Part shown: positions 1 through 64,000 of the stretch, piece by piece
Numbering within the stretch: the first letter of the stretch is position 1
Layout: every line of letters starts with the position of its first letter
Assembly: GCA_964016885.1 (NCBI GenBank)
Contig: OZ024746.1
Span: forward strand, 72,726,001 to 72,790,000
Direction of reading: 5' to 3'
Source: Eledone cirrhosa
Lineage: Eukaryota
DNA length: 64,000 nt
Notes under the pieces: generated by a model
What the model was told of the DNA's origin: nothing
Databases searched by the model: none
Seen by the model: the letters and a program-made list of their open reading frames with translations, nothing else
Made by a program: the position numbers and the translations under genes

Positions 1-569
1 TATATATTATATATTGGTCATGTTGCTGATACAACAAAAAGCACTGTCCACTTTTAAGTAATTGTGACTTGACATAAATCACCTGGTCATGCTGTATAAA
101 GTGGTCTACTGGTGATTAGATGAATGAAAAAGTACCCAGCTGTAAAAACCAAACCAAAAACAGTTCTGTATGAGCAAGACAGTTCGGAAATATCCCCAAG
201 AAACAAATTCTCTTAGGAAAAAATATTAAGTAAAACAAGTAAATGAAAATAGGACCACCTTTATATTTGTAGAACTGTCACAGCAGGACTTAGGTGACGA
301 GGGGAGGGCTGTTCTCTAAAAATCGGGACTGTTGAAGCAGGAAGAATGGAAATCATCATAATCATAGTACATAACTTACTATTGCCATTGAAGGATAGTT
401 TGTATATACATACATAAAAAAAAAAAAATCACATGTTGAAGTTATTTGATGCATATACACACACACAGCAAAAACCAACCAAACTGAGTGTTTTCTGTTA
501 TTAATTCTGGCAATATTATTACAACAATATGACCCTCCCCAAGTATATATATATATATTATATATACAT

Positions 570-917
570 GTAAAGTTATATTTAAAATTGTTGGGTTACA
601 ACTAGTAAATATTTATAACTGATATAAAAGCACTCGACAAATATTTGGAGTATATTTACAATATTAAATAAATGGAAAACTATATTTATAAAACCATATC
701 TATTTCATTATATATATTTCGGGGATATCATATTAACAATATGCTATGCCTTCATCAGACAAAATACAATATAAACAGTTTTATAAACAGTCTATAAAAC
801 TGTTTATATTGTATTTTGTCTGATGAAGGCATAGCATATTGTTAATATGATATCCCCGAAATATATATAATGAAATAGATATGGTTTTATAAATATAGTT
901 TTCCATTTATTTAATAT

Positions 918-921
<4 letters not shown>
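570..921 (-). mobile_element. Penelope-like fold-back element, family A copy 1 (palindrome plus tail, hammerhead in each arm)
   Basis: Near-perfect inverted repeat 657-785/793-921 centred on 789, unique tail 570-656, flanked by (TA)n on both sides. Related copies at 14501-14910 and 34276-34382. Confidence 0.8.
810..880 (+). ncRNA. Minimal type I hammerhead ribozyme (mirror copy on the minus strand at about 698-768)
   Basis: CTGATGA 820-826, imperfect stem II hairpin, GAAA 858-861, palindromic stem III TATATA, AUA cleavage triplet ending at 869. Downstream ATGAAATA pairs with upstream TATTTTGT (stem I, with G-U pairs). Confidence 0.75.
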
Positions 922-984
<63 letters not shown>

Positions 985-1310
985 ATGTGTTGAGGTGTCA
1001 ATACATATCTAATATGTATGATCATGTTTCTCAAAAACTCAAGGGATCTTGGTTCAGAGTGTTAATTATTGTTCAAATTTAAAAGATACATGTAGAGAAA
1101 GAGTCATATATTGTTTGAGAAACGTACCATTTGTACATGTACATGTATAGAGAGATCAAATAATATTCAGGAAAATGGTAAAAAGGTCGATGATTGTTTT
1201 ATCATCTTAAAGTATGTATATTTTCCTAAATATTATTTGATGTCTCTCTTTCTCTCTCGAGGTGTACAAAATGCTGTTTCTCAAACGATATATGACTTTC
1301 TCTCTATAAA
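985..1310 (-). mobile_element. Degenerate Penelope-like fold-back element
   Basis: Imperfect inverted repeat about 1093-1177/1219-1307, tail 985-1092 containing an ACTC...GAGT hairpin (1037-1060), flanked by (CA)n/(TA)n. The hammerhead core is decayed. Confidence 0.55.
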
Positions 1311-1332
1311 TTTATATTATATATATATATAT

Positions 1333-1516
1333 AGAAGTGGTTACACAACAGTTAGTTCACCATACCGAGAACAATTGTTTCACCTTAGCGGATCCTCAGC
1401 TCGTAATGGACCATTACGAGCTGAGGATCAGCTAAGGTGAAACAATTGTTTTCTACCTCATCCCATGGACTGAGTGCTCTACCACTACGGATATTACCTT
1501 CCAGTGTTCTACCACT
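1333..1516 (+). mobile_element. Short fold-back hammerhead element (family B)
   Basis: Palindrome 1370-1409/1411-1450. CTGAGGA (1421-1427), short stem II, then GAAACAATTG in both arms. The minus-strand copy has stem I CCATTACGAG/CTCGGTATGG. The tail contains TGAGTGCT, and the element is flanked by (TA)n. Confidence 0.7.
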
Positions 1517-2422
1517 ATATATATATTTATACACACACGTTTAGTAAAGAGTAAAAATTTACAGGAAAAAAAACAAAAACCCTATTACATTTATATATCC
1601 GTAATATCAAATGTTTATTAGGGATTTATAACACCAAAATATCCATAAAATTTGGCTACGAATTTGATATTCAGATACTAGCTTAAGAACATTATCAAGA
1701 TGACTCCTAATTAGTAATTATCCTTGCACTAATTAATTCTCATATACGAAAGGAATATAGCATATTACCAGTAACCATTTGGTTCCAGTAGTTAACTACT
1801 GCATTTTTATTTTTATTAAATAGACTGGAATGAAAATAGGATGTGATGATGGTCATACTTTTCTGTGAAATAAAATCGACGTGCAAAATCCACATCTACA
1901 AGAAATATATACCAAATCACTCCATACTGCGTTTAAATTGGGGACTGAATTTTAGCCCTTCCGTTACTATTTAAGTCTATTCAGAGCTGACGTACAATGG
2001 GGAACCTTTACGTGGTTGTAACTCGACTTGCTAGAAGTAGCAGCCAAATTCTCTTAAACCACACACCCTAAAAGTGACATTAAACCTTTTGCTAAAGCAA
2101 GGTACTGCCTATGATTTTCAAATCATTCTGAAAACTTTCAGGAATTTGGAGAAATCTAGTGATACAATCTATGTTCCAAACAGAAACTTAGCTAATAAAG
2201 GTTCTTACATAAAATTACGATAAATATAAGCACTTTAAAATAGTTTTCTATCATAGAATCAAGGATGGTTTGATAACAAAATGATTTTTTCAAAGTATCA
2301 CTGATAATAGATCTTGAGTTAAGGAAACGAAAATATCCCGTCCGATTTATGAGCCATTTTGCATGCACACACTCGTTCAAAATTAGGGAATCCTATATAT
2401 ATATATATATACACACACATAT

Positions 2423-2712
2423 ATAATCATGTTCCACAAAATAGAAAATATATTCTAAGTTTAATCGTGGATTCGGAGTTGAATAGGAGCTAGTACGTGA
2501 GTGTGTGTGTATATAATCATGTTCCACAAAATAGAATATATTATATACATATATATAAGTTTAATCATGCATTCAGAGTTGAATAGGAGCTAGTACGTGT
2601 GTGTGCGTGTGTATATATATATATATAATCATGTTCCACAAAATATATATATGTATATAAATATATTCTAAGTTTAATCATGGATTCGGAGTAGAATAGG
2701 AGCTAGTACGTG
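2423..2712. repeat. Three tandem copies of a 75-90 bp unit separated by (TG)n(TA)n
   Basis: ATAATCATGTTCCACAAAA...GAATAGGAGCTAGTACGTG at about 2423, 2513 and 2625. Confidence 0.85.
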
Positions 2713-2713
2713 A

Positions 2714-2744
<31 letters not shown>

Positions 2745-5700
2745 CACACCGTTCATCTTATTTCCCTTTAACGTCTGTTGTCCTTAAGAAAACAGCCCAT
2801 TGTATAAATACACTGACAAATAACTAGCGGAGAAGAGGGGACATTATTAGATGCAAGCACACAATGAAAACACCCTCTACCTCAAATAGTAGTTAAAAGT
2901 TATGAACTATTTTATAAAGAGAGGAAGGACAGTGTAATATCAACGGACTATTGATCCCAATACATGAACGTGTATTTTGTATTAGTATTCTAACCATGTC
3001 GATTAAACATAAGACTGTCGACAGATATTTCATCGACCCCATAAGTTGATATCGAGATGGTTCTAAGCAATAAAACAGAGACAAGCCTGGTTTATATATA
3101 TATACGCACACACAATATTGTTTCTATTTAATAATTACTAAAACAAGATGGTATTCTATTTTTACATTCAATTACACTAACTACTATTCATAATGCACAT
3201 TTCAAGAATTATATTTAATACATTCAACCAAAATTACAAATCCCATCGTGTACCTCCTCTGATAAACCACGTGGAGAAGAAGCAACAACCAAAATGTCTA
3301 CCATAATCGTTTAAAAAATGTGGAGTTTTTAAAACTCAATTTTTTTTTTTATCTTAGAAAAAAAAGTCTTCGTATATTTATATAAACAACATCATATTCA
3401 GAAATAAAATACGTTCCCTCATCGGTTCGCGCGCGTATATACATATATCACCATTTAACGATGGACGGGCAATCACGGTCAGAAACAAGACGTGGTCGGA
3501 TTAGCCATTAGCCACAGCATCCATACCTATGAAATGAATCTGACAAGATAATTTCATTTTCAATATCAACAAAAACTAGAAGACTAGCTAATTAACAGAG
3601 CAATCAAATACCAGTAGGTGTATAATTTAGTCTTGTTTATACACTGGTGATTAAATTAGGATTAGGGATTTACAACTACAGTACTGCTTGAGTACGTAAA
3701 TAAATAATATCGTTTGCATGACTGTGGTTAAGAGTTGATCTTCACAACCAAGTGGCGGTTATGATCTAACTGCGAGGAACGTTAGGCAAGTGTCTTCTAA
3801 TATAGCCTTGGTTTGTTGTCTTCAACTTAAATAACAGGTGTGGTTGGCGAAGATTAAAAAAAATGTGTTGCTGTCAGGAAGGGCATCCGAATGTAGATAC
3901 TATTTTTTTTTTTTTTAATGTACTGTACCATTAAAACACCTACATATAGAGAAAGACTGAATTTCTGATGTTCACAGGTACTTTAACATATTTCTAATGA
4001 AAGACACTGGGTATGATTTTCAAATAATTTTGAAAATCAAGAATTTTGATACATTTATTATTAAATTCTCATTTAGTTTAATAAAGATTCTTAGATAAAA
4101 TTATGGCGGAAGATTTTTTTAAAAATATAAACGGAGGGGGGGGGGGGGATGTCCTAAAGATAATAATTTGAAGGAATTTAGTAAAAGATTAAGTGTATAT
4201 TAATTGGCATATATAAACAGTATTTGTTGCATATAATAGATTCCCAATTTTTAAACAAACAATTTTCTATCACTAGGCTATCAAAAGAGTTATATCGAAT
4301 GCCTTTTTTTCAAACAATTTCCAGAAACGTTCTGCTTCTTGTCAGTTAGCTGCTAAAAATAGGGAACACCCCTCACTAGTAGTCTAAACACCCATACCAC
4401 TAATGAAGCCTAGACATGCATTTAAAACATTTTAAAAAAACCTGAAAAGAAATTTAGATGTTAGTATCATCACCGGAGACAATGTACACACATTACCCAG
4501 ATTTGGAATGCTGTGAATGAGCACACCACGTGATTGTTTCATTTTCTATTTTTTCCAAAGAAATATGTATTTTTTCAAAATTTCGCATTCAATAAAGATA
4601 TATTTATTAAACGACAGGCAGTACAATAACGAGCAGATTGGGTGCAACAATATTTGGTCTATCGAAAATGGAAGTAAATTACAGAGAAAGGGAGATTGAA
4701 AGTTTTGTATAGTATATATTCTAAAATTTATAAAATTTTGCATTGAACAAAACCTAGTTATCCCAGTGAATTCAGTTGAAAATAAGTACCAGCAGTATTT
4801 GGAAGTCAGCTCTGCGATGGACTGACGCCATCTCCAAGGAATAGAGATAGCTAGATTTGTACTCTTAGTTGCTTAAACACCAATGAAAGCTATAAGCCCC
4901 GGTCTTTTATTGTGAATTATAAAAAAAATACTCATAATACAATACATTATGTTATAGTAATGCCGTTGAAACAATTAATGATTCAGTCCGTGATGACCGG
5001 TCCAACCCAAATGAAAGTTAAATACTGATAATCATCATCGATGAGAGTAATGTAATGAACGGCTTATGATTTGTTCGCTATATATCTGGAGAAGTTTATA
5101 TTGTAGCGAAATTCTAGATATGAATATAAAATACAAAGCGGACAACACGAAAAACACTTTCAATTCAATTTCGACGAACCAAAATAAATGTATACACCTA
5201 AATCTGTTTCCATATATTTTTTTTAATAATCTGTATTTTTTATGAAGATAGCGACAATTAAAAAAGAAAAGAAATGTTGGTTTCGAAGATAATAGTTGTA
5301 GAAATGACAATGTTCGGTGTATTACTCTTTAACAGAAAACGCTATGATTGGAAGTATAACATCACAATGAAAGTATGTCCCCTTTATTTTCAAGGCTTCA
5401 CGAACTAGCATTAAAAAAGACACGATCCTCATAAAAATTTCGAAAATGCATCCCTGCAAAATTCCATTAAACAATTTATATATACATTATTAATAGAAGT
5501 AAATTCGAAATAAGAAAACGAAAATAACTATGCATGTTTCTTCGTCGGCTCGTCTCTATTGTCAAAGTCAAATGTTTTGAGGAAACAAACGAAGTAGATG
5601 GCAGGAACACTAAATTATAGTTATGCCAAGAAATGTGATATATGCATGAGCAGAGGAAGAGAAACTTTCTGACTTACCTAAATATTTTTCAATCACTGAG

Positions 5701-7701
5701 GATAAATTTCGACAGTGAATTAAAAAAAAACAACAAAGTTTAAAATTCTGCCGAATGTGGTATCTTTGACATGATTATTTCAGATCGCCGATTAAGTTAC
5801 GGTTATATTTTAATCCGGCCTTGGTAATCCGCAACATTATTATCGGCACTCACACCACGAAATTTAATACCTGTCCAGATTGTCATGTAATGAACAGCCG
5901 GTAAAATGTTTAGTTCCAGCTAATATATTCTCTACATGGCCACATGTTGAATGAATTCCCTTCTGTTGGTGCTGTCCAAATTTCTCTAGCTTTCGTATCA
6001 AAGAACAGCAGTTTCTGGCGACACCATTCATTGACGTGGATGAGTGTACCGAGAATCCGCATACAAAGTCAAATATAATTTCTATTACAATATAACATCA
6101 ATTCAGAATTTTCCGTAAATGATTTGTCGCGCACAGAACCTTTTTTGGTACTTTGGACCATTTCCAAACGACACTGGAGTGGCCCGTTGTTGAAGCCACA
6201 AACACACCTCTGGGTTATCTCTTAAAAAATTATCGTATAATTCATTTCGTGAAGATACTTTAGAATCGTCACAGAACTCCACCACCACAAAAAGAAAATC
6301 TACGATTAAATAAACGTTATGTCTGGGAATAGATTTTAAAAATGCACCTTCGTGATTACAATGAAAGAATTCGATTTGAATAAAAGCCACGTTATTTTTT
6401 GGAGCCAGGCCAATTTGGCGCATGCCCAGAACAATCGCATCCAAAGCCACTTAATGTCATTGTCACCTAGTGATACATGGAATGAACATGGCAAGCCAGC
6501 TTTGTTTAGATTATGTATATTCTGTTGGCTCATTCATGTTTTGGAGAAATTCGAAAAAAACAAACAAAACAATCGGTTCAGTACTCCAAAAAAGGAGCAA
6601 AAAAAGTTAAATTTTAATAAAATAAAATTAAAAAGATACTTATTCCAAAACTCATCCCACTTTATCGATTCAAAATGAAAGGCCCAATAGCTTGCTTCCC
6701 CACCCCCTGGGGTTTGAACTCACAACGTAAAGGGAGGGACAAAAGAAAATACAACCTAAGCATTTAGTCCAGCATTCCTGTTTCTGACACTCCACCAACC
6801 GCACCAGGGTAATAAGAAGAGAAATTTATTAGGCCACGGATTTGGGGGAAGGAAAAAATAAATTACAAGATGTTTTTTTAACAGCATAACTGAGAATTGA
6901 AACTGGATACTTCAGCTTCGGCCGGCAGGAAGCTGCTTACCTCTTGCTTGCTATTGTTTTCGGCCGCTCTCCGTAAATGTAATAATCATTTAAAACCAAC
7001 CGGAGAGACAATAGATTATTAGTTACAGTCAAAAGTCAAAATACAATTTTACCTTATATAACTCCTGAGGTAGTTCGCCAACTCTTGCCATGCATGGAGG
7101 TATACTTTTTCCTTCAATGCTGTTTTCCATAGAGGATGCTGCATGGTAAAGAAATTAGTTTCGCAATCAAAGTCCAGGGTTCGATCCCACTGCATGGTAT
7201 CTTGGGCAACTGTCATTTGCTATAGCGTTAGGTTGGCCCGAGACTTAAGCGAAATTGGATAGACGGAATGTTTGGAAGCCTCGGCAAATGGACTGTACCT
7301 CAGATTCAAAGGGCCAGGTGTCACACTTTACAGTGAATCTGGGAATTGTTAGGTGTAAATATATCCGTCGAATGTTCATTCACTTAAACTATAATTCAAA
7401 GGGCCAATCCTGTCACGCTGAACCATTAACAATTACGATAAGGGTACATGTGTAGAATGCTCAGCCACTTACATGTTTATTTCAGTAGCATGCTATTCTG
7501 TTTATATCCAACATTTACCGTCGAAACCAACGGGGAACTATTCGATATTTTCCCATTACATTTGCTGTTACGTGACACCAAGAGCGATGTTTCCTTCTAC
7601 AATCCAATGAGGAAGTAGAATTAAAAGAAAAGGTAATTCATGCAAGTAAAAGTTGATAAAACACCATGCGAGCTACTTCAGCAGCATGTATGTATATATA
7701 C

Positions 7702-7732
<31 letters not shown>

Positions 7733-7749
7733 CATATACACACACACAC

Positions 7750-7781
<32 letters not shown>

Positions 7782-9762
7782 TTATAATATATATACTTTT
7801 ACCTGTTCCAGCCTTATTATGTATATATACATTTACCTGTTCCAGCCAATAAGCTGTAGCCATACTGGGACAACGCCATATATAATAATTTAATTTTTTT
7901 ATATATTCAGTTAATAAATTATATTTGGTAATAAAGTAACAAAAAGCATATATAAGTGTAATAATCCAAGTTTCATTTTAATATACTAATAATAATAGTT
8001 TGTTGTCCCTTACATGTTAAAAAAAAAAAAAAAACGGCTCTAAACAGGGCCATTATGAGAGGTCTTACCAATGTGACGGAAATGGCATGGGTGGGTTGGT
8101 TGGCAAGGAAACACACACTCACACGTACATGCACACAAAAATAATAAATGCTTCATACATATGCTTGAAAAGATTGAGAGGGGAGAGAAATATCAGTGTG
8201 TAGTTAAATTGTGACGTTCATGCCTGTCTAGAAGGCAATAGCGACCTAAGTGATGTAAAGTGAAGTGCGAAGAATTTAGCAACGATCGCTACGAAATGAA
8301 ATAGAAACCTGGCTGCGGAATCGACTCCAGTTCGCCGAAAGCACATTTCCTTCCCCTTCCTTTATAACTCTACAAACACTCGAAGCGACAAGCTTTCTTA
8401 AAAATTTATGCATGAAACCCTCACATCATCATCAAATGTTATTATAGGGAGTTTGGTGTGACGTTTATGCCATTTCCAATGGCATTGGTAGTAAATATAG
8501 TAAAAAAAAAAAAATTAAAAAAAAAAGGAAATGTTAAAAACATTAGTTTTTATGATAAATAAATAACGTTGAGTATATTTATATTGTTCAAAAATGAATC
8601 CTTGTTTTTAAATGAAGAAATATGATAAATTTTTGTGAGTAGATGGACATATTTTGGCAGGGTGTAGTGATTTTTTTTTCTATCCACCTTTTAGCATTTT
8701 TTTTTTTTGTTAACTTCAAGAGTTTTGATAAAATTCAAGAGTTTGTAGTATTTTTTTTTCTTTAGGCAATATGTAAAATAATAGTGTGTTTATCTAATTC
8801 ACGAATTCACAATACTTATTTAGAGGGTCTTCATATGGCAGAGGGGATTGCTTATATAAACCTTTTAAAAACATTCTACCTCATCGGTAATGGGTTAAAA
8901 AATAAACAATAGACATTAAAAAAATGTCCTTGAGTTTTTGAAAGCAAACCTGAACAAATTACATGGAGCAGTGTAACACTAGAATAATTTTTCTTAAAAT
9001 TATGTTAATAATTTAGAAAGAATCTATATTTAAAATTATCAATAAAATATTTAGATATTCTTTAAACTTGTTTAGCCACAATAGAAAAGCAATGGCCATG
9101 CTGGAACTATTTCGTCCCCTTCTTTGTAGCTTATTTTGGTTACAAAAGACTTCTCTATCAAGATAAGAAAGGAATTTCAGCTCCATGTGTTTCGTCAAGT
9201 TTGATGTCGAAAACTTAAGGTCTTATCTTTTTCAGAGAAGTACATCACAAAAAATATTTAAAAAACACAAAAGGTTTATAAAGAGACACTAAATCAAGAA
9301 ATAAGGGCGCCTTTTCTTCCTCCCTTTCCCATTAAATACTACTATACACGAATAAACAAAAAACAATAAATCTATATTTAATGTTATCCCGAATGGAGGT
9401 GTAAAGAGGGAGAGAATAGGCGGTTTTCGGCAACAGACATAGAAGAAGCATTGGTAAATTTTTACAATTACACCCGTCGGTAAAATTTACCGAAGCATTA
9501 AAGAATGCTTCCTCGGATAGATATGGCATGAAGAATCTGATTTTTCAGAGATGATATGAAGAAGTCTTGTGACTCATGACTTTCTTCTGGAGGGGGAGGG
9601 GGTTAGTTACATATAACCTAACGGCGACGCCAAGGAGTACACAATGATTCAAGCGAGATTGAATCTGGGTCGAGAACTCGCCAACACGGAAATGAATTTT
9701 TAAAATGAGCAGGTAGTCCTTAACTTTAAAACACCAAACCTAAACAAGAGTATGGAAATTAA

Positions 9763-9798
<36 letters not shown>

Positions 9799-10284
9799 CT
9801 AACTAACACATTTCTAAAGACTTAACACAAAAGAGAAAGAAAATACAATTCATATTTAAAAGCATCACACTGAGGCCAGTTCTATTATTAAAAATCATAC
9901 TTTATCACTCAAATGCAAGTTTTCTTCCCGCGCTTGTTTAGGTTTAGTATCAAAAACTTAAGGTTGATTTTTGAAAATACATATATTAGCGAGAAATTGA
10001 ATGCAGCAGGCTCCCGACAGAAAGAAATGTCTGCAAGGCACCGCAGAATATTTTTTTGTTGTTTGTTTGTTCGCCTTCCTTGTATGGTAAATGGCACTTC
10101 CACACAAGAAACTGAACATTATTTGCAAATAGTCTGTTTTCATTAAGCTAAAGGAGGTCACACAACGAAGTTTTAGATGGTGGTAGGTAAGGTTGGCATT
10201 AAAAAATAATATATATACATAAATATTACATTTTAGAAAACGTAAAATTATTGCCGTACTAAGAAAAAAATGTGAGGGAATTAT

Positions 10285-11178
10285 TTAACGCCTATAACCT
10301 CCCCCTCCCATACCACCACCACCACTGCCACCTTTACCGTAACCTCCACCGTAAGGACCACCAGTATTACGATGCGAAAAATTACCTTGTCTCTGGGCCC
10401 CACCGAAAGATCCGCTGCCATAATTGGATCCGAACCCGTTACCGTAGCCACTGTTGTAATCGTTGTTTCCGTAGCGGCCATCGCTGCCTTGGTAATATCC
10501 GCCGCCGTTGTTGTAACCACCACCCTGGCTCGATCCCCAGCTGCTGCCTCCGTAACCGCCGCCTCCACCGCCACCGGCGCGGCCGCCGCCTGGACGACCT
10601 CCGGGACCCCCACGACTGCCTACTTCGGTCTTCGATACAGCTTTCTTAACTTCGATGCTTTTCTCCCCTAAAGGAAACCTCTTCCTAATCACACACTTGT
10701 CTACACAGTCGAAATCATCAAAGGTTACAAAGCAGAAACGCTTCTGCTTACCAGTTGCCTTGTCCTTTATCATCTCCACTTTCTCGACTCTACCGTACGG
10801 GCTGAACAGATCACGGATTTCATCTTCAGTTGTTGTCTCCTCCAAGCCACCGACGAACATTTTCTTCACGGACGCCTGAGTCTCTTCCGATCCATCGCGA
10901 GGCATGGCGCGCTTCGTGTCTAAAGTCTTCTTGTCAAGCATGTGCGGTCGTTGCGACTGTGCCTTGTCTAGTTGTGCTGCCGACTGATAAGTGACAAAAC
11001 CGAAGCCACGGGAGCGGTTGCTTGATGGATTTTTCATTACCACGCAGTCCACCACTTCTCCCCATGTTTCGAAGTATTGGCGAAGAATATCTTCCGTCGT
11101 TTCATTATTCAGACCTCCTATGAAGAGCTTTCGGTATTTCTCAGCGTTGGGATCGTCGTTGCAGTAATTACTCATCAT
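10285..11178 (-). CDS. Heterogeneous nuclear ribonucleoprotein A1/A2/A3-like (hnRNP A/B family), intronless CDS, 297 aa
   Basis: RRM1 (RKLFIGGL, RSRGFGFVTY), RRM2 (KKMFVGGL, KRFCFVTFDDFD), EVKKA, and a Gly/Tyr/Asn-rich C-terminus with GGPYGGGY. First ATG at 11178 (MMSNYC), TAA at 10285-10287. The longer ORF-track start is not an ATG. Confidence 0.95.
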   Translation of the reverse strand: MMSNYCNDDPNAEKYRKLFIGGLNNETTEDILRQYFETWGEVVDCVVMKNPSSNRSRGFGFVTYQSAAQLDKAQSQRPHMLDKKTLDTKRAMPRDGSEETQASVKKMFVGGLEETTTEDEIRDLFSPYGRVEKVEMIKDKATGKQKRFCFVTFDDFDCVDKCVIRKRFPLGEKSIEVKKAVSKTEVGSRGGPGGRPGGGRAGGGGGGGYGGSSWGSSQGGGYNNGGGYYQGSDGRYGNNDYNSGYGNGFGSNYGSGSFGGAQRQGNFSHRNTGGPYGGGYGKGGSGGGGMGGGGYRR

Positions 11179-11667
11179 TTTGAATTTTGATTGTAATAAC
11201 TTTTCTTCAACAATGGAATATGGTTGAAATTCAACTTTGATGACGGAGTTTACAAAATTAAATATATATTTTCCTTTCTTCTTCAGCAATGTTATATTTG
11301 TTGACAGGAGGGTAACTATCAGTTGAGAAAATAAAAATCCACAGCGAATTTTCAAATTACAAATGAAGTATCCTTTATGGCTTGCTTGCTTCCGTAGCAG
11401 CAGAACAAGAAAAGCTAGTCAAAGCGAAAGATACGATTACTTTTTATCCTCTTCATTGTTCGTTGTATATTTTTTACTACCTGGAGACGTTTTGTAAATT
11501 TCCAACAGCTACAAAAAGAAACTAAGCTAATAATATTTTTTCTTTGCTCATTAATTAATTTTTTAAATTGATTTCGAATTTAATAAAATTACGAAAATGT
11601 AGGTCGTGATTAAAACACTAAATGACAATTTAAATAATCGCTGAACCACATGGTATGCAATGGAGCC

Positions 11668-11681
11668 GTCCGATTGGTTGT
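11668..11681 (-). promoter_or_regulatory. Candidate CCAAT box upstream of the hnRNP gene
   Basis: Plus strand CCGATTGGTTG is CAACCAATCGG on the gene strand, about 500 bp upstream of the ATG. A 5'UTR donor-like CAG|GTAGT lies near 11480. Confidence 0.35.
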
Positions 11682-13144
11682 TAAACAGCTCTGACCTCAC
11701 CTCCGAAGAAAACTTGATAAATGTGGAATATATTTTTTTTATAGATACGAAGGAAATGTTCGTTAATTTTTGTGGAAATTCTTTATCTCTCCCTAATTTC
11801 TTGATAGATAAGAGAGAAAAAAAAATAAATGGTGAGAACGACAGAAATAATTTTAATGGCCACTGGAGACGATGACTAAGATTGTCTAACTGAATGCTAC
11901 TTATTTTTCGAGTTCAAATCCAGCCCGAGTTAGCTTTTTCCCAGGTGACAAAATAAGTATCCCATTATATACTATTGTCGAGGCAATCGATTACACCTCA
12001 CTTCTATTCAGAATGTGAATACAGTGTTGGCCGAAAAATCACCATTTATATAATAAATATGATTTACAAAAGAAATAAAAATTTTATTAAAAATAAACGG
12101 GAGAAAACATCACACCACGACAGAAATGCTGATGGTTACCTCTAAATTTTTTTGAGGCAAGCCATAAGGCATAGGAATACGCAAACACCGACACGAACAT
12201 CACCTTATACTTCAGTAAGACAAGCCGCCAACAATGACAAAAATTTCGTTGTTAGCAGCTCCCAAGTGTATCCAAATTCACAGCGTAAAAAATGTAGATT
12301 ACCGATAAATCACAGTATCTCAGAAGTTTATTCTGTTTAGCTAGGGATGTATTGGCCTAAACAGTATCTTGAACGTATTCATTACGATCCTTATCATTAT
12401 GAGTTCAAATCCTGCTAGTGTCTAGTTTCCTTTTCATTCTGCTGGAGTCAATAAAATAAATAGCCAAACGTGTAATTTAACAACATTGAAGTATCGTTTC
12501 TAAGCGCTCTGAAAAAAGTACAAACGTTAGATTTTCTCCTTTCATAAATTTAGAACTGTCCATCTATCTCCAGTCAAATCTGATTACCTTTATATATGTA
12601 TGTATGTGTATGTTTTTTATATATGTATGCATGTGTATGTTTATACAGATAAGCATGGGTTTTCCGGCAACCTATTTAAAATATCAGCCAAATTTCCATC
12701 AAACCAAAAAAGAGTAAATAATGTGGTCATTCATACACAATCTGAAAGAAATACACGGAATTGTCATGGAGTGATAAATAAGAGATGACATGAGGGTTAA
12801 ACAACTCTTAGTTCAGTTTAAGAAATAGCAGTTAAATGTCTCTTGAATCATAAAAAATGCAAGGGTACAGGGATGGTCACAATAAAATGTATTCATCATA
12901 GTTCTACTCCCGGGACTGAACTGAAATTGAGAAAGAACAACAATGGTACATTTACAGTCAACTCAACAGGGTAAAAATAGCAGCGAAATTTCTCTTAGAT
13001 CTCACCCTGCTATCATCAAGAAGAAAGAAAATGCTGGATGGTATAGTCATACATAGGCTGTTAATAAAAATGGAATGGGCACCACTGAAACACCTTTCAT
13101 CATAGGTATATTCGATCAGAGCTAACCTAGGGTTAAGTTATATA

Positions 13145-13800
13145 TAATAGGATAAAGTAGTATAGTTAATGTGAAGCACTGTGAGATATATAATAAAAAC
13201 CCAATAAGTTTCAAAAAGCTGGTACAATGCGGTAGAAATATATAAAGGGCAAAGGAAGACAAATAAAACAAAGTAATGTTTTACCCAATAAAATTCAACA
13301 TGATATTTCAGGGTTAAACCCTCTTTTCAGGGTTAAACCAGAAATGGTTCAAAACAAACACAAACAATTGGTGTTCTTCCTTAACTGCTCAATGTGTCTG
13401 AAATACCCGTATGAAGTCGTTATAGTAGCCAATCTGCATTGTGCATTTCCAATCTGTTATTTATATGGGTTTTTTTTTCTGGTTGATGATAATGGCCTTT
13501 TTGATCCTTAAATTGCCAACAGTCCTTTCCATTGCCTCTGTGGTGACTTCAATGTCATGGCTGCAGCATGTCAAGATGTTTTTTAACAGAAGTTCTCGTC
13601 ATCATGTACTCCGTAATCCATATGTGCAGCATCAGGATGGTACTTCTGATGTATGAGGAGCTACATTTTTACATGTGACCTTGTAGACCATATACACTTT
13701 CATGCACACTTTGTTTTTTGTTTTATTTGTCATATTTTGCCCTTTATATAGTTATACTGCATTGTACTGGCTTTTTGAAATTTATCGGCCTTTTATCATA
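13145..13800 (-). mobile_element. 5'-truncated Penelope-like retroelement with GIY-YIG remnant, hammerhead and inverted partial pLTR
   Basis: Minus strand 13700-13455 reads (frameshifted) VYKVTCK..SSYIRSTI..LHI..KHL..NLRIKKAIII..KP.INNR, the PLE GIY-YIG signature. Hammerhead-like CTGAAAA-GAGGGTTTAACCCT-GAAA at about 13337-13294. Inverted repeat of about 85 bp at 13189-13273/13710-13800. (TA)n flanks. Confidence 0.8.
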
Positions 13801-13881
13801 TATATAATAGGAATTTAGATCGATATAATGGTAGATGTATAGAAGCCTCTGCAATGTATGTATGTGTGTATATATATATAT

Positions 13882-14219
13882 AAAATTTAGCATGACAAAG
13901 TTTCACATAAATGTTTTTATTATCAACCAATTACGTAGGTTTCACAGATGATTGGCTCAATGTCCATGTTAGATGTGCTTAATATGTAATTTGGTTTCAG
14001 CTGAATCATCCTGCCTGATCAATCCTGGAGTCGGGTCTATAAAATCAACATGGACCGTGAGCCATTCATCTGTGAAATATGTGTAATTGGTTGATAATCA
14101 ATAAAACATTCATGTGAAACTTCATCATATTAAACATATATATACACTCTGCTTTAGCATCAAGTGCTTGTATTAATACTACCTCCAGTAATCCACAAAA
14201 TTATTAAATAACTTAAACT
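13882..14219 (+). mobile_element. Penelope-like fold-back element, family E
   Basis: Imperfect inverted repeat about 13883-13970/14046-14135, decayed hammerhead (GAGCCATTCATCTGTGAAATATGTGTA), tail with CACT...AAGTGCT. A second partial copy lies at about 18995-19135. Confidence 0.6.
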
Positions 14220-14232
14220 ATATATATATATA

Positions 14233-14486
14233 TAGAAATTATATAGAAGACTCCAAACCTCGGAAGAAACAATTGTAAGCGAATAAATGATTTGAACAGA
14301 ACTTTGATTCATGTAATTTCTATATAACTGGTCTGTAGAACAACTGATGTTATTACATTGAGCTATTTATCTTACTGGTAATAAGGTAGTAATAAATTAC
14401 TGTCTTTCACTGTTTAGGGTTTAAAATATATATAACTATAAAAGGTTTTAGTATATACATAACCATAAATAGTATCCTTAATACTA
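14233..14486 (+). mobile_element. Penelope-like pLTR fragment, family F copy 1
   Basis: About 250 bp nearly identical to 49877-50121, with a truncated hammerhead (GAAGACTCCAAACC...GAAACAATTGTAAGC) and (TA)n flanks. Confidence 0.7.
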
Positions 14487-14500
14487 TATATATATATATA

Positions 14501-14910
14501 TATACGATATTAACAAATGGAAACTATATTTATAAAACCATATCTATTTTATTATACATATTTCAAGGATACCATGTTAAATTATGGTATGCTTTCCTCA
14601 GACAAAATACAATATATACCAGTTTTATAAATAAATATTGACATACCCTTTCAAAAGTAACAGTAGCATTTTGAAAGGGTATGTCAATATATATTTATAA
14701 AACTGGTATATATTGTATTTTGTCTGAGGAAAGCATACCATAATTTAACATGGTATCCTTGAAATATGTATAATAAAATAGATATGGTTTTATAAATATA
14801 GTTTCCATTTGTTAATATCGTATATTTACTCCAAATACTTGTCGAGTGATTTATATCAGTTATAAAAATATTTGCTTGTTGTATCCCAACAATTTAAATA
14901 GAACTTTTGC
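14501..14910 (+). mobile_element. Penelope-like fold-back element, family A copy 2
   Basis: Near-perfect inverted repeat 14501-14656/14669-14824, tail to 14910. Hammerhead CTGAGGA 14724-14730, stem II ATACCAT/ATGGTAT, GAAA 14761-14764, mirrored on the minus strand. (TA)n flanks. Confidence 0.85.
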
Positions 14911-14932
14911 ATATATATATATATATATATAT

Positions 14933-15702
14933 AAAATGCACACAATGCAGATCCTGGGTACACAAGAGATGTAGTGGGATAGCAGGCAAACTAACAGGTA
15001 GGGAGAAATATGTATGCAGTAGATGTACAGGGAAATTAGACAGTAGAAGTCGCACTGATAGACACATTTTTCAAATGCAAGAGAGCGCTATAGAAGTGGT
15101 GGATAGCTTCTGGTACCTAGGAGATCAGATTAGCATGGGAGGAGGGTGTTCCGAGGCCATAGTATCTAGAATAAGGACGGGTTGGAAGAAGTTTAGGGAG
15201 CTGCTTCCTCTGTTGACGAAGAAGGGTTTCTCCCTGCGTACGAAAGGCCGGTTGTATGATGCCTGTGTGAGGAGCGCGATGCTGCATGGTAGTGAGACAT
15301 GGGCAGCAACTGCAGAGGATATCCGACGACTGGAGAGAAATGAGGCAAGCATGCTCTGTTGGATGTGCGTGAACGGCCCAGCATAAATGTGTTGAGAGAG
15401 AAACTGTGTCTGAGAGGGATAGAATGTAGTGTACGGGAGAGGAGACTGAGGTGGTATGGACATGTGATGCGCATGGAGGATGACCGATGGGTGAAGAAGT
15501 GCCAGGAATTGCCAGTTGAAGGAAGACGTGGTAGAGGTAGACCACGAAAAACATGGGCGGAGGTGGTGAGAACAGACCTCAGATCATTGAAGCTCACGGT
15601 GGAGATGACGAGGGACCGTGACGAGTGGAGAGATGCTGTGCTGAATAAGACCCGTCCCACCCTTGCAAGCAGGGAAAAGCGGACGTAAAAATGATGATGA
15701 TG
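14933..15702 (+). mobile_element. RTE-clade LINE, 5'-truncated 3' end
   Basis: CTQCRSWVHKRCSG zinc finger, MLHGSETW, RLRWYGHVMRM, GRPRKTW, and a (GAT)n tail. Confidence 0.9.
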
Positions 15703-15716
15703 TATACACATATATA

Positions 15717-16056
15717 ATGGAGGCACATGGCTTAGTGGTTAGAGCATTGGCCTTGCAATCGAAAGGTTGTGAGTTCAATTCTCAGACCGGGTGATGTGTT
15801 GTTTCCTTGAGCAAGACACTTTATTTCACATTGCTCCAGTTTACTCAGCTGTAGAAATGAGATGATAGGGACTGGGGTCCCTATCATTCCACTGCAAAGT
15901 GGAGGTGCCACGACAAAAAAGCACCCAGCACTCACTATAAATGAGGTTGGTGTTAGGAAGGGCATCCAGCTGTAGAAATCAAGCCAGAATCAGTTCCCGT
16001 CCCACCCTTGCAAGCAGGGAAGAAGCGGACGTAAAATGAAATGATGATGATGAAAT
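15717..16056 (+). mobile_element. tRNA-derived CORE-type SINE with RTE-like tail
   Basis: A box TGGCTTAGTGG, B box GAGTTCAATTC, CORE-like CCTTGAGCAAGACACTT...CTGTAGAAATG, 3' end shared with the neighbouring RTE LINE, (GAT)n tail. Confidence 0.9.
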
Positions 16057-16059
16057 GAT

Positions 16060-16403
16060 CATTCATCATCATCATTTCATTTTACGTCCGCTTTTTCCCT
16101 GCTTGCAAGGGTGGGACGGGAACTGATTCTGGCTTGATTTCTACAGCTGGATGCCCTTCCTAACACCAACCTCATTTACAGTGAGTGCTGGGTGCTTTTT
16201 TGCCGTGGCACCACCACGACCACTTTGCAGTGGAATGATATGGACCCAGTCCCTATCATCTCATTTCTACAGCTGAGTAAACTGGAGCAATGTGAAATAA
16301 AGTGTCTTGCTCAAGGAAACAACACATCACCCGGTCTGAGAATTGAACTCACAACCTTTCGATTGCAAGGCCAATGCTCTAACCACTAAGCTATGTGCCT
16401 CCA
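16060..16403 (-). mobile_element. Same SINE family, inverted tail-to-tail copy
   Basis: Reverse complement of 15717-16056 with only a few differences. Confidence 0.9.
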
Positions 16404-16409
16404 TAAGGA

Positions 16410-17192
16410 TATGAATGAAAAATAGCAAGCTGTGTTGTTGCAAATAGGATATATATAATAAATGAAGAATTAGAAATAGAAACCAGGAATATCCATCATC
16501 AGTGGTCTACTAGCCATCATAGGTATTTCTTTGCATTACAGACCATATACCTCAAGCTAGGGCGATACAATAACTAAATTAAGTTATTGGGATAAAAAGA
16601 GTTGGGTGGAAAAAGAGAGACAGGTAAACAAGCACGAATGGTGAGGCAACATAAAGAGAGGACGAAATGAGAAAATCAAGTCAATAATTCATTTTGAACA
16701 TAAGAACTTGCGACTATTGACGAGAAGGCAAAGACACATCTTGGCCGTGCGGATGTGAGCGAGGAAAGAATCTCGTACGGTGTGGGGCGATGGAAGAAGT
16801 GAGAGAGAGGGTGAGTGAAAGTGTGAGGAAGAGGCTAGCCGAGAGAGAGTGAGTGAAAGTAAGAGGGAGAAGGGGGAAAGAGAAAGAGGATAGCAGTAAG
16901 GGAAGAGAAAAAGACAGGTCACAGCGAAGAGGTAAGCATATATGAATGAAAAATGGCGAGCTGTGTTGTTGCAAATAGGATATATATAACAAATGAAGAA
17001 TTAGAAATAGAAGCCTGGAATATCCGTCATCAGTGGTCTACTAGCCATCATAGGTATTTCTTCGCATTACAGACCATATACCTCAAGCTAGGGCAATACA
17101 ATAACTAAAGAGTTGGGTGGAGAAAGAGAGACAGGTAAACAAACACAAATGGTGAGGCAACGTAAAGAGAAGAAAATCAAGTCAATAATTCA
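16410..17192. repeat. Partial tandem duplication, period about 530 bp
   Basis: 16410-16691 is repeated at about 16940-17192 with small deletions; a purine-rich segment lies between. Confidence 0.8.
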
Positions 17193-17208
17193 TATATATA
17201 TATATATA

Positions 17209-18468
17209 TGGAAGCATGGACTAGAATCAAAAGGCCTTAAAATTAACTTGTCTAAGACTAAAGTTCTAGTATGTAGGAAGGTAAATAGGGCACTGGTCCC
17301 CTCTGGGAAATGGCCATGCTCAGTGTGTAGGAAAGGAGTAGACAGAAACTCCATTTTATATCCCAAATGCAAAGTATGAGTGCATAAAAGATGTAGAGGG
17401 ATAACAGGTAAGCTAACTAAGAACATAGATTTTATATGTGGCCGGTGCTCAGGTGCAATAAGTAGTAGCAAGTGCCCACAGGATACTAGCTCCTTCCATT
17501 GCCCAGATGGTTCTATAGAAATAGTGGACACCCTCCGTTACCTGGGTGACAAAATCAGCAGTGGCGAAGGGTGCTCTGAATTTACAGTAGCCAGAATCAG
17601 AACGAGATGGAAAAAGTTCAGAGAGCTTATACCACTATTGGCTGCTAAAGGTTTCTCTCTAAAAATGTATGATGCCTGCATATGAACAGCAATGTTACAT
17701 GGCAGTGAGACATGGGCATTGTGTGCAGAGGATCTGCGCAGACTGAAGAGGAACGAAGCTTGCATGCTCCGTTGGATGTGTAATAGTAATATACGTGAAC
17801 GGCAAAGCATAAATGAACTAAGTGAGAAATTAGGAATAAGAGGGATCAGATGCTGTTTACTCGAGAGAAGACTATGTTGATATGGTCACGTGATGCGCAT
17901 GAAAGACAACAGCTATATAAAAAAGTGCAGGGTGATCAAAATAGATGCAACCTACGGAGTAGGCAGACCCAGAGAAACCTGGGACACCTTGATAAATTCC
18001 GACCTTACACACTTACTCCAAGACAATGTCACTGGACCGAGATCTTTGGCGCTATGCAGTAATACAGAAGACCCACTTTGCCTAAGTACAAAGCGAAACC
18101 TACAGTCCATAGGCACCTCTTAACAAAAATACACCCCCGTCCCACTACCCCCACTTCATCCACACCACCTCTTTCGATGTAAAGTTATGTTGGTACCACA
18201 ACATCCAGTCCGAAATAAATGAGGTCGTGTAGGTGTCACGACAAAAAAACACACAGGCCACGCTGTAATGTGGCCGTGTAGGTAACACGGTAAAAACCTC
18301 CCAGTCTACACTGTAAACGTGGTTGGTGTTAGGAAGGGCATCCAGCCATAGAAAACCTGCCAGACAGTCCTATACGAGCAAGACAACTAATCTTGCCTCA
18401 CGTGGGACAATTCCCGTCTAAACCCATGCTAGCGTGGAAGATAGACGTTAAACGATGATGATGATGAT
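17209..18468 (+). mobile_element. RTE-clade LINE, degenerate 3' part with 3'UTR
   Basis: WKHGLESKGLKINLSKTK, WPCSVCRKGV, MLHGSETW, GRPRETW, several stops, (GAT)n tail. Confidence 0.9.
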
Positions 18469-18979
18469 ATAAAAATAACAAAATAAGATGCTGAGGTTAC
18501 ATAAATCATTTAATCATTATAATTATTTCCACGATTCTCCATGCAATCGAGAAGTCTTTCATGCATTTGTTGTTGTTATGAGAACGATATTCTCAGATGA
18601 TATCCGATTTATTTGATATGCCGCCGGCAGGAAAAAACGTCCTATTGCTTGTGTGCCCAGCAGACATATGCGGTGTACTCGGCAGACATATGTCTGCCGG
18701 TCACACGAGCAATAGGACATGTGTTTTTTACTGCCGGCGGAATATCAAATAAATCGGATATCATCTGAGAATACCGTTCTCATAACAACAACAAATGCAT
18801 GTAGAACTTCTCGATTACATGGAGAACTGTGGAAATAATTAAAAGGATTAAACGATTTATGTAACCTCAGCATCTTATTTTGTTATTTTTATAAAAATCT
18901 CCATCGTAACTAAAAACTGCGATTGTTGAGAGCTTTCTCCTGCTTGCTCCCGTTTTTACCAAAACAATCTCTTCTGAAC
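18469..18979 (+). mobile_element. Large fold-back element with tail (family H)
   Basis: Inverted repeat about 18469-18670/18688-18893 (about 200-bp arms, some mismatches), 85-bp tail with CTC...GAGAGCT, ending in (TA)n. No canonical hammerhead core was seen. Confidence 0.65.
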
Positions 18980-19989
18980 ATATATATATATATAAGGGAT
19001 CTTGAGCCAATCATCTGTGAAACATACGTAACAGGTTGATAATCAATAAAACATGTTAACAAAACTGTTTTTTCTTAATACATACACTCTACCTGTGCAT
19101 TGAATGCTCCTATTGGTATCACCGCCAAAAAATCATAGAATCATCATCATCATCACTGTTTAATGTCCATTTTTCCATGCTTGCATGGGTCAAACAAGTC
19201 ATCCACATTGAGAGACAAGTTTGGCCAGGATTGGCCACACCATACTTTGCTCTGACGAGCCTAAATTTGGCTGTGGTTTTTACAGCTGGATACCATTCGT
19301 AATACCAATCATCATCATCCTCATTTAAAATCTGTTTTCCATACTAGTAAGGATTGGATGGGTCTTCACAGGCCAAATCAGTACTCAAGCAGGGCGATTG
19401 ACCTCTCATTTGGGTCAGGAACCTGCATCTTGTCTACATACAATTCCACACTCTACTGAAGGCATTTTATCATGATACCAACACTAAGGAGGTTGTTATT
19501 TCTTTGACACAGCTAAAGGGTCCTCCTGTCCCTTTGTTTGGCAGGTTTTCTATGACAAGATACCTTTGATACAACTGAAGAGTCCTTCCGACTCTTTGTT
19601 TGGCAAGGTTTCTATGGTTAGATGCCCTTCCCATCACCAACCACCTTACAGCATGTTCAGGGTGCATTTATCATGAAGATCACTAACAATAGAGAAGTTG
19701 ATGTGGTGTTGGTACAACTGAAGTATCTTCTCAACTCTTATTGGCATGGTTTCAACAGCCGGGTCTAACCACCTTATAGGGTGTACTGGGTAAATTTTTC
19801 ATGGCACCAGCACTAGAGAGATTGTAGGTCATTTTGTGATGTGCTGAAAAGAAAGATAAGTATGATGTTATGTGTATATGACAAGTGTGGTAGGATCTGG
19901 CAAGATGATGAATAGGAGGGAAGGGTAGTCTTCTAGTAGTATGATGTGGGGTACACACTAATGTGTCAGAATTTTAAAGAGGGGTATAG

Positions 19990-20777
19990 TGATGGTGAGA
20001 ATAACTACTAAGGAGTGTTAGTAGAGGTGGAGACATGTGGATGGGTCAAGCCATATTTTATGCTGGTCAATAGGTACTCTCCAGATAGCATGTTGCCAAT
20101 TCTCATGGTCCTTTGACATCTCTGTTGTGAGGTTCCACTTCTTAAGGTCACTCTTCCCTACCTCATCCCTAATCTTTCTGGGCCTGCTTCTTCCACAAAG
20201 CCCACCCACTGAGATTTCTCTGCACTTCTTTATACAGCTGTCATTTTCCATAGACATCACATGTCCATACCAACGCAATCTTCTCTATTACACACACCAT
20301 CCAATTCCTCTTATGCTAAGTTTTTCTCTCAGCTTCCTTATACTATGCTGTTCGTGTACACTAACATTACAAATTCATTGGCACATACTCACTTCATTTC
20401 CTTCTAGTCTCCTCAGCTCTTCTGCAGTCAAGGCCCATATCTCATTTCCATGTAGCATGGCATCACACACAAGCATCATACAGTCAACCCTTCACTTTGA
20501 GAGAGAAGCCCTTTGTTGTCAGGAGTGGCATCAACACCCTAAACTTCTTCTAGCCTGTCTTTACTCTGGCTATCATACTCTCAGAACATCCTCTTCCACT
20601 GCTAATTTGGTCACCTAGGAAATAACAGCTGTTAACAACTTCTAAGGAGCATCCCTGGCAACCAAGGGAATCTATATTATATGTGCTTTTAGTGCTTACT
20701 TCTCCTGTACATCTGCCAAAAAGAAAGTTTATCTTCCCTTTTAACCTACCTCTAATCCTACTACATCTCTTGTACAT
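19990..20777 (-). mobile_element. Degenerate RTE LINE fragment, with further LINE/SINE 3' tails at about 19140-19810
   Basis: RWYGHVMSME, RPRKIRDEV, LGDQISSGRGCSES. Confidence 0.85.
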
Positions 20778-21121
20778 CTATATATTATATTGTGTGCCCC
20801 CTATGCAATTTCTCCTTCCCCCTTTTCAACTTATCAAGCAAGACCACTTTCCCCTGATGGCATCAGCTTCCTGTCCTCTTTCTTACTTTGGTCTAATCAG
20901 GTGGCTGGTTTCCTGAAGTTTGTGTTGAAGATGGTTAGGTCAAGAGCATCACAGAACTCTAAAAGCCTAAAGCTCTCCTCATTTCTTATTCTATACTCAT
21001 AGCTTCAATGCAAACTGGGAAAGCTCTCATGGTGAATTCCAACATCTCCATTAGAGTCACCAGCTGTAATAATAGTGGGCACATAGAGAGATAGATAGAT
21101 TGGACAATAGATAGATAGATA

Positions 21122-21760
21122 TATTTCTTTATTAGCCACAGGGGCACAAAAGAAGGGGACAAATACAAAGGGGGAAGTTTACATACAATAAAAACGTGTA
21201 AAATGTTATCACAGATGGAATTTAAAAAGTTAGTCGATTTTCCCCAATAGAGGGAGACAGTTTATATGGTTAACACATACCCCCGAAAAAAAATGTGCAA
21301 CCCTCATCTCCAGGAGTACGAAGAGTTTGTACTCCCTTCCTCTCCTCCTCCTTTTCCTCAACCTACAGGCTGATATAGAGAGAAGGCCCATTCACTCGGG
21401 CCATTCTCGCCACTTTCACCCACCTTTCATAAAACTTGCTGGGGTACAGCACCTCTCTCTCCATCCTGATTCTTCTTCCAAAGTGGTATTTGAAAAAAAG
21501 AATCAGTTGTTGGCCGGAGAGAAAGGTGTCTGACCTCAGCCCTTTCAACCTTGTCCACCATACAACCTCTTTCGCCATAGCTATCACACAAAGGAAAACC
21601 GCCTCTCCTTCGTTTTTGAAGGAGGGTGGCGGTTTGATCATGACAATGGACTCGGTGGTCAACTGGACTGGTCCCACCCGCGACAATAGTCGTTCTACAT
21701 AGCCCCACAGGTCAGTGACGCCCGGGCAGTGTATGAATGCGTGCGCGACGGTTTCTTCAG
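21122..21760 (-). mobile_element. L1/Tx1-clade LINE 3' end
   Basis: ETVAHAFIHC..LW (zf-RVT type) and AKEVVWWTR C-terminal motifs, 3'UTR ending AATAAAGAAATA, embedded in (GATA)n. The same 3'UTR occurs at about 37200-37325 (+). Confidence 0.8.
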
Positions 21761-22124
21761 ATAGACAAATAGACATGTGCATGCACATAGGAATGTCCCT
21801 TTTGACAGCAGCAGCTATTATCAGATATGAGATCGGACATAATTCTATATCAGACAGCAGATTCTATAAAGTTATCATATCACGAGATAAAAAGTATATT
21901 AATAATATCCAGTAATGCACACAGTATGATATGATAAATGAACAAACAACAGTATTACAACAAAGAAATAAAAATTCCAGCTTTGACCTCAATTATATTT
22001 GGCAACGTTCAGTGTAAGAGAGAAGTAGATGGTTTATTAGTGTGAAAAAATGTGGGTTGCAAATATATTAATATGGTATTACACAAGTGAGGTGTGGCAA
22101 CCATTTTCAAAACCTTGCACACAC

Positions 22125-22476
22125 ATCATCATTTCATCATCATTTCATTTCATTTTACGTCCGCTTTTTCCCTGCTTGCAAGGGTGAGACGGGAACTGAT
22201 TCTGGCTTGATTTCTACAGCTGGATGCCCTTCCTAATACCAACCTCATTTACAGTGAGTGGTGGGTGCTTTTTTGCCGTGGCACCTCCACGACCACTTTG
22301 CAGTGGTATGATAGGGACCCAGTCCTTATCATCTCATTTCTACAGCTGAGTAAACTGGAGCAATGTGAAATAAAGTGTCTTGCTCAAGGAAACAACACAT
22401 CACCCGATCTGAGAATTGAACTCACAACCTTTCGATTGCAAGGCCAATGCTCTAACCACTAAGCCATGTGCCTCCA
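22125..22476 (-). mobile_element. CORE-type tRNA SINE, full-length
   Basis: Near-identical to 16060-16403. Confidence 0.9.
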
Positions 22477-22574
22477 TAAGTTTAATAAGACCCCCTATGT
22501 GTAGACGTTGGCCGCGATCGACCCCCGACCAGTATCTCAGCAGACTCAACGCACTGTACCACTTGATACACCAA

Positions 22575-22578
<4 letters not shown>

Positions 22579-22654
<76 letters not shown>
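22579..22654. repeat. (TA)n microsatellite, one of many in the window
   Basis: About 75 bp of pure TA. Confidence 0.95.
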
Positions 22655-22657
<3 letters not shown>

Positions 22658-22837
22658 TCATCATCGTTTTACATTCATCTTCCATGCTAGCATGGGTTAG
22701 ACGGGTTTGTCCTATTTAGAGGCAAGTTAGGTTGGGTTGCCGTGTCTCGCTTTTATAGGACTGTTTCTGGCGGGTTTTCTACGGCTGGATGCCCTTCCTA
22801 GCGCTAACCACATTTACAGTGTGTGCTGGGTGCTTTT

Positions 22838-23345
22838 TGTCAGTGTTGAACAAAAAGGTGACGTGGTTGCCTAGACACTGTAAGGCGTAATTCAGGCTGT
22901 TTGTTTGTTTACAAACAAACCAAGCATTATAATAAATGTTCGGTAAACCGATACGTGCATATATATATGTGTGCATGTATGTGTATATATACATACTACT
23001 GTACGTCTGTATACATATATGTATATACATATACATACATACATACTTACATTTAAGTAACTGCCGTACTAAGTGTGAGAAACGAAATTTCGTTTCATTC
23101 TATTCCATTTATCGTTTTCGGTGTGCCCGGCCGATTAAACTCACTCGATATGCAAATTAGGCTGCTCAGCCGTTAATATGCATAAGGAAAGTATATACCT
23201 TCAGACGTTCAACCATCTGGCAGGAAGGTATACGATGCTGACGATAGCTAATAAGCTTGAAACTAGTACATTGTTTCTGTGTCAGTGTTGAACAAAAAGG
23301 TGACGTGGTTGCCTAGACACTGTACGGTGTAATTCGGGCTGTTTT
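22838..23345 (+). mobile_element. Retrozyme-like non-autonomous element: 441-bp monomer plus about 65-bp terminal direct repeat
   Basis: TGTCAGTGTTGAACAAAAAGGTGACGTGGTTGCCTAGACACTGTA...GGCTGTTT at 22838 and 23279, with a hammerhead immediately before the second repeat. No coding capacity. Confidence 0.75.
23232..23274 (+). ncRNA. Minimal type I hammerhead ribozyme
   Basis: Stem I ACGATG/CATTGT, CTGACGA 23238-23244, stem II AGCT-AATA-AGCT, GAAA 23259-23262, palindromic stem III CTAG, GUA cleavage triplet ending at 23268. Confidence 0.85.
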
Positions 23346-23349
23346 TTTG

Positions 23350-25590
23350 TCAAAGAACTCTGTCAAAGGCTTTCTCGAGATCGACGAATGCCAGGTAGGG
23401 CGGCTTACCTTTAGCTAGGTACTTTTCCTGTAACTGCCTCACAAGGAAGAGGGCATCAGTGGTGCCTCTTCCTGGCACAAACCCAAATTGCATCTCATCT
23501 AGTTTCACCCGGTCCCTAATCAACTGTGCTATAACTCTTTCTGTTACTTTCATGACCTGGTCCATCAGCTTTATACTCTATAGTTTCCTCTATCTAGTGC
23601 ATCACCTTTACCTTTGTAGCAGTTGACAATGATGCTGCTGCACCAATCCTTTGGTATGACACCTTCTAGTATTACTTGGCTAACAGTACGTGTGGTTATG
23701 GTGTGACCTACCGACCCAGATGCCTTCAACATCTCAGCAGCTATACCCGATGGACTGGTTGCCTTCCCCGTCTTCATATCTTTGATTGCCTTACTTACTA
23801 TGCTGCTGCTGACTTGTACTGCTGGCCCCTCTATAGCGTCTACTTGGGGTAGGGTCTCTTCTTCCCATGCATTCTCCTCATTTAGTAATCTATCATAATG
23901 GCTCTTCCACACATCTTTCTTCTCAGCACTTGTGAGGGCAAGCTCACCTTTATCATTCTGGATACACTTCTCTCCAATGACATCACAATTCTCTCTGGCA
24001 CACTGCCTCGTAATCTTGAACACCTCCTGTTTCTGGTCCTAACGTTGCAAAACATGCTTGAATTTTCTATCCTCTGCTTCCTTTCTAGCTAAGTATACTT
24101 GTCGTCTAGCTTCCCTCCTGGTCTCTATGTAATGTACCCTGCTTCCCCCGTTCTTCCATTCTTTCCATGTCTGTCTCTTGACCTTAACTGCCTCATCTAC
24201 CTTATTGTTCCACCACCAAGTCACTCTCCTCCTGCCTGTGGTCTTACTCCAGCCACAGATCTCATCCGCCGCCTTTAGTAAGTTATTTTTTAGGAACTCC
24301 CAGTACTCTTCTACATTGAATGTCTCTATCAGTTCTTCTTTACTGTCATAGGCATTGAGTAAAATATCTTTAAATCTGTTACTGGCTTCCAGATCTTTCT
24401 TCTCCAGGTTGGCTTCTGTTTCCAGGTTCGTCTAGTTCTGACCGTGGGGTCGCTGATAACTAAGCTATATTGGGAGGTACATTCCTCACTAGGGAAGGTT
24501 TTTGTGTTACGACCGTCCATCTGTCACGCCCTCTGATGACGATAAAATCTATCTGACTAGAATGCTCCCCTGATCTATAGGTGATCATGTGGTTGTCGGA
24601 TTTTTTAAAGTTTGTGTTACATATCGACATGTCATTGACATCGCAGAATTCTAGAAGTCTGAATCCTTCTTCATTTCTTGTGCCAACCCCATGGCCTCCA
24701 TGGAGTCTATTGAAGCCGTCACAGTTTTTACCTACGTGTCCGTTAAAATCTCCTGTGATGATTAGGAAATCATTGTCGTTTGTTAGAGCAGTAGTGTGCA
24801 TTAGGGACTCGTAAAACCTATCCTTAAGTTCGTCTGGTAACCCCGATAGGGGTGCGTAAGCTGATATTATTGTGGTAATTGTTTTATTCAGGGCTAGTCT
24901 GAGTTTAATGATTCTTGCATTTACCCTGTTCACTGAGATTACTTTAGCTACCCACTTGTCAGCTAGTAGAATACCTACACTACCCATCCCATCGTCATTT
25001 CCCACCCAGAAAAATTTGTAGCACTGACTTTTTACTACAAGGACTCTAGCAGACTCTCCATTTAGTCTCTTGCACACAGCATACATCAATTTCCTTTCGC
25101 TCTAGCATCTCTACGATTTCTCCTGCTCTTCCTTTCATTGTGCTTACATTGATGGTACCAACTCGGAGTTTTGGCCATTTGTCAACATTCGTGGGGAAGG
25201 GTCGATTTTTGCAGGGGTGTGCGTGTGCTTCCTGTCTCTGAATTGAAGCTTCACATGGGTGCTTGGTAGCTCGCGGATTCATATTCATTTTCATTTATTA
25301 ATTCAGGGTTGCTTCATTTATTCTCAGTTCATCCATACATAACGGTAGGAAAATTCAGGGCTAGAAGAACAGTGGTGGTGGTAATAATGGCAGGGTGTGT
25401 TGGGCTGGGATGGGGGAGGAGAGAGGTAGATAGTAGTAGTAGAAATGGCAGGGTTTGTTGGGGTTGGTAGTGGGTGAGAGGGGCATGCTGAGGTTTGATT
25501 GGTCGAATAGGCTATGGTGGTGTGAGGGGTGGGTGGGGGGTAAATTGTGAGGTAGGTAGCCAAATCATGGCCTGTAGCATCTCATGGCAA
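23350..25590 (-). mobile_element. RTE-clade LINE 5' portion (5'UTR, APE endonuclease, start of RT), frameshifted; a 3' tail lies at 22655-22837
   Basis: VGTINVSTM, CVQETKW, GDFNGHVG, SQIDFI, RGNYR, QFGFVPGRGTTDA, FVDLEKAFDRV. Confidence 0.95.
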
Positions 25591-25702
25591 AATAGACGGA
25601 TAGGAGTAAGATGACTTTGAAGAGAAAGCGAACTGATAAATAAAAAAAATATATATATATATAAATATATATATATTTTTTTAATTTATCAGTTTGCTAT
25701 GT

Positions 25703-25733
<31 letters not shown>

Positions 25734-27269
25734 CACATATATATATACATATGTGTGTGTGTGTGTGTGCGTGGGGCGATAGAAATTATTTAGATGTAGC
25801 GGGAGACGAATTGGCAATATTAGTTGGTACTGTGGTTCGTTGTTCACTTGTGTATTGCTTTGTGATGTGGTCACGTTTGTGTACAGTGTAGGTGAAGAAA
25901 ATTGATGTGCCTGGTACAGTGTGACCAGAGTTTGTGGATGTGCAAGTTAGCTACAGTATTCATTATGGTCATGATGATGTGATGATTCTTTGAGTACATG
26001 ATTTACCCTGATCACATTGGTAATGAAATAAAAACCAAATCGCTACTTAAATATAATTATTAGATTAATAACCTGCTACATGGCTATTGTTGACAATATA
26101 AGAAAGCAAGGCTTATGGTATTATGGTGTACGCATAGGTGCAATAATTCAAAAGATGTTATTTACAGTGGTGTTTGAACTGACCTTTGTTGAGTTGGGTC
26201 CTTGTAAAGAAGGTTGGAGCATTTGGCTAATTGCTACATCTTTGTGTTTACTGAAACAAACTATTTTTGTTGTGTCTCCTTTGAGAAATGAGAGAAAGAT
26301 GTATTAAAGAAAGTGTTATCCTAACCTCCAGTGGGCCAGTTTCTCCAGACTAACTGGCGGTAGTTTGATACAAAAGAAAATTGAACATCTATGTGCTACA
26401 AGGTCAGCATTGTCCTACTTTGTCAATATCAGCACAAAAGTTCAAATTACTGCTACAGTAATTCCCCGTCTAGATCAAAATGGGAGTATCAATTGAAAAC
26501 CGAAGATGTAGCAGAATTTGAATGCAAGTGTATGTCTTGAAATACTCACTGCATGAGTCTACAGAACTTTGAGTCGCTCAACATAGCTGAACAATTGATA
26601 TTCCACAGTGAGTCGGGAATATAATTTGAAACTAGTTTCACTGAAAAAAGCAGTGGCAGCTTTGTACATATATATGTATATATATGTTGCACCTAAATCG
26701 AGGTGGTTATGCCAAACTAGTTCAGATAGGAAAGAATTATCTCGGGAATTCCATACAAATCAAGGAGATACTCCTGTACTCAGTGTGCAATGAAGAAACT
26801 TCGAAAAGTATGACACTATTTGTATGCATGTGTGTAAACATTTAAATTCAGTATACATAGAGCTCAAAACATGGGGGACAGTGATCGTCATTTGTCTGCA
26901 AGTATACAGAGTTGTGTATCACTTGACATATGTTAAGCCAAAATGGCATTCTGCAGTGAGTCGGGAAGCTGAGACTAGATTGATGTAAAAGCTTTGGTAA
27001 CTTGTGTGCAGTTGCATGTAATGGATGCAGAAATGTGCAGCTTTGCCGTGTTTGAAGTGAGTATGTATCGATAGCTTTTTCCGTAACTTCAAAACTAGTT
27101 GCAAAGAGATTCCTTGTCACATCCACACATGAGCCAAAAGTCACACATGCATGTCTATGTGTTTACATGCAACTGAAATGGTTGATGCAATGTGTGTGTG
27201 TTTGTACACATATATTACATAAACTACATACACAAGATGAACAACATTTAAAACAGATGTTACCTGCAT

Positions 27270-27420
27270 GAGAATTGGCAGAGTCATTAGAATGTTGGAT
27301 AGAATGCTTCATGGTATTCGTTCCAGCTCTCTGCTCTCTGAGTTCAAATCCCAATGAGGTCAACTTTGCCTTTCATCGTTTCAAGGTCGATAAAAAAGTA
27401 CCAGTCTAGTACTGGGGTTG
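27270..27420 (+). mobile_element. tRNA-derived SINE, second family (GGTCGATAAAATAAAGTACCAG core), degenerate
   Basis: GAGTTCAAATCC B box and ACTTTGCCTTTCATC core, similar to 35945-36135. Confidence 0.7.
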
Positions 27421-29757
27421 ATTCCTCCTCCATATCTCTTTCTCATTTCCTCTCTCTCACTTTCTATCTTTCTTTGGAAGAAACCTGCTGTATTCAGGCC
27501 TGGAGAGGGATGGACTTTGCCAGGCTTAAAATGTCCAAGAAACGCTGTATGTCAATACGGTGCCCCTATGACTCTATCAGGAGTTATGGGACAATACATA
27601 CCGGCAATAGATTGATGAATAAATGTCAAAAGTAGTAAAGAAAAATTATTGTGGAAAACAAATATTTGATATCAAAAGAATTCATGCAGTGAGAAAGTCT
27701 TGTCCTTTTGTTTGTTTAGGATAGGGAGAGAACAAATATAAAAACATTAAGAGTTCAAACAGTTATTTTTTTCATGCTGTTCTTTCTTGTAGGCATGTGT
27801 GCTCTGTTTCATGTTGTTGCTGTCACAGAGAATACATGAATTAATTTATGTTGCATAAGAAAAAGCACCCAGCACACACTGTAAATGTGGTTGGCGTTAA
27901 GAAGGGTATCCAGCTGTAGAAACGAAGCTAAAATCAGATCTGTGTGAGCAAATTCACAGTCCCTTGACCTAATCCCACACAAAAGGACAGCCCGTCCACC
28001 CATGCTAGAGTAGAAGATGGACATTAAATGTTGATGATGATGATGATCATGAAAAATATATTCTTTCATTCTCTTACTGATTCTTGTCATTGGACTTTAC
28101 TTTTTTTTGCAATTATGCAAATTGTATTGGCCAAAATTCTTCCTTCTTTTTTTTTCTACTTTTAAAACATCTTTGTACACTGATAAAAAAAATGGTAATT
28201 TCTCTATTCATCAATTGAAACAATGACTCCATTTTAAAAGAACTTTGTGTACCCCAGTTTAGAATAGATACACCATATCCCAGTGTGTTGCAATAGACAA
28301 TAAAAAAGGTTGCCATCAGGAAAATCGTTTGGCTGTAAAAGACTGCCTCAAAAAGTCTTACCCAACCTAGGCTAGCAAATAAAAATTGACAAAATCGATG
28401 ATGATAATGGTGGTAGTGATGATGGCGGTAGTGATGATGGTGGTAGTGATGATGACGCTGATGATGATGATGATGATGAAGAATGCAAACTATCACCATT
28501 ACCTCTGGCCTACATTCTGGAACTCTTTGATATGTTTGAATAAGCCTATGACAATTTAGTTAATTGTGACCTGGTATTTCTGAATTGTTTTGTTTTCTAG
28601 CACATCATATTTAATTTTAATGGTAACTATAAACATATATTGCTTACAGATATAAACATATATTGTTTACAGATATTTCTTATTTTGATTGTCAACAAAG
28701 GGTAAAGGTGAAAATGTCTGAGCAGAGTGCTCTGCATGAAATATATATATTCAAATAAGGTCTCTCATTGTGAATATGGTGAATGGAAAAAAACTTCAAG
28801 CAACCAAGATCACCAGAAGGAAACAAGGGAGAGAACTCCAATAACCTGAGGCGATCCAAATCTTTTGGAACACTTTTTAACAATGGGGTAGGAGCAGACC
28901 ATATCTATATGCAAATTTCATAAGTGAGTATATATGCATATATACATATATTATATTTTTAGGTGCTTTACAAAAGTACTTTTAAGTTATCTTATATTCA
29001 AAACAAAAGTACTTTTGAAAACACATAGAAAGGGAGTTAACCGCTATGAGCAGTGCAGGTGCGTATGTGAAATAATTTAATATGTGTGAATTAACTTAAA
29101 AGACTATATCCAAGAAAGGTAAATAGAAATAAAATCACATGAAAAAGGTCACATTGTGGGCTAAAAAAATGGTTAAAACCCAAATTTAAATGTTTTCATT
29201 GTTTTCTTTCTTATATCTTTATCATCATTATTTAATGTCCCTTTTACCTGCTAGCAAAGATTGGATGGGTCATTACAGACGTCAGCACTTAATTGGAGCT
29301 ACTGACATCTCATATTGGCTGGGTTTTACATCTCACATATGTTCTTGCTTTCTACAGGATGCAATGAATACATTTTATCATGGTACCAGCACTAGAAAGA
29401 TTGTCATGCCCCTGACAAAACTGAACTGTCCTCTCATCCCTTTTTTTTATGGTATCTATAGCTGGAAGCCCTCCTATCATCAACCACCTTATAGGGTTTA
29501 ATGGATGCATTTTTTCGTACTGTCAGCATTAGCTTTATAGGTATGTTTCCATCGTTTTAAACAAATTATTTTCAGTTTTCTATTGTATTTAAATCAAATG
29601 TGACTTTTTCCCCCAAGACTCAGAAGAAAATTAATGTTTTCCACTGTTTTTTTTTTATTTGCATAGCCCAACGACATACCAAGTATTGTCAATCCACCTT
29701 TGGTCAAAACTAAAGATGAAGGCACATGTAATAAAAAAAAATATACAAGTGTAGTCT

Positions 29758-30257
29758 TTGATAAAAATTTTGGTGTTATTATAGAAAGATACTTCCATTG
29801 ATTTCAGTGGGAAATAACATTTTTTCTTTCTTTTTCTTTGTGCTATCAATTAAACGTACCTCTTGCAAAGGACTTTTTCCCCCTGAAAAAGGAAAGGGGA
29901 GAGGGGCACCTTCAGACTCCCTCACTGAATTTTCTTTACCATTTCTTTTTTCCTTGTTTTATTTTCCTATGCTACCAACTAATCTTACCCCTGACCATGT
30001 TGCAAAGGACTTATTTTCCTCCCTTAGAAAACGGAGGGGGAAGAAATGAGGGGACTCTCAGACTTTTCACTCCCTCTTCTCCAGGGTTAAGATTAGGGTT
30101 AAGGCTGGGGTTAGACTTAGGGTTGAGGTTAAGGTTGGTGATGGGGTTAGGATCAAGGTTTGATAGCATATAAAAAAAGAAAGAGGAAAATAAATTATTT
30201 TCCACTGAAATCAGTGGGGGTGTCTTTCTATAAATTTACCAAAATTTCTTTTATCAA
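29758..30257. mobile_element. MITE-like element with long TIRs and internal degenerate TTAGGG repeats
   Basis: TATAGAAAGATACTTCCATTGATTTCAGTGGGAAATAA (from about 29780) is inverted at about 30194-30231, and the IR extends imperfectly about 20 bp further. GGGTTA-like repeats at 30084-30160. Confidence 0.65.
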
Positions 30258-30563
30258 GAGAAATGATTTTTTAAGTGAATTTTATTAACTGCTGACTGCC
30301 GATACACACAGAGACCAGTTTGCTTCAAATTATCTTTTAAAATCATTATTCGTTGATATACAGATTGGTTTAATATACAAACACACACATATACTTATAT
30401 ATATTTATACATACAGACTCTCGGGTCTTGAATAATCGTCCCCGCTACTGCTTATTCATTTTTCAGATTTCTAACCCCTCTGCTCTTATTCCAACCCCCC
30501 ACTGCTTATTAAATTTTGCTAATCTATCTACGGCAACAGTTTATTTTAATTGGTAGCACTTCT

Positions 30564-30636
30564 TCCTTGTGCAGGGGCCATGCTAAACTTCTCTGTATCG
30601 TTCCAATTTTAGAATATGTACTGCTGTAGCAGGATA
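30564..30636 (-). pseudogene. U6 snRNA pseudogene, 3'-truncated (about nt 1-73)
   Basis: Minus strand GCAGTACATATTCTAAAATTGGAACGATACAGAGAAGTTTAGCATGGCCCCTGCACAAGGA matches U6, including the ACAGAGA box and AGC triad. Similarity stops after CAAGGA. Confidence 0.92.
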
Positions 30637-31042
30637 GACATGTGCAGCCGAGTTGGAAGTGGTATCATAACTGGCAGATGTAAAATCAGTTGGCTGGAAT
30701 ATGCAGATGACACGGTGTTACTTAACTTGACAGAAGGTGATCTCCGACTTGCAGTTGATAGGTTTGATGCCGAGTGCTGCATGGCTGGAATGAAAATCAG
30801 TGTTCCAAAAACTGAGACACTTGTCCTCTTAAGGAAGCTTGTACAGTGCATTCTATATGTAAATGGAGTTCCCCTGAAGCAAGTGGAGAAGTTAAAGTAT
30901 CTCGGGGCTATGTTTATGAGTGATGGAAGGCAGGAGGCTAAATTAAGTGCAAGAATTGTAGGAGCTGGTGCAGTAATGCGCCAACATCAGCAGTCAGTCA
31001 TCAGAATAAAGGAGGTAGATGTAAAAGCCAAACTCTCTATCA
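30637..31042 (+). mobile_element. RTE (Expander/Rex3-like) LINE RT fragment
   Basis: LEYADDTVLL, GMKISVPKTE, LKQVEKLKYLG. Confidence 0.85.
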
Positions 31043-31298
31043 CATTCCTGCGGCAATTAATTTTCTTTAGACATTAAAAAAACATTATACATTTCACGAA
31101 ATCACATACATTATAAAATAAATAGGATGGGTAGGGGTCTCTATGTAAACTAAATGACTAATTCTGGTGTTTAAAAAAAATGAAGGGAGACAACATAGAA
31201 AAATTACCGACCTCCCCCCCCATCATTTGGGACCTAAGAATACCTATCCATCGCCTTAATGTAATTATTCGTAAATATCTATCTTATCACTATAATTA

Positions 31299-31466
31299 CT
31301 GTATTTCCAGGCGCCGAAGATCCTACAATTTTCCTAAAATAAGTATCAATAATCTACCATGTGTCCTGGAGGCCGAAGGTTGTTCATTATTTTTTTTCAA
31401 ATTTTTGGTTGTCAAAATTAGGGTGTGTCCTCGAGGACGAAACGATTTCGGCTCCGGGAAATACGG
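31299..31466. mobile_element. pogo/Tc2-like MITE
   Basis: TA-CTGTATTTCC ... GGAAATACGG-TA terminal IRs with TA duplication. Confidence 0.75.
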
Positions 31467-32627
31467 TAACTCCCAACATTTTTCTTTAACTATGGTAGTG
31501 CTCCCTATTGGTGATGTCATGCTGCTATATTACTGCCAATCCAGTCAATCTGCCACTGCTGCAGTCATTTGCTGACTGACTAGCAGTTAATGACACATGT
31601 GGGATACTGGCGCTAACTTGAAAATTTAGTAGTAAGGGGGATTTCGGAAACCCTACAAAGAACTGTTGGCCGATAAGAATTCCTTTGTCCGAATTTGCTG
31701 GTTATGGATTTATTAATAATTGATGACCAGCGGATTCTCCACGGAATTTGAAACAGAACTTTATCAGCTTAGATGTAAATTTTTGTGTGCTAAACTAGAG
31801 GGATTCTGGCTGTTTCAAATGACAAAATTGTACTTTAATATTTTCATATGTTAATGTGTTGATACAATAATTACACTGTTTTTATAGCTTATACTTCTGG
31901 CTGGGAATGTTGTCTTACAATTAATCCTATGCATGTGCTTCAAATGAATTTGTTGAGCAAATTCTAAACAAGATTGAAATCAATGGATATCGATCTAAAC
32001 CCTTATCATTTAGCTGTTGCACCCAACAAGAGTAAGGCCTTGGCAGGATGATCTGGCGGAAGGTGAAGGACATGTCCATACCAGCATATGCACATGCAAC
32101 TCTTTATTGGTATAGATAAGGTGAAATCTATTTCACTAAATCTACCATGTTCTATATTTACTATAATTTTGGTGTTTTCTGTTTCACTAACCCTACCATG
32201 TTCTATATTTACTATAGAGATAGTGTGTTGTATTTCACAGTTAGGTCAGGCTTTTGCTTGCTACTTGTGCCATGTAATCCAATACAACCCGTTTCATAGT
32301 GGAGTGGTCAGCAACTAAACTGGCTTCGCCACCAGACCTTAGTCTAGTCAGGAGGGTATATGGAACCCCAGCAGCACAAAAAAATAAGAGCTGTTAAAAG
32401 AGTGGATGAATTCGTCAGAGTCAATGACCATCCACCTAAACTATGAGTTAAATAGCATCACTAACCCTTAATTGGCCAAGTGTTGTGAGTATGGTTACAC
32501 CCCTGAAGACATGACCAAAACCAAACACAAAGTGGTGGAAGTCAACTAGAGTGAGGTTCCTCCAACAGGAGTGAGAAAGTCTTGGATTGGGTTGGATATG
32601 TATATTCATACATATATATATATATAC

Positions 32628-33372
32628 AGGTGATCTCCGACTTGCACTCGATAGGTTTGATGCCGAGTGCTAGAGGGGTGGAATGAAAATCAGTGCTGCA
32701 AAAAATGAGATGCTCGTCCTCTCAAGGAAGCCTGCGTAGTGCACATTACATGTAAATGGCGTTCCACTGAAGCAGGTGGAGAAGTTCAAATATCTCATGA
32801 TACGAATGATAGAAGGCAGGCAACTGAATTAAGTGTAAGAGTTGCAGGAGCTGATGCAGTAATGCATCCGCTTCAGCATTCAGTAATCAGAAGGGAAGTA
32901 GGCGTAAAAGCTGAACTCACTATCTTTAATTCGTTATTCGTGCCAACCCTTGCCTATGGTCATGAATTTTGGGTAATGACCAAAAGAATACAATCACGAA
33001 TACAAGCAGCCGAAATAGGGTTACTTCGAAGGGTCTTTGGAGCAACCGTACTCGATAGACTTCATAGCTCGGAGAGTCACTCCAGGTAGAGCCACTACTT
33101 TTCCGAATTGAGAGATCACAACTCCAATGAGGATGTGGTTAGAATGTCTCAGGAAAGAATCGCTGGACAGATTTTATGGGCAAAACCAACCAGCAGAAGA
33201 TCCAGGGTAGACCCTGAGCAAGATGGTTGGATAACATTCATGAGCATAGCTGGTTTTGAGTGGGGATCCAGTTAGATAAGTTGGGGACGATTGCTTCTGA
33301 CAGGACCTGATGGAAGGAGTGTTTGAGGACTCTGCCCCCACGACCCTCCCAGAATTAAGTGGGGGAAGAAGA
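32628..33372 (+). mobile_element. RTE (Expander/Rex3-like) LINE 3' part; related pieces at 41190-41740 (+) and 45222-45388 (-)
   Basis: SLFVPTLAYGHEFWVMTKRIQSRIQAAEIGLLRRV and a shared 3' end GAGGACTCTGCCCC...GAAGA. Confidence 0.85.
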
Positions 33373-34275
33373 TATATACATATATATAAAAATATATATA
33401 TAGAGAGGTTTAATATAGAAAAGGCTTCTACATGACTAGAACCGTATATACAAGGTAGGTGTCATGACAAAAAGCACCCAGTACACAGTAAATGTGGTTG
33501 GCGTTAGGAAGCACACCCAGTCGTAGAAACCAAGCCAAAATTAGTTCTTAATGAGCAAGACGTGGTCATATTACCTGGCTTATCTCACGAGACAACTCGT
33601 CTAACGTGGAAAAATGGACTTTAAACGGTGATAATGATATATATATATATATCCTGATTTAATAACCAAGCTTATACATACACAAACACACATAGGTACC
33701 ATCTGAATAAAATCAAGTACCCTTTATACATAATGTATTGAGTCTAAAAGTTTGTATTGAGCGGCGGCTCGGGGTTTATTCCAGTTTTAAGTGACTGAGA
33801 GATGACACACACCCTGAACAGGGTTAAACTCCCAACTATTGCAAATACTCATTTTCAGCTGAGTATGCTGGAGCAACGTGAAATGTTTTTTTTAAACCCA
33901 CGGCATTATGATCGTGTTTCTTACTACTAGGCCACGCACATGTGTGGATTTGCGGTTTCGTTCAGCTTTTTAACGGAAGACAATTGAACTACACGTACAT
34001 ATATATATATATATATATATATTATTTAACGTGAGAAATTCAAATACTACTCTTTTTTTTTTATCTCGTAAAGGAAGTCGGTGATTGAGTGACTTGAGAG
34101 AAGTAGACGTAAAGGCGGGAGACGGCATTGTTATCAAGCAAGATAATTGTGGAAGGAGGAAGAATAAGACAAAGAGAGAGAGAACAAGGACAGGAAATAG
34201 GACAAAAGCGAAATAGCGGGATGGTCTGACGAAGTTCAGATATATAAATCTATTCAAGTACACACACATATATAT

Positions 34276-34382
34276 ATACGATATTAACAAATGGAAACTA
34301 TATTTATTTCAGTTGAGTGCTTTATATCAGTTATTAAAATATTTGCTTGTTGTATCCCAACAATTTAAATAGAACTTTTGCA
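34276..34382 (+). mobile_element. Family A fold-back element, collapsed copy
   Basis: First 30 bp of the left arm (TATACGATATTAACAAATGGAAACTATATTTAT) joined directly to the tail (GAGTGCTTTATATCAG...GAACTTTTGCA). Confidence 0.8.
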
Positions 34383-35944
34383 TATATATATATATATAAA
34401 TATATATAGAGAGAGAGCTATGCTTTCTGTGTTTGTGTTTTTGAACTATATAGGAAGGGGAAAAGTAGTTTGAAGGAAAAAAAACTTAAGAGAGGAGTAG
34501 TATGAGTGCAAGAGAGAACAAAGATAAAGAGGGAGAGAAGAAAAAAAAAATGGTTGTAGATATTTATTTAGAACATGTGATAGTGGTGAGTGGCAGGAAG
34601 AGAAGAAAACAGGAGAAAGAAGCAGCACGTGATTAGGTAGAGTTGTAAGAGAAAGGAAAAGACTAAACAAAGAGAAAGACAGCCAAGGAATATAGAGAGG
34701 CGATATCTCGGGTAGCGTTAAATAAATGTGTGCTTGTGTATCATTCTTACAAGGTGTATGTGTGCGCTTATGTATAATTCTCATGCGTTTGTATGTGTGA
34801 AATTGTTTCTTGTGCATATTTGAAAAAATGAAATAAAATCGACCAGAAAATCAAACAAAATTTTTTTAAAGATTTTAATTCAAGAAAAGAAAGAATGGTT
34901 AAAGAAACCAAACCCAAACCCTTATATGACAATGTAATTATAGAAACATTTTGAAAGGAAGTGCCAAAACTCGTCACACTGTCAAATACTCCAACACGAC
35001 ATTATTTTGACAGTCAATACATCGTTACTATAAATTAAGCGGGGCAATCCTATAGGATCGAGTCGTAAAACCCATTTCTTCCTATAATTTTGTGCACATA
35101 GGATTGGAAAACACCAACCCTTGTAAATAAACCCTACAGTGAATTTACGGTGACAGTATGTCTAGTTTCATATTTACGTTAACACGAAGTAAAAATGTAT
35201 TTCGTTAATTTGTAGATCGGAAGCTAAATTAACCCACTATTGTCATTTCACTTAATTTCAACGTACACATAACGAAAGAATGCCTACTCCCCAACCCTTC
35301 CACAAGCTTGCAATCCTCGGATGCCATTATTTACATTTATATTATAACGGCAGTTCTTTTAGATAGCCTTCGATGATGGAATCGAGCAGGAAATCATAGC
35401 ACCACTAACCGTAAAAAAGCGAAGCCGTTGTCCTAAAATCCAGCCCCCCCTTTCGCCCTAATTTACGATATAGTGCCAACCTAATCAGTCTTGCCACAAA
35501 CATGGGGCTGGTCACACGCAACGGAAGATGATTAAATACCAGGCATTATTGGCCGTCTCCTTTTTTTGTGTTGGTCACCATTGAGACCTCTGGTGTGCTC
35601 GGTCCGGACTGCCGTTTTCCTCTGCTAAATCGACATTGACATCGTGGCTGAAGAAAGAACTCACAACTGGTGAAATAGCGGATGCAGCGAGTTTCGCTGT
35701 CTGTTCTTAACAATGCTTTCTTTCAGTCCTGTCCGCGGGGTGCATCTGAGATATACCAATGGGTGTAGAGTTTTCTCTCTCTTTTTTAAAAATTCGTTTT
35801 GTCATTAAGAACTGACTGTAAAAAACTAAAAATTACGACACTGAAAACAGCCTTAACCCTATTGGTCGTGGTGAAGAGAAGAATAATCAATGCAATGCTG
35901 GTAGTAGTAATAGTAGCAGCAGCAACATTATTACTGCATTCAAG

Positions 35945-36135
35945 GGCGGGGAATTGGCAGTATCGGTAGAGAGTCGGACGCCATGCTTTCTAGCATAGTT
36001 ACGTCCCTTTACAGTCTGAGTTCAAATACCGCCGAGGTTAACTTTGCCTTTCATCCTTCCGGGGTCGATAAAATAAAGTACCAGTAATGTACTGAGTAAT
36101 TGCTGGCCTTGTGCCTAAAGTAGAAACAATTATTA
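35945..36135 (+). mobile_element. tRNA-derived SINE, second family
   Basis: TGGCAGTATCGG A box, GAGTTCAAATACC B box, GGGGTCGATAAAATAAAGTACCAG core. Other copies at 36370-36545 (-), 37810-37980 (-, partial) and 51865-52052 (+). Confidence 0.85.
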
Positions 36136-36369
36136 CTGCATTCATTGATTGTGGTTAAAAAAAGGGAAGTAGGAGCTAAAGAGGGGTGGTGAAAGCAAAG
36201 GATAAGAAATAGGAGTATGAGGAAAGATAGAGAAGAAAGGGGTAGGTGAGCTAGGAGAACGAAGGAGTAATATGACGTCACGCCTGTAATTATAACTTCT
36301 CTTTCGTATTCGTTTAGTATTTCCATCCACAAAATTGCAGTGAATTATAATTACAATGTATATATAATT

Positions 36370-36545
36370 GTTTATACTTTTTGGCACAAGGCCAGCAATT
36401 ACTGGTACTTTATTTTATTTTATCGACCCCGTAAGGATGAAAGGCAAAGTTAACCTCGACGGGACTCGAACTCAGAATGGCAAGGGCCATAACTCTGTGC
36501 GTCAAAGCATAGCGTCCGACCCTCTACCAATACTGCCATTCCACC
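36370..36545 (-). mobile_element. tRNA-derived SINE, second family, inverted relative to 35945-36135
   Basis: Reverse-complement core CTGGTACTTTATTTTA...TCGACCCC...GGATGAAAGGCAAAGTTAACCTC. Confidence 0.85.
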
Positions 36546-37330
36546 ATATAATATGCAGACAAATGAAAGAATAAAACATTTATTATAATCGAGATTTGTT
36601 AACAAATGGTATCAAAGATCCCTTGTGATTCTTTTAACTGAAACAGCAACAATATAATATCTTTCTCTCTACACTTCGAATGACAATATTTTGATTTTTT
36701 TTTAAATTTCAAACCGTAAACTACACACACACATCGTCATCATTATCATCGCTTTTACGTTCTCTTTTTCACACATCCATATATATATATATGTTTATTT
36801 TTAGAATAAGTACTCTATGTTGAAAAGGGCGACTAAAAGGAAAAGCGTTCGGCCGTAAAGCTCTATCTCAATTTGTCCTGTCCTATCGAAAGCAACATGG
36901 ACAGCGGTCGTAAAAACGGTAATACATATGTATGTGCGTGTGCATCGACTCTATATTATATAATCATACTCTAGTGAATCCATCCTGATTTATATATATA
37001 TATATAAAACGAAGGAAGTGTGGTAAGGAACCAGATCGACCATAACGCACCAGAGTACTCAATACTTAGGGTAGTAGAGTGGGTAATAGGAAAATTTCTG
37101 AGACCAGAAATAGCCGTCGGGGTCTTGAACATTTTCCCATATAGATACACACACACACACACACACATACTAATTTTATGTGCGTGTGTGTGTCTTTCTA
37201 TCACTTTTTACGGCCCCCGCTTCTTTCTCTCTATATTATACATTCGAGATAACATTTTACACGTTTTTATTGTATGTAAACTTCCCCCGTTGTATTTGTC
37301 CCCCTGTGGCTAATAAAGAAACATATATTA

Positions 37331-37812
37331 TACATTCGAATACTGCTTATAAAAATTCGATTTACTGCAATATAAGAAATGAAAAATAATGCATCGTTTT
37401 TCCTCCATTGTGTTGCTACTGAATTTAACTGTTAAGCTATTCTCCGTTATATCTGCATACTGTGTATAAATACAGATTGTTTTTCAGGTATTTGCGAAAC
37501 TAAGTAGGTTGCTAGTGCATTCTGATGATTCAGTGGTGTTAAAAGAGCTGAAACTAAAAGTGCTGTTGCTGAGAAGCATTCACTCTGCAAATCTATATCC
37601 AAAGTGCCGCATATATTCAAGCCCTCTTGACCATCACCGACAACGTATTAGTTTATAAACAGTGTTATTCCAAGGGGGATTCAATACATGTACAAACCTT
37701 CAAGTTGTTATTAATGACCTGTAAACGAGTAAAAACTGGAAATACAAGTGATGATAATATAAGTGTCAAGAAGAAAAGAAAAGTTATAGGACTGGAAGAA
37801 AAATTAATAATT
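37331..37812 (+). mobile_element. Tigger/pogo transposon 5' remnant
   Basis: MTCKRVK...KKKRKVIGLEEKLIII resembles a CENP-B/psq HTH N-terminus and is cut off by a SINE at about 37812. An acceptor TTTTTCAG lies upstream. Confidence 0.55.
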
Positions 37813-38694
37813 ATTTCTACTTTAGGCACAAGGCCAGCAAATACCCAGTACATTACTGGTACTTTATTTTATCGACGCCGTAAGGATGAAAGGCAAAGTT
37901 AACCTCGGCGGGATTTGAACTCAGATCGTAAAGGATAATAATTGTTTCTACTTTAGGCACAAGGCCAGCAATTACCCAGTACATTCATCTCCTCTCTTCC
38001 CCTTTATCTCTCTCTCTCTCTCTATATATATATATACACACACACATTATCTGTATCTTTCTTTTTCTCTATTAGTGTCCATCATCATTTCCTAGGCAGA
38101 GCTAGTGTTTTATCATGTCATCCTCAATATGCTACCACTACTGTGGCAGTAGATGTAACCAAAATCTGTCTGGTTATTGACAAGTACAACAGCAAAGGGA
38201 GTGGCTTCACTACAGTCTATAGGGGTGGGGACTTGGCTGGCCTAGCAACCAAAGCCCTATTGATATCAACCCTACTAAAACCACTCATTTTAAATTTGAA
38301 TAAAAATTTCATCATCAACACCATTCACTTCAGTCTCCTGCCTTCCATCACTCGTGAAAACGGCTTTGGTCAGTTGTGCAATGTCCAGTGTTCATCAGTA
38401 CCTTTGATTCCATAATATCTTTACACCTCTTTGCCAAACACCTAGCTAAGACTTTACTGAGGAGGGAGGTTTAACAAGGAGTTTTCTCTATAATTAGGGC
38501 AATCTCTCTTTTCCCTCTTTTTGAAATTTGGGATAAGGACTCCTATTTGCCATTACTATCTTAGTAATGAAATAATTAATGAATTTCGTAAATCTCTCTA
38601 AAATTTTCAGTGATTAATTAAAATATGGTGTATTTTGGGGGAAATACAGTCACAAAAGGATAGTCTGTAAAATGGTGAGAAATCACTTGATTAA

Positions 38695-38881
38695 CCCTTT
38701 AGCATTTACATTACTCTATATCTATTATTATATTTTCACAGTAAAGGCTTTACCTCACATAATATCGAATCTATGAGATTTTGATATTATTTATTTTGAG
38801 AACAATACTTTAACATAATTATTTGAACAGAAAGAGGTTTGAGAATTCTGGCCAGATACAGCCGGTTTAAATGCTAAAGAG
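38695..38881. mobile_element. piggyBac-type MITE
   Basis: TTAA-CCCTTTAGCATTTA ... TAAATGCTAAAGAG-TTAA. Confidence 0.85.
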
Positions 38882-40167
38882 TTAAACAGAAATGAGATGA
38901 TTATGGCTGAATAGTTGTGGGCCCTCAATCAGCTCAATCGTGGCAGACCTAAGCATAAAAATAAAATCATCACCATCATCATTTTTACGTCCATTTTTCC
39001 ATGCTGGCATAGGTCGGGCAGGACTTTTTGCGACAATATTTTACAGTCAGATAACCTTCCTGACACTGACCCTTTTAGTTACTTCTCATGACACACAGGG
39101 ATGCAGTATACCCATTCTAAACCGGTTTCACAAAATAAATTAAATAAAAAAAAATAAAAAAAAAGATTTTTTGTTTTTTGTTTTTATTAAAAAGTGATTA
39201 AAAAATAGACAAATAATAAAAACTTGTCCTGCTTGCCACGTTTTAGTTATTTTTCAATGTTGGTAGATGTAATGTAAACAAGGCGACTTTTGCTAGTTTC
39301 TGGAAATATCACAACGTGCATAAAGGTAAGAAACTATCCCAACATGCATGGACATCAAATAAACTCTTTTCCATGTATCTACTGGAATTTGACTTATTAG
39401 TAAAAGAAAATGTTTAGAATTAAATTGTTTGATAAAGATTAAAGAAAATTATAATAGATTTAAACTGATTGCTTTCATTTTATGACTGTTGAAGAAGCTG
39501 GCAGGAGTTGCTTTGTTTAAATTGTTATCTACCTACAATGAAGGGGCACTCACTTTCCTTTTACCTCTAAAAGGAAAATAAATTTGAACCTCATTCCTCA
39601 TTAGATATAAAGAGGTTTCTGCTGAGAAGTGGTGAGGTAGGATAACTAATTATTCAGATCCCGCCCCAAAAATGGCTGTCAGGTGGTTAACAGATTAATA
39701 GAAGTGTTTATGATAAAAATCCTTCACCAATGACTGTTCACCAATGACAGTTCAGGTAAATTATTTTCTGCTCTGCTTTGAAAATCCATTACCAATTCTA
39801 TCACTCTCTTTGGTTCAACTCCATGGTCTCAAATTTTCCTCGTTGTGCTCAGTTAATTGCTTACCTTACAGGAGTTTTTTAAACTGAGATTTCTAGAAGT
39901 AAAAAAAATAAACAATAAATAAAACACAAACAACAAAACTCAGTGTTTTAGTGTTTTAAATAATTCTGAAAATAATCAAGAGTTTAGAGGGATTTAGTAA
40001 CATAACTAACTTTAACCCATCCACTGCCATGTTTCTACACTGCCTACAATTTTCAAATAATTTTGAAAATAAATAATTTGGAGGCAGATATAAGTAGATT
40101 TTTAGATAATTATAAACACTTTACTGTCATAGCGACTGAATTAACCTAGATAATATGCAGTTTGAAT

Positions 40168-41190
40168 GATGCCCTCTTCCTTGTGAAGCAACTGCAGGAG
40201 AAGTACCTAGCTAAAAGTAAACCCCTCTACTTGGCATTTGTTGACTTGGAGAAAGCTTTTGACAGAGTCCCCCATTCCATTATCTAGTGGGCTCTTAGAA
40301 AACTAGGAGTAGATGATTGGCTTGTGAAGGCTGTACAAGCCATGTATAGAGGAACAGTCAGCAAGGTTAGAATTAATCTATATATCTAAAACAGAGAATG
40401 TCTGTCTGTCCAATCACTAAAACTCGAGAACCACCCAACTGGTTGTTTTCATACTTTACACATGTAATACTTATGGTCCTGTGAGTGTTTTGAGCAAAAA
40501 ATATTTCAAATTTTCAATGCCCTAGGGACCACATTAGGTGATTTAGTGATCTCTCTCTATAATTCTTAGTCTTTCTCTTTTTAGCTACATTGCGCCCTTA
40601 TAATATCTGTCTGTATGTTTGGCTGTCTGCATTACGACATCATGACACTGTGTGTGTGTGTATATGTATATATATAGTGTGTAACATTTTTCGAAATATT
40701 TACTTCTGCGTTCAAAGATTGATTTTTTAAATTTTAGTTTCAGATCCCGTTAAGGGTGAAAGCAATGATTCTTTGCTTAAACTTTAATCTGTTATTTTAA
40801 TATATATATATATAAAATTATATATTCGTGTACATATATTTTTGCATACACAATAACAAAATATAAACAAACATATTTATTCCACGAGGCTCGATAAGGA
40901 TAAATATATATCAAATATATAAGAACCCTAGAGCAAATCCTGCTAGTAACAACTATAGTGAAGAATTTAGCATGCAGGTAGGAGTCCATCAGGGTTCTGT
41001 TCTTAACCCTCTCCTGTTTATTATCGTCCTGCAGGCTGTAACAGAAGAGTTTAAGACTGGCTGCCCATAGGAACTTCTGTATGCAGATTATCTAATGGCA
41101 GAACTAGAGAAGAAATTTCAAATTTGGAAGCAAGACCTAGAGTCAAAAGGTCTTTAAGTGAACTTGACAAAGACCAAAGTCCTAGTATGA
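40168..41190 (+). mobile_element. RTE LINE RT fragment split by a Helitron
   Basis: DALFLVKQLQEKYL..DLEKAFDRVP..VSKVRI | NNNYSEEFSMQVGVHQGSVL. Confidence 0.9.
40377..40946 (+). mobile_element. Non-autonomous Helitron (570 bp)
   Basis: Starts TC(TATATATC), ends CTAG, inserted between A and T with no TSD. Removal restores the LINE frame GTT AGA ATT AAT AAC AAC TAT (VRINNNY). (CTGT)n lies near the 5' end. Confidence 0.88.
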
Positions 41191-42167
41191 AGGCAGGAGG
41201 CTGAATTAAGTGCAAGAATTGCAAGAGCTGGTGCAATAATGTGTCAACTTCAGCATTCAGTAATCAAAAGGGAAGTAAGCGTAAAAGCTGAACTTGCTAT
41301 CTTTAATTTAGTATTTGTGCTAACCCTTACCTATCATGAATTTTGGGTAATGACTGAATGAATACAAGCAGTCAAAATGGGGTTCCTTTGAAAGGAATTT
41401 GGAGTAACTGTACTTGATAGAGTTCGTAGCTCGGAGATCAGAGACTCACTCCAGGTAGAGATGCTACTTCTCTGAATTGAGAGATTACAACTCCGATACT
41501 ATGGGATGTGGTTAGAATGTCTCAGGAAAGAATCGCTGGATAGATTTTATGGGCAAAACCAACCGGCAGGAGTAGACCCCCAAGCAAAATGGTTGGATAA
41601 CATTCATGAGCACAGTTGGTCTTGAGTGGGGATCCAACCGGATCAGTTGGAGACAGTTGTGTCTGACAGGACCTGCTGGAAGGAGTGTTTGAGGACTCTG
41701 CCCCGATGACCCTCTCAGGAATAAATGGGCAAAGAAGATGGCAATTTCAAACAGTTTAGTCTCAATAGGGTTAGTGCCATTTCCCCAACCAAAGCAGGGA
41801 GTTACTTGCAAGCTCTAAGGCAAGCATCTCCATTTTGCCCTATCATCTGCATCCTAGCTCACCAACCTTCCTCCATATTTAGTCATGTTTTTTATTGGTT
41901 TTCTCCTTACTCTACTTCCTTCGACATTCTCTTCTATAATTCCTCTCACCCAGTCACTTTCAACCTTCCTCAACACAACCCAGCCATCTCACTCCATTTC
42001 TCCTCTCAGCATCCATCACTGGCTCTATTTCCATTACTCCTCTCATCCAATCACTTTCATCCTTGCTCAACACATGACCCAGCCACCACATTGCATTTCT
42101 CTTCTTAACATTCATTACAAGGAAAAAAAAATGCAAATTTACCAAATGAAAGTTAAAACACCAAACT

Positions 42168-42203
42168 TTATTCTTCTGTTTCTTCATCTTCATCTGGAAC
42201 ACA
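42168..42203 (-). CDS. RAD1: RAD1 checkpoint clamp subunit, last coding exon
   Basis: ctag|TGT GTT CCA GAT GAA... gives CVPDEDEETEE*, matching the RAD1 C-terminal C.PDE. Phase 0 fits the previous exon. Confidence 0.85.
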   Translation of the reverse strand, partial: CVPDEDEETEE

Positions 42204-42469
42204 CTAGATTCCATAATTGATGGAGAGGGAAATAGAAAGATATTTACTAAATAATTAATAGTCAATAGGTGCAATATAATTGGGTGAAGGTGCATGGCTT
42301 AGTGGTTACAGATAGTTAAATAGTGAGATAGAATTTAGTGAAGGCTTAGAGGTTAGAGTGTTTGGATCAGGATTATAATGTCACTACTATGACTTCCACC
42401 AACAGATTATGTCCTTGAGCATAACACTTTATTTCATGCTGCTCGAGCTTGCTTGTTTGGAAAAAGATC

Positions 42470-43520
42470 TCGGTCCAATCTTAGAAAGGTGTAAGGTCGG
42501 AATTTATCAAATCGTCCCAGGTTTTTCTGGGTCTACCTACTCCATAACTTCCATCAATTTTGATTGCCCTGCACTTTTTTATACAGCTGTCATCTTTCAT
42601 GCGCATCACGTGACCATACCAACGTAGTCTTCTCTCAAGTAAACAGTATCTGATCCCTCTTATTCTTAATTTCTCACTTAGTTCATTTATGTTTTGCCGT
42701 TCGCGTATATTACTATTACACATCCAACAGCATGCATGCTTCGTTCCTCTCCAGTCTGCGCAGGTCCTCTGCACACAATGCCCATGTCTCACTGCCATGT
42801 AACATTGCTGTTCGTATGCAGGCATCATACAATCTACCTTTCATTTTTAGAGAGAAACCTTTAGTGGCCAATAGTCGTATAAGCTCTCTGAACATTTTTC
42901 ATCCCGTTCTGACTCTAGCTACTGTACTTTCAGAGCACCCTCCACCACTGCTGATTTTGTCACCCAGGTAACGGAAGGTGTCCACTATTTCTATAGAACC
43001 ATCTGGGCAATAGAAGGAGCTAGTATCCTGTGGGCACTTGCTACTTATTGCACCTGAGCATCGGCCACATATAAAATCTACGTTCTTAGATAGCTTACCT
43101 GTGATCCCACTACATCATTTATGTACCCATAGTTTGCATTTGGGACATAAAATGGAATTTCTGCCTACTCCTTTCCTACACACTGAGCATGGCCATTTCC
43201 CAGAGGGCACCTGTGCCCTATTTTCCTTTCTACATACTAGAACTTTAGTCTTAGACAGGTTAACTTTAAGGCTTTTTGATTCTAGGCCATTCTTCCATGT
43301 TTGGAATTTCTTCTCTTGTTCAGCCATTGATTCAGCTATGAGAGTTAGATCATCTGCGTATAGAAGTTCCCATGGGCAGCCAGTCTTGAACTCCTCTGTT
43401 ATAGCCCGAAGGGCAATAATAAATAGGAGGGGGCTAAGGACAGAGCCTTGATGAACACCAACTTTTACGCTAAATTCTTCACTATATTTATTGTTAATTC
43501 TAACTTTGCTGACTCTTTCT
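42470..43520 (-). mobile_element. RTE LINE fragment, abutted by a plus-strand RTE 3' end at 43555-43733
   Basis: VGVHQGSVLSPLLF, LYADDL, WPCSVCRKGVGRNSILC, RLRWYGHVMRM. Confidence 0.92.
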
Positions 43521-43929
43521 TGGAATTGGAAAACATTTATTTTAATGATAGAAAGAAGTACAGTAGAAGAAGACCAAGAAAGATTTGGGCTGAGGTGGTG
43601 AGAGCTAATATCAAATTGCTGAAATTCACAGAGATGGCGAAGGAACGAGACAAGTGGAGAGATACTGTGCTGAAAAATACCCATCTAACCTATGAAGCAT
43701 GGAAAAGCAGACGTAAAATCGATGATGATGATAATGCTCTTACTACTAACTATCTCTGTGCATTTGCCATATATAAAGTTTATCTTTTCTGTTATCCCAC
43801 TACACCCCTTGTATATCCAAGATTTACATTGTGTACATCATATAGAGTTACTACCTACTCCTTTTCTACATATGAAGTAGGGCCACTTTGCTGATGTGAT
43901 CAAGGTCCTGTCTCCTTTCCTGTTTACCA

Positions 43930-44830
43930 ACTTTATTTTTTTTCAAGTTTACTGTAAGCCCTTTTAACTCTAAGTTCTGTTTCTAAAGCTAGAATTTCTT
44001 TACTAGCTCTTCCACTGATTTGTTATAACCAGGTTGTCAGCATACAAAGGTTCCCATGGGCAGCCTGTCTTAATCTCCTCTGCTAAAGTCTGGAGAACTA
44101 TAATAAACAGAAATGGGCTGAGGATCGAACCCTGATGAGCACCTACCTGCACATTGAATCCCTCACTAAACTCATTACCTACTTTCACTTTACTAACAGC
44201 TCATCTGCCCATGGCTTGCACTGCTCTTACAAGCCATTCTTCTACACCTAGTTCACTTAAAGACCACCAGATGATAGAACATGGTCAAAGGCCTTCTCCA
44301 AATCAACAAAAGCCAGATACAGTGGTTTATACTTAGCTACAAACTTCTTTTGTAATTGTCTCACTAAAAGGAGGGCATTAGTAGTGTTTTTCCCTGGCAT
44401 ACAACCAAACTGCAACTCATCCAATTTGACTATTTCCTTAATTAGTTGTGCTAAAATTCTTTTTCACTTTCATTAGTTTTATGCCCTTGTAATTGCTCCT
44501 TTCTAGTGCATCCCCTTTTTCCTTGTAGCAATTGATGAGTATACTATACCAGTCATTGGGTGTATCCCCATTTTGTACTATCTGGTTGATTATGTTCAAC
44601 TCCTACACCCCAGAAATTTTAAGTATCTCAGTACTATTTCTGATGGACTAGCAGCCTTATCATTTTTCATCTCCTTGATAGCTTCCTTGACCCTATAACT
44701 GTCAATTACAATAGCTGGTCTCTCAGTTTGGTCAGCTGGGAGTAGTTTCTTTTCCTCCACATTCATCAATATCATTTCCAGCCACTTTCTTTTGGGTGTC
44801 AGAGTCATCTTGCACACTGTGGAACACCTC
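43930..44830 (-). mobile_element. Old RTE LINE RT fragment
   Basis: GAHQGSILSPFLF, LYADNL, AIKEMKNDKAASP. Confidence 0.8.
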
Positions 44831-45165
44831 ATACCCCTGATCTTTGCTGCCTCCATTTTTTCGAGACTTTCAGAATTTGGTACTTTCTTTTATTTAGCAA
44901 TGGAGAGTATTGAGGAATTTCCCTTTTCCCTTTTTTTTTAATAAATTATATTTAAAGAAAGGATGGAGATAATGGAAAAGAAAAAGAAAAAAAAGAAACG
45001 CGATTATCTCCCTTTCTAAACAAGCGAAAACACCAACCCCAATCGTTAAACAAAGGCATGGGAACTATTTTTTTTCATCATCCACTATTCCATTATTTTA
45101 AATTCAATTTCTGGAGTTTAGGAAAGAAAATGTATGATTATATGTCCCCTAGCATGAAAAATTAG

Positions 45166-45582
45166 CCCTTTCGTTATCATATTTCTAATGAAAGACACTG
45201 CCAATGATTTCAAAATCTTCTTCGCTCACTTATTCCTGAGAGAGTTGTGGGGGCAGAGTCCTCAAACACTCTTTCCAGCGGGTCCTGTCAGAAGCAACCG
45301 TCTCCAACTGATCTGGTTGGATCTCCAAGCGTGACCTACCAAGCTCATGGACGTTATCGAACCATCTTGCTCAGGGTCTACCTCTGGGTTTGAAAATAAT
45401 CAAGAATTTGGAGGGATTTAGTAATATAACTAACTTTCTCAGTATTAAATTGGTATTTGAAGTACAACTTAACAAAGATTCTTACATAAAAATTATGATG
45501 AAAGTTTTAGATAAACAAATATTTTAAAACAAACAGCTTATACCATTGAACAAGGGTTAGTTTCAGGTTGTTATCAAAAGGG
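45166..45582. mobile_element. piggyBac-type MITE with nested LINE fragment
   Basis: TTAG-CCCTTTCGTTATCA ... GTTATCAAAAGGG-TTAA. Related internal sequence at about 2080-2330, 3985-4290 and 39950-40150. Confidence 0.65.
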
Positions 45583-45808
45583 TTAAACAGAAATAAGTGA
45601 AGTGAAATTGTTATGATCTGGGAGATGAGTGGAAGCAAACTCAATTTATAGGAAGCTTATATTTTTGCTGTAGTGGTTATATAATAATGATGTTGGTGGT
45701 GATGATAATGGTAATGAAGGTGCTGGTGGTGATGATAGTGAAGATGGTGGTAAGGAATATACCATTTCCACCAAGAAGGAAGAGGAAATCAATAATGGAA
45801 AAACTCAC

Positions 45809-45953
45809 GTAAAACTCCACAAAGCAGACTTGTCCCTCATCATTTTGGATCATGAACTGGAGAGAAAGGAAACCCCGTTTGTCAACCCTGATTGAGACAC
45901 GTGATGAAATTGCCAGTGCCTTCACTGAGGGCTTTAACAGGGAGATTTTATAT
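45809..45953 (-). CDS. RAD1: RAD1 exon
   Basis: ttcag|A TAT AAA...TTT TAC|gtgagt gives (R)YKISLLKPSVKALAISSRVSIRVDKRGFLSLQFMIQNDEGQVCFVEFY. Confidence 0.95.
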
Positions 45954-47624
45954 CTGAAGGAAGACAGAGTTTGGTCATTCAGTGTCTACAATTGAAAAAT
46001 ATTTTTTTACTATTGCTATAACTGATTACGATGTTTGGACAGCATATACACTACAAAACATTTTAAAACTCTCTCTCTCTCTAACTGATTTCAGTCTTTG
46101 GACTGTCAACACACTGGGGCACCACATTCAAAAGTTTTTACTTAATTATATCTCCATTGCCAAAGTACTTAGTACATGGTAAACAAGTACATAAGGATAT
46201 GTAGTTACTGCATCAAATGACATATCGTATTTTTTAGTTTTGATAAATGGTCCAGTAGTTTGATTAATGGAACAGCCTTAATGAAAATTAACATGTAAGT
46301 AACTGAGCATTCCACAGACACGTGTACTCTTAATGAGATTTGGCATGACAGTTTTTGACAAGGCTGTCCTTTTGATTTATAAGCACTGTCCATCCAATGG
46401 TCTTCCAAACAGTTTCCATCATTTAATATAAGTTTGCATGGGTTAGATGGGTTGTCATGTACGAGACAAGTCAGGTCAGGTGACAATGTCTTGATCACAT
46501 GGATCTGTATTTTGGCATGGTTTCTATAGCTGGATGCCTTTCCTAACACCAACTATGTTACTGCGTGGACTGAGTGCCTTTTATTGTGGCACCAAAACAA
46601 CCACTTTACAGGATGGACTGAGCGTATTTTGTCGTGTCACCAGCACGACCACCTCACCTTACAGGATGGACTGACACTCTTTATTTTCTCACCGGCAAAA
46701 CCATTCATTCATAAGATGTGGGTCAATCTAAAGCCATGGTAAATGACACACACACAAGATTCATTGCAGTGGAATCAAACCCAGAACTTTTATAATTGCA
46801 AAGTAAACATCTCAATCATTTGACCTTGCTGCATTCATCCCATGTCATCATCATCATCACCATCGTTTAATGCAACTTTACAGCATGTATTGAGTGCATT
46901 TATTGTGTTTATAACCAACACTAGGGAGGCTGTATATGTGTGTGTGGGTATGCATGCATGCTCTTGTGTTTATATATACTCTGATATACAAACTGGTGTT
47001 GTTTATGTTGCATCCCAGTAGTTTGACAAACAGAGATTGATAATATAAGTTCTGAGGTTGACTAAACAGTTGAAGGTAGTGCCCCAGCATGACTGTTTCC
47101 CAATGACTAAGACCAATAAAAGAATATATACATACACAGACATGTTATTTTCATTCCATGAGGTCTTACCATAATTTCTAAAGCGTTCTTGAAATAACAT
47201 ATCCACATTCTATGGGGCCACATCTGATGCTGTCAATTGCCTCACTAGTCATTATCATCATGTTTGTTGTTTAACGTTCGTTTTCCCTGTTAGCGAAGGT
47301 TGGACTAGTCACCTTAGTTATTTAAAAAAACACACCTTTAAGACTCTTATATAGATGTTGCTAAGTACATCAATGTTTTGGAGGAACGTCAAAGATTAGA
47401 GTTCTCTCCCTTGCAGCGGGACATGGCTTCAAGTGTAATAAAAAGTTAGTTTGACAGCTTTAAAACAGTTTTTAAAAAATATTTTCCAACCACATGTTCG
47501 AAAATCCATTGTTTAAAACCGTATAAGATACAGAGCCCACTTAACACATGGGTACAAAATCAAATATATCTGTATATATATAAACACAAACAAACACATA
47601 TAAACATGTATGTAATGTATGTAT

Positions 47625-48010
47625 AAATATGAAGATATGGTTCTACTTTCCATACTAATTTATTGAATCAAAAGTGTTTTGTACATTTTAACAGTGTCAG
47701 ATGACTGTTACATAAGAATAACTTGAATTGGACCTGTCTTCATCAGGCGTGTCTGACTGAAATTATTCTTACATAACAATTGCCTGGCACCTCTAAAATG
47801 TACATAATAGTTGTATTCAATAAACTGAAATATGGAAAAGTAGAACCATGTCTTCATGTCTATTAACATACCAATACTCCATCGCGTAATAGTCTACATG
47901 ATCCCAGATAAATACAACTGATGTGGAGTGTTTAAGGCTGATTACACTATAGTTTGTTGATTGCTATAATAAAATGTAAAAGTAACAATCACTTAAAATT
48001 AAGACAACGA
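47625..48010 (+). mobile_element. Degenerate Penelope-like fold-back element (family J)
   Basis: Imperfect inverted repeat about 47626-47722/47760-47862, CTGATGA on the minus strand near the centre, tail with ACTCCA...TGGAGT, TA-rich flanks. Confidence 0.6.
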
Positions 48011-48639
48011 TATGTATATATATGATGGCTGCAAACTCTGCTAAGAGTATTGCAACCACTTGTCAGATTATAGAGTTTGGTGCACTTTTAGGCTACGGCC
48101 AGCCACACGAACTTGTAACAGATCCTGAACAAGCAATGCCTGTGCTTTGAAGGTTTTTTAAGTGGGGAAAGGTCTTGCACTTGACCAATCCCACTCTCTG
48201 AGAATCGAAAACACTACCCGAAAAGGAGAACTGGTCAACATCATCGGATTTTTTTTTTCAGTTTCCCTCTCCTAGAAAGGTGTTGTAACAACAACTGGGG
48301 GCCTTTTACTCCCAGGTGGAAAAAAAAACAAAAAACAAAAAAACTACTATTTGGATGGCCGTTGACTCTGCTGAATTCCTCCGCCTTTGCCGGGTCTTGT
48401 ATTTCATCCCGCAGGGTGTCCAAATATCACCCTCCTCACCAAGCAAGCTTGGTGGGGTTGCCGGTCTAGTCGCCGACGACCCAACCATGTGACAGGTTGT
48501 ACTGAGTTACATGTTACCAGTAGCACTCGAAAGCGACCTGACATATATATATATATATATATGCATACACACATATATACGCAAGCATGGAAAATAGACA
48601 TTAAACAGTGATAAGATGATATATATATATATATATATA

Positions 48640-49440
48640 CATCATTAGCATTTAACACTCACTTTTCCATGCTTGCATGTATTAGAAGGGTCTTTTCTAT
48701 CATAGCTTCCCTTCACCTACTGCATTCCTTTGCCATCTCTTCCCTCAGTCTTAGCATTTTGAGATCCACTCCTATTTCTGCCTAGGTCATCCTTGGCCTT
48801 CCTCTATTGCAGCTTTCTTTAGCTGGGAACTCCTGGGAACTCATTCAACAATCATCATTTATATGAATCACATGTCCACACCAGTGCAGTCTTGTCTCTG
48901 ACACACTACATTTGATTTCGTATACCCAGCTTTTATCTCAACCCATCCACGCATATTAACACCACATCAGATATACATCATACCATGATTACATCATTTC
49001 TCATTATGCTCTGCATATCTTCTGTACTTACTGCTCGTTTCACTTTCATAGAACACTGCATTTCATATGTAGACATCATGCAGCTGAGAATCCTTTTGTT
49101 GTTAGCAGAAGCAGTTGTTCTCTCAAGTTTTTCCAGCTTGACCTTATTTTAGCTACTAAACTTTCAGAGCAACCTCCTTCACTGTTAATTCAGTCATCTA
49201 GGCAATAGAAGCTATCAATTACTTCCATTGAGTTTTTCCAGGATTGGAGAAAGTTTATTATGTTGGGGCTCTTACTACTGACTACTCCTGTGCATCTCCT
49301 ACATATAAATTCTACTCTTTCTGATAGTCTACCTGCTATCACAATAGACATTTTGTGTACCCATGTTTTACATTGCAAATATTGCACAAAATTCCTGTAT
49401 ACACCCATAGAAAGTCTGTTCCGACAGACAAAACAAACAC
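48640..49440 (-). mobile_element. Old RTE LINE fragment
   Basis: CKTWVHK, FICRRCTG, MEVIDSFYCLDD. Confidence 0.75.
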
Positions 49441-49504
49441 AAACATACATATACAGACATGCAAGCAGGGAAAATGGAGGGTAAATGATGATGATGATAT
49501 ATAT

Positions 49505-50121
49505 TTATAGAAATTATATAGAAATACAACCCCCATAATAATCTTGATTGCCCGCTTAAAGTGCTTGTATTACATATAACACCCTGCCGCACTATAATCT
49601 TATATAAACTAGACACATGTGCATGCCCCATGTGTAACTATTGCATACACTAACTACTTCAAACTATCCTCTTGCTTTATCTTCGTAAACTGCCAATGTT
49701 GTATTTTAACTTTAATTTTGTTCTTTGATATGACTTTAACCTTTGAATGTAAATTGCCATGCTAAATATTATAATGGATGTCAACCCACTGTGCATCAAT
49801 ATATACATATGTTTCTGTATGTCTCTTGTGTTGAAAAGGAGGTCATGTATGTAAATAACCATTGAAAAATTGCTCCGAAGACTCCAAACCTCGGTTTGGA
49901 AGAAACAATTGTAAGCGAATAAATGGTTTAAACAGAACTTTGATTCATGTAATTTCTATATAACTGCTCTGTAGAACAACTGATGTTATTACATTGAGCT
50001 ATTTATCTTACCGGTAATAAGGTAGTAATATATTACTGTCTTTCACTATTTAGGTTTAAAATATATATAACTATAAAAGGTTTTAGTATATAAATAACCA
50101 TAAATAGTATCCTTAATACTA
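49505..50121 (+). mobile_element. Penelope-like pLTR, family F copy 2, with hammerhead at about 49868-49920
   Basis: Stem I ATTGCT/AGC(G)AAT, core CCGAAGA (U4C variant), stem II TCCAAACC/GGTTTGGA, GAAAC-AATT-GTA, tail GCTC...GAGC hairpin, (TA)n flanks. Confidence 0.75.
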
Positions 50122-50781
50122 TATATATATTTATGTGTATCATCATCACCATTATCATTTACTTTTCCTTGCTTGCAAGGGTGGAACAGTTCTTCTTCAG
50201 CACAGCATCTCCCCATTCGTCACAGTCCTTCATCATCTCCTCTGTGAGCTTCAGCGATCTGAAGTCAGATCTCACCACCTCTGCCCATGTTTTTCATGGT
50301 CTTCCTGTACTCCATCTTCCTTTCTCCGGCACTTATTCACCATACCAACACAGTCTTCTCTCCTGCACACTACAGTTTATTCTTCTTATACACAGTTTCA
50401 CTCTCAAGTTGTCCATGCTTGATCATTCACGCACATTGACATTGCACATCCATCGAAGTATGATTGCTTCATTGCTTCATGGGTTGACCAATGCTTTGTA
50501 AGTGAAATTTAGTAGACAGTAACTGTGTAGAAGCTCATTAGCAATATGTGTATATATCCCTGTCTGTGTTTACATTTATTATTTGTTTATGTTTTGTAAC
50601 TTTTATTGTTTGACTAAAAAGAAATTGATAAAATAAGTACCATACTTAAAAAAATAAGTACTTGCGTCAGTATGATTAACTAAATGCCTTCATGACAGTG
50701 TCCTATTCTAATGACTGAAACGTAGTAAAATAATATATGTATAAACACACATACTTAATAGTCAGAAATACACATAGTTAC

Positions 50782-50846
50782 CTGTTAGTCTGGGTAGAAT
50801 GACACTGGAATGATTCAATCATGTCAGAGTCTCGGGGGAAGTCAGA
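50782..50846 (-). CDS. RAD1: RAD1 exon
   Basis: ttccag|TCT GAC...AAC AG|gtaact gives SDFPRDSDMIESFQCHSTQTN(R). 65 bp; phases match both neighbours. Confidence 0.92.
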
Positions 50847-52439
50847 CTGGAAGACAAAGAAAATTCCATATAATATTTTATATTGGCAGAATTGCTAGAG
50901 GTACCTCCTCCCATTTCCTTGTGGTATTAGGTTATGTTCCTTTATATTCTGAGTTTGAATACCATCCAGGTCAACTTGGTTTTCTCTCTTTGATAAAATA
51001 AGAATCAAATAAAGTACTAGGGTTGATATAATCAACTAAACTCCATCGAAAGTAGGGCCAGTCACCCATGGTGGCATGCATCGCCTTGCCTTAATCTGGT
51101 AAGCAGCATATAGCTAGACCCCCCCACTTTCATCAATGCCTTTTCAACATGGCCAAGGTCACAACAAACACCCTAGTGATGTAATGAAGTAGAGATGGTA
51201 CATTCTGTAAAGTTGGCATAAGGAAAAGCATCCAGCTATAGAAACAAAGCCCAAAACAGAGTATATGAGTAAGACATGTTCACTTGACCAGTCTAGTTTC
51301 AGTATGTAACAACCTATTTAACCCATGCATGCATGGAAAATAGACATTAAACAATGATGATGATAATGAGTATGTATATTTATATATGGACATAAAAATG
51401 TTGATGACAATGATATATACACCATCATCATCATTTTACATCCGCTTTTCCCTGCTTGCAAGGGTGAGGGGTTGGGGGTGGGTCATATTCAGGACGACAT
51501 CTCTCCATTCGTCACGGTCCTTTGTCATCTCCTCTGGGAGCTTCAGGTCAGCTCTCACCACCTCCGCCCATGTTTTTCGTGGTCTTCCTCGACTGCGTCT
51601 TCCTTCTACTGGGATTTCTTGGCACTTCTATGCGCATCACATGTCCATACCAACATTTATATATATATAATGCAGATAATTAGGGTGTCTATCTGTGAAG
51701 GTTACAGAGTTAGGCCCGACTGATACAGACTGAACCATAAGTTAATCAATAGAGAAACATGTGTCACACCTGAATAAACTTAATGACGATATTCTGACAC
51801 CTTGCTCCTACTTCTTATTAATATTACACTCTGTGGATATTAATGTGTAATTAATATTACACTCGGTGGATTGGCAGTATCGGTAGAGGGTCGGACGCCA
51901 TGCTTTCCAGCATAGTTACGTCCCTTTACGATCTGAGTTCAAATCCCGCCGAGGTTGACTTTGCCTTTCATCCTTACAGGGTCGATAAAATAAAGTACCA
52001 GTAATGCACTGGGTAATTGCTGTCCTTGTGCCTAAAGTAGAAACAATTATTAATACTACACTCTACTTATGAAGGAAACTAACTATAGTATAACACCAAG
52101 TGCTGAAGTTGGTAAATCAACAGTAACATAAAGTTACAACACATTAAGCCATATATATATTTTTTTTCAGGTATCTCTCTTCCCTAATTGCAAATGTTCC
52201 GCTCACACTATTATATTATTATTATTGTTGTTATTTATCATTTCGCTGGCCTTCACAACGCATATTTATTCTTTACCCTTATTTTTCCCATGTTGGCTAT
52301 TATGACTATCTCTACGGAAATCATCTATTCCCTTACCTCCCGTCCTCTCTCTTTTCGAGGTTTACGATGAACTTCTTCGAAATCCTAACATATTCGCCAT
52401 GTCTAATATACGTACTTGTATCGGATTATTTCACCAAAA

Positions 52440-55400
52440 TCTCCTGAGATGCTATAAGCCATGATGGCTACCTATCTCACAATTTACCTCCCCCGCACAA
52501 CCTATTCGACCAATCAAACCTCAGCAACCCCCCCCCCCCCCCCCACACCCATTATCAATCCCAACAAACTCTGCCATTACTACTACTACTACCTTGCTCC
52601 TTGCCCTTCCCAGCCCAACAAACCCTGCCATTATTACCACTACTGTTCTTCTAGCCCTGAATTCTCTTACCGTTATGTATGGATGAGCTGAGGATAAATG
52701 GAGCAGCCCCGAATTAATAAATGAATATGAATCCGCGAGTTACCAAGCACCCATGTGAAGCTTTAATTCAGAGACAGGAAGCATACACACACACCCGCAA
52801 AAATTTACCCTTTCCCACGAATGTTGGCAAATGCCCAAAACTCCGAGTTGGAACCATCAATGTAAGCACAATGAAAGGAAGAGCAGGAGAAATCGTAGAG
52901 ATGCTAGAGCGAAAGGAAATTGATGTATGCTGTGTGCAAGAGACTAAATGGAGAGTCTGCTAGAGTCCTTGTAGGCAAAAGTCAGTGCTACAAATTTTTC
53001 TGGGTGGGAAATGACAATGGGATGGGTGGTGTAGGTATCCTACTAGCTGACAAATGGGTAGATAAGGTAATCTCAGTGAACAGGATAAATGCAAGAATCA
53101 TTAAACTCAGACTAGCCCTGAATAAAACAATTACTACAATAATATCAACTTAGGCACCCCAATCGAGGTTGCCAGACGAACTTAAGGATAGGTTTCACGA
53201 GTCCCTAATGCACACTACTGCCCTAACAAACAACAATGACTTCCTAATCATTGCAGGAGATTTTAACGGACACATAGGTAAACACCATGACGACTTCTAT
53301 AGAGTCCATGGAGGCCACGTGTTTGGCACAAGAAATGAAGAAGTCTTCAGTCTTCTAGAATTCTGCGACGCCAATGACATGTCGATATGTAACAGAAACT
53401 TCAAAAAATCCGTCAACCATCTGATCACCTATAGATCAGGGGAGCATTCTAGTCAGATAGATTTTATCCTCATCAGAGGATGTGACAGATGGACAGTCGT
53501 AAACACAAAAGCCTTCCCTAGTGAGGAATGTACCTCCCAACATAACTTAGTTATCAGTGACCTCACGGTCAGAACTAGACGAACTTGGAAACAGAAGGCA
53601 ACCTGGAGAAAAAAGATCTGGAAGCTGAGTGACTCCTCAGCCAGTAACATATTTAAAGATATTTTACTCGACGCCTATGACAGTAAAGAAGAACAGATAG
53701 AGACATTCAATGTAGAAGAGCACTGGGAGTTCCTAAAAAATAACTTAGTAAAGGTGACGGATGAGATCTGTAGTTGGAGCAAAACTTGGTGGTGGAACAA
53801 TAAGGTAGATGAGGCAGTTAAGGCTAAGAGACAGGCATGGAAAGAATGGAAGAACGGGGGAAGCAGGGTACGTTACATAGAGACCAGGAGGGAAGCTAGG
53901 CGACAAGTATACTTAGCTAGAAGGGAAGCGCAGGATAGAAAATTCAAGCATGTCTTGCAACGTGAGGACCAGAAACAGGAGGTTTTCAAGATTGTGAGGC
54001 AGTGTGTCAGAGAGAATTGTGATGTCATTGGAGAGAAGTGTATCAGGAATGATCAGTGCTGAGAAGAAAGATGCGTGGAAGAGCCATTATGAAAGATTAC
54101 TAAATGAGGATAATGCATGGGAAGAAGAAACCCTACCCCTAGTAGACCCTATAGAGGGGCCAGCAGTACATGTCATCAGCAGCGTAGTAAGTAAGGCAAT
54201 CAAAGATATGAAGACGGGGAAGGCAACCGATCCATCGGGTATAGCTGCCGAGATGCTGAAGGCATCTGGGTTGGTAGGTCACACCATAACCACACATATT
54301 GTTAACCAGGTAATACTAGAAGGTGTCATACCAAAGGATTGGTGCAACAGCATTATTGTCAACTGCTACCAGGGTAAAGGTGATGCACTAGATAGAGGAA
54401 ACTATAGAGGTATAAAGCTGATTGACCAGGTCATGAAAGTAACAGAAAGAGTTATAGCACAGTTGATTAGGGACCGGGTGAAACTAGATGAGATGCAATT
54501 TGGGTTTGTGCCAGGAAACGGCACCACTGATGCCCTCTTCCTTGAGAGGCAGTTACAGGAAAAGTACCTAGCTAAAAGTAAGCCGCTCTACCTGGCATTC
54601 GTCGATCTGGAGAAAGCCTTTGACAGAGTTCCCCGTGCTATAATATGGTGGGCTCTTAGAAAACTAGGAGTAGATGAATGGCTTGTGAAAGCTGTAGAAG
54701 CCATGTATAGATGGAAGAAGTTGAGGGAGCTACTGCCACTGCTAGCTGCAAAAGGCTTTTCACTCAAAATGAAAGGTATGATGCGTGTATACGAACAACA
54801 ATGTTACAGGGTAGTGGAGACCTAGGCGCTGTCTGTAGAAGACTTGTGTAGTAGAAAGAAACGAAGCCTGCATGCTCCGATGGATATGTAATAGTAATAT
54901 ACGCGAACCGCAAAGCATAAACGAATTGAGAGAGAGACTGAGCATAAGAGGAATCAAATGCTATGTGCAGGAGGGGCGGTTGCGTTGGTATGGACTTGTG
55001 ATGCGTATGAAGGATGACAGCTGCATAAAAAGATAAAAAGGTGCAGAGCACTAGAAGTCGATGGAAGCTGTAGAGTGGGGAGACCCAAGAAGACCTGGGA
55101 TGAGGTGATAAAAGCCGACCTTACCCAATTACACCTCTCAAAGGCAATGACACACGACCGTGACCTCTGGCGTCACGCAGTAATACAGAAGACCCGAAGC
55201 CCCACAGGTACAAGCCGAAGCTGAAGCATATAGACAATATGCCCCCACCCCCTCCCACTGCAAAGTGGTCGTGGAGGTGCCACAGCAAAAAAGCACCCAT
55301 ATCACACAGTAAAGTGGACGTGTAGGCGCCACGGAAAAAAAGTACACAGCACTCACTGTAAATGAGGTTGGTGTTAGGAAGGGCATCCAGCTGTAGAAAT

Positions 55401-55515
55401 CAAGCCAGAATCAGTTTCCGTATGAGCAAGACAAGGTCAGCCGACCAGACACTGCCCACAACAGGATAACCAGTCTAACCCATGCTAGCGTGGAAGAACG
55501 GATGTAAAACGATAA
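52440..55515 (+). mobile_element. RTE LINE with both ends, internally deleted in RT
   Basis: 5'UTR, APE and RT N-terminus closely similar to 23350-25590. It jumps from VEAMYR to WKKLRELLPLL; the 3'UTR and tail are present. Confidence 0.95.
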
Positions 55516-55527
55516 TATTATTGGGCA

Positions 55528-55646
55528 CCCACTGAAGAATTATAAAAGCCCACTTGAATAACTGTTGATCTTATACATGCTTCTATATAATTTGGTATAA
55601 TTTCACCCAACTTGTAGAAATCTTATAATGAAACAAGTCGTCTGGG
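55528..55646 (+). ncRNA. Type I hammerhead with extended stem II, in a PLE-like remnant (about 55520-55830)
   Basis: Stem I CCCA/TGGG, CTGAAGA 55532-55538, stem II base ATTATAA/TTATAAT, GAAA 55630-55633, GUC triplet ending at 55642. Downstream ACTCA...TGAGT hairpin and (TA)n. Confidence 0.65.
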
Positions 55647-56132
55647 AAGAGATATATTTGATATATCTCATATGAAATGATACAGCCAATTTTCCACACA
55701 ATACAATTAGTTAGCACCCCGAACGTTTAATTAGGAATATACTCAGGTATTTCCTAATGTCTGTTGAGTGAGTTGGAATTTGGCCGGATTATCGCTATTA
55801 GCTTTCTCCGATTATGTATTTATATATTTGTATATATATATATATATACACATACAGGGTTTGTGGACATGTGTAAGTCACACCTCCATTTTTCATACAA
55901 CATTTACTATGTACCATATATTTTCTTTGTCCGGATAATTGTGTTAGACTGATTACTCCGACCTGCCTACCTCATTTTTCTCTGTTAAATTTAGAAGTTG
56001 GGAGTTAATAATGGTATATCTATAAATGAGTATGTGTGTTTAGACTATGGTAACAACTGAAAATTTGAAAATTGAATTAGAAACCTTCTTTGTACCTTGA
56101 CCACAGAAAATAAATGAAACTCCCAGACTTAC

Positions 56133-56255
56133 ATGTGTGCGTCCAGCATTTCCAAATGTAGACATCCGGAAATAGGGCGGATCTGGTGATAGGAGAAACT
56201 CCAAGACACTACTGGTCATGTCCAGTTCACTAAATGTTGTATGAAGACATTCAGA
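56133..56255 (-). CDS. RAD1: RAD1 exon
   Basis: tgtag|TCT GAA...ACA CAT|gtaagt gives SECLHTTFSELDMTSSVLEFLLSPDPPYFRMSTFGNAGRTH. Confidence 0.95.
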
Positions 56256-56955
56256 CTACAATATGAAAAAAGGAGACATTGTTTAATCTTTTTGATACCA
56301 AACCTCCTGAAACCATCCCTGGTTTAAACCTTTTCTTTACTGAATGAGAATTTTGGCTTTGAATCTTATCTGAAATTGTTTCAATGTGTGGGTCATAAGT
56401 TTGTGGTTTTTAATTTAACGCAAGATTGTAAATTTATTAGAATACTGATTACATCTGATTTAGAATAAGTACAACAGCTCACACTGTAAAATGGTACTGC
56501 TGGTATCACAAAAAAACAAACCTGTTACACCACATGAAGTGGTAGGTGTTAGGAAGGGCCTTCAGCTATTGAAAACATGAGCAAGACATGGTTGTCTGAC
56601 CTGCTTGTTTAGCCTCAGAGCATGATAACACATCTAACCTATGCAAAACATGAAAAATACACATAAAATGGTGATGATGACATACCCATGCATGTCATAA
56701 GTGGTAACTAAAAGGATTAAAGCCAAGAAGTGTTGTAAAACATTGGACCAAAAAGAGTTGAAAAATAAAGGACTCCATGATAAGTATGAAGCTGGTAATG
56801 GGGTCAGTCCACAAGTCCTGATTTATTGTTTGTTATATTGCAAACTTCAGAGCAATAAAGAGCCATCTCGAATAGGCTAAATAACCACATGCCCCTGACC
56901 CCTAACCAAGGAAAATGACTAAAATTCAGGAGATTCAGAGAGTTCGTACTCTTAC

Positions 56956-57067
56956 CTTCATGATGATTTTGTTGACAACATTCTCAGTGCAAAAATCAAA
57001 GTCCAAAACCTCTTCTGATTCCATGGTTTTAATGCTACAGTCTGTGAGGACACCATCTTCCTCCAGT
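56956..57067 (-). CDS. RAD1: RAD1 exon (most 5' one found in the window)
   Basis: gccag|A CTG GAG...ATG AAG|gtaaga gives LEEDGVLTDCSIKTMESEEVLDFDFCTENVVNKIIMK. Confidence 0.95.
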
Positions 57068-57619
57068 CTGGCAGAAAGAAAGGGAGAATTATATTGAAGT
57101 GTATAATGTATGTGGTGTTAATATGGAATGGATGGATGAAATAACAAGTGTTTTTAAAGCCATCTTCCTTATTAAAGCAGGGGTTAGCTTTGCAGGCCCC
57201 ATGTCAAACTTCTCCATTTTACCTCTATTGCCTTCATCCACCCTTACCAACCCCAGGCTTTCATCTTGAGCCATGTCTATCTTGGTCTTCTCCTTCGTTT
57301 ACTTCCTTCCACAAGCATTTTAATTACTTCTGAGAGAGAGAGAGATAATATCACAGATTTACCACAATATTCATAGAAGTCCACCTATGCCCCTTTCAGC
57401 ATTCACCCCTTAAAAGCCCTCGATACACTCACACTATTGCACCATAGTCAGTGGCGTAACTAGGGGGAGGGGGCGCTTTCCTGTCGGTCTAGGTGGGCCC
57501 CCTAGGCTATAATTCTAAACACATAACTTAACAACGTAAAGAAAATGCTTAATCTCTAATAAGACTAGAAGTTAAGACCAATCTCTTGTTTATTTAAAAA
57601 ATATAATATTTCGGATAAA

Positions 57620-57842
57620 ATGGCAACTGCATCTAAAAAAAAGTGTAGACAATATTCCGTCGAATAAAAACGTTAAATTTTTTTTACTTGCTTTCCCCAC
57701 ATCTTATTTAGTTAAGTCAGGTGATGCATCTGCTTTCAAAAAGTCAAAATCGCCTTGATATAGAAAGAAGAGGTGATTTACGACTCTCTAACGGCTTTCA
57801 CACCAAACATTGACAAATTAGTAGCCACAGGGATCTCATTAA
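57620..57842 (+). pseudogene. Internally deleted Buster/Charlie-type hAT transposase relic
   Basis: N-terminal MATASKKKCRQYSVE followed by C-terminal LLAFPTSYLV..SQVMHLLSKSQNRLDIERRGDLRLS..FTPNIDKLV..QGSH*. Confidence 0.75.
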
Positions 57843-58610
57843 AAACCGATTATTATATTCTTTGATTTGTAAATATAAATAAATGATTTGATATCTAAAT
57901 TCTATATTATTCTATTTGTTTGAAATGTTGTAAAACATGCTTATGTTATTCTCGATACTCAGGTTTAACCTAATATTTAATTAAAAGTATAATTATGCAT
58001 GAGTATATACACACAAATATATATATCTATATATTGTGTATATAGAAAAAATATATATAATATTTTTATTTATGTTGTTACTTTTTATCATTAGTCACAT
58101 TTTAGAACAATTTGGTATTTGCGACATTTCCTGGACTTTTGCTCTATGTTTTGTTTTTCGTCGATTATTTGACGTGTTTTACATTCTTCGGTGTTGAATA
58201 TCAAATCAAGCAAATTGCATTATTCCAAGTGTGTCAATATAGTGCTCATTGTGGGTATGGTGTGGTGAGTAGTGGCCGGAGGCTGGGCATGCTTGACCGG
58301 AAGCGTGCTCGACTGGAAGGGCGAGCAGATGTGACATCAGCTTGAGAGGCCCCTTTCTCTTCTATGGTGGTCATCGGACTGAGACATACGTGCAATTTGA
58401 GGCTGCGATCGGCGAGCTGGATTGTACATACAGGGAAGAGAGGAAAACCAGCCAACGACTTTGCCAGGACCAGAGAAATGCGGTAAGTGAAGTTGCTTTC
58501 TAATCACAAGCTATTTCAGCACTTAAAGACTTATAGAAAAAGGAAAAAGGAAGAATTTTTTTTTAAGACAAAACCACTGGAAAACAGTGTCAATATAGTG
58601 CTCATTAACA

Positions 58611-61600
58611 ATGCTGCCTAAAAAAACTTACAAAACTGGAGCAACAAAGAGGAGAGAAGCTAGACAAGCTGCCACGGAAGAATCATCATCATCATCATCA
58701 TCATCAACGTTTAACGTCCGTGTTCCACGCTTGCATGGGTTTGGACGGGGGTAGTCCCACTTGAGGCAAGAGTGATTGTCTTGCTCGCATAGGACTGTCT
58801 GGCAGGTTTTCTACAGTTGGATGCCCTTCCTAACACCAACCACATTTACAGTGTGGGTCTGGGAGGTTTTTACCGTGTTTCCTACACGGCCACATTACAG
58901 CGTGGACTGTGTGTTTTTTTGTCGTGACATCTACACGATCTCATTTGTTTCGGCCTGGATGGCGCGGCACCAACATAACTTTACATAGAATGAGGTGGTG
59001 TGGATGGGGTGGGGGTGGTGGTGGTGGGACGGGGTGTATTTTGTTAGAGATGCCTACTGGCTGGAGTAGGTTTTACTATATATTTAGGTAAGGCGGGTCT
59101 TCTCTGTTACTGAGTACCGCCAAAGGTCTCGGTCCAGTGACATTGTCTTGGAGAGGTGTAAGTGTGTGAGGTCGGAGTTTATCAGCTCGTCCCAGGTTTT
59201 TCTAGGTCTGCCTATTCCGTGGCTACCGTCTATCTTTATTGCCCTGCACTTTGTTATACAGCTATCGACTTTCATGCGCATCACGTGTCCATACCAATGT
59301 AGCCTTCTCTCGAGTAAACAACATCTGATCCCTCTTATCTCTAATTTTTTCCTTAGTTCGTTTATGCTTTGCCGTTCACGTATATTACTGTTACACATCC
59401 AGCGGAGCATGCAAGCTTCGTTCCTCTCTAGTCTGCGTATATCCTCTGCACACAATGCCCAGGTCTCACTGCCATGCAACATTGCTGTTCGTATGCAGGC
59501 ATCGTACAACCTGCCTTTCATTTTTAGGGAGAACCCTTTAGCAGCTAATAGTGGTATAAGCTCTCTGAACTTTTTCCAACCAGTTCTGACTCTAGCTACA
59601 GTACTTTCAGAGCACCCTCCCCCACTGCTGATTTTATCGCCCAGGTAACGGAAGCTGTCCACTATTTCTATAGAACCCTCTGCGCAATTGAAAGAGCTAG
59701 TATTTTGTGGGCACTTGCTGCTACTTATTGCACCAGAACACCGGCCACATGTAAAATCTATGTTCTTAGTTAGCTTACCTGTGATCCCACTACATCTTTT
59801 ATGCACCCATACTTTGCATTTAGGACATAAAATGGAGTTTCTACCTACGCCTTTCCTACACACCGAGCACGACCATTTCCCAGAAGGGACCGCCGCCTTG
59901 TTTTCTTTCCTACAAACTAGAACTTTGATCTTAGCCAGGTTAATTTTAAGTCCTTTTGACTCTAGGCCGTGCTTCCATGTTTGGAATTTCTTCTCTAGCT
60001 CGGCCATAAAGAAATGTCATCTAATCACAAGTTTTCTGAAAAGTCAACAGTCTTCGTCAACAAGTAGTGACGCATCCCAAAGCAACGTAACTGCCGGAAT
60101 TTCCGGCGAGTCGGTCTGGTCAGATGAACTGGAGAAACAGAAAAGCACTGGAGAGTCGCAAGAACCTGATGTCGAAGATGCCTCAGGTCCATCGATTATC
60201 TCAACAACCATCGTAGTCACTGAAGATATAGTTCCAACTGGGGATCCAAACTCAATAGAGGGAAAAATGGCTGTATTGGAATCTGAAAATGAAAATGATT
60301 CAGAGGAAACTACATTGGCAAAACAAATCCCAGAGTATGAGCCAGTAGAATGCATGTTGAATTTACAAGAGAATTATCCAAGCGACCCGAAACATTTTGA
60401 GGACAGACCATTGACGACACCTCTAATTCACGCCCTCATGGCCGTTGGTCCTTGTCAGCCAGGATTGAAAGATAATTTTGCTGATTTCCCTCTCAACTTG
60501 AACCACAGAAAATTCAACATCAGTTGGTACAAGAATCCATAAAGTTGACCGACACTGGTTAGTATACTCTCCTGAATCCAACAGACTATATTGCTTTTGT
60601 TGTTGGCTGTTTGCTGATAAAAATGCCGAATCTTACTCGAAGACTTGGGGTAATTCAGAGCGTGGGGATGGCAAACTTCAAAAAGGGAATCAAAAAAATT
60701 GCCAAGCATGAGAAAAGTGCCATTCACATCAATGCACAAAAGCAATACTTCATGACAAAATATCGTTTGGACGCAGATAAAACAGTGATCGATAACCTCA
60801 TCCATGAAGAGAAGGATTGAATTGAACGAAATCGCCAGATATTGAGGCGATTGCTTGATTGTACGTTATTTCTCGCAAAACAAGGCCTGGCCGTCAGAGG
60901 TCACAGGGAATATGCTGGACTTGGCGCCAAATCAGAAAATGAAGGAAACTTTATTGAATTGTTGAAATTGATGGCCAAGTATGATATGATCTTGGAAAGT
61001 CATTTATTCTCGCCTGGGCGCACTAAAAGACAGCCTATGTACTTAAGTCCAAAATTACAAAACGAATTCATAGAATGCCTGGCAAACGAATGTACTCAAC
61101 AAATAATCACGGAAGTGAAAGCGGCAAATACTATTCAGTCATCGTCGATTCCACAATAGACATTTCGCATCAGGATCAATGCTCTGTGTCACTGCGATAT
61201 GTATCGAAAAGTGGCCACACACAGGATCATTTCCTGTCGTTTTGTGAACTAGAATCAGCAGCCACTGAATCATTTTACGATACGCTTGTGAAAGTTCTTT
61301 TCCAGGATCTATCCTTGGATGCTCAATATATTAGGGACAAGCTTACGATGGAGCGTCGAATATGACCGGCTATATTTCTGGGCTTCAGGCTAGAGTTAAA
61401 GAGAGATGCTCTTTGAAAGCTGTTTACGTCCATTGTTGCGCTCATAACCTGAACCTGGTGTTAATTGATGTTAGCCAATCGTCAGTGGATGGTAAATTAT
61501 TTTTTGCTATATTGGAGAGCCTGCCAAGGCTGAAAATCCTCGAAGAAGAACAAGAAAAACTATTGACTTCAACGGTATTAACATTAAAAAGACTCTCAGA

Positions 61601-62586
61601 TACGCGCTGGTTTAGTCACATTCAGGCTGTAGAGGCTACCATTAACAACTTACCGGTAGTAATAAGTGCACTAGAGAGGATAATAAGTGGGGATGTTCAC
61701 AACACTGCTCCGAAAGTATTAGCCAAGGCCAGAGGTTTGCTACTAAATGTGAGCAAGTTTGAATTCATTTTCATGTTGAAGTTTTTTCAGAATTTACTTA
61801 AAAAGCTGCATTCTGTTTCACAATATTTGCAGAAGGAGGCTATCGACTTATATTCCGCGGACGTCATGATTAAAAATGTAGTAAAAGAAATTGACGACAT
61901 CCACTCAAATGAATATTTTGACCGAACATTATCAGACGCTAAAAATCTCGCCGAGCAATGTCAAGTTGAACCAGATTTACAACAGAAAAACGAAAAAGAA
62001 AAAAGAAGCGTTTTCATGACGAAAATGCCAGTGACAAACCTCATGAGATGATGAGTCAGCATTTTAAATGGGACGTTTATTTCACTATCTTAGATAGAAT
62101 CATTAGTAGCTTTAACAAACGTTTTGCCGACTTGCACGATCTAGTGAAGGATTTTTCGTGCTTGATACCGGTGCACTTCGACGACACATGCAATAGAGAG
62201 AGAATTGATAATCTTGTGAAATTCTACGAGGGTGACATCGAAAATGACACTATCTTCCACGAGTATTTATCATTCAAAAATTTTTACAAGGAAGTGTGTT
62301 TAGATAAATCCATATCGAGTTCTGAGATCGTTCCGTTTATGACTTAGCTAGAGCCTATCCGAACGTGTTTGCCTTATACAAAATGTTCATAACTATTCTG
62401 GTTAGCTCGGCACAGGCTGAGCGAACCTTCAGCAGGCTCAAACTGATAAAGACTTATTTGCGTAGTACCATGAGTGAAGAGCGGTTGAATGCTCTGGCAA
62501 TGATGTACATAGCGCGAAAACTGGCTGAAAAAATTGACTTCAGCATCGTGATTGAAAAATTTTCTAAAGTAAAACATCGCAAATAG
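58611..62586 (+). pseudogene. hAT (Tip100/ZMYM1-like, DUF4371-type) transposase pseudogene, interrupted by a LINE and frameshifts
   Basis: MLPKKTYKTGATKRRE..|..IKKCHLITSF, LAKQGLAVRGH..GNFIELL, YSVIVDSTIDISH, YVHCCAHNLNL, TRW, AERTFSRLKLIKTYLRSTMSEERL. Confidence 0.93.
58682..60007 (-). mobile_element. Young 5'-truncated RTE LINE nested in the hAT transposase
   Basis: Uninterrupted 307-aa ORF 59084-60007, complete 3'UTR and (GAT)n tail. Confidence 0.95.
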
Positions 62587-64000
62587 AACTGTAGAACAAG
62601 TGATGTGCTCGAATGTGAAAGTAAAGTTTTAGATGGACGATTTGTTGTACATACAAATTTTTGTTGGTGAATAATCGATTGCAAAACTAGTTTTATTGGA
62701 TGTTGTTTTTTTTCTGAAGATAGACTACCGTCTTCGCAGTTAATAAAGTTTTCACGGAACATGCTAACTCTGTAATCTATGATGCTGTCTACTCTATTAT
62801 AAATTATTATCTATTCTATATGCGTGTATGAACATATTTCCTTGCAGCCAATGGAAATGAGCGTATGGAATTGGTGGGCCTCCTTTAGATCGAATTTGCC
62901 CCTCCTGGCTTTAAAAGCTAGTTACGCCACTGACCATAGTAGCTACTCTTTTCACCCCATATCCCTCCCACTAGCTGCTATCCTCACCATCACTACACCC
63001 CACTCCTTCCATGCCGCCCTCCTGTTTTACATTCCTTAACTGCCCCCTCCCACCACAAAAAAAACCCCCAGATATCATAGTATGCTTGCAAAACAAAGGG
63101 TTGGGAGGATCTTCCAGGGGTGTCAAGGACACGACAGCCTCCCTAGTGTTTGGTGATCAACATGATAAAAACACCCAGTAAATGCTGTAAAGTGGTTGGT
63201 GATAGGAAAAGCAGCCAGACATAGAAAGCTTGCCAAACAAAAATCTGGGAGTACTCTTCAGTTATATCAAGGACATAACAACTTCCCTAGTGTCGCTGAT
63301 CTACACTATAAATGCATCCACTACATGCTGTAAAGTGGTTAAAACAACGATCATAATGATGTTGATATATATATATGTATACACACACACATCTACATGT
63401 ATGTAGAAATTCACATAAAAAAATATATGCAAATATATACATACACATAAAAGTATATATACAAACAATGTAAGTAATTATATACATAAAAGTAAAGGCC
63501 CTCTCCAGTCATGACTAACCATAAGTTTGCATCTGGAAAGTTCCTCTCCACAGTGTAAGCCTGGGTAAAGTGTGTTTGTAAAAATCCAGCAATCTCCCAT
63601 GTATACACCTCTATCTTCACATCGTCAATCACGGAAAAATCAAAGGTTGATACAACTTAGCACTAGTGTTGTTGCAGGCAAACCTGAGCAATGTGAAATA
63701 AAGTGCCTTGCTTAAGGACACAATTTGCCACCTACACATCGAACTGAAACCATGACCTTATCATTGTGATCCTAGCACACAAACTACTAGGTCACACACC
63801 TTCACATATAAAATCATGATCATCGTCATTGTTTTACGTCCATTTTTGCACGCTGGCATGGGTTAGACGAGTTGTCCTGTTGTGGGCAATGCTAGGTCAG
63901 GTGACCATGTCTTGCACATACAGAACTGATTTTGGTTTGGTTTCAACAGCTGGGTGTCCTTCCTAACGGCAACCTCATTTACTGGGTGCTTTTTGTCGTG

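What the first reader, a model, noticed from the sequence alone, without database searches (positions are those of the whole stretch)
544..1530. Stacks of fold-back hammerhead-ribozyme elements in (TA)n tracts: a multi-family Penelope-related non-coding system
Seen: three unrelated short elements (570-921, 985-1310, 1333-1516) sit one after another, separated only by (TA)n/(CA)n. Each is a palindrome plus a unique tail. Two carry a recognisable minimal type I hammerhead core (CTGANGA...GAAA-palindrome-NUH) in both arms. The palindrome-plus-tail or hammerhead-plus-tail layout recurs at 13145, 13882, 14233, 14501, 18469, 47625, 49505 and 55520. Known: Penelope-like elements carry minimal hammerheads in their pLTRs, often have inverted partial pLTRs, and some clades prefer microsatellites. 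Inference: this genome has many parallel non-autonomous hairpin-ribozyme families. Transcription of either strand would give a self-cleaving RNA that could instead fold into a long duplex that masks the ribozyme.
Basis: partly seen in the sequence, partly recalled or inferred. Interest (0 to 1): 0.88.

Follow-up and report, generated by a model that had tools for sequence, protein, structure and literature searches.

The report
Twin-primed Penelope retrotransposon stumps
These mirror-image pieces are short leftovers of common jumping genes (Penelope-like, Hydra type) that land in TA repeats, a known pattern, and their fixed, paired end points suggest that each insertion is likely copied from two set start points onto the two cut strands of the target DNA.

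Summary
The three palindrome-plus-tail elements are real, but they are not replicating non-coding hairpin families. Elements 1 and 3 (and those at 14233/49505, 14501, 18469) are 3' ends of autonomous Hydra-clade Penelope-like retrotransposons; longer genomic copies run into an RT + GIY-YIG ORF. Element 2 has the same layout but no ORF link was found. The hammerheads are the ordinary pLTR ribozymes; element 3's right-arm copy is broken by a deletion. The palindrome centre differs from copy to copy (0 of 64 and 0 of 63 position-ordered loci share the window's centres), so each mirror arm is made at insertion. Inverted copy, one-sided tail, HHR and (TA)n targeting are published. Beyond print (by my searches): head-to-head pairs almost always join one arm ending at the tail end (T) to one ending at a fixed inner site (P): 45 of 46 and 35 of 38. 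Six pairs have non-overlapping arms, which fold-back cannot make. Best model: two target strands prime at two RNA sites. This scan noted the same layout and model before on other DNA.

The parts
552..566 (.). left copy of the 13-15-nt target-site duplication of e1, inside (TA)n
   Evidence: identical to 920-934 including a TT interruption
567..656 (-). e1 tail: from inner end point P to outer end point T; holds a CTC...GAG bulged hairpin 6 nt after P
657..788 (-). e1 tail-bearing (T) arm: 3' end of a 3.95-kb Hydra-type PLE monomer, with hammerhead 766-701
   Evidence: 98% to L032 monomer; HHR scan
790..921 (+). e1 inverted (P) arm with hammerhead 812-877, predicted cleavage after 869
920..984 (.). 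right TSD copy (920-934), then (TA)n and (CA)n host tract
985..1312 (-). e2: old family (70-80% to relatives), tail about 985-1075, T arm and inverted P arm; no hammerhead in this copy; no ORF linked
1333..1409 (-). e3 inverted (P) arm with complete hammerhead 1407-1362, predicted cleavage after 1370
1411..1516 (+). e3 T arm and tail of a second Hydra-type PLE; 37 nt deleted, removing P and the 3' strand of helix I
14233..14480 (+). stump of the 49505 family with a 9-nt P arm; hammerhead partly lost
14497..14915 (+). P/T stump of an older subfamily of e1 (87%), hammerheads in both arms
18468..18985 (+). P/T stump of a fourth Hydra-type family; hammerhead core changed in both arms of this copy
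49505..50122 (+). stump of a third Hydra-type family, hammerhead 49867-49921 with a CCGA core, 9-nt P arm
13145..13810 (-). old tail-plus-inverted-arm element; family not linked to an ORF
   Evidence: one relative, L134
13873..14215 (+). old palindrome-plus-tail element, dispersed family; not linked to an ORF
47617..47960 (+). old palindrome-plus-tail element with the CTC...GAG hairpin after P; not linked to an ORF

Best explanation
The elements are 5'-truncated, head-to-head insertions of Hydra-type Penelope-like retrotransposons in (TA)n (shown for e1 and e3, likely for e2), and each pair of arms is likely made by twin priming from two fixed start points. Inferred steps: the element protein, probably as a dimer, cuts both strands of a TA tract about 13-15 nt apart (e1); one cut end primes reverse transcription at the outer site T and the other at the inner site P, 65-90 nt upstream, probably on one RNA; both cDNAs run towards the RNA 5' end, stop, and are joined head to head, often at short self-complementary words. 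This gives a palindrome whose centre varies and a tail on one side only. A bulged hairpin just 3' of P (and of T in some families) likely helps set the start. Many arms stop at one place per family, which may be the pLTR transcription start. Each insertion leaves TA on both sides, so later insertions can stack. The hammerhead is a passenger from the pLTR and would be masked in read-through transcripts.
For: ORF links: e1, e3, 49505, 18469; Hydra motifs in the alignment match PMC8557442 section 11. End pairing in position-ordered samples: e1 46 T/P, 1 P/P, 0 T/T by script, 45 of 46 after removing a double count, plus 5 more T/P judged by end type; e3 35 T/P, 3 T/T, and 1 P/P that is a script artefact; binomial against 50%: 3e-13 and 3e-8. 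P arm reaches further than the T arm in 17 of 46 e1 pairs, and in 6 the T arm (41-72 nt) never reaches P. Arm lengths within 10 nt in 19 of 46 against 9.0 by permutation (0 of 20,000), e3 14 of 35 against 7.9 (p 0.006). Both arms carry the same subfamily tag in 27 of 27 typed pairs (2 untyped). TSD. In vitro, an anole PLE cuts and extends both strands and starts at two sites that bound the tail (PMC11167929).
Against: No biochemistry or RNA data. One RNA versus two is weakly resolved: within-insertion arm differences (mean 0.69 per 150 nt) are only modestly below between-insertion ones (1.60), e3 2.08 versus 2.66; the 1.56-kb arms of L418 are 99.8% alike but other copies reach 99.3-99.7%; subfamily matching is also expected if subfamilies were active at different times. 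3 T/T and 1 P/P pairs exist, and 14 of 64 e1 loci and most of the 27 unpaired e3 loci show one arm only. e3 shows no duplicated interruption in its flanks and no matching hairpin after T in 20 tandem junctions. The stop hotspot could be an RT stall at the pyrimidine tract rather than a start site. e2's parent was not found.
Confidence: 0.72

Rival explanations
1. Non-autonomous palindromic hairpin-ribozyme families that replicate as whole units.
For: A full-length e3 query returned many 221-bp copies with one centre; e2, 13145, 13882, 47625 and 55520 were not linked to an ORF.
Against: That set was chosen by the query. Tail-anchored and position-ordered samples show variable centres (0 of 63 and 0 of 64 with the window's centre). 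The e3 centre occurs with either A or T in the middle, as independent joins would give; exact form at 16 loci. Raw reads mostly continue into the parent sequence at 1411 (1,138 and 953 reads).
Confidence: 0.05
2. Self-priming or fold-back: the first cDNA (or an antisense template) folds back and copies itself, as proposed in PMC3846280.
For: Many centres lie at short palindromic words and arms are often of equal length; the paper argues this from palindromes at inverted junctions.
Against: A T-started cDNA cannot template a longer P arm (17 of 46) or a non-overlapping one (6 pairs), and a P-started cDNA cannot template the tail. Fold-back does not explain why the copy always ends at P.
Confidence: 0.08
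3. Two separate RNAs, perhaps held together as a hammerhead dimer through their palindromic helix III, each prime one target strand.
For: Helix III inserts are palindromic in all families scanned (filter; 5 of 7 window motifs); PLE hammerheads are reported to work as dimers (PMC4209133); arms of very different length occur; T/T and P/P pairs exist.
Against: Independent site choice caps T/P at 50%; an extra asymmetry is needed. Coupled arm lengths. Hammerhead mutants do not affect insertion in vitro.
Confidence: 0.13
4. Assembly artefact (chimeric fold-back reads).
For: Long palindromes are a known assembly hazard (general knowledge); no long read was available for this locus.
Against: A TSD brackets e1; arms of old copies have diverged (71-88%); strand-changing joints appear in raw short reads of three other runs; contigs of two runs match 985-1226 and 1198-1304 without differences.
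Confidence: 0.02

Closest known systems
Hydra clade of C-terminal EN+ PLEs, incl. Hydra-1_Obim (Octopus bimaculoides) and Penelope-13_HM (PMC8557442; passages, section 11, supplement part 2 and searches read)
   Same: RW[K/R], DKT, CxCX5C linker, CxxC and CxH motifs; 3' hammerhead with a mismatch at the base of helix II; (TA)n targets; Penelope-13_HM is listed with a 5'-truncated inverted copy and a hammerhead on both strands.
   Different: By eye the proteins and hammerheads here are different families from Hydra-1_Obim; the e1 monomer is 3.95 kb against 'generally <3 kb'; tails are 65-165 nt against 30-40; thousands of short stumps. The paper gives no end-pairing counts in the parts read.
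Adineta vaga Penelope elements (PMC3846280; passages and part 2 of 5 read)
   Same: Head-to-head inverted pLTR, one-sided tail, palindromes at the junction, TSD around the whole unit, Inr-like TCACT in the pLTR.
   Different: Explained there by self-priming; the non-overlapping arms here do not fit that.
PAc, Poseidon of Anolis carolinensis (PMC11167929; parts 1-2 of 4 read, supplement not read)
   Same: Both strands cut and extended, two internal RT start sites bounding the tail, AT-rich target, predicted dimer, hammerhead dispensable.
   Different: Other clade; reports no strand difference in start site and, in the parts read, does not test whether one insertion uses one of each site or derive the inverted copy.
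LINE-1 twin priming (recalled; only search listings seen)
   Same: Two target strands prime on the RNA and give a 5' inversion.
   Different: In L1 the second site is variable and the arms do not duplicate; here the second site is fixed and the arms usually overlap.
Non-LTR retrozymes (bioRxiv 10.64898/2026.07.22.740005; part 1 of 5 read)
   Same: Type I hammerheads derived from PLE pLTRs, no coding capacity in the short copies.
   Different: Retrozymes are tandem direct repeats with their own replication; these are inverted dead-end insertions.

Membership tests
EN+ Penelope-like element | single ORF with RT and C-terminal GIY-YIG endonuclease | tested here: met
   L418 has one open frame of 546 aa from RT to EN, L032 adds the N-terminus, L302 388 aa for e3. 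Pfam does not hit these ORFs; homolog P0013 hits RVT_1 and GIY-YIG below cut-off, so the call rests on motifs and alignment.
EN+ Penelope-like element | partial tandem (pLTR-ORF-pLTR) with optional inverted 5' copy and one-sided tail | tested here: met
   L032, L247, L279 for e1; 20 e3 tandem junctions; L443 for 18469.
EN+ Penelope-like element | type I hammerhead in the pLTR | tested here: met
   Motif scan; 95% of cells paired and 2 pairs changed on both sides among 7 distinct e1-type rows, a small and related set.
EN+ Penelope-like element | hammerhead self-cleavage | not testable with these tools
   needs in vitro assay
Hydra clade | RWK and DKT motifs in the RT N-terminus | tested here: met
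   e1 RWR and DKT; e3 copy L419 SWR and DKT.
Hydra clade | CxCX5C linker, CxxC and CxH around E and N, no CCHH motif | tested here: met
   e1, e3, 49505 (linker only), 18469; absence of CCHH judged by eye.
Hydra clade | insertion into (TA)n | tested here: met
   flanks.
Hydra clade | placement in the clade by RT phylogeny | not tested
   labelled reference sequences were seen only as text in the paper's supplement; no tree was built.
Hydra clade (element 2) | link to a Hydra-type ORF | tested here: inconclusive
   55 loci plus two extensions; shared sequence ends within about 800 nt of T, nearby ORFs belong to other elements.
Replicating non-autonomous palindrome or MITE-like family | fixed centre and length shared by copies | tested here: not met
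Non-LTR retrozyme | tandem direct repeats each with a hammerhead | tested here: not met
   no tandem units in the region; arms are inverted.

The most novel reading that the evidence does not exclude
Penelope-like elements insert by programmed twin priming: a protein dimer holds one RNA at two hairpin-marked start sites and hands one to each cut target strand, so that the inverted pLTR, the one-sided tail and the flood of short palindromic stumps (run-off to the pLTR transcription start) are all products of a single reaction.
Probability: 0.55. Interest if true: 0.72.

Novelty: new member of a known kind. Interest (0 to 1): 0.45.

Why it matters
As sequence, this is ordinary repeat debris of a described clade. 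Its value is as a fossil record: how PLEs, the sister group of telomerase, form inverted repeats and tails is named as open in PMC8557442. Thousands of young copies here give a rule (one T end with one P end), non-overlapping arm pairs that exclude fold-back, and a candidate start-site hairpin, all testable in the existing in vitro system. The stumps may also be a large source of genomic hairpins and double-stranded RNA, which was not tested.

Tried and rejected
Fixed-centre reading of e3: raised, dropped. e1 tail-only search returned no candidates, not even the window, so it says nothing. Rfam: no hammerhead hit. Pfam: no hit on the ORFs. No RNA holder listed, so expression, start site and cleavage were not examined. 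Parent ORFs for e2, 13882 and 47625 not found; 13145 and 55520 were not searched genome-wide. Stacking test inconclusive: another known end within 150 nt in 6 of 108 e1 flanks and 11 of 99 e3 flanks against 70 of 1,500 background windows, with an incomplete library and an inflated background. Hammerhead-cleaved RNA as main template: few arms stop near the cleavage site (histograms). The 'e3 after T' row captured the wrong sequence and is void. Literature searches for the model: 'twin priming' + Penelope (3 listings, none on PLE mechanism by title and abstract). Evgen'ev and Arkhipova 2005 and Arkhipova 2006 were not read, nor the supplement of PMC11167929; a similar model may stand there. No complex or structure prediction was run.

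Full report
Observation. The region holds three elements separated by (TA)n/(CA)n. e1 has arms 657-788 and 790-921 with one mismatch in 132, a 90-nt tail, and a 13-15-nt target duplication that repeats a TT interruption. e2 has 71% arms and e3 94% arms. A Hydra-style type I descriptor finds 7 hammerheads in the window against 0.1 in shuffles (60 shuffles, max 1): both arms of e1 and of 14501, the minus arm of e3, 49505, and one more at 23230. The plus arm of e3 lacks 37 nt, including the 3' strand of helix I. Among 7 distinct e1-type hammerheads 95% of cells pair and two helix II pairs change on both sides; the rows are few and related.

What they are. The genome is 3.0 Gb; named homologs are from Argonauta and Octopus, so the host is likely an octopod (inference). 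Copies of e1 lead into a 3.95-kb monomer arranged inverted pLTR - pLTR - ORF - pLTR (L032). e3, 14233/49505 and 18469 also lead into related ORFs, about 30-50% identical to the e1 ORF in the tblastn matches. They carry RW[K/R], DKT, CxCX5C, CxxC and CxH, the marks of the Hydra clade in PMC8557442. That paper's supplement lists an octopus Hydra family with a hammerhead and (TA)n preference, and a Hydra family with an inverted 5' copy and a hammerhead on both strands. No tree was built. e2 shares the layout and the hairpin after P (7 of 12 relatives) but its copies stop within about 800 nt and no ORF was linked. Exact 23-24-nt arm words occur 3,361 times for e1 and 5,784 times for e3.

Are the palindromes inherited? 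A full-length e3 query returned many copies with one centre, but a tail-anchored search (30 loci) and position-ordered samples did not: 0 of 63 e3 loci and 0 of 64 e1 loci share the window's centre, and the exact e3 centre occurs at 16 loci. The e1 sample covers all of the first 100 listed hits; the e3 sample covers 84 of the first 86 of 100 listed hits (one pair left out, seen as P/T). Arms range from about 40 nt to over 3 kb. Each mirror arm is therefore made at insertion.

End rule. Every arm ends either at the tail end (T) or at a fixed inner point (P). For e1 the script paired 47 head-to-head arms: 46 T/P, 1 P/P, 0 T/T; L279 was counted twice, giving 45 of 46; five further loci are T/P by end type; 14 loci show one arm. 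For e3: 35 T/P, 3 T/T and one P/P that is an artefact of a deletion in L299; 27 loci gave no automatic pair. Independent choice of end cannot exceed 50% T/P (p 3e-13 and 3e-8). In e1 the P arm reaches more than 10 nt further than the T arm in 17 of 46 rows, the T arm further in 10, and they match within 10 nt in 19 (permutation mean 9.0). In 6 pairs the T arm is 41-72 nt long and never reaches P, so the arms share no sequence; e3 has one such pair (L286). A cDNA started at T cannot be the template for such a P arm, and one started at P cannot give the tail, so both arms were copied from element RNA (or another full template). All 11 e1 pairs with an interruption of the TA tract within about 13 nt of P repeat it beyond T, one only partly (read, whose raw count is 12 of 23 with one spurious match); e3 does not show this.

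Mechanism. PMC11167929 shows in vitro that a PLE protein cuts and extends both strands, starts at two internal sites that bound the tail, is predicted to be a dimer, and needs no hammerhead cleavage. Joining that to the end rule gives the model: one strand primes at T, the other at P. That both use one RNA is inferred from the T/P rule and the coupled lengths; sequence evidence for it is weak. 43 of 114 e1 arms stop at -270 to -289, at a TCACT word behind a pyrimidine tract, and 62 of 107 e3 arms at -120 to -169; a transcription start is my reading (initiator consensus recalled; TCACT is called Inr-like in PMC3846280), an RT stall is the alternative. Following a lead from earlier notes of this scan, I found a CTC...GAG bulged hairpin 5-7 nt after P in 5 of 7 single copies tested (shuffle rate about 0.5-1%), and after T in e1 and 49505, in decayed form in 18469, but not in e3.

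The ribozyme. The full e1 palindrome folds as one duplex (-205 kcal/mol) while a single arm does not adopt the hammerhead as its lowest-energy fold. On both strands the complementary arm comes first, so read-through RNA would mask the motif. No RNA run was listed.

Artefact check. Strand-changing joints occur in raw short reads of three runs, in small numbers; contigs of two runs match 985-1226 and 1198-1304 exactly, though the first passes e2's centre by fewer than 31 letters. No long reads were available.

Known and new. Inverted 5' copy, tail, hammerhead, microsatellite bias and junction palindromes are in print. The T/P pairing and the case against fold-back were not found in print, with two older reviews and one supplement unread. 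This scan has reported the layout at least nine times and the two-start model twice; my reading was stated before those look-ups, and the counts above are my own.

Noticed in passing
window 15717-16404: 688-bp palindrome (96%) made of two copies of a tRNA-headed SINE-like repeat set tail to tail around an (ATG)n/(CAT)n centre; one arm matches 22125-22477. Opposite polarity to the PLE stumps.
   Followed up: no
   Followed up: partly
window 34271-34386: tiny P-arm/T-arm stump of the 14501 subfamily with almost no overlap between arms.
   Followed up: partly
window 30535-30632 (-): U6 snRNA copy, 70 bits, diverged at its 3' end; probably a pseudogene.
   Followed up: no
window 2446-2728: 2.7 tandem copies of a 100-nt unit within TA/CA runs.
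   Followed up: no
L333, L338, L341 (18469 family): T end runs into (CA)n while the P end abuts (TA)n in several copies, unlike e1 and e3.
   Followed up: no
fetched loci: more than ten further hammerhead families turn up as bystanders in the flanks, so the number of PLE families in this genome is large.
   Followed up: no
L420, L444 ORFs: long Asn/Thr-rich inserts between RT thumb and endonuclease, reminiscent of the N-rich inserts described in PMC3846280.
   Followed up: no
window 35950-36542 and 29758-30257: two further inverted pairs (80-82%); the first is two copies of a common repeat in opposite orientation.
   Followed up: no

Follow-up and report, generated by a model that had tools for sequence, protein, structure and literature searches.

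The window analysed here is a 64,000-nt stretch of the Eledone cirrhosa genome (contig OZ024746.1) that carries short repeated insertions, and these elements cluster beside one another in (TA)n. An insertion of family A, A1 (564..921, minus strand), consists of head-to-head pLTR arms plus a tail between (TA)n runs, with ends, as read from the sequence, near 921 (site 1) and near 564 (site 2). Its inverted repeat spans 652-926, and pattern matches place a hammerhead core (CTGANGA...GAAA) in the tail-bearing arm at 717..758 on the minus strand and a mirror core at 820-861 on the plus strand. The tail, running from site 1 to site 2 (564..656, minus strand), contains a hairpin at 632..651 (minus strand) that begins 5 nt 3' of site 1 and comprises an ACTC/GAGT lower stem, a 4-bp upper stem and a TC bulge, followed by GCT. 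This is hairpin 1; tandem copies have a hairpin 2 whose start is 3 nt beyond the tail.

Other insertions in the window repeat this arrangement in different states of preservation. The family A-like insertion A2 (14503..14911, plus strand) is also head-to-head, with hammerhead cores at 14724-14764 (plus) and 14561-14601 (minus) and hairpin 1 at 14828..14847 (plus). A family B insertion of the Hydra clade (1333..1516, plus) has cores at 1421-1442 (plus) and 1378-1399 (minus) and a decayed hairpin 1 at 1456..1475 (plus), with a C.T mismatch in the first pair that other copies lack. Family F contributes hairpin 1 at 49966..49999 (plus; GCTC/GAGC) and a second copy at 14330..14363 (plus) with a single lower-stem mismatch, and the very abundant family G has its hairpin 1 at 37057..37080 (minus). 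At 18898..18931 (plus), 4 nt after the inverted repeat 18468-18893, a hairpin with the compensated outer pair TCTC/GAGA occurs that is present in all 16 other loci where the anchor matched (29 fetched). The hairpin at 14146..14165 (plus), directly after the inverted repeat 13873-14144, is decayed (AAGT for GAGT). Two old families are represented: at 1037..1060 (minus; arms 1093-1306) the lower stem and a TT bulge are intact and the upper stem is poor, a second copy (L176) retaining ACTC...TTGAG, while a long-loop hairpin at 47876..47929 (plus) stands 4 nt after the inverted repeat 47617-47871. Both halves of the latter are visible in most of 25 aligned copies, and strict patterns find the 5' half in 15/25 and the 3' half in 13/25. 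Finally, hairpin 1 of a family with tandem units of about 695 nt and no ORF match lies at 55741..55769 (plus), and a minimal second hairpin begins 3 nt past its tail end.

The motif shared by these sites reads RCTC, a variable stem-loop, a 3' bulge (TY) and GAGY, then RC: a 4-bp lower stem, a 3'-side bulge of 1-3 nt (usually 2-nt TY) and an upper stem that varies. GCTC-to-GAGC spacing ranges from 8 to about 85 nt across families, among which the lower-stem swaps ACTC/GAGT, TCTC/GAGA and GCAC/GTGC are found. A first-pass annotation of the window had described a tail stem, closed in nearly every family by ACTC and GAGT, at ten places, and the quoted letters are present at 10/10. The stem is real and was drawn too small, since the bulge and upper stem were left out. 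The compensatory GCTC/GAGC version proposed for family F is borne out at 49966..49999. Three listed examples (632-651, 1037-1060 and 37057-37080) exist and have to be read on the minus strand, as set by hammerhead or arm orientation and bulge side, and the examples located at 1456-1475 and 14146-14165 are decayed copies. The proposed distance of 40-80 nt to the terminal (TA)n holds in most cases and fails in family F (about 120 nt). None of the ten sites matched any of 4227 Rfam models at E up to 1.

The repeats are, by the protein motifs of the elements they belong to, assigned as short insertions of Hydra-clade Penelope-like retrotransposons (PLEs). RW[KR] and DK[TS] (Hydra-type: DKT for DKG) occur in 54/54 aligned proteins, family B included, as does a CxCX5C linker; the C-terminal GIY-YIG domain displays CxxC..E in 51/54 and N..CxH in 46/54. 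RWR and DKT are present in the proteins of families A and F, and the endonuclease domain of family B was read from its sequence. The pLTRs contain hammerhead cores by pattern (the predicted hammerheads were not scored by Rfam), insertions sit in (TA)n with TA-flanked ends, and the extension at one end behaves as a PLE tail, being the sequence that follows the pLTR in tandem copies and bounded by two ends. A linked Hydra-type ORF is present in families A, B and F. One copy of the 18898 family (L401) adjoins a Hydra-type endonuclease remnant, which suggests such a link there too; none was found among the copies of families 1037, 14146, 37057, 47876 and 55741. The elements are very abundant, a first look at this genome giving 74,380 candidates for the family B protein. 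A 656-aa protein query returned 1080 relatives. A C-terminal fragment query had no match among longer proteins, viral contigs held no relatives, four Hydra-type proteins matched no Pfam family, and a PDB sequence search gave nothing relevant. A DNA transposon or Helentron/MITE reading of the repeats was discarded on account of the hammerhead cores, the variable junctions and the long copies that reach RT-GIY-YIG ORFs.

On its own the motif is weak: a loose descriptor matches 47/1878 random 130-nt windows (2.5%), and single-sequence folding z-scores at 12 window sites range from -2.6 to +0.4. It is its position that makes it significant. Among 22 tails picked without the motif from 800 kb of arbitrarily chosen genome sequence, on the criterion of an inverted repeat with (TA)n at one end, the strict motif occurs in 14, always starting 0-9 nt from the arm end, against 0/22 reverse complements and 55/6600 shuffles; the tails are not independent, since they fall by eye into about 10 families and nine belong to family G. 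A position no different from that in random AT-rich sequence, which the first-pass annotation had named as counting against the motif, is thus not what was found. A covariance model built from 28 metagenome families only placed six of the ten sites among its top 8 window matches, on the predicted strand; the other four were missing from its 20 window matches. Across 900 kb, a microsatellite starts 20-130 nt downstream of 37 of the 39 model matches with E up to 1, and at the same distance from 951/5000 random positions. Splitting TA-adjacent windows by a nearby hammerhead (6/45 vs 31/614; reverse strand 17/659) was uninformative because many of them are tail-less site-1 ends or belong to other clades.

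Conservation extends well beyond this genome. The marine metagenomes supplied 44 families with 130 nt or more of sequence ahead of the ORF, and clustering at 80% ORF identity limited how closely they are related. A GCTC-N6-40-GAGC-RC anchor is present in 36/44, with two copies in 21, compared with 0/44 on the reverse strand, 0/598 in ORF windows and 34/8800 in shuffles; five of the eight families that lack it have variant hairpins by eye. Inspection of six published Hydra consensi gave a clear hairpin in three (Hydra-2_Amil, Hydra-1_Ajap, where it occurs twice, and Hydra-2_Ajap), a variant in Hydra-1_Crog, a weak one in Hydra-1_Amil and none in Hydra-1_Obim. Hairpins for covariation were selected by their invariant letters only. 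If the 3' bulge is taken as 2 nt, the share of families with a Watson-Crick pair at upper positions 1, 2 and 3 of hairpin 1 is 98, 83 and 78% (n = 41, 41 and 32), as against 50, 32 and 30% after permutation, with 0/5000 permutations reaching the observed values. Similarly, 94.6% of cells are paired in 28 families vs 58.9% when shuffled, with 31 double changes (0/500). The upper stem of hairpin 2 is often limited to one or two pairs, with pairing of 59% at position 2 and 56% at position 3. RNAalifold recovers the invariant lower stem only, and the counts of G-U to A-C, 5 to 2, barely favour RNA over single-stranded DNA. The upper stem covaries across families relative to shuffled controls, a comparison the first-pass annotation had put forward, and by this covariation across unrelated families the hairpin is a conserved structured RNA element. 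The cross-family motif of that annotation stands for many Hydra-clade families and does not extend to all PLE tails. It is absent from the one Neptune tail copy inspected (the anchor matched 1/30 Neptune loci) and from an older non-Hydra family at 13130-13830 of the window. Five 3'-half 9-mers gave four matches in the Hydra consensi vs three in the much larger Naiad and Chlamys files, none in a hairpin context. In this small sample the motif is not common to all PLE clades.

In full-length elements the hairpin occurs twice between the hammerhead and the ORF. The leader runs from the hammerhead through 42-67 nt to hairpin 1, then 55-83 nt (up to 163 nt in this genome) to hairpin 2, and mostly 15-42 nt to the ATG; immediately 5' of either hairpin the sequence is A/T-rich. 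The tail, as the stretch between site 1 and site 2, holds hairpin 1 only, and the second hairpin is normally left out of the insertion. That hairpin 2 should lie past the tail end was predicted beforehand. In family A, GCTC follows the tail end in 99 places (control 0), and 30 fetched loci have hairpin 2 in 30/30 and a Hydra ORF after it in 27/30. In family F it follows the tail end in 50/53 matches, and a Hydra-clade ORF comes after it in tandem copies. Three pattern searches for a second hairpin in family G, the commonest in the sample, gave 0 matches, for which gaps in the assembly or an altered source copy could be the reason.

The ends of insertions are found at two sites, 0-12 nt 5' of hairpin 1 for site 1 and 0-12 nt 5' of hairpin 2 for site 2. 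TA-flanked ends of family A number 33 at site 1, 29 at site 2 and two elsewhere (inside the tail); those of family B number 26, 29 and zero. In the metagenome, 18 of 28 family ends are 0-13 nt before a hairpin, and the remaining ten, away from it, are mostly subfamily mismatches or non-TA breaks, though one of them (L209) is a TA-flanked end at the hammerhead. Pairing in head-to-head insertions was scored by typing each end within -2..12 nt of a hairpin, the window being widened to -2 nt because TA-like letters let the family A alignment run 1 nt into the hairpin. In families A and B, 27/27 head-to-head insertions join one site-1 end to one site-2 end; sets not chosen by tail sequence do so in 18/18, and nine further insertions of families G, H, F and N follow suit. 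The exceptions are one family G pair (site 1 with another end) and one family J copy that ends just after hairpin 1. Nine apparent 'site1+site1' pairs of family K were discarded as products of tandem units, two insertions read by eye being site 1 + site 2, and one 'site2+site2' pair is a window copy whose other end adjoins a (CAT)n run. The two arms of one family A insertion differ at 5/1120 positions vs 4.3% between insertions, and rare alleles are common to both. In the older family B the figures are 3.6% within and 5.3% between insertions, with weak allele sharing. One source locus or gene conversion could account for this sharing. The arm-arm junctions vary between copies.

As ends fall 0-12 nt before the hairpins, these likely tell the copying enzyme where to start. 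The role suggested in the first-pass annotation, a cis signal for RT/endonuclease recognition or priming, gains support as a candidate from covariation, from the place of the hairpin 3' of the ends and from conservation across animal phyla. The two elements of the reading preferred here are judged together to be probably correct: that a 25-30 nt bulged RNA hairpin is doubled in the 5' leader of Hydra-clade PLEs, and that it likely serves to anchor the RT-endonuclease, setting the start of copying a few bases to its 5' side. On the most likely account one RT is anchored, by inferred binding, at each hairpin, and the two DNA strands are primed at separate sites, one per strand. Two protein subunits would bind the two hairpins of one sense RNA, and their GIY-YIG domains would nick both strands of the (TA)n target. 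Each 3'-OH might then pair with the UA-rich RNA beside its hairpin and prime cDNA. The site-2 cDNA would displace the site-1 cDNA from the common template, and end-to-end joining of the two truncated cDNAs would produce an inverted repeat in which one arm alone bears the tail. Direct copies would arise where one site is used for cDNA synthesis. Starts at two hairpins would thus explain the one-sided PLE tail. The predicted fold of the family B protein has telomerase RT as its best match (6zd1, Z 15.1, rmsd 4.4, 296 aligned, from residue 1), and an alignment from residue 1 presumably covers part of the telomerase RNA-binding domain. A more tentative extension, somewhat less likely than its negation, is a programmed two-strand integration in which two hairpins of a single RNA hold a dimeric telomerase-like RT, with one start per strand; an anchoring ancestral to PLEs and telomerase may follow from it.

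Among the alternatives, the one that survives best, though improbable, is that the hairpins determine where RNA 3' ends form, through cleavage or termination immediately on their 5' side, and that the RT begins at such a free end, as R2 and LINE-1 do. This accounts equally well for insertion ends close to the hairpins on the 5' side, and these RNAs do have hammerhead cores; the core, however, lies 42-67 nt upstream of hairpin 1 and not at the ends, and two separately processed RNAs would not force the site 1 + site 2 pairing seen in 27/27. According to the available text on Poseidon, that protein starts internally, though RNA-seq read ends are reported at its start sites (PMC11167929). Somewhat less probable still is that the motif acts as DNA, be it an endonuclease recognition site, a basal promoter or a fold in single-stranded cDNA. 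The endonuclease of D. virilis Penelope needed tail DNA, as summarised in the part of PMC11167929 available, a basal promoter role was proposed for a 34-bp repeat (PMC2377424), and the elements' clustering next to each other in (TA)n would fit. A double-stranded site cannot explain inner letters that covary while GCTC-GAGC spacing stretches from 8 to about 85 nt; moreover, the targets are plain (TA)n, and hairpin 2 is missing from most insertions yet marks their end. The same low probability is given to a role of the hairpins in translation or RNP packaging (cis preference, or cap-independent initiation after hammerhead cleavage), with UA-rich stretches alone setting the ends. It draws on the proximity of hairpin 2 to the ATG (mostly 15-42 nt) and on the A/T-rich bases 5' of both hairpins, but leaders are A/T-rich throughout and 117/119 TA-flanked ends of families A and B nevertheless fall at two sites, and the 55741 family, for which no ORF match was found, still has hairpin 1 together with a minimal hairpin 2 at 3 nt beyond its end. 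Head-to-head copies made by self-priming on an antisense template, the hairpins acting on that strand, are very improbable: self-priming is proposed in the available text of PMC3846280, but arm junctions vary between copies, sense RNA is the template in vitro as far as PMC11167929 was available, and one site-1 end with one site-2 end is given no reason. Chance stems in A/T-rich sequence, for which the 2.5% of random 130-nt windows and the unremarkable single folds might speak, are refuted to the point of negligible probability by the metagenome, tail, covariance-model, microsatellite and covariation controls and by the second-hairpin predictions borne out.

How PLEs choose their RNA and why the tail is on one arm are questions that anchoring by twin hairpins would address; one in vitro system exists, with a binding motif left undefined in the text available (PMC11167929). 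What is added here is a short element, covarying and clade-wide, together with a quantitative rule for ends and mirror-insertion pairing. The hairpin is also an annotation marker for Hydra-clade elements and their non-coding passengers. If the more tentative two-strand extension is true, it explains the PLE tail and the head-to-head arms and supplies a portable minimal tag with which any RNA could enter (TA)n, and an ancestral RNA anchoring common to PLE RTs and telomerase may be revealed. PLE RTs are the sister group of telomerase, and a PLE RNA anchor therefore bears on the origin of telomerase RNA binding. No description of twin hairpins was found in the literature covered, which did not take in Repbase reports, subscription journals or figure images.

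Structured RNA near the start of copying recruits the RT in several other systems, including the R2 3' UTR, LINE/SINE 3' stem-loops and hepadnavirus epsilon, a bulged stem-loop that templates a protein primer from its bulge. These elements are not known to act more than once per RNA. In contrast, the PLE hairpin is doubled, and copying is proposed to start outside it, on a nicked DNA target. Inversions in LINE-1 arise by twin priming, in which both target strands prime cDNA; the second primer lands internally at varying positions and the inverted segment is not known to duplicate the first, whereas in PLEs the two starts occupy fixed positions and the arms are repeats of one pLTR. The best structural matches of the predicted PLE protein are TERTs, aligned from residue 1. 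The telomerase boundary element, however, is 5' of the template and stops copying, while the PLE hairpin is 3' of the start.

Non-LTR retrozymes, which resemble the 55741 family and family K, are non-coding tandem units that bear hammerheads and derive from PLE pLTRs; the signal for their trans-mobilisation is not identified in the available text of two reports (bioRxiv 10.64898/2026.07.22.740005; PMC4209133), and the PLE hairpins are a candidate for it. Hydra-clade PLEs are known from aquatic invertebrates including Octopus, and the accessible part of their description gives the same protein motifs, hammerhead, (TA)n targets and length of about 2.5 kb (Craig et al. 2021, PMC8557442). A 5' leader hairpin is not described in that part and is visible, unannotated, in the accompanying consensus file. 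The closest functional parallel is Poseidon_Ac, in which, in the portion available, two internal RT start sites bracket the tail, and whose protein is a predicted dimer that extends both DNA strands and depends on RNA lying 3' of the start (Frangieh et al. 2024, PMC11167929). Its tail is 30-40 nt and inside the ORF, as opposed to 55-160 nt of 5' leader here. Initiation in Poseidon_Ac takes place in an AC-rich stem-loop, with no conserved binding motif defined in the same portion (PMC11167929), and that stem-loop, as far as legible, does not include the motif described here. In the Hydra clade, unlike Poseidon_Ac as there presented, the two sites each come with a separate copy of a conserved bulged hairpin.

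The window (G000:C6:72726001-72790000 of a 3.0-Gb genome) is rich in short inverted repeats flanked by (TA)n runs, and a pattern search finds hammerhead cores on both arms of several of them. The first-pass annotation had reported a short stem closed by RCTC and GAGY beyond the arm at ten example sites. The quoted letters are present at all ten, with corrections to strand (three sites read in the minus direction) and to intactness (two have decayed). The full motif is a bulged hairpin in which a 4-bp RCTC/GAGY lower stem with a 3′ bulge carries an upper stem and loop that vary; RC follows the stem. The bulge is usually 2 nt (TT in 57, TC in 17 and TA in 9 of 85 hairpins). By itself the motif is weak, matching 47 of 1878 random windows. 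Among 22 tails (the stretch on one arm between the two sites at which insertions end), which were chosen from 800 kb of arbitrary stretches without using the motif and represent about ten families, it is present in 14, never more than 9 nt from where the arm stops, compared with 0/22 reverse complements and 55/6600 shuffles. A scoring model trained on metagenome sequences only, then run on the window and 900 kb, places six of the ten annotated sites among its top eight window matches; in the 900 kb, a microsatellite lies 20-130 nt downstream of 37 of the 39 best matches versus a background of 19%. Rfam gave no match to the hairpins. An extra decayed candidate at 19086-19105 (plus strand), absent from the annotated list, has no second copy among the loci fetched.

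Elsewhere in the window, an intron-less 377-codon open frame (10285-11418, minus strand) with two RRM-like parts and a Gly-rich end resembles an hnRNP A1-type protein, and is probably a retrocopy. A sequence that passes the Rfam threshold for U6 snRNA (30535-30632, minus strand) has a divergent 3′ end and is likely a pseudogene. A near-perfect 690-nt fold-back (15717-16404) consists of two head-to-head tRNA-like SINE copies. Two open frames at 61335-62347 (plus strand) resemble a hAT-type transposase fragment.

Long copies of family B (1333-1516, plus strand) run on into an RT-GIY-YIG ORF. RW[KR], DK[TS] and CxCX5C, present in 54/54 aligned proteins, are motifs by which PMC8557442 delimits the Hydra clade within the Penelope-like elements (PLEs); judged by these protein motifs, family B is a Hydra-clade PLE. 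Families A (564-921, minus strand, with an A-like insertion at 14503-14911, plus strand) and F (hairpin at 49966-49999, plus strand) likewise continue into ORFs of the Hydra-motif RT-GIY-YIG type. An ORF link was sought for five window families and none was found. One genomic locus (L171) is a complete pLTR-ORF-pLTR-tail copy, the pLTR being the arm unit, and its tail is identical to the 5′ leader following the first pLTR. A family A-like copy at 34271-34404 (plus strand) has its inverted arm joined directly to the 3′ half of the first hairpin (hairpin 1), the 5′ half being lost. An old PLE remnant at 13130-13830 (minus strand) combines an inverted arm and a decayed hammerhead with a GIY-YIG domain, C-terminal and not of the Hydra type.

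Marine metagenomes and MAG contigs supplied 96 related loci in 76 families, presumably host DNA. Some Hydra-clade PLEs (L269-L286) sit on contigs assigned to bacterial MAGs of marine animals and are most likely host DNA within bacterial bins. Of the 44 families in which 130 nt or more precede the ORF, 36 contain the anchor GCTC-N6-40-GAGC-RC, 21 of them twice, against 0/44 on the reverse strand, 0/598 ORF windows and 34/8800 shuffles. In 24 two-hairpin families the copies (hairpins 1 and 2) are 55-83 nt apart, with the hammerhead 42-67 nt upstream of hairpin 1 in 21 and hairpin 2 15-42 nt before the ATG in 23; the distance between hairpins in the Eledone cirrhosa genome is 68-163 nt. A role in translation or packaging is one rival reading of the hairpins. 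Among six published Hydra consensi, with coral, sea cucumber and copepod among the sources, the hairpin is by eye clear in three, variant in one, weak in one and absent in Hydra-1_Obim.

The twin hairpins in metagenome loci led to a prediction, made beforehand, that the window families have another hairpin directly beyond the end of the tail. For family A, GCTC stands 8 nt after the pattern end at 99 genomic places (control 0), and all 30 fetched loci contain a full second hairpin, with the ORF about 22 nt further in 27. The second hairpin is found at 50/53 matches of family F, as a long-loop form 5 nt beyond the end in family B, and in minimal form 3 nt past the end in the family at 55741; for family G (hairpin at 37057-37080, minus strand), three pattern searches gave none. 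Of the TA-flanked ends, 62/64 in family A and 55/55 in family B fall at the two sites, just 5′ of each hairpin, and 18/28 ends in metagenome families fall 0-13 nt before a hairpin. Formation of RNA ends at the hairpins is another rival. Positions -5 to -8 ahead of hairpins are 85-92% A/T, which would allow base pairing with a nicked strand of (TA)n.

The upper stem, in hairpins picked by invariant letters alone, covaries across families. Taking one hairpin 1 per family, Watson-Crick pairing at its first three upper positions reaches 98, 83 and 78%, versus 50, 32 and 30% when permuted (0/5000). Across 28 families with 11-16 inner bases, 94.6% of the cells counted are paired versus 58.9% when shuffled, with 31 double changes and covariation of 0.80 versus at most 0.34 for slid partners. 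The 2-nt 3′ bulge register is the sole one that pairs. Hairpin 2 is shorter, its first pair almost invariant. RNAalifold recovered the lower stem only, where changes are rare but paired (ACTC/GAGT, TCTC/GAGA, GCAC/GTGC). A DNA-level signal is a rival reading of the hairpin; G-U against A-C counts (5 to 2) tip the balance towards an RNA rather than a single-stranded DNA fold only slightly.

All 27 head-to-head insertions of families A and B, 18 from sets not selected by tail sequence, have one end at site 1 and the other at site 2 (typed within -2 to 12 nt), an outcome expected about once in 10^8 under independent choice with sites used about equally. Nine further pairs of this kind come from families G, H, F and N, and one family G pair combines site 1 with another end. 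Insertion spans vary between copies, so each insertion arose separately. Family A arms differ by 0.45% within an insertion versus 4.3% between insertions, and 29 minor alleles are shared versus 5 unshared; this signal is weaker in family B. Family K comprises 311-nt hammerhead-bearing, retrozyme-like tandem units (L051+L052 10846-12856; L049+L050 13320-13902) whose tail measures 36-40 nt and whose hairpin-like motif is no more than minimal; each of its two insertions pairs site 1 with site 2. A chimera at L110:4435-4468 (minus strand), which is family G as far as the 3′ strand of its hairpin 1 and family H tail thereafter, suggests template switching at the hairpin. Antisense self-priming, as proposed in PMC3846280, is a further rival.

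In the simplest reading, the two hairpins serve as anchors. Each would bind one RT subunit, and that subunit would use one of the nicked strands as primer on the UA-rich RNA immediately 5′ of its own hairpin, the two cDNAs being joined afterwards; a dimer, a single RNA and strand displacement would all be part of such a scheme. The annotated proposal of a cis signal for RT/endonuclease recognition or priming is supported and sharpened to a doubled element. The predicted protein structure (pLDDT 87) best matches telomerase RT from the first residue, which may offer a lead on the hairpin-binding region.

One Neptune copy and the family of 13130-13830 (L071-L100, short tail) have tails without the motif, which therefore looks restricted to the Hydra clade, in a small sample. 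A Neptune-type family (L332-L361) has a 33-nt tail without the hairpin; more than 120 of its copies share an identical 184-residue stretch and 784-aa frames are numerous, so it was very recently active.

The first-pass annotation knew of no description, and the accessible parts of the literature indeed describe the tail, not these hairpins (PMC8557442, PMC11167929, PMC4209133, PMC3846280, PMC2377424, bioRxiv 10.64898/2026.07.22.740005). The retrotransposon clade is known, whereas its doubled cis element, the hairpin, is apparently undescribed. In a Poseidon element, according to PMC11167929, RT initiates internally at two positions that flank the tail, the start requires RNA 3′ of it, both strands are extended and a dimer is predicted. 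The Poseidon stem-loop RNA in its supplement figure, for which the order of the letters extracted from the PDF is uncertain, seems to contain a pair of short motifs resembling the hairpin at a spacing of about 40 nt, a distance equal to the tail length of that clade.

What the first reader, a model, noticed from the sequence alone, without database searches (positions are those of the whole stretch)
13145..14910. Second stack: a GIY-YIG relic ties the palindromes to Penelope-like retroelements
Seen: four different elements in 1.8 kb, each bounded by (TA)n. The first retains a decayed GIY-YIG C-terminus followed by a hammerhead-like motif, a tail with CAGTGCT (13175-13181) and an inverted terminal copy. 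This is the same plan as the non-coding palindromes, but with coding sequence as the spacer. Inference: the palindromes are extreme truncations or derivatives of PLEs, and each insertion leaves (TA)n that attracts the next, building insertion hotspots.
Basis: partly seen in the sequence, partly recalled or inferred. Interest (0 to 1): 0.7.

Follow-up and report, generated by a model that had tools for sequence, protein, structure and literature searches.

The report
Stack of truncated Penelope-like retroelements
Four short, unrelated remnants of Penelope-like retrotransposons sit end to end in a TA repeat; this is known behaviour for these elements, though most of them also share a small RNA hairpin that may mark where copying starts.

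Summary
The anatomy is real. Four mutually unrelated elements lie between (TA)n runs, plus a 62-nt extra piece. Element 1 (minus strand) has 83%-identical inverted arms, a 40-nt tail and a dead endonuclease relic over three frameshifts. No database search confirmed the relic (power was low), but a motif chain read from published PLE alignments scores 46.8 against a best of 37.5 in 100 shuffles. Its hammerhead is degenerate. The better link to Penelope-like elements (PLEs) lies in the palindromes: element 4 has an intact hammerhead in each arm, and element 3's relative a near-intact one, in Hydra-clade format. Element 1 looks Nematis/Neptune-like and is not their parent. An inverted 5'-truncated copy, a one-sided tail and (TA)n preference are published PLE traits. 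Clustering exceeds uniform use of TA sites (P 0.0001-0.03) and mostly fits self-reinforcing targeting (P 0.008-0.28); cause is not shown. Possibly undescribed: a bulged hairpin, RCTC-stem-loop-TN-GAGY, at the arm/tail boundary (5 hits against 0.46 expected), seen by eye in 4 of 6 published Hydra consensuses. Verdict: new members of a known kind, with one testable lead.

The parts
13139..13146 (.). (TA)4 run at the tail end of element 1
13147..13186 (-). Element 1 tail, 40 nt, with CAGTGCT at 13181-13175; has CTC and AGTGCTT but lacks the inner stem of the shared hairpin
13186..13274 (-). Element 1 direct arm (3' end of pLTR), ending in TATAT
   Evidence: 74 of 89 columns identical to the inverted arm
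13294..13337 (-). Degenerate minimal type I hammerhead: core CUGAAAA at 13330, 4-5 bp stem II, GAAA, palindromic AUAU, C at 13302; overlaps a 15-nt direct repeat (13306-13320 / 13325-13339)
   Evidence: score 8, rank 12 of 125; absent from strict scan
13420..13706 (-). Dead C-terminal GIY-YIG endonuclease relic, three frameshifts; linker Cys, VY, two Cys, YI, second His and Asn kept; Gly, Arg, first His and Glu substituted; stop at 13422-13420
   Evidence: layout compared by eye with Fig. S2 of PMC8557442; no database hit
13715..13803 (+). Element 1 inverted, tail-less copy of the 3' arm; outer end runs into the TA run 13798-13806
13807..13868 (-). Extra 62-nt piece, possibly a solo tail of a family related to element 1 (weak)
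   Evidence: local score reached by 202 of 5000 random window segments
13883..14218 (+). Element 2: palindrome (arms about 13883-13970 and 14047-14144, 84%), decayed hammerhead halves (core-like 14015, GAAA stem III to 14085; not significant), hairpin 14146-14165 with one mismatch, 74-nt tail; shorter relative at 18995-19130
14235..14484 (+). Element 3: 10-11 nt inverted head, hammerhead cut inside its core and with a 5-nt stem II deletion, hairpin 14330-14363 with one mismatch, long tail; 97% identical to 49877-50119, which keeps a near-intact hammerhead and hairpin
14505..14910 (+). Element 4: near-perfect palindrome (arms 14505-14656 and 14669-14828, 98.8%) with 82-nt tail; relatives 567-926 (-, 89%) and 34279-34381
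14717..14779 (+). Intact type I hammerhead of element 4 (mirror copy 14608-14546 on minus): core CUGAGGA, long stem II, GAAA, 8-nt stem III, UA site at 14772, 7-bp stem I
   Evidence: 5 strict hits in window, 0 in 20 shuffles; ranks 1-2
14828..14847 (+). Bulged hairpin ACTC-CAA-loop-TTG-TC-GAGT at the arm/tail boundary of element 4
14911..14933. Longest TA run of the stack (23 nt); a 5'-truncated LINE fragment of the RTE type (family name recalled; PHD match) starts directly after it

Best explanation
The stack is a pile of independent, heavily 5'-truncated insertions of several PLE families into one TA microsatellite. SHOWN: four unrelated units, each with a fixed 3' end, a one-sided tail and an inverted copy that starts at an internal TATA-like point 0-6 nt before the tail; hammerheads 52-60 nt upstream of that point in elements 2-4 or their relatives; an EN-like relic in element 1. 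FROM LITERATURE: a PLE protein nicks AT-rich DNA on both strands, extends both, and starts reverse transcription at two internal RNA sites that delimit the tail (PMC11167929). INFERRED: both nicked TA ends prime cDNA, one at the tail end and one at the arm/tail boundary where UAUA in the RNA can pair with the TA primer; the two cDNAs stop early and are joined head to head. The spacer is simply the excess of the longer cDNA: 12 nt in element 4, about 76 nt in element 2, about 440 nt reaching into the EN gene in element 1. The split TA run is left on both sides and is reused, so the pile grows outward. Element 1 is Nematis/Neptune-like; elements 2-4 are Hydra-like by hammerhead format and tail hairpin. 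All are now inert; the EN has lost catalytic residues.
For: Arms and tails. EN motif chain 46.8 vs shuffle best 37.5, 0 of 100, with Cys-x5-VY and Glu-x11-Asn spacing equal to the Nematis/PNL2_SM rows of Fig. S2 (by eye). Strict hammerheads 5 in window vs 0 in 20 shuffles; 4 are the two arms of element 4 and of its relative. Ranks 1-7 and 9 of 125 relaxed sites fall in PLE-like units. Three family-A copies share the tail end and the start of the inverted copy but have different neighbours, so they are separate insertions. Published plan: PMC8557442 section 6 and 11, PMC3846280. Clustering vs uniform P 0.0001-0.028. Identity rises outward (84%, 97%, 99%) and TA runs lengthen outward (14, 16, 20, 23 nt).
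Against: No database match for the EN in 8 searches; simulated power for the single frame sent to phmmer was 1 of 50 at 40% and 15 of 50 at 50% identity, so the blank is weak but real. The motif chain was written after seeing the sequence. Element 1's hammerhead fails the strict test and its core overlaps a 15-nt direct repeat; element 2's scores 3 (rank 33, chance level). Rfam finds no hammerhead. No RT sequence and no autonomous partner in the window. Target-site duplications cannot be read in TA runs. Element 3's 97% is a copy-to-copy figure, not an arm clock, and arms can be homogenised by conversion. The self-reinforcing model is itself rejected in 2 of 6 settings (P 0.008, 0.033).
Confidence: 0.8

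Rival explanations
1. Elements 2-4 are dedicated non-autonomous, hammerhead-bearing families (retrozyme- or SINE-like) mobilised in trans by a PLE protein, rather than one-off truncations of autonomous elements. This changes their status, not their PLE link.
For: No coding trace in 350 nt upstream of the hammerhead of element 3's relative; element 3 and that relative share the same odd head; the family-A arm folds into an extended rod around the hammerhead (-31.3 kcal/mol); non-autonomous PLE derivatives are published (PMC8557442 section 10 passage; bioRxiv 10.64898/2026.07.22.740005).
Against: Family-A copies end at different 5' points (spacers 12 nt, 1 nt, and a 30-nt stub), as expected of fresh truncations; PLE 3' UTRs can be several hundred nt.
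Confidence: 0.35
2. Stacks form because the PLE nuclease or RNP homes to the tail motif of an earlier insertion, across families, not merely to TA.
For: In both stacks tails point outward and, on each side with two or more datable units, the least diverged unit is outermost; collisions exceed the self-reinforcing TA model in 2 of 6 settings; the tail was needed for EN recognition in D. virilis Penelope, as cited in PMC11167929; a secondary Pen2a insertion in Pen3 is reported.
Against: Orientation pattern alone has P 0.19-0.31 and 0.5 and was noticed after the fact; two stacks only; PMC3846280 found no cross-mobilisation between PLE types in a rotifer.
Confidence: 0.2
3. Clustering reflects one long ancestral TA array, or local survival and the choice of this window, with no feedback from earlier insertions.
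For: Ancestral TA lengths are unknown; other repeats also abut TA runs (3 of 24 (GAT)n-tailed 3' ends within 12 nt, against 4.2% of the window); the window was selected for having stacks.
Against: Age and TA length rise in order along the stack, which a single old array would not require.
Confidence: 0.3
4. The inverted copy arises by self-priming on an antisense template (model in PMC3846280), not by priming from both nicked strands.
For: Head-to-head geometry fits it (passage).
Against: The inverted copy starts at a fixed point next to the tail in all families, matching the second RT start site shown in vitro.
Confidence: 0.2
5. The palindromes are MITEs or foldback DNA elements unrelated to PLEs, and the EN relic is a chance pattern.
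For: No database hit for the EN; TA is also the target of Tc1/mariner-type MITEs (established knowledge).
Against: One-sided tails, variable centres, intact hammerheads (0 in 20 shuffles) and the EN chain (0 of 100) in the right order and strand.
Confidence: 0.06

Closest known systems
Canonical EN+ Penelope-like elements, Nematis and Neptune clades (PMC8557442; sections 6, 11, 12, 15 and Fig. S2 text read)
   Same: Element 1: C-terminal GIY-YIG with CCHH positions and the last linker Cys, hammerhead in the 3' pLTR, adjacent inverted 5'-truncated copy, 40-nt one-sided tail, microsatellite site. Spacing from Glu to Asn equals the Nematis and Penelope/Poseidon rows, not the longer Neptune/Naiad rows (by eye).
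   Different: Only the last 290 nt of the ORF survive; no RT, so the clade cannot be fixed; catalytic residues lost; hammerhead degenerate.
Hydra-clade PLEs (PMC8557442 section 11, Files S1, S2, S7)
   Same: Elements 2-4 and relatives: (TA)n sites, hammerheads with an 8-nt stem III and UA/UU site as in File S2, and the tail hairpin seen by eye in Hydra-2_Amil, Hydra-2_Ajap, Hydra-1_Ajap and (variant) Hydra-1_Crog.
   Different: No coding sequence left; five short motifs from the window's elements had 0 exact matches in the supplement; outer pair is A-U in most window copies and G-C in the published ones.
Poseidon element PAc of Anolis, in vitro (PMC11167929; parts 1-2 of 4 read)
   Same: Two RT start sites delimiting a tail, AT-rich nicking and extension on both strands explain the geometry seen here.
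   Different: Different clade; its start lies in an AC-rich stem-loop; its structure figure is a picture and could not be compared.
Non-LTR retrozymes (bioRxiv 10.64898/2026.07.22.740005; abstract and section 14 read)
   Same: Short non-coding hammerhead elements related to PLE pLTRs.
   Different: Retrozymes are head-to-tail tandem monomers of one family; these are dispersed head-to-head palindromes of different families.

Membership tests
Penelope-like elements (element 1) | Telomerase-like RT domain | not testable with these tools
   Element is truncated at 13716; no PLE RT motif elsewhere in the window; no eukaryotic genome collection available
Penelope-like elements (element 1) | GIY-YIG endonuclease at the ORF C-terminus | tested here: met
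   Motif chain 0 of 100 shuffles, stop 14 codons after the Asn block start; database searches blank at low power, so met by custom test only
Penelope-like elements (element 1) | Hammerhead in the pLTR | tested here: inconclusive
Penelope-like elements (element 1) | Inverted 5'-truncated copy and 30-40 nt one-sided tail | tested here: met
   89-nt arms, 40-nt tail
Penelope-like elements (elements 3, 4) | Type I hammerhead near the 3' end | tested here: met
   Element 4 intact in both arms; element 3's relative has one core mismatch
Penelope-like elements (element 2) | Type I hammerhead near the 3' end | tested here: inconclusive
   Score 3, rank 33 of 125; only the GAAA/stem III half is recognisable
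Penelope-like elements (elements 2-4) | Inverted copy plus one-sided tail | tested here: met
   Elements 2 and 4 full palindromes, element 3 a 10-11 nt head; tails 74-159 nt, longer than the usual 30-40
Nematis clade (element 1) | CCHH motif, reduced Cys linker, compact EN end | tested here: inconclusive
   Last linker Cys, both Cys and second His in register; first His substituted; rest of linker truncated; comparison by eye
Nematis clade (element 1) | RT phylogeny | not testable with these tools
   No RT left
Hydra clade (element 1) | Absence of CCHH in the EN | tested here: not met
   Two Cys inside the core and the second His are present
Naiad clade (element 1) | N-terminal EN followed by CxC and RT | tested here: not met
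   EN is followed by a stop, hammerhead-like motif and terminus
Hydra clade (elements 2-4) | RWK/DKT RT motifs, CxCX5C linker, EN without CCHH | not testable with these tools
   No coding sequence remains
Hydra clade (elements 2-4) | Canonical hammerhead and (TA)n site | tested here: met
   Met for 3 and 4; neither feature is exclusive to Hydra
Non-LTR retrozymes | Head-to-tail tandem monomers of one family | tested here: not met
   Neighbours are unrelated
MITE / foldback DNA transposon | Symmetric terminal inverted repeats at both ends, fixed length | tested here: not met
   One-sided tails; family-A copies differ in length

The most novel reading that the evidence does not exclude
Sequence-unrelated PLE families, from this genome to coral, sea cucumber and copepod Hydra elements, keep one cis signal at the start of the tail: a bulged hairpin RCTC-stem-loop-stem'-TN-GAGY(RCT), just 3' of a UAUA priming site and 40-60 nt after the hammerhead. 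It would bind the PLE protein and fix the second RT start site, much as a template boundary does in telomerase RNA. Read as DNA, the same signal would draw nucleases of other families to the TA run beside an old tail, building outward-growing, head-to-tail stacks of different families. I put the conserved hairpin alone at about 0.55 and cross-family homing at about 0.2.
Probability: 0.3. Interest if true: 0.65.

Novelty: new member of a known kind. Interest (0 to 1): 0.38.

Why it matters
The main finding is ordinary for specialists: inverted truncated copies, tails and TA preference are standard PLE anatomy. It helps annotation, since short hammerhead palindromes like these are easily filed as MITEs or unknown repeats, and it names a source of long perfect dsRNA of the kind ADAR edits heavily (palindromic repeats as ADAR targets: PMC5625713 passages; editing not tested here). 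The hairpin matters more. How PLEs make their inverted repeats, tails and microsatellite bias is named as an open task in PMC8557442 section 15, and PMC11167929 leaves the protein-binding motif unmapped within 172 nt. A 20-35 nt conserved structure at the exact start of the inverted copy gives a direct mutational target.

Tried and rejected
Database confirmation of the EN failed throughout: Pfam on three single frames (0 of 3) and on a 68-residue read-through, PHROGs (0 of 3), PDB, word-indexed homologue searches (1, 1 and 94 candidates, none scoring; only the longer length class was searched). The one phmmer hit (E 7e-6) was rejected: five summed stretches in a fungal DUF7104 repeat protein, 7 of 26 identities. 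A language-model look-alike search of the relic was not obtained, so remote similarity by that route is unchecked. No better PLE ORF exists in the window to seed a search. Rfam gave only hairpin-type miRNA matches below gathering score in the stack; rejected as artefacts of palindromy. Minimum-energy folds of seven hammerhead candidates gave weak z-scores (-2.4 to +0.7) and mostly not the hammerhead fold. The longer hairpin descriptor that also demands the downstream RCT was only weakly enriched (2 vs 0.27, 4 vs 1.2, 9 vs 4.3; 15 shuffles). The 62-nt piece resembles element 1's tail only at P about 0.04; clustering was therefore run with and without it. Co-mobilisation of the stack as one unit was rejected because relatives have other neighbours. 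Left out of the 14-unit count: the inverted repeat at 29758-30257 (not TA-bounded), the tandem units at 2412-2722, and palindromes made of LINE/SINE sequence (15717-16404, 18468-18893, 35950-36542). The host was not identified: the hnRNP-like ORF is not in the protein collection as read; a cephalopod host is my recollection from repeat content only.

Full report
Setting. The window is AT-rich animal DNA full of LINE and SINE fragments, with an RRM-containing ORF at 10285-11418 (-), a Rad1 exon near 45.8 kb and a U6 copy. The host was not identified.

Observation. Between 13139 and 14933 lie six bounding TA runs of 8, 9, 14, 16, 20 and 23 nt, separating four elements and a 62-nt piece. The four share no sequence (best E 0.064). 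Element 1 is on the minus strand: inverted arm 13803-13715, spacer, direct arm 13274-13186, 40-nt tail. The arms match at 74 of 89 columns. Element 2 is a palindrome with 84% arms and a 74-nt tail. Element 3 has only a 10-11 nt inverted head and is 97% identical to 49877-50119. Element 4 is a 98.8% palindrome with an 82-nt tail and has relatives at 567-926 and 34279-34381.

The endonuclease relic. The spacer of element 1 holds GIY-YIG-like blocks in alternating frames, with three frameshifts. Every database search was blank or spurious. A simulation showed why this is weak evidence: the single frame sent to phmmer would pass E 0.001 for 1 of 50 relatives at 40% identity and 15 of 50 at 50%. 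I therefore scored a five-block, frameshift-tolerant chain of 22 conserved positions read from Fig. S2 of PMC8557442. The best site in 128 kb of both strands is 13706 (-), score 46.8, next best 30.9; 100 block-shuffled windows gave a mean best of 28.4 and a maximum of 37.5. 18 of 22 positions match; the four misses are the YIG glycine, the arginine, the first histidine and the glutamate, each one base away from a codon for the expected residue. The pattern was written after I had seen the sequence, so the test is somewhat generous. The EN ends the ORF, which excludes Naiad; it keeps CCHH positions, which excludes Hydra; the cysteine six residues before VY and the short glutamate-to-asparagine spacing equal the Nematis rows by eye. 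Without RT the clade stays open.

Hammerheads. A strict type I descriptor finds 5 sites in the window and none in 20 shuffles: both arms of element 4, both arms of its relative, and 23238. With one core mismatch there are 12 against 2.2, including element 3's relative at 49875. Their 8-nt stem III and UA site match the Hydra entries of File S2 (by eye). Element 1's motif, 90 nt after the stop, has a good stem II, GAAA and a four-base palindromic stem III, the form described for metazoan PLEs in PMC4209133, but G8 is A, stem I is out of register and the core overlaps a 15-nt direct repeat. It ranks 12 of 125 in a relaxed scan; element 2 ranks 33 and is at chance level. Rfam detects none. So the palindromes carry their own PLE signature, better than element 1 does, and element 1 is a cousin from another clade rather than their parent.

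The tail motif. CAGTGCT is one form of AGTGCT, found in 4 of 8 tails examined (4 of 500 random draws as good). It is the 3' side of a bulged hairpin, RCTC-stem-loop-stem'-TN-GAGY. This descriptor gives 5 hits in the window, all in TA-bounded PLE-like units (651-, 14828+, 37080-, 47876+, 49966+), against a shuffle mean of 0.455 and 0 of 200 shuffles reaching 5. Four of the five were seen by eye before the descriptor was written; 37080 came first from a scan. The inner stems differ in sequence (CAA/TTG, TACT/AGTA, CATC/GATG, TGTA/TACA) and the outer pair switches between A-U and G-C. Elements 2 and 3 each have one mismatch; element 1 lacks the inner stem; the units at 985-1306 and 23053-23300 show none. 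The hairpin starts 52-60 nt after the hammerhead site (element 4, 55; relative 651, 57; 49966, 52; element 2, 60, first two corrected by one base by hand), and the inverted copy begins 0-6 nt before it at a TATA-like point. In File S7 of PMC8557442 the same layout is visible by eye in 4 of 6 Hydra consensuses; the other two end soon after the hammerhead. Searches returned no paper describing it; subscription papers, Repbase entries, picture-only figures and bioRxiv supplements were not seen, so it may be known.

Mechanism. PMC11167929 shows a PLE protein nicking AT-rich DNA on both strands, extending both, and starting reverse transcription at two internal sites that delimit the tail. Applied here (inference): a TA run is self-complementary, so both nicked ends can pair with UAUA in the RNA; one cDNA starts at the tail end, the other beside the hairpin; both stop early and are joined head to head. 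The alternative is self-priming on an antisense template (PMC3846280).

Clustering. I counted 14 PLE-like units in the window, 5 in this stack and 3 at 567-1515. Collapsing TA runs gives 43 sites (>=4 units) or 24 (>=6 units). Uniform allocation is rejected in all 6 settings (P 0.0001-0.028); a model in which each insertion adds one target gives P 0.008, 0.033, 0.065, 0.084, 0.19, 0.28. Identity and TA length rise outward along elements 2-4, and tails point outward in both stacks, but these patterns are after the fact and weak alone (P 0.19-0.5). One selected window cannot separate feedback from a long ancestral array or survival. Other repeats also touch TA runs (3 of 24 tails).

Comparison and verdict. 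Inverted 5'-truncated copies, one-sided tails and (TA)n preference are described in PMC8557442 and PMC8969392; non-autonomous hammerhead derivatives of PLEs in bioRxiv 10.64898/2026.07.22.740005. What I saw: PMC8557442 abstract, passages, sections 6, 11, 12, 15, supplement parts 1, 2, 52-55 and three term searches; PMC11167929 parts 1-2 of 4 and a supplement search; PMC3846280, PMC4209133, PMC8969392, PMC5625713 passages; the preprint's abstract and section 14. The stack is a new example of a known kind. The hairpin is the only part that might be new and is directly testable. Interest 0.38.

Noticed in passing
window 544-1526: A second stack of three units: family-A palindrome with intact hammerheads (tail left), an old palindrome 1093-1306 without recognisable hammerhead, and an 87-nt hammerhead palindrome 1367-1453 whose tail follows a short deletion.
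   Followed up: partly
window 37007-37146 (-): A 140-nt TA/CA-bounded unit with a short inverted head and a perfect tail hairpin at 37080; found by scan, no hammerhead recognised.
   Followed up: partly
window 47583-48014 (+): Old palindrome (82% arms) with a tail hairpin that has a 36-nt loop; CUGAUGA-like word in the spacer.
   Followed up: partly
window 23229-23278 (+): Isolated intact type I hammerhead just before a LINE fragment; no tail hairpin found.
   Followed up: partly
window 14685-14805: The family-A arm folds into a long rod that extends hammerhead stem I by about 25 bp, like a retrozyme or an older inverted duplication.
   Followed up: partly
window 49505-49876: Non-coding 350 nt upstream of the family-C hammerhead, containing AAGTGCTTGTATT as in element 2's tail; element 3 looks like an internal deletion of this form.
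   Followed up: partly
window 14934 and 17210: Two LINE fragments of the RTE type begin directly after a TA run; LINE/SINE palindromes occur at 15717-16404 and 18468-18893.
   Followed up: no
window 2412-2722: Three tandem units of 100-113 nt separated by TA/TG runs; unclassified.
   Followed up: no
window 10285-11418 (-): Uninterrupted ORF with two RRM domains and a glycine-rich end (hnRNP A/B-like by recall), about 2 kb from the stack; possibly a retrogene.
   Followed up: partly
window 29758-30257: Inverted-repeat element with degenerate TTAGGG-like repeats inside, not TA-bounded; probably a MITE.
   Followed up: no
window 30535-30632 (-); 45677-45985 (-); 60563-62586 (+): U6 snRNA copy (Rfam 70 bits), a Rad1 exon (Pfam E 1e-10) and a broken DUF4371 transposase-like gene.
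   Followed up: no
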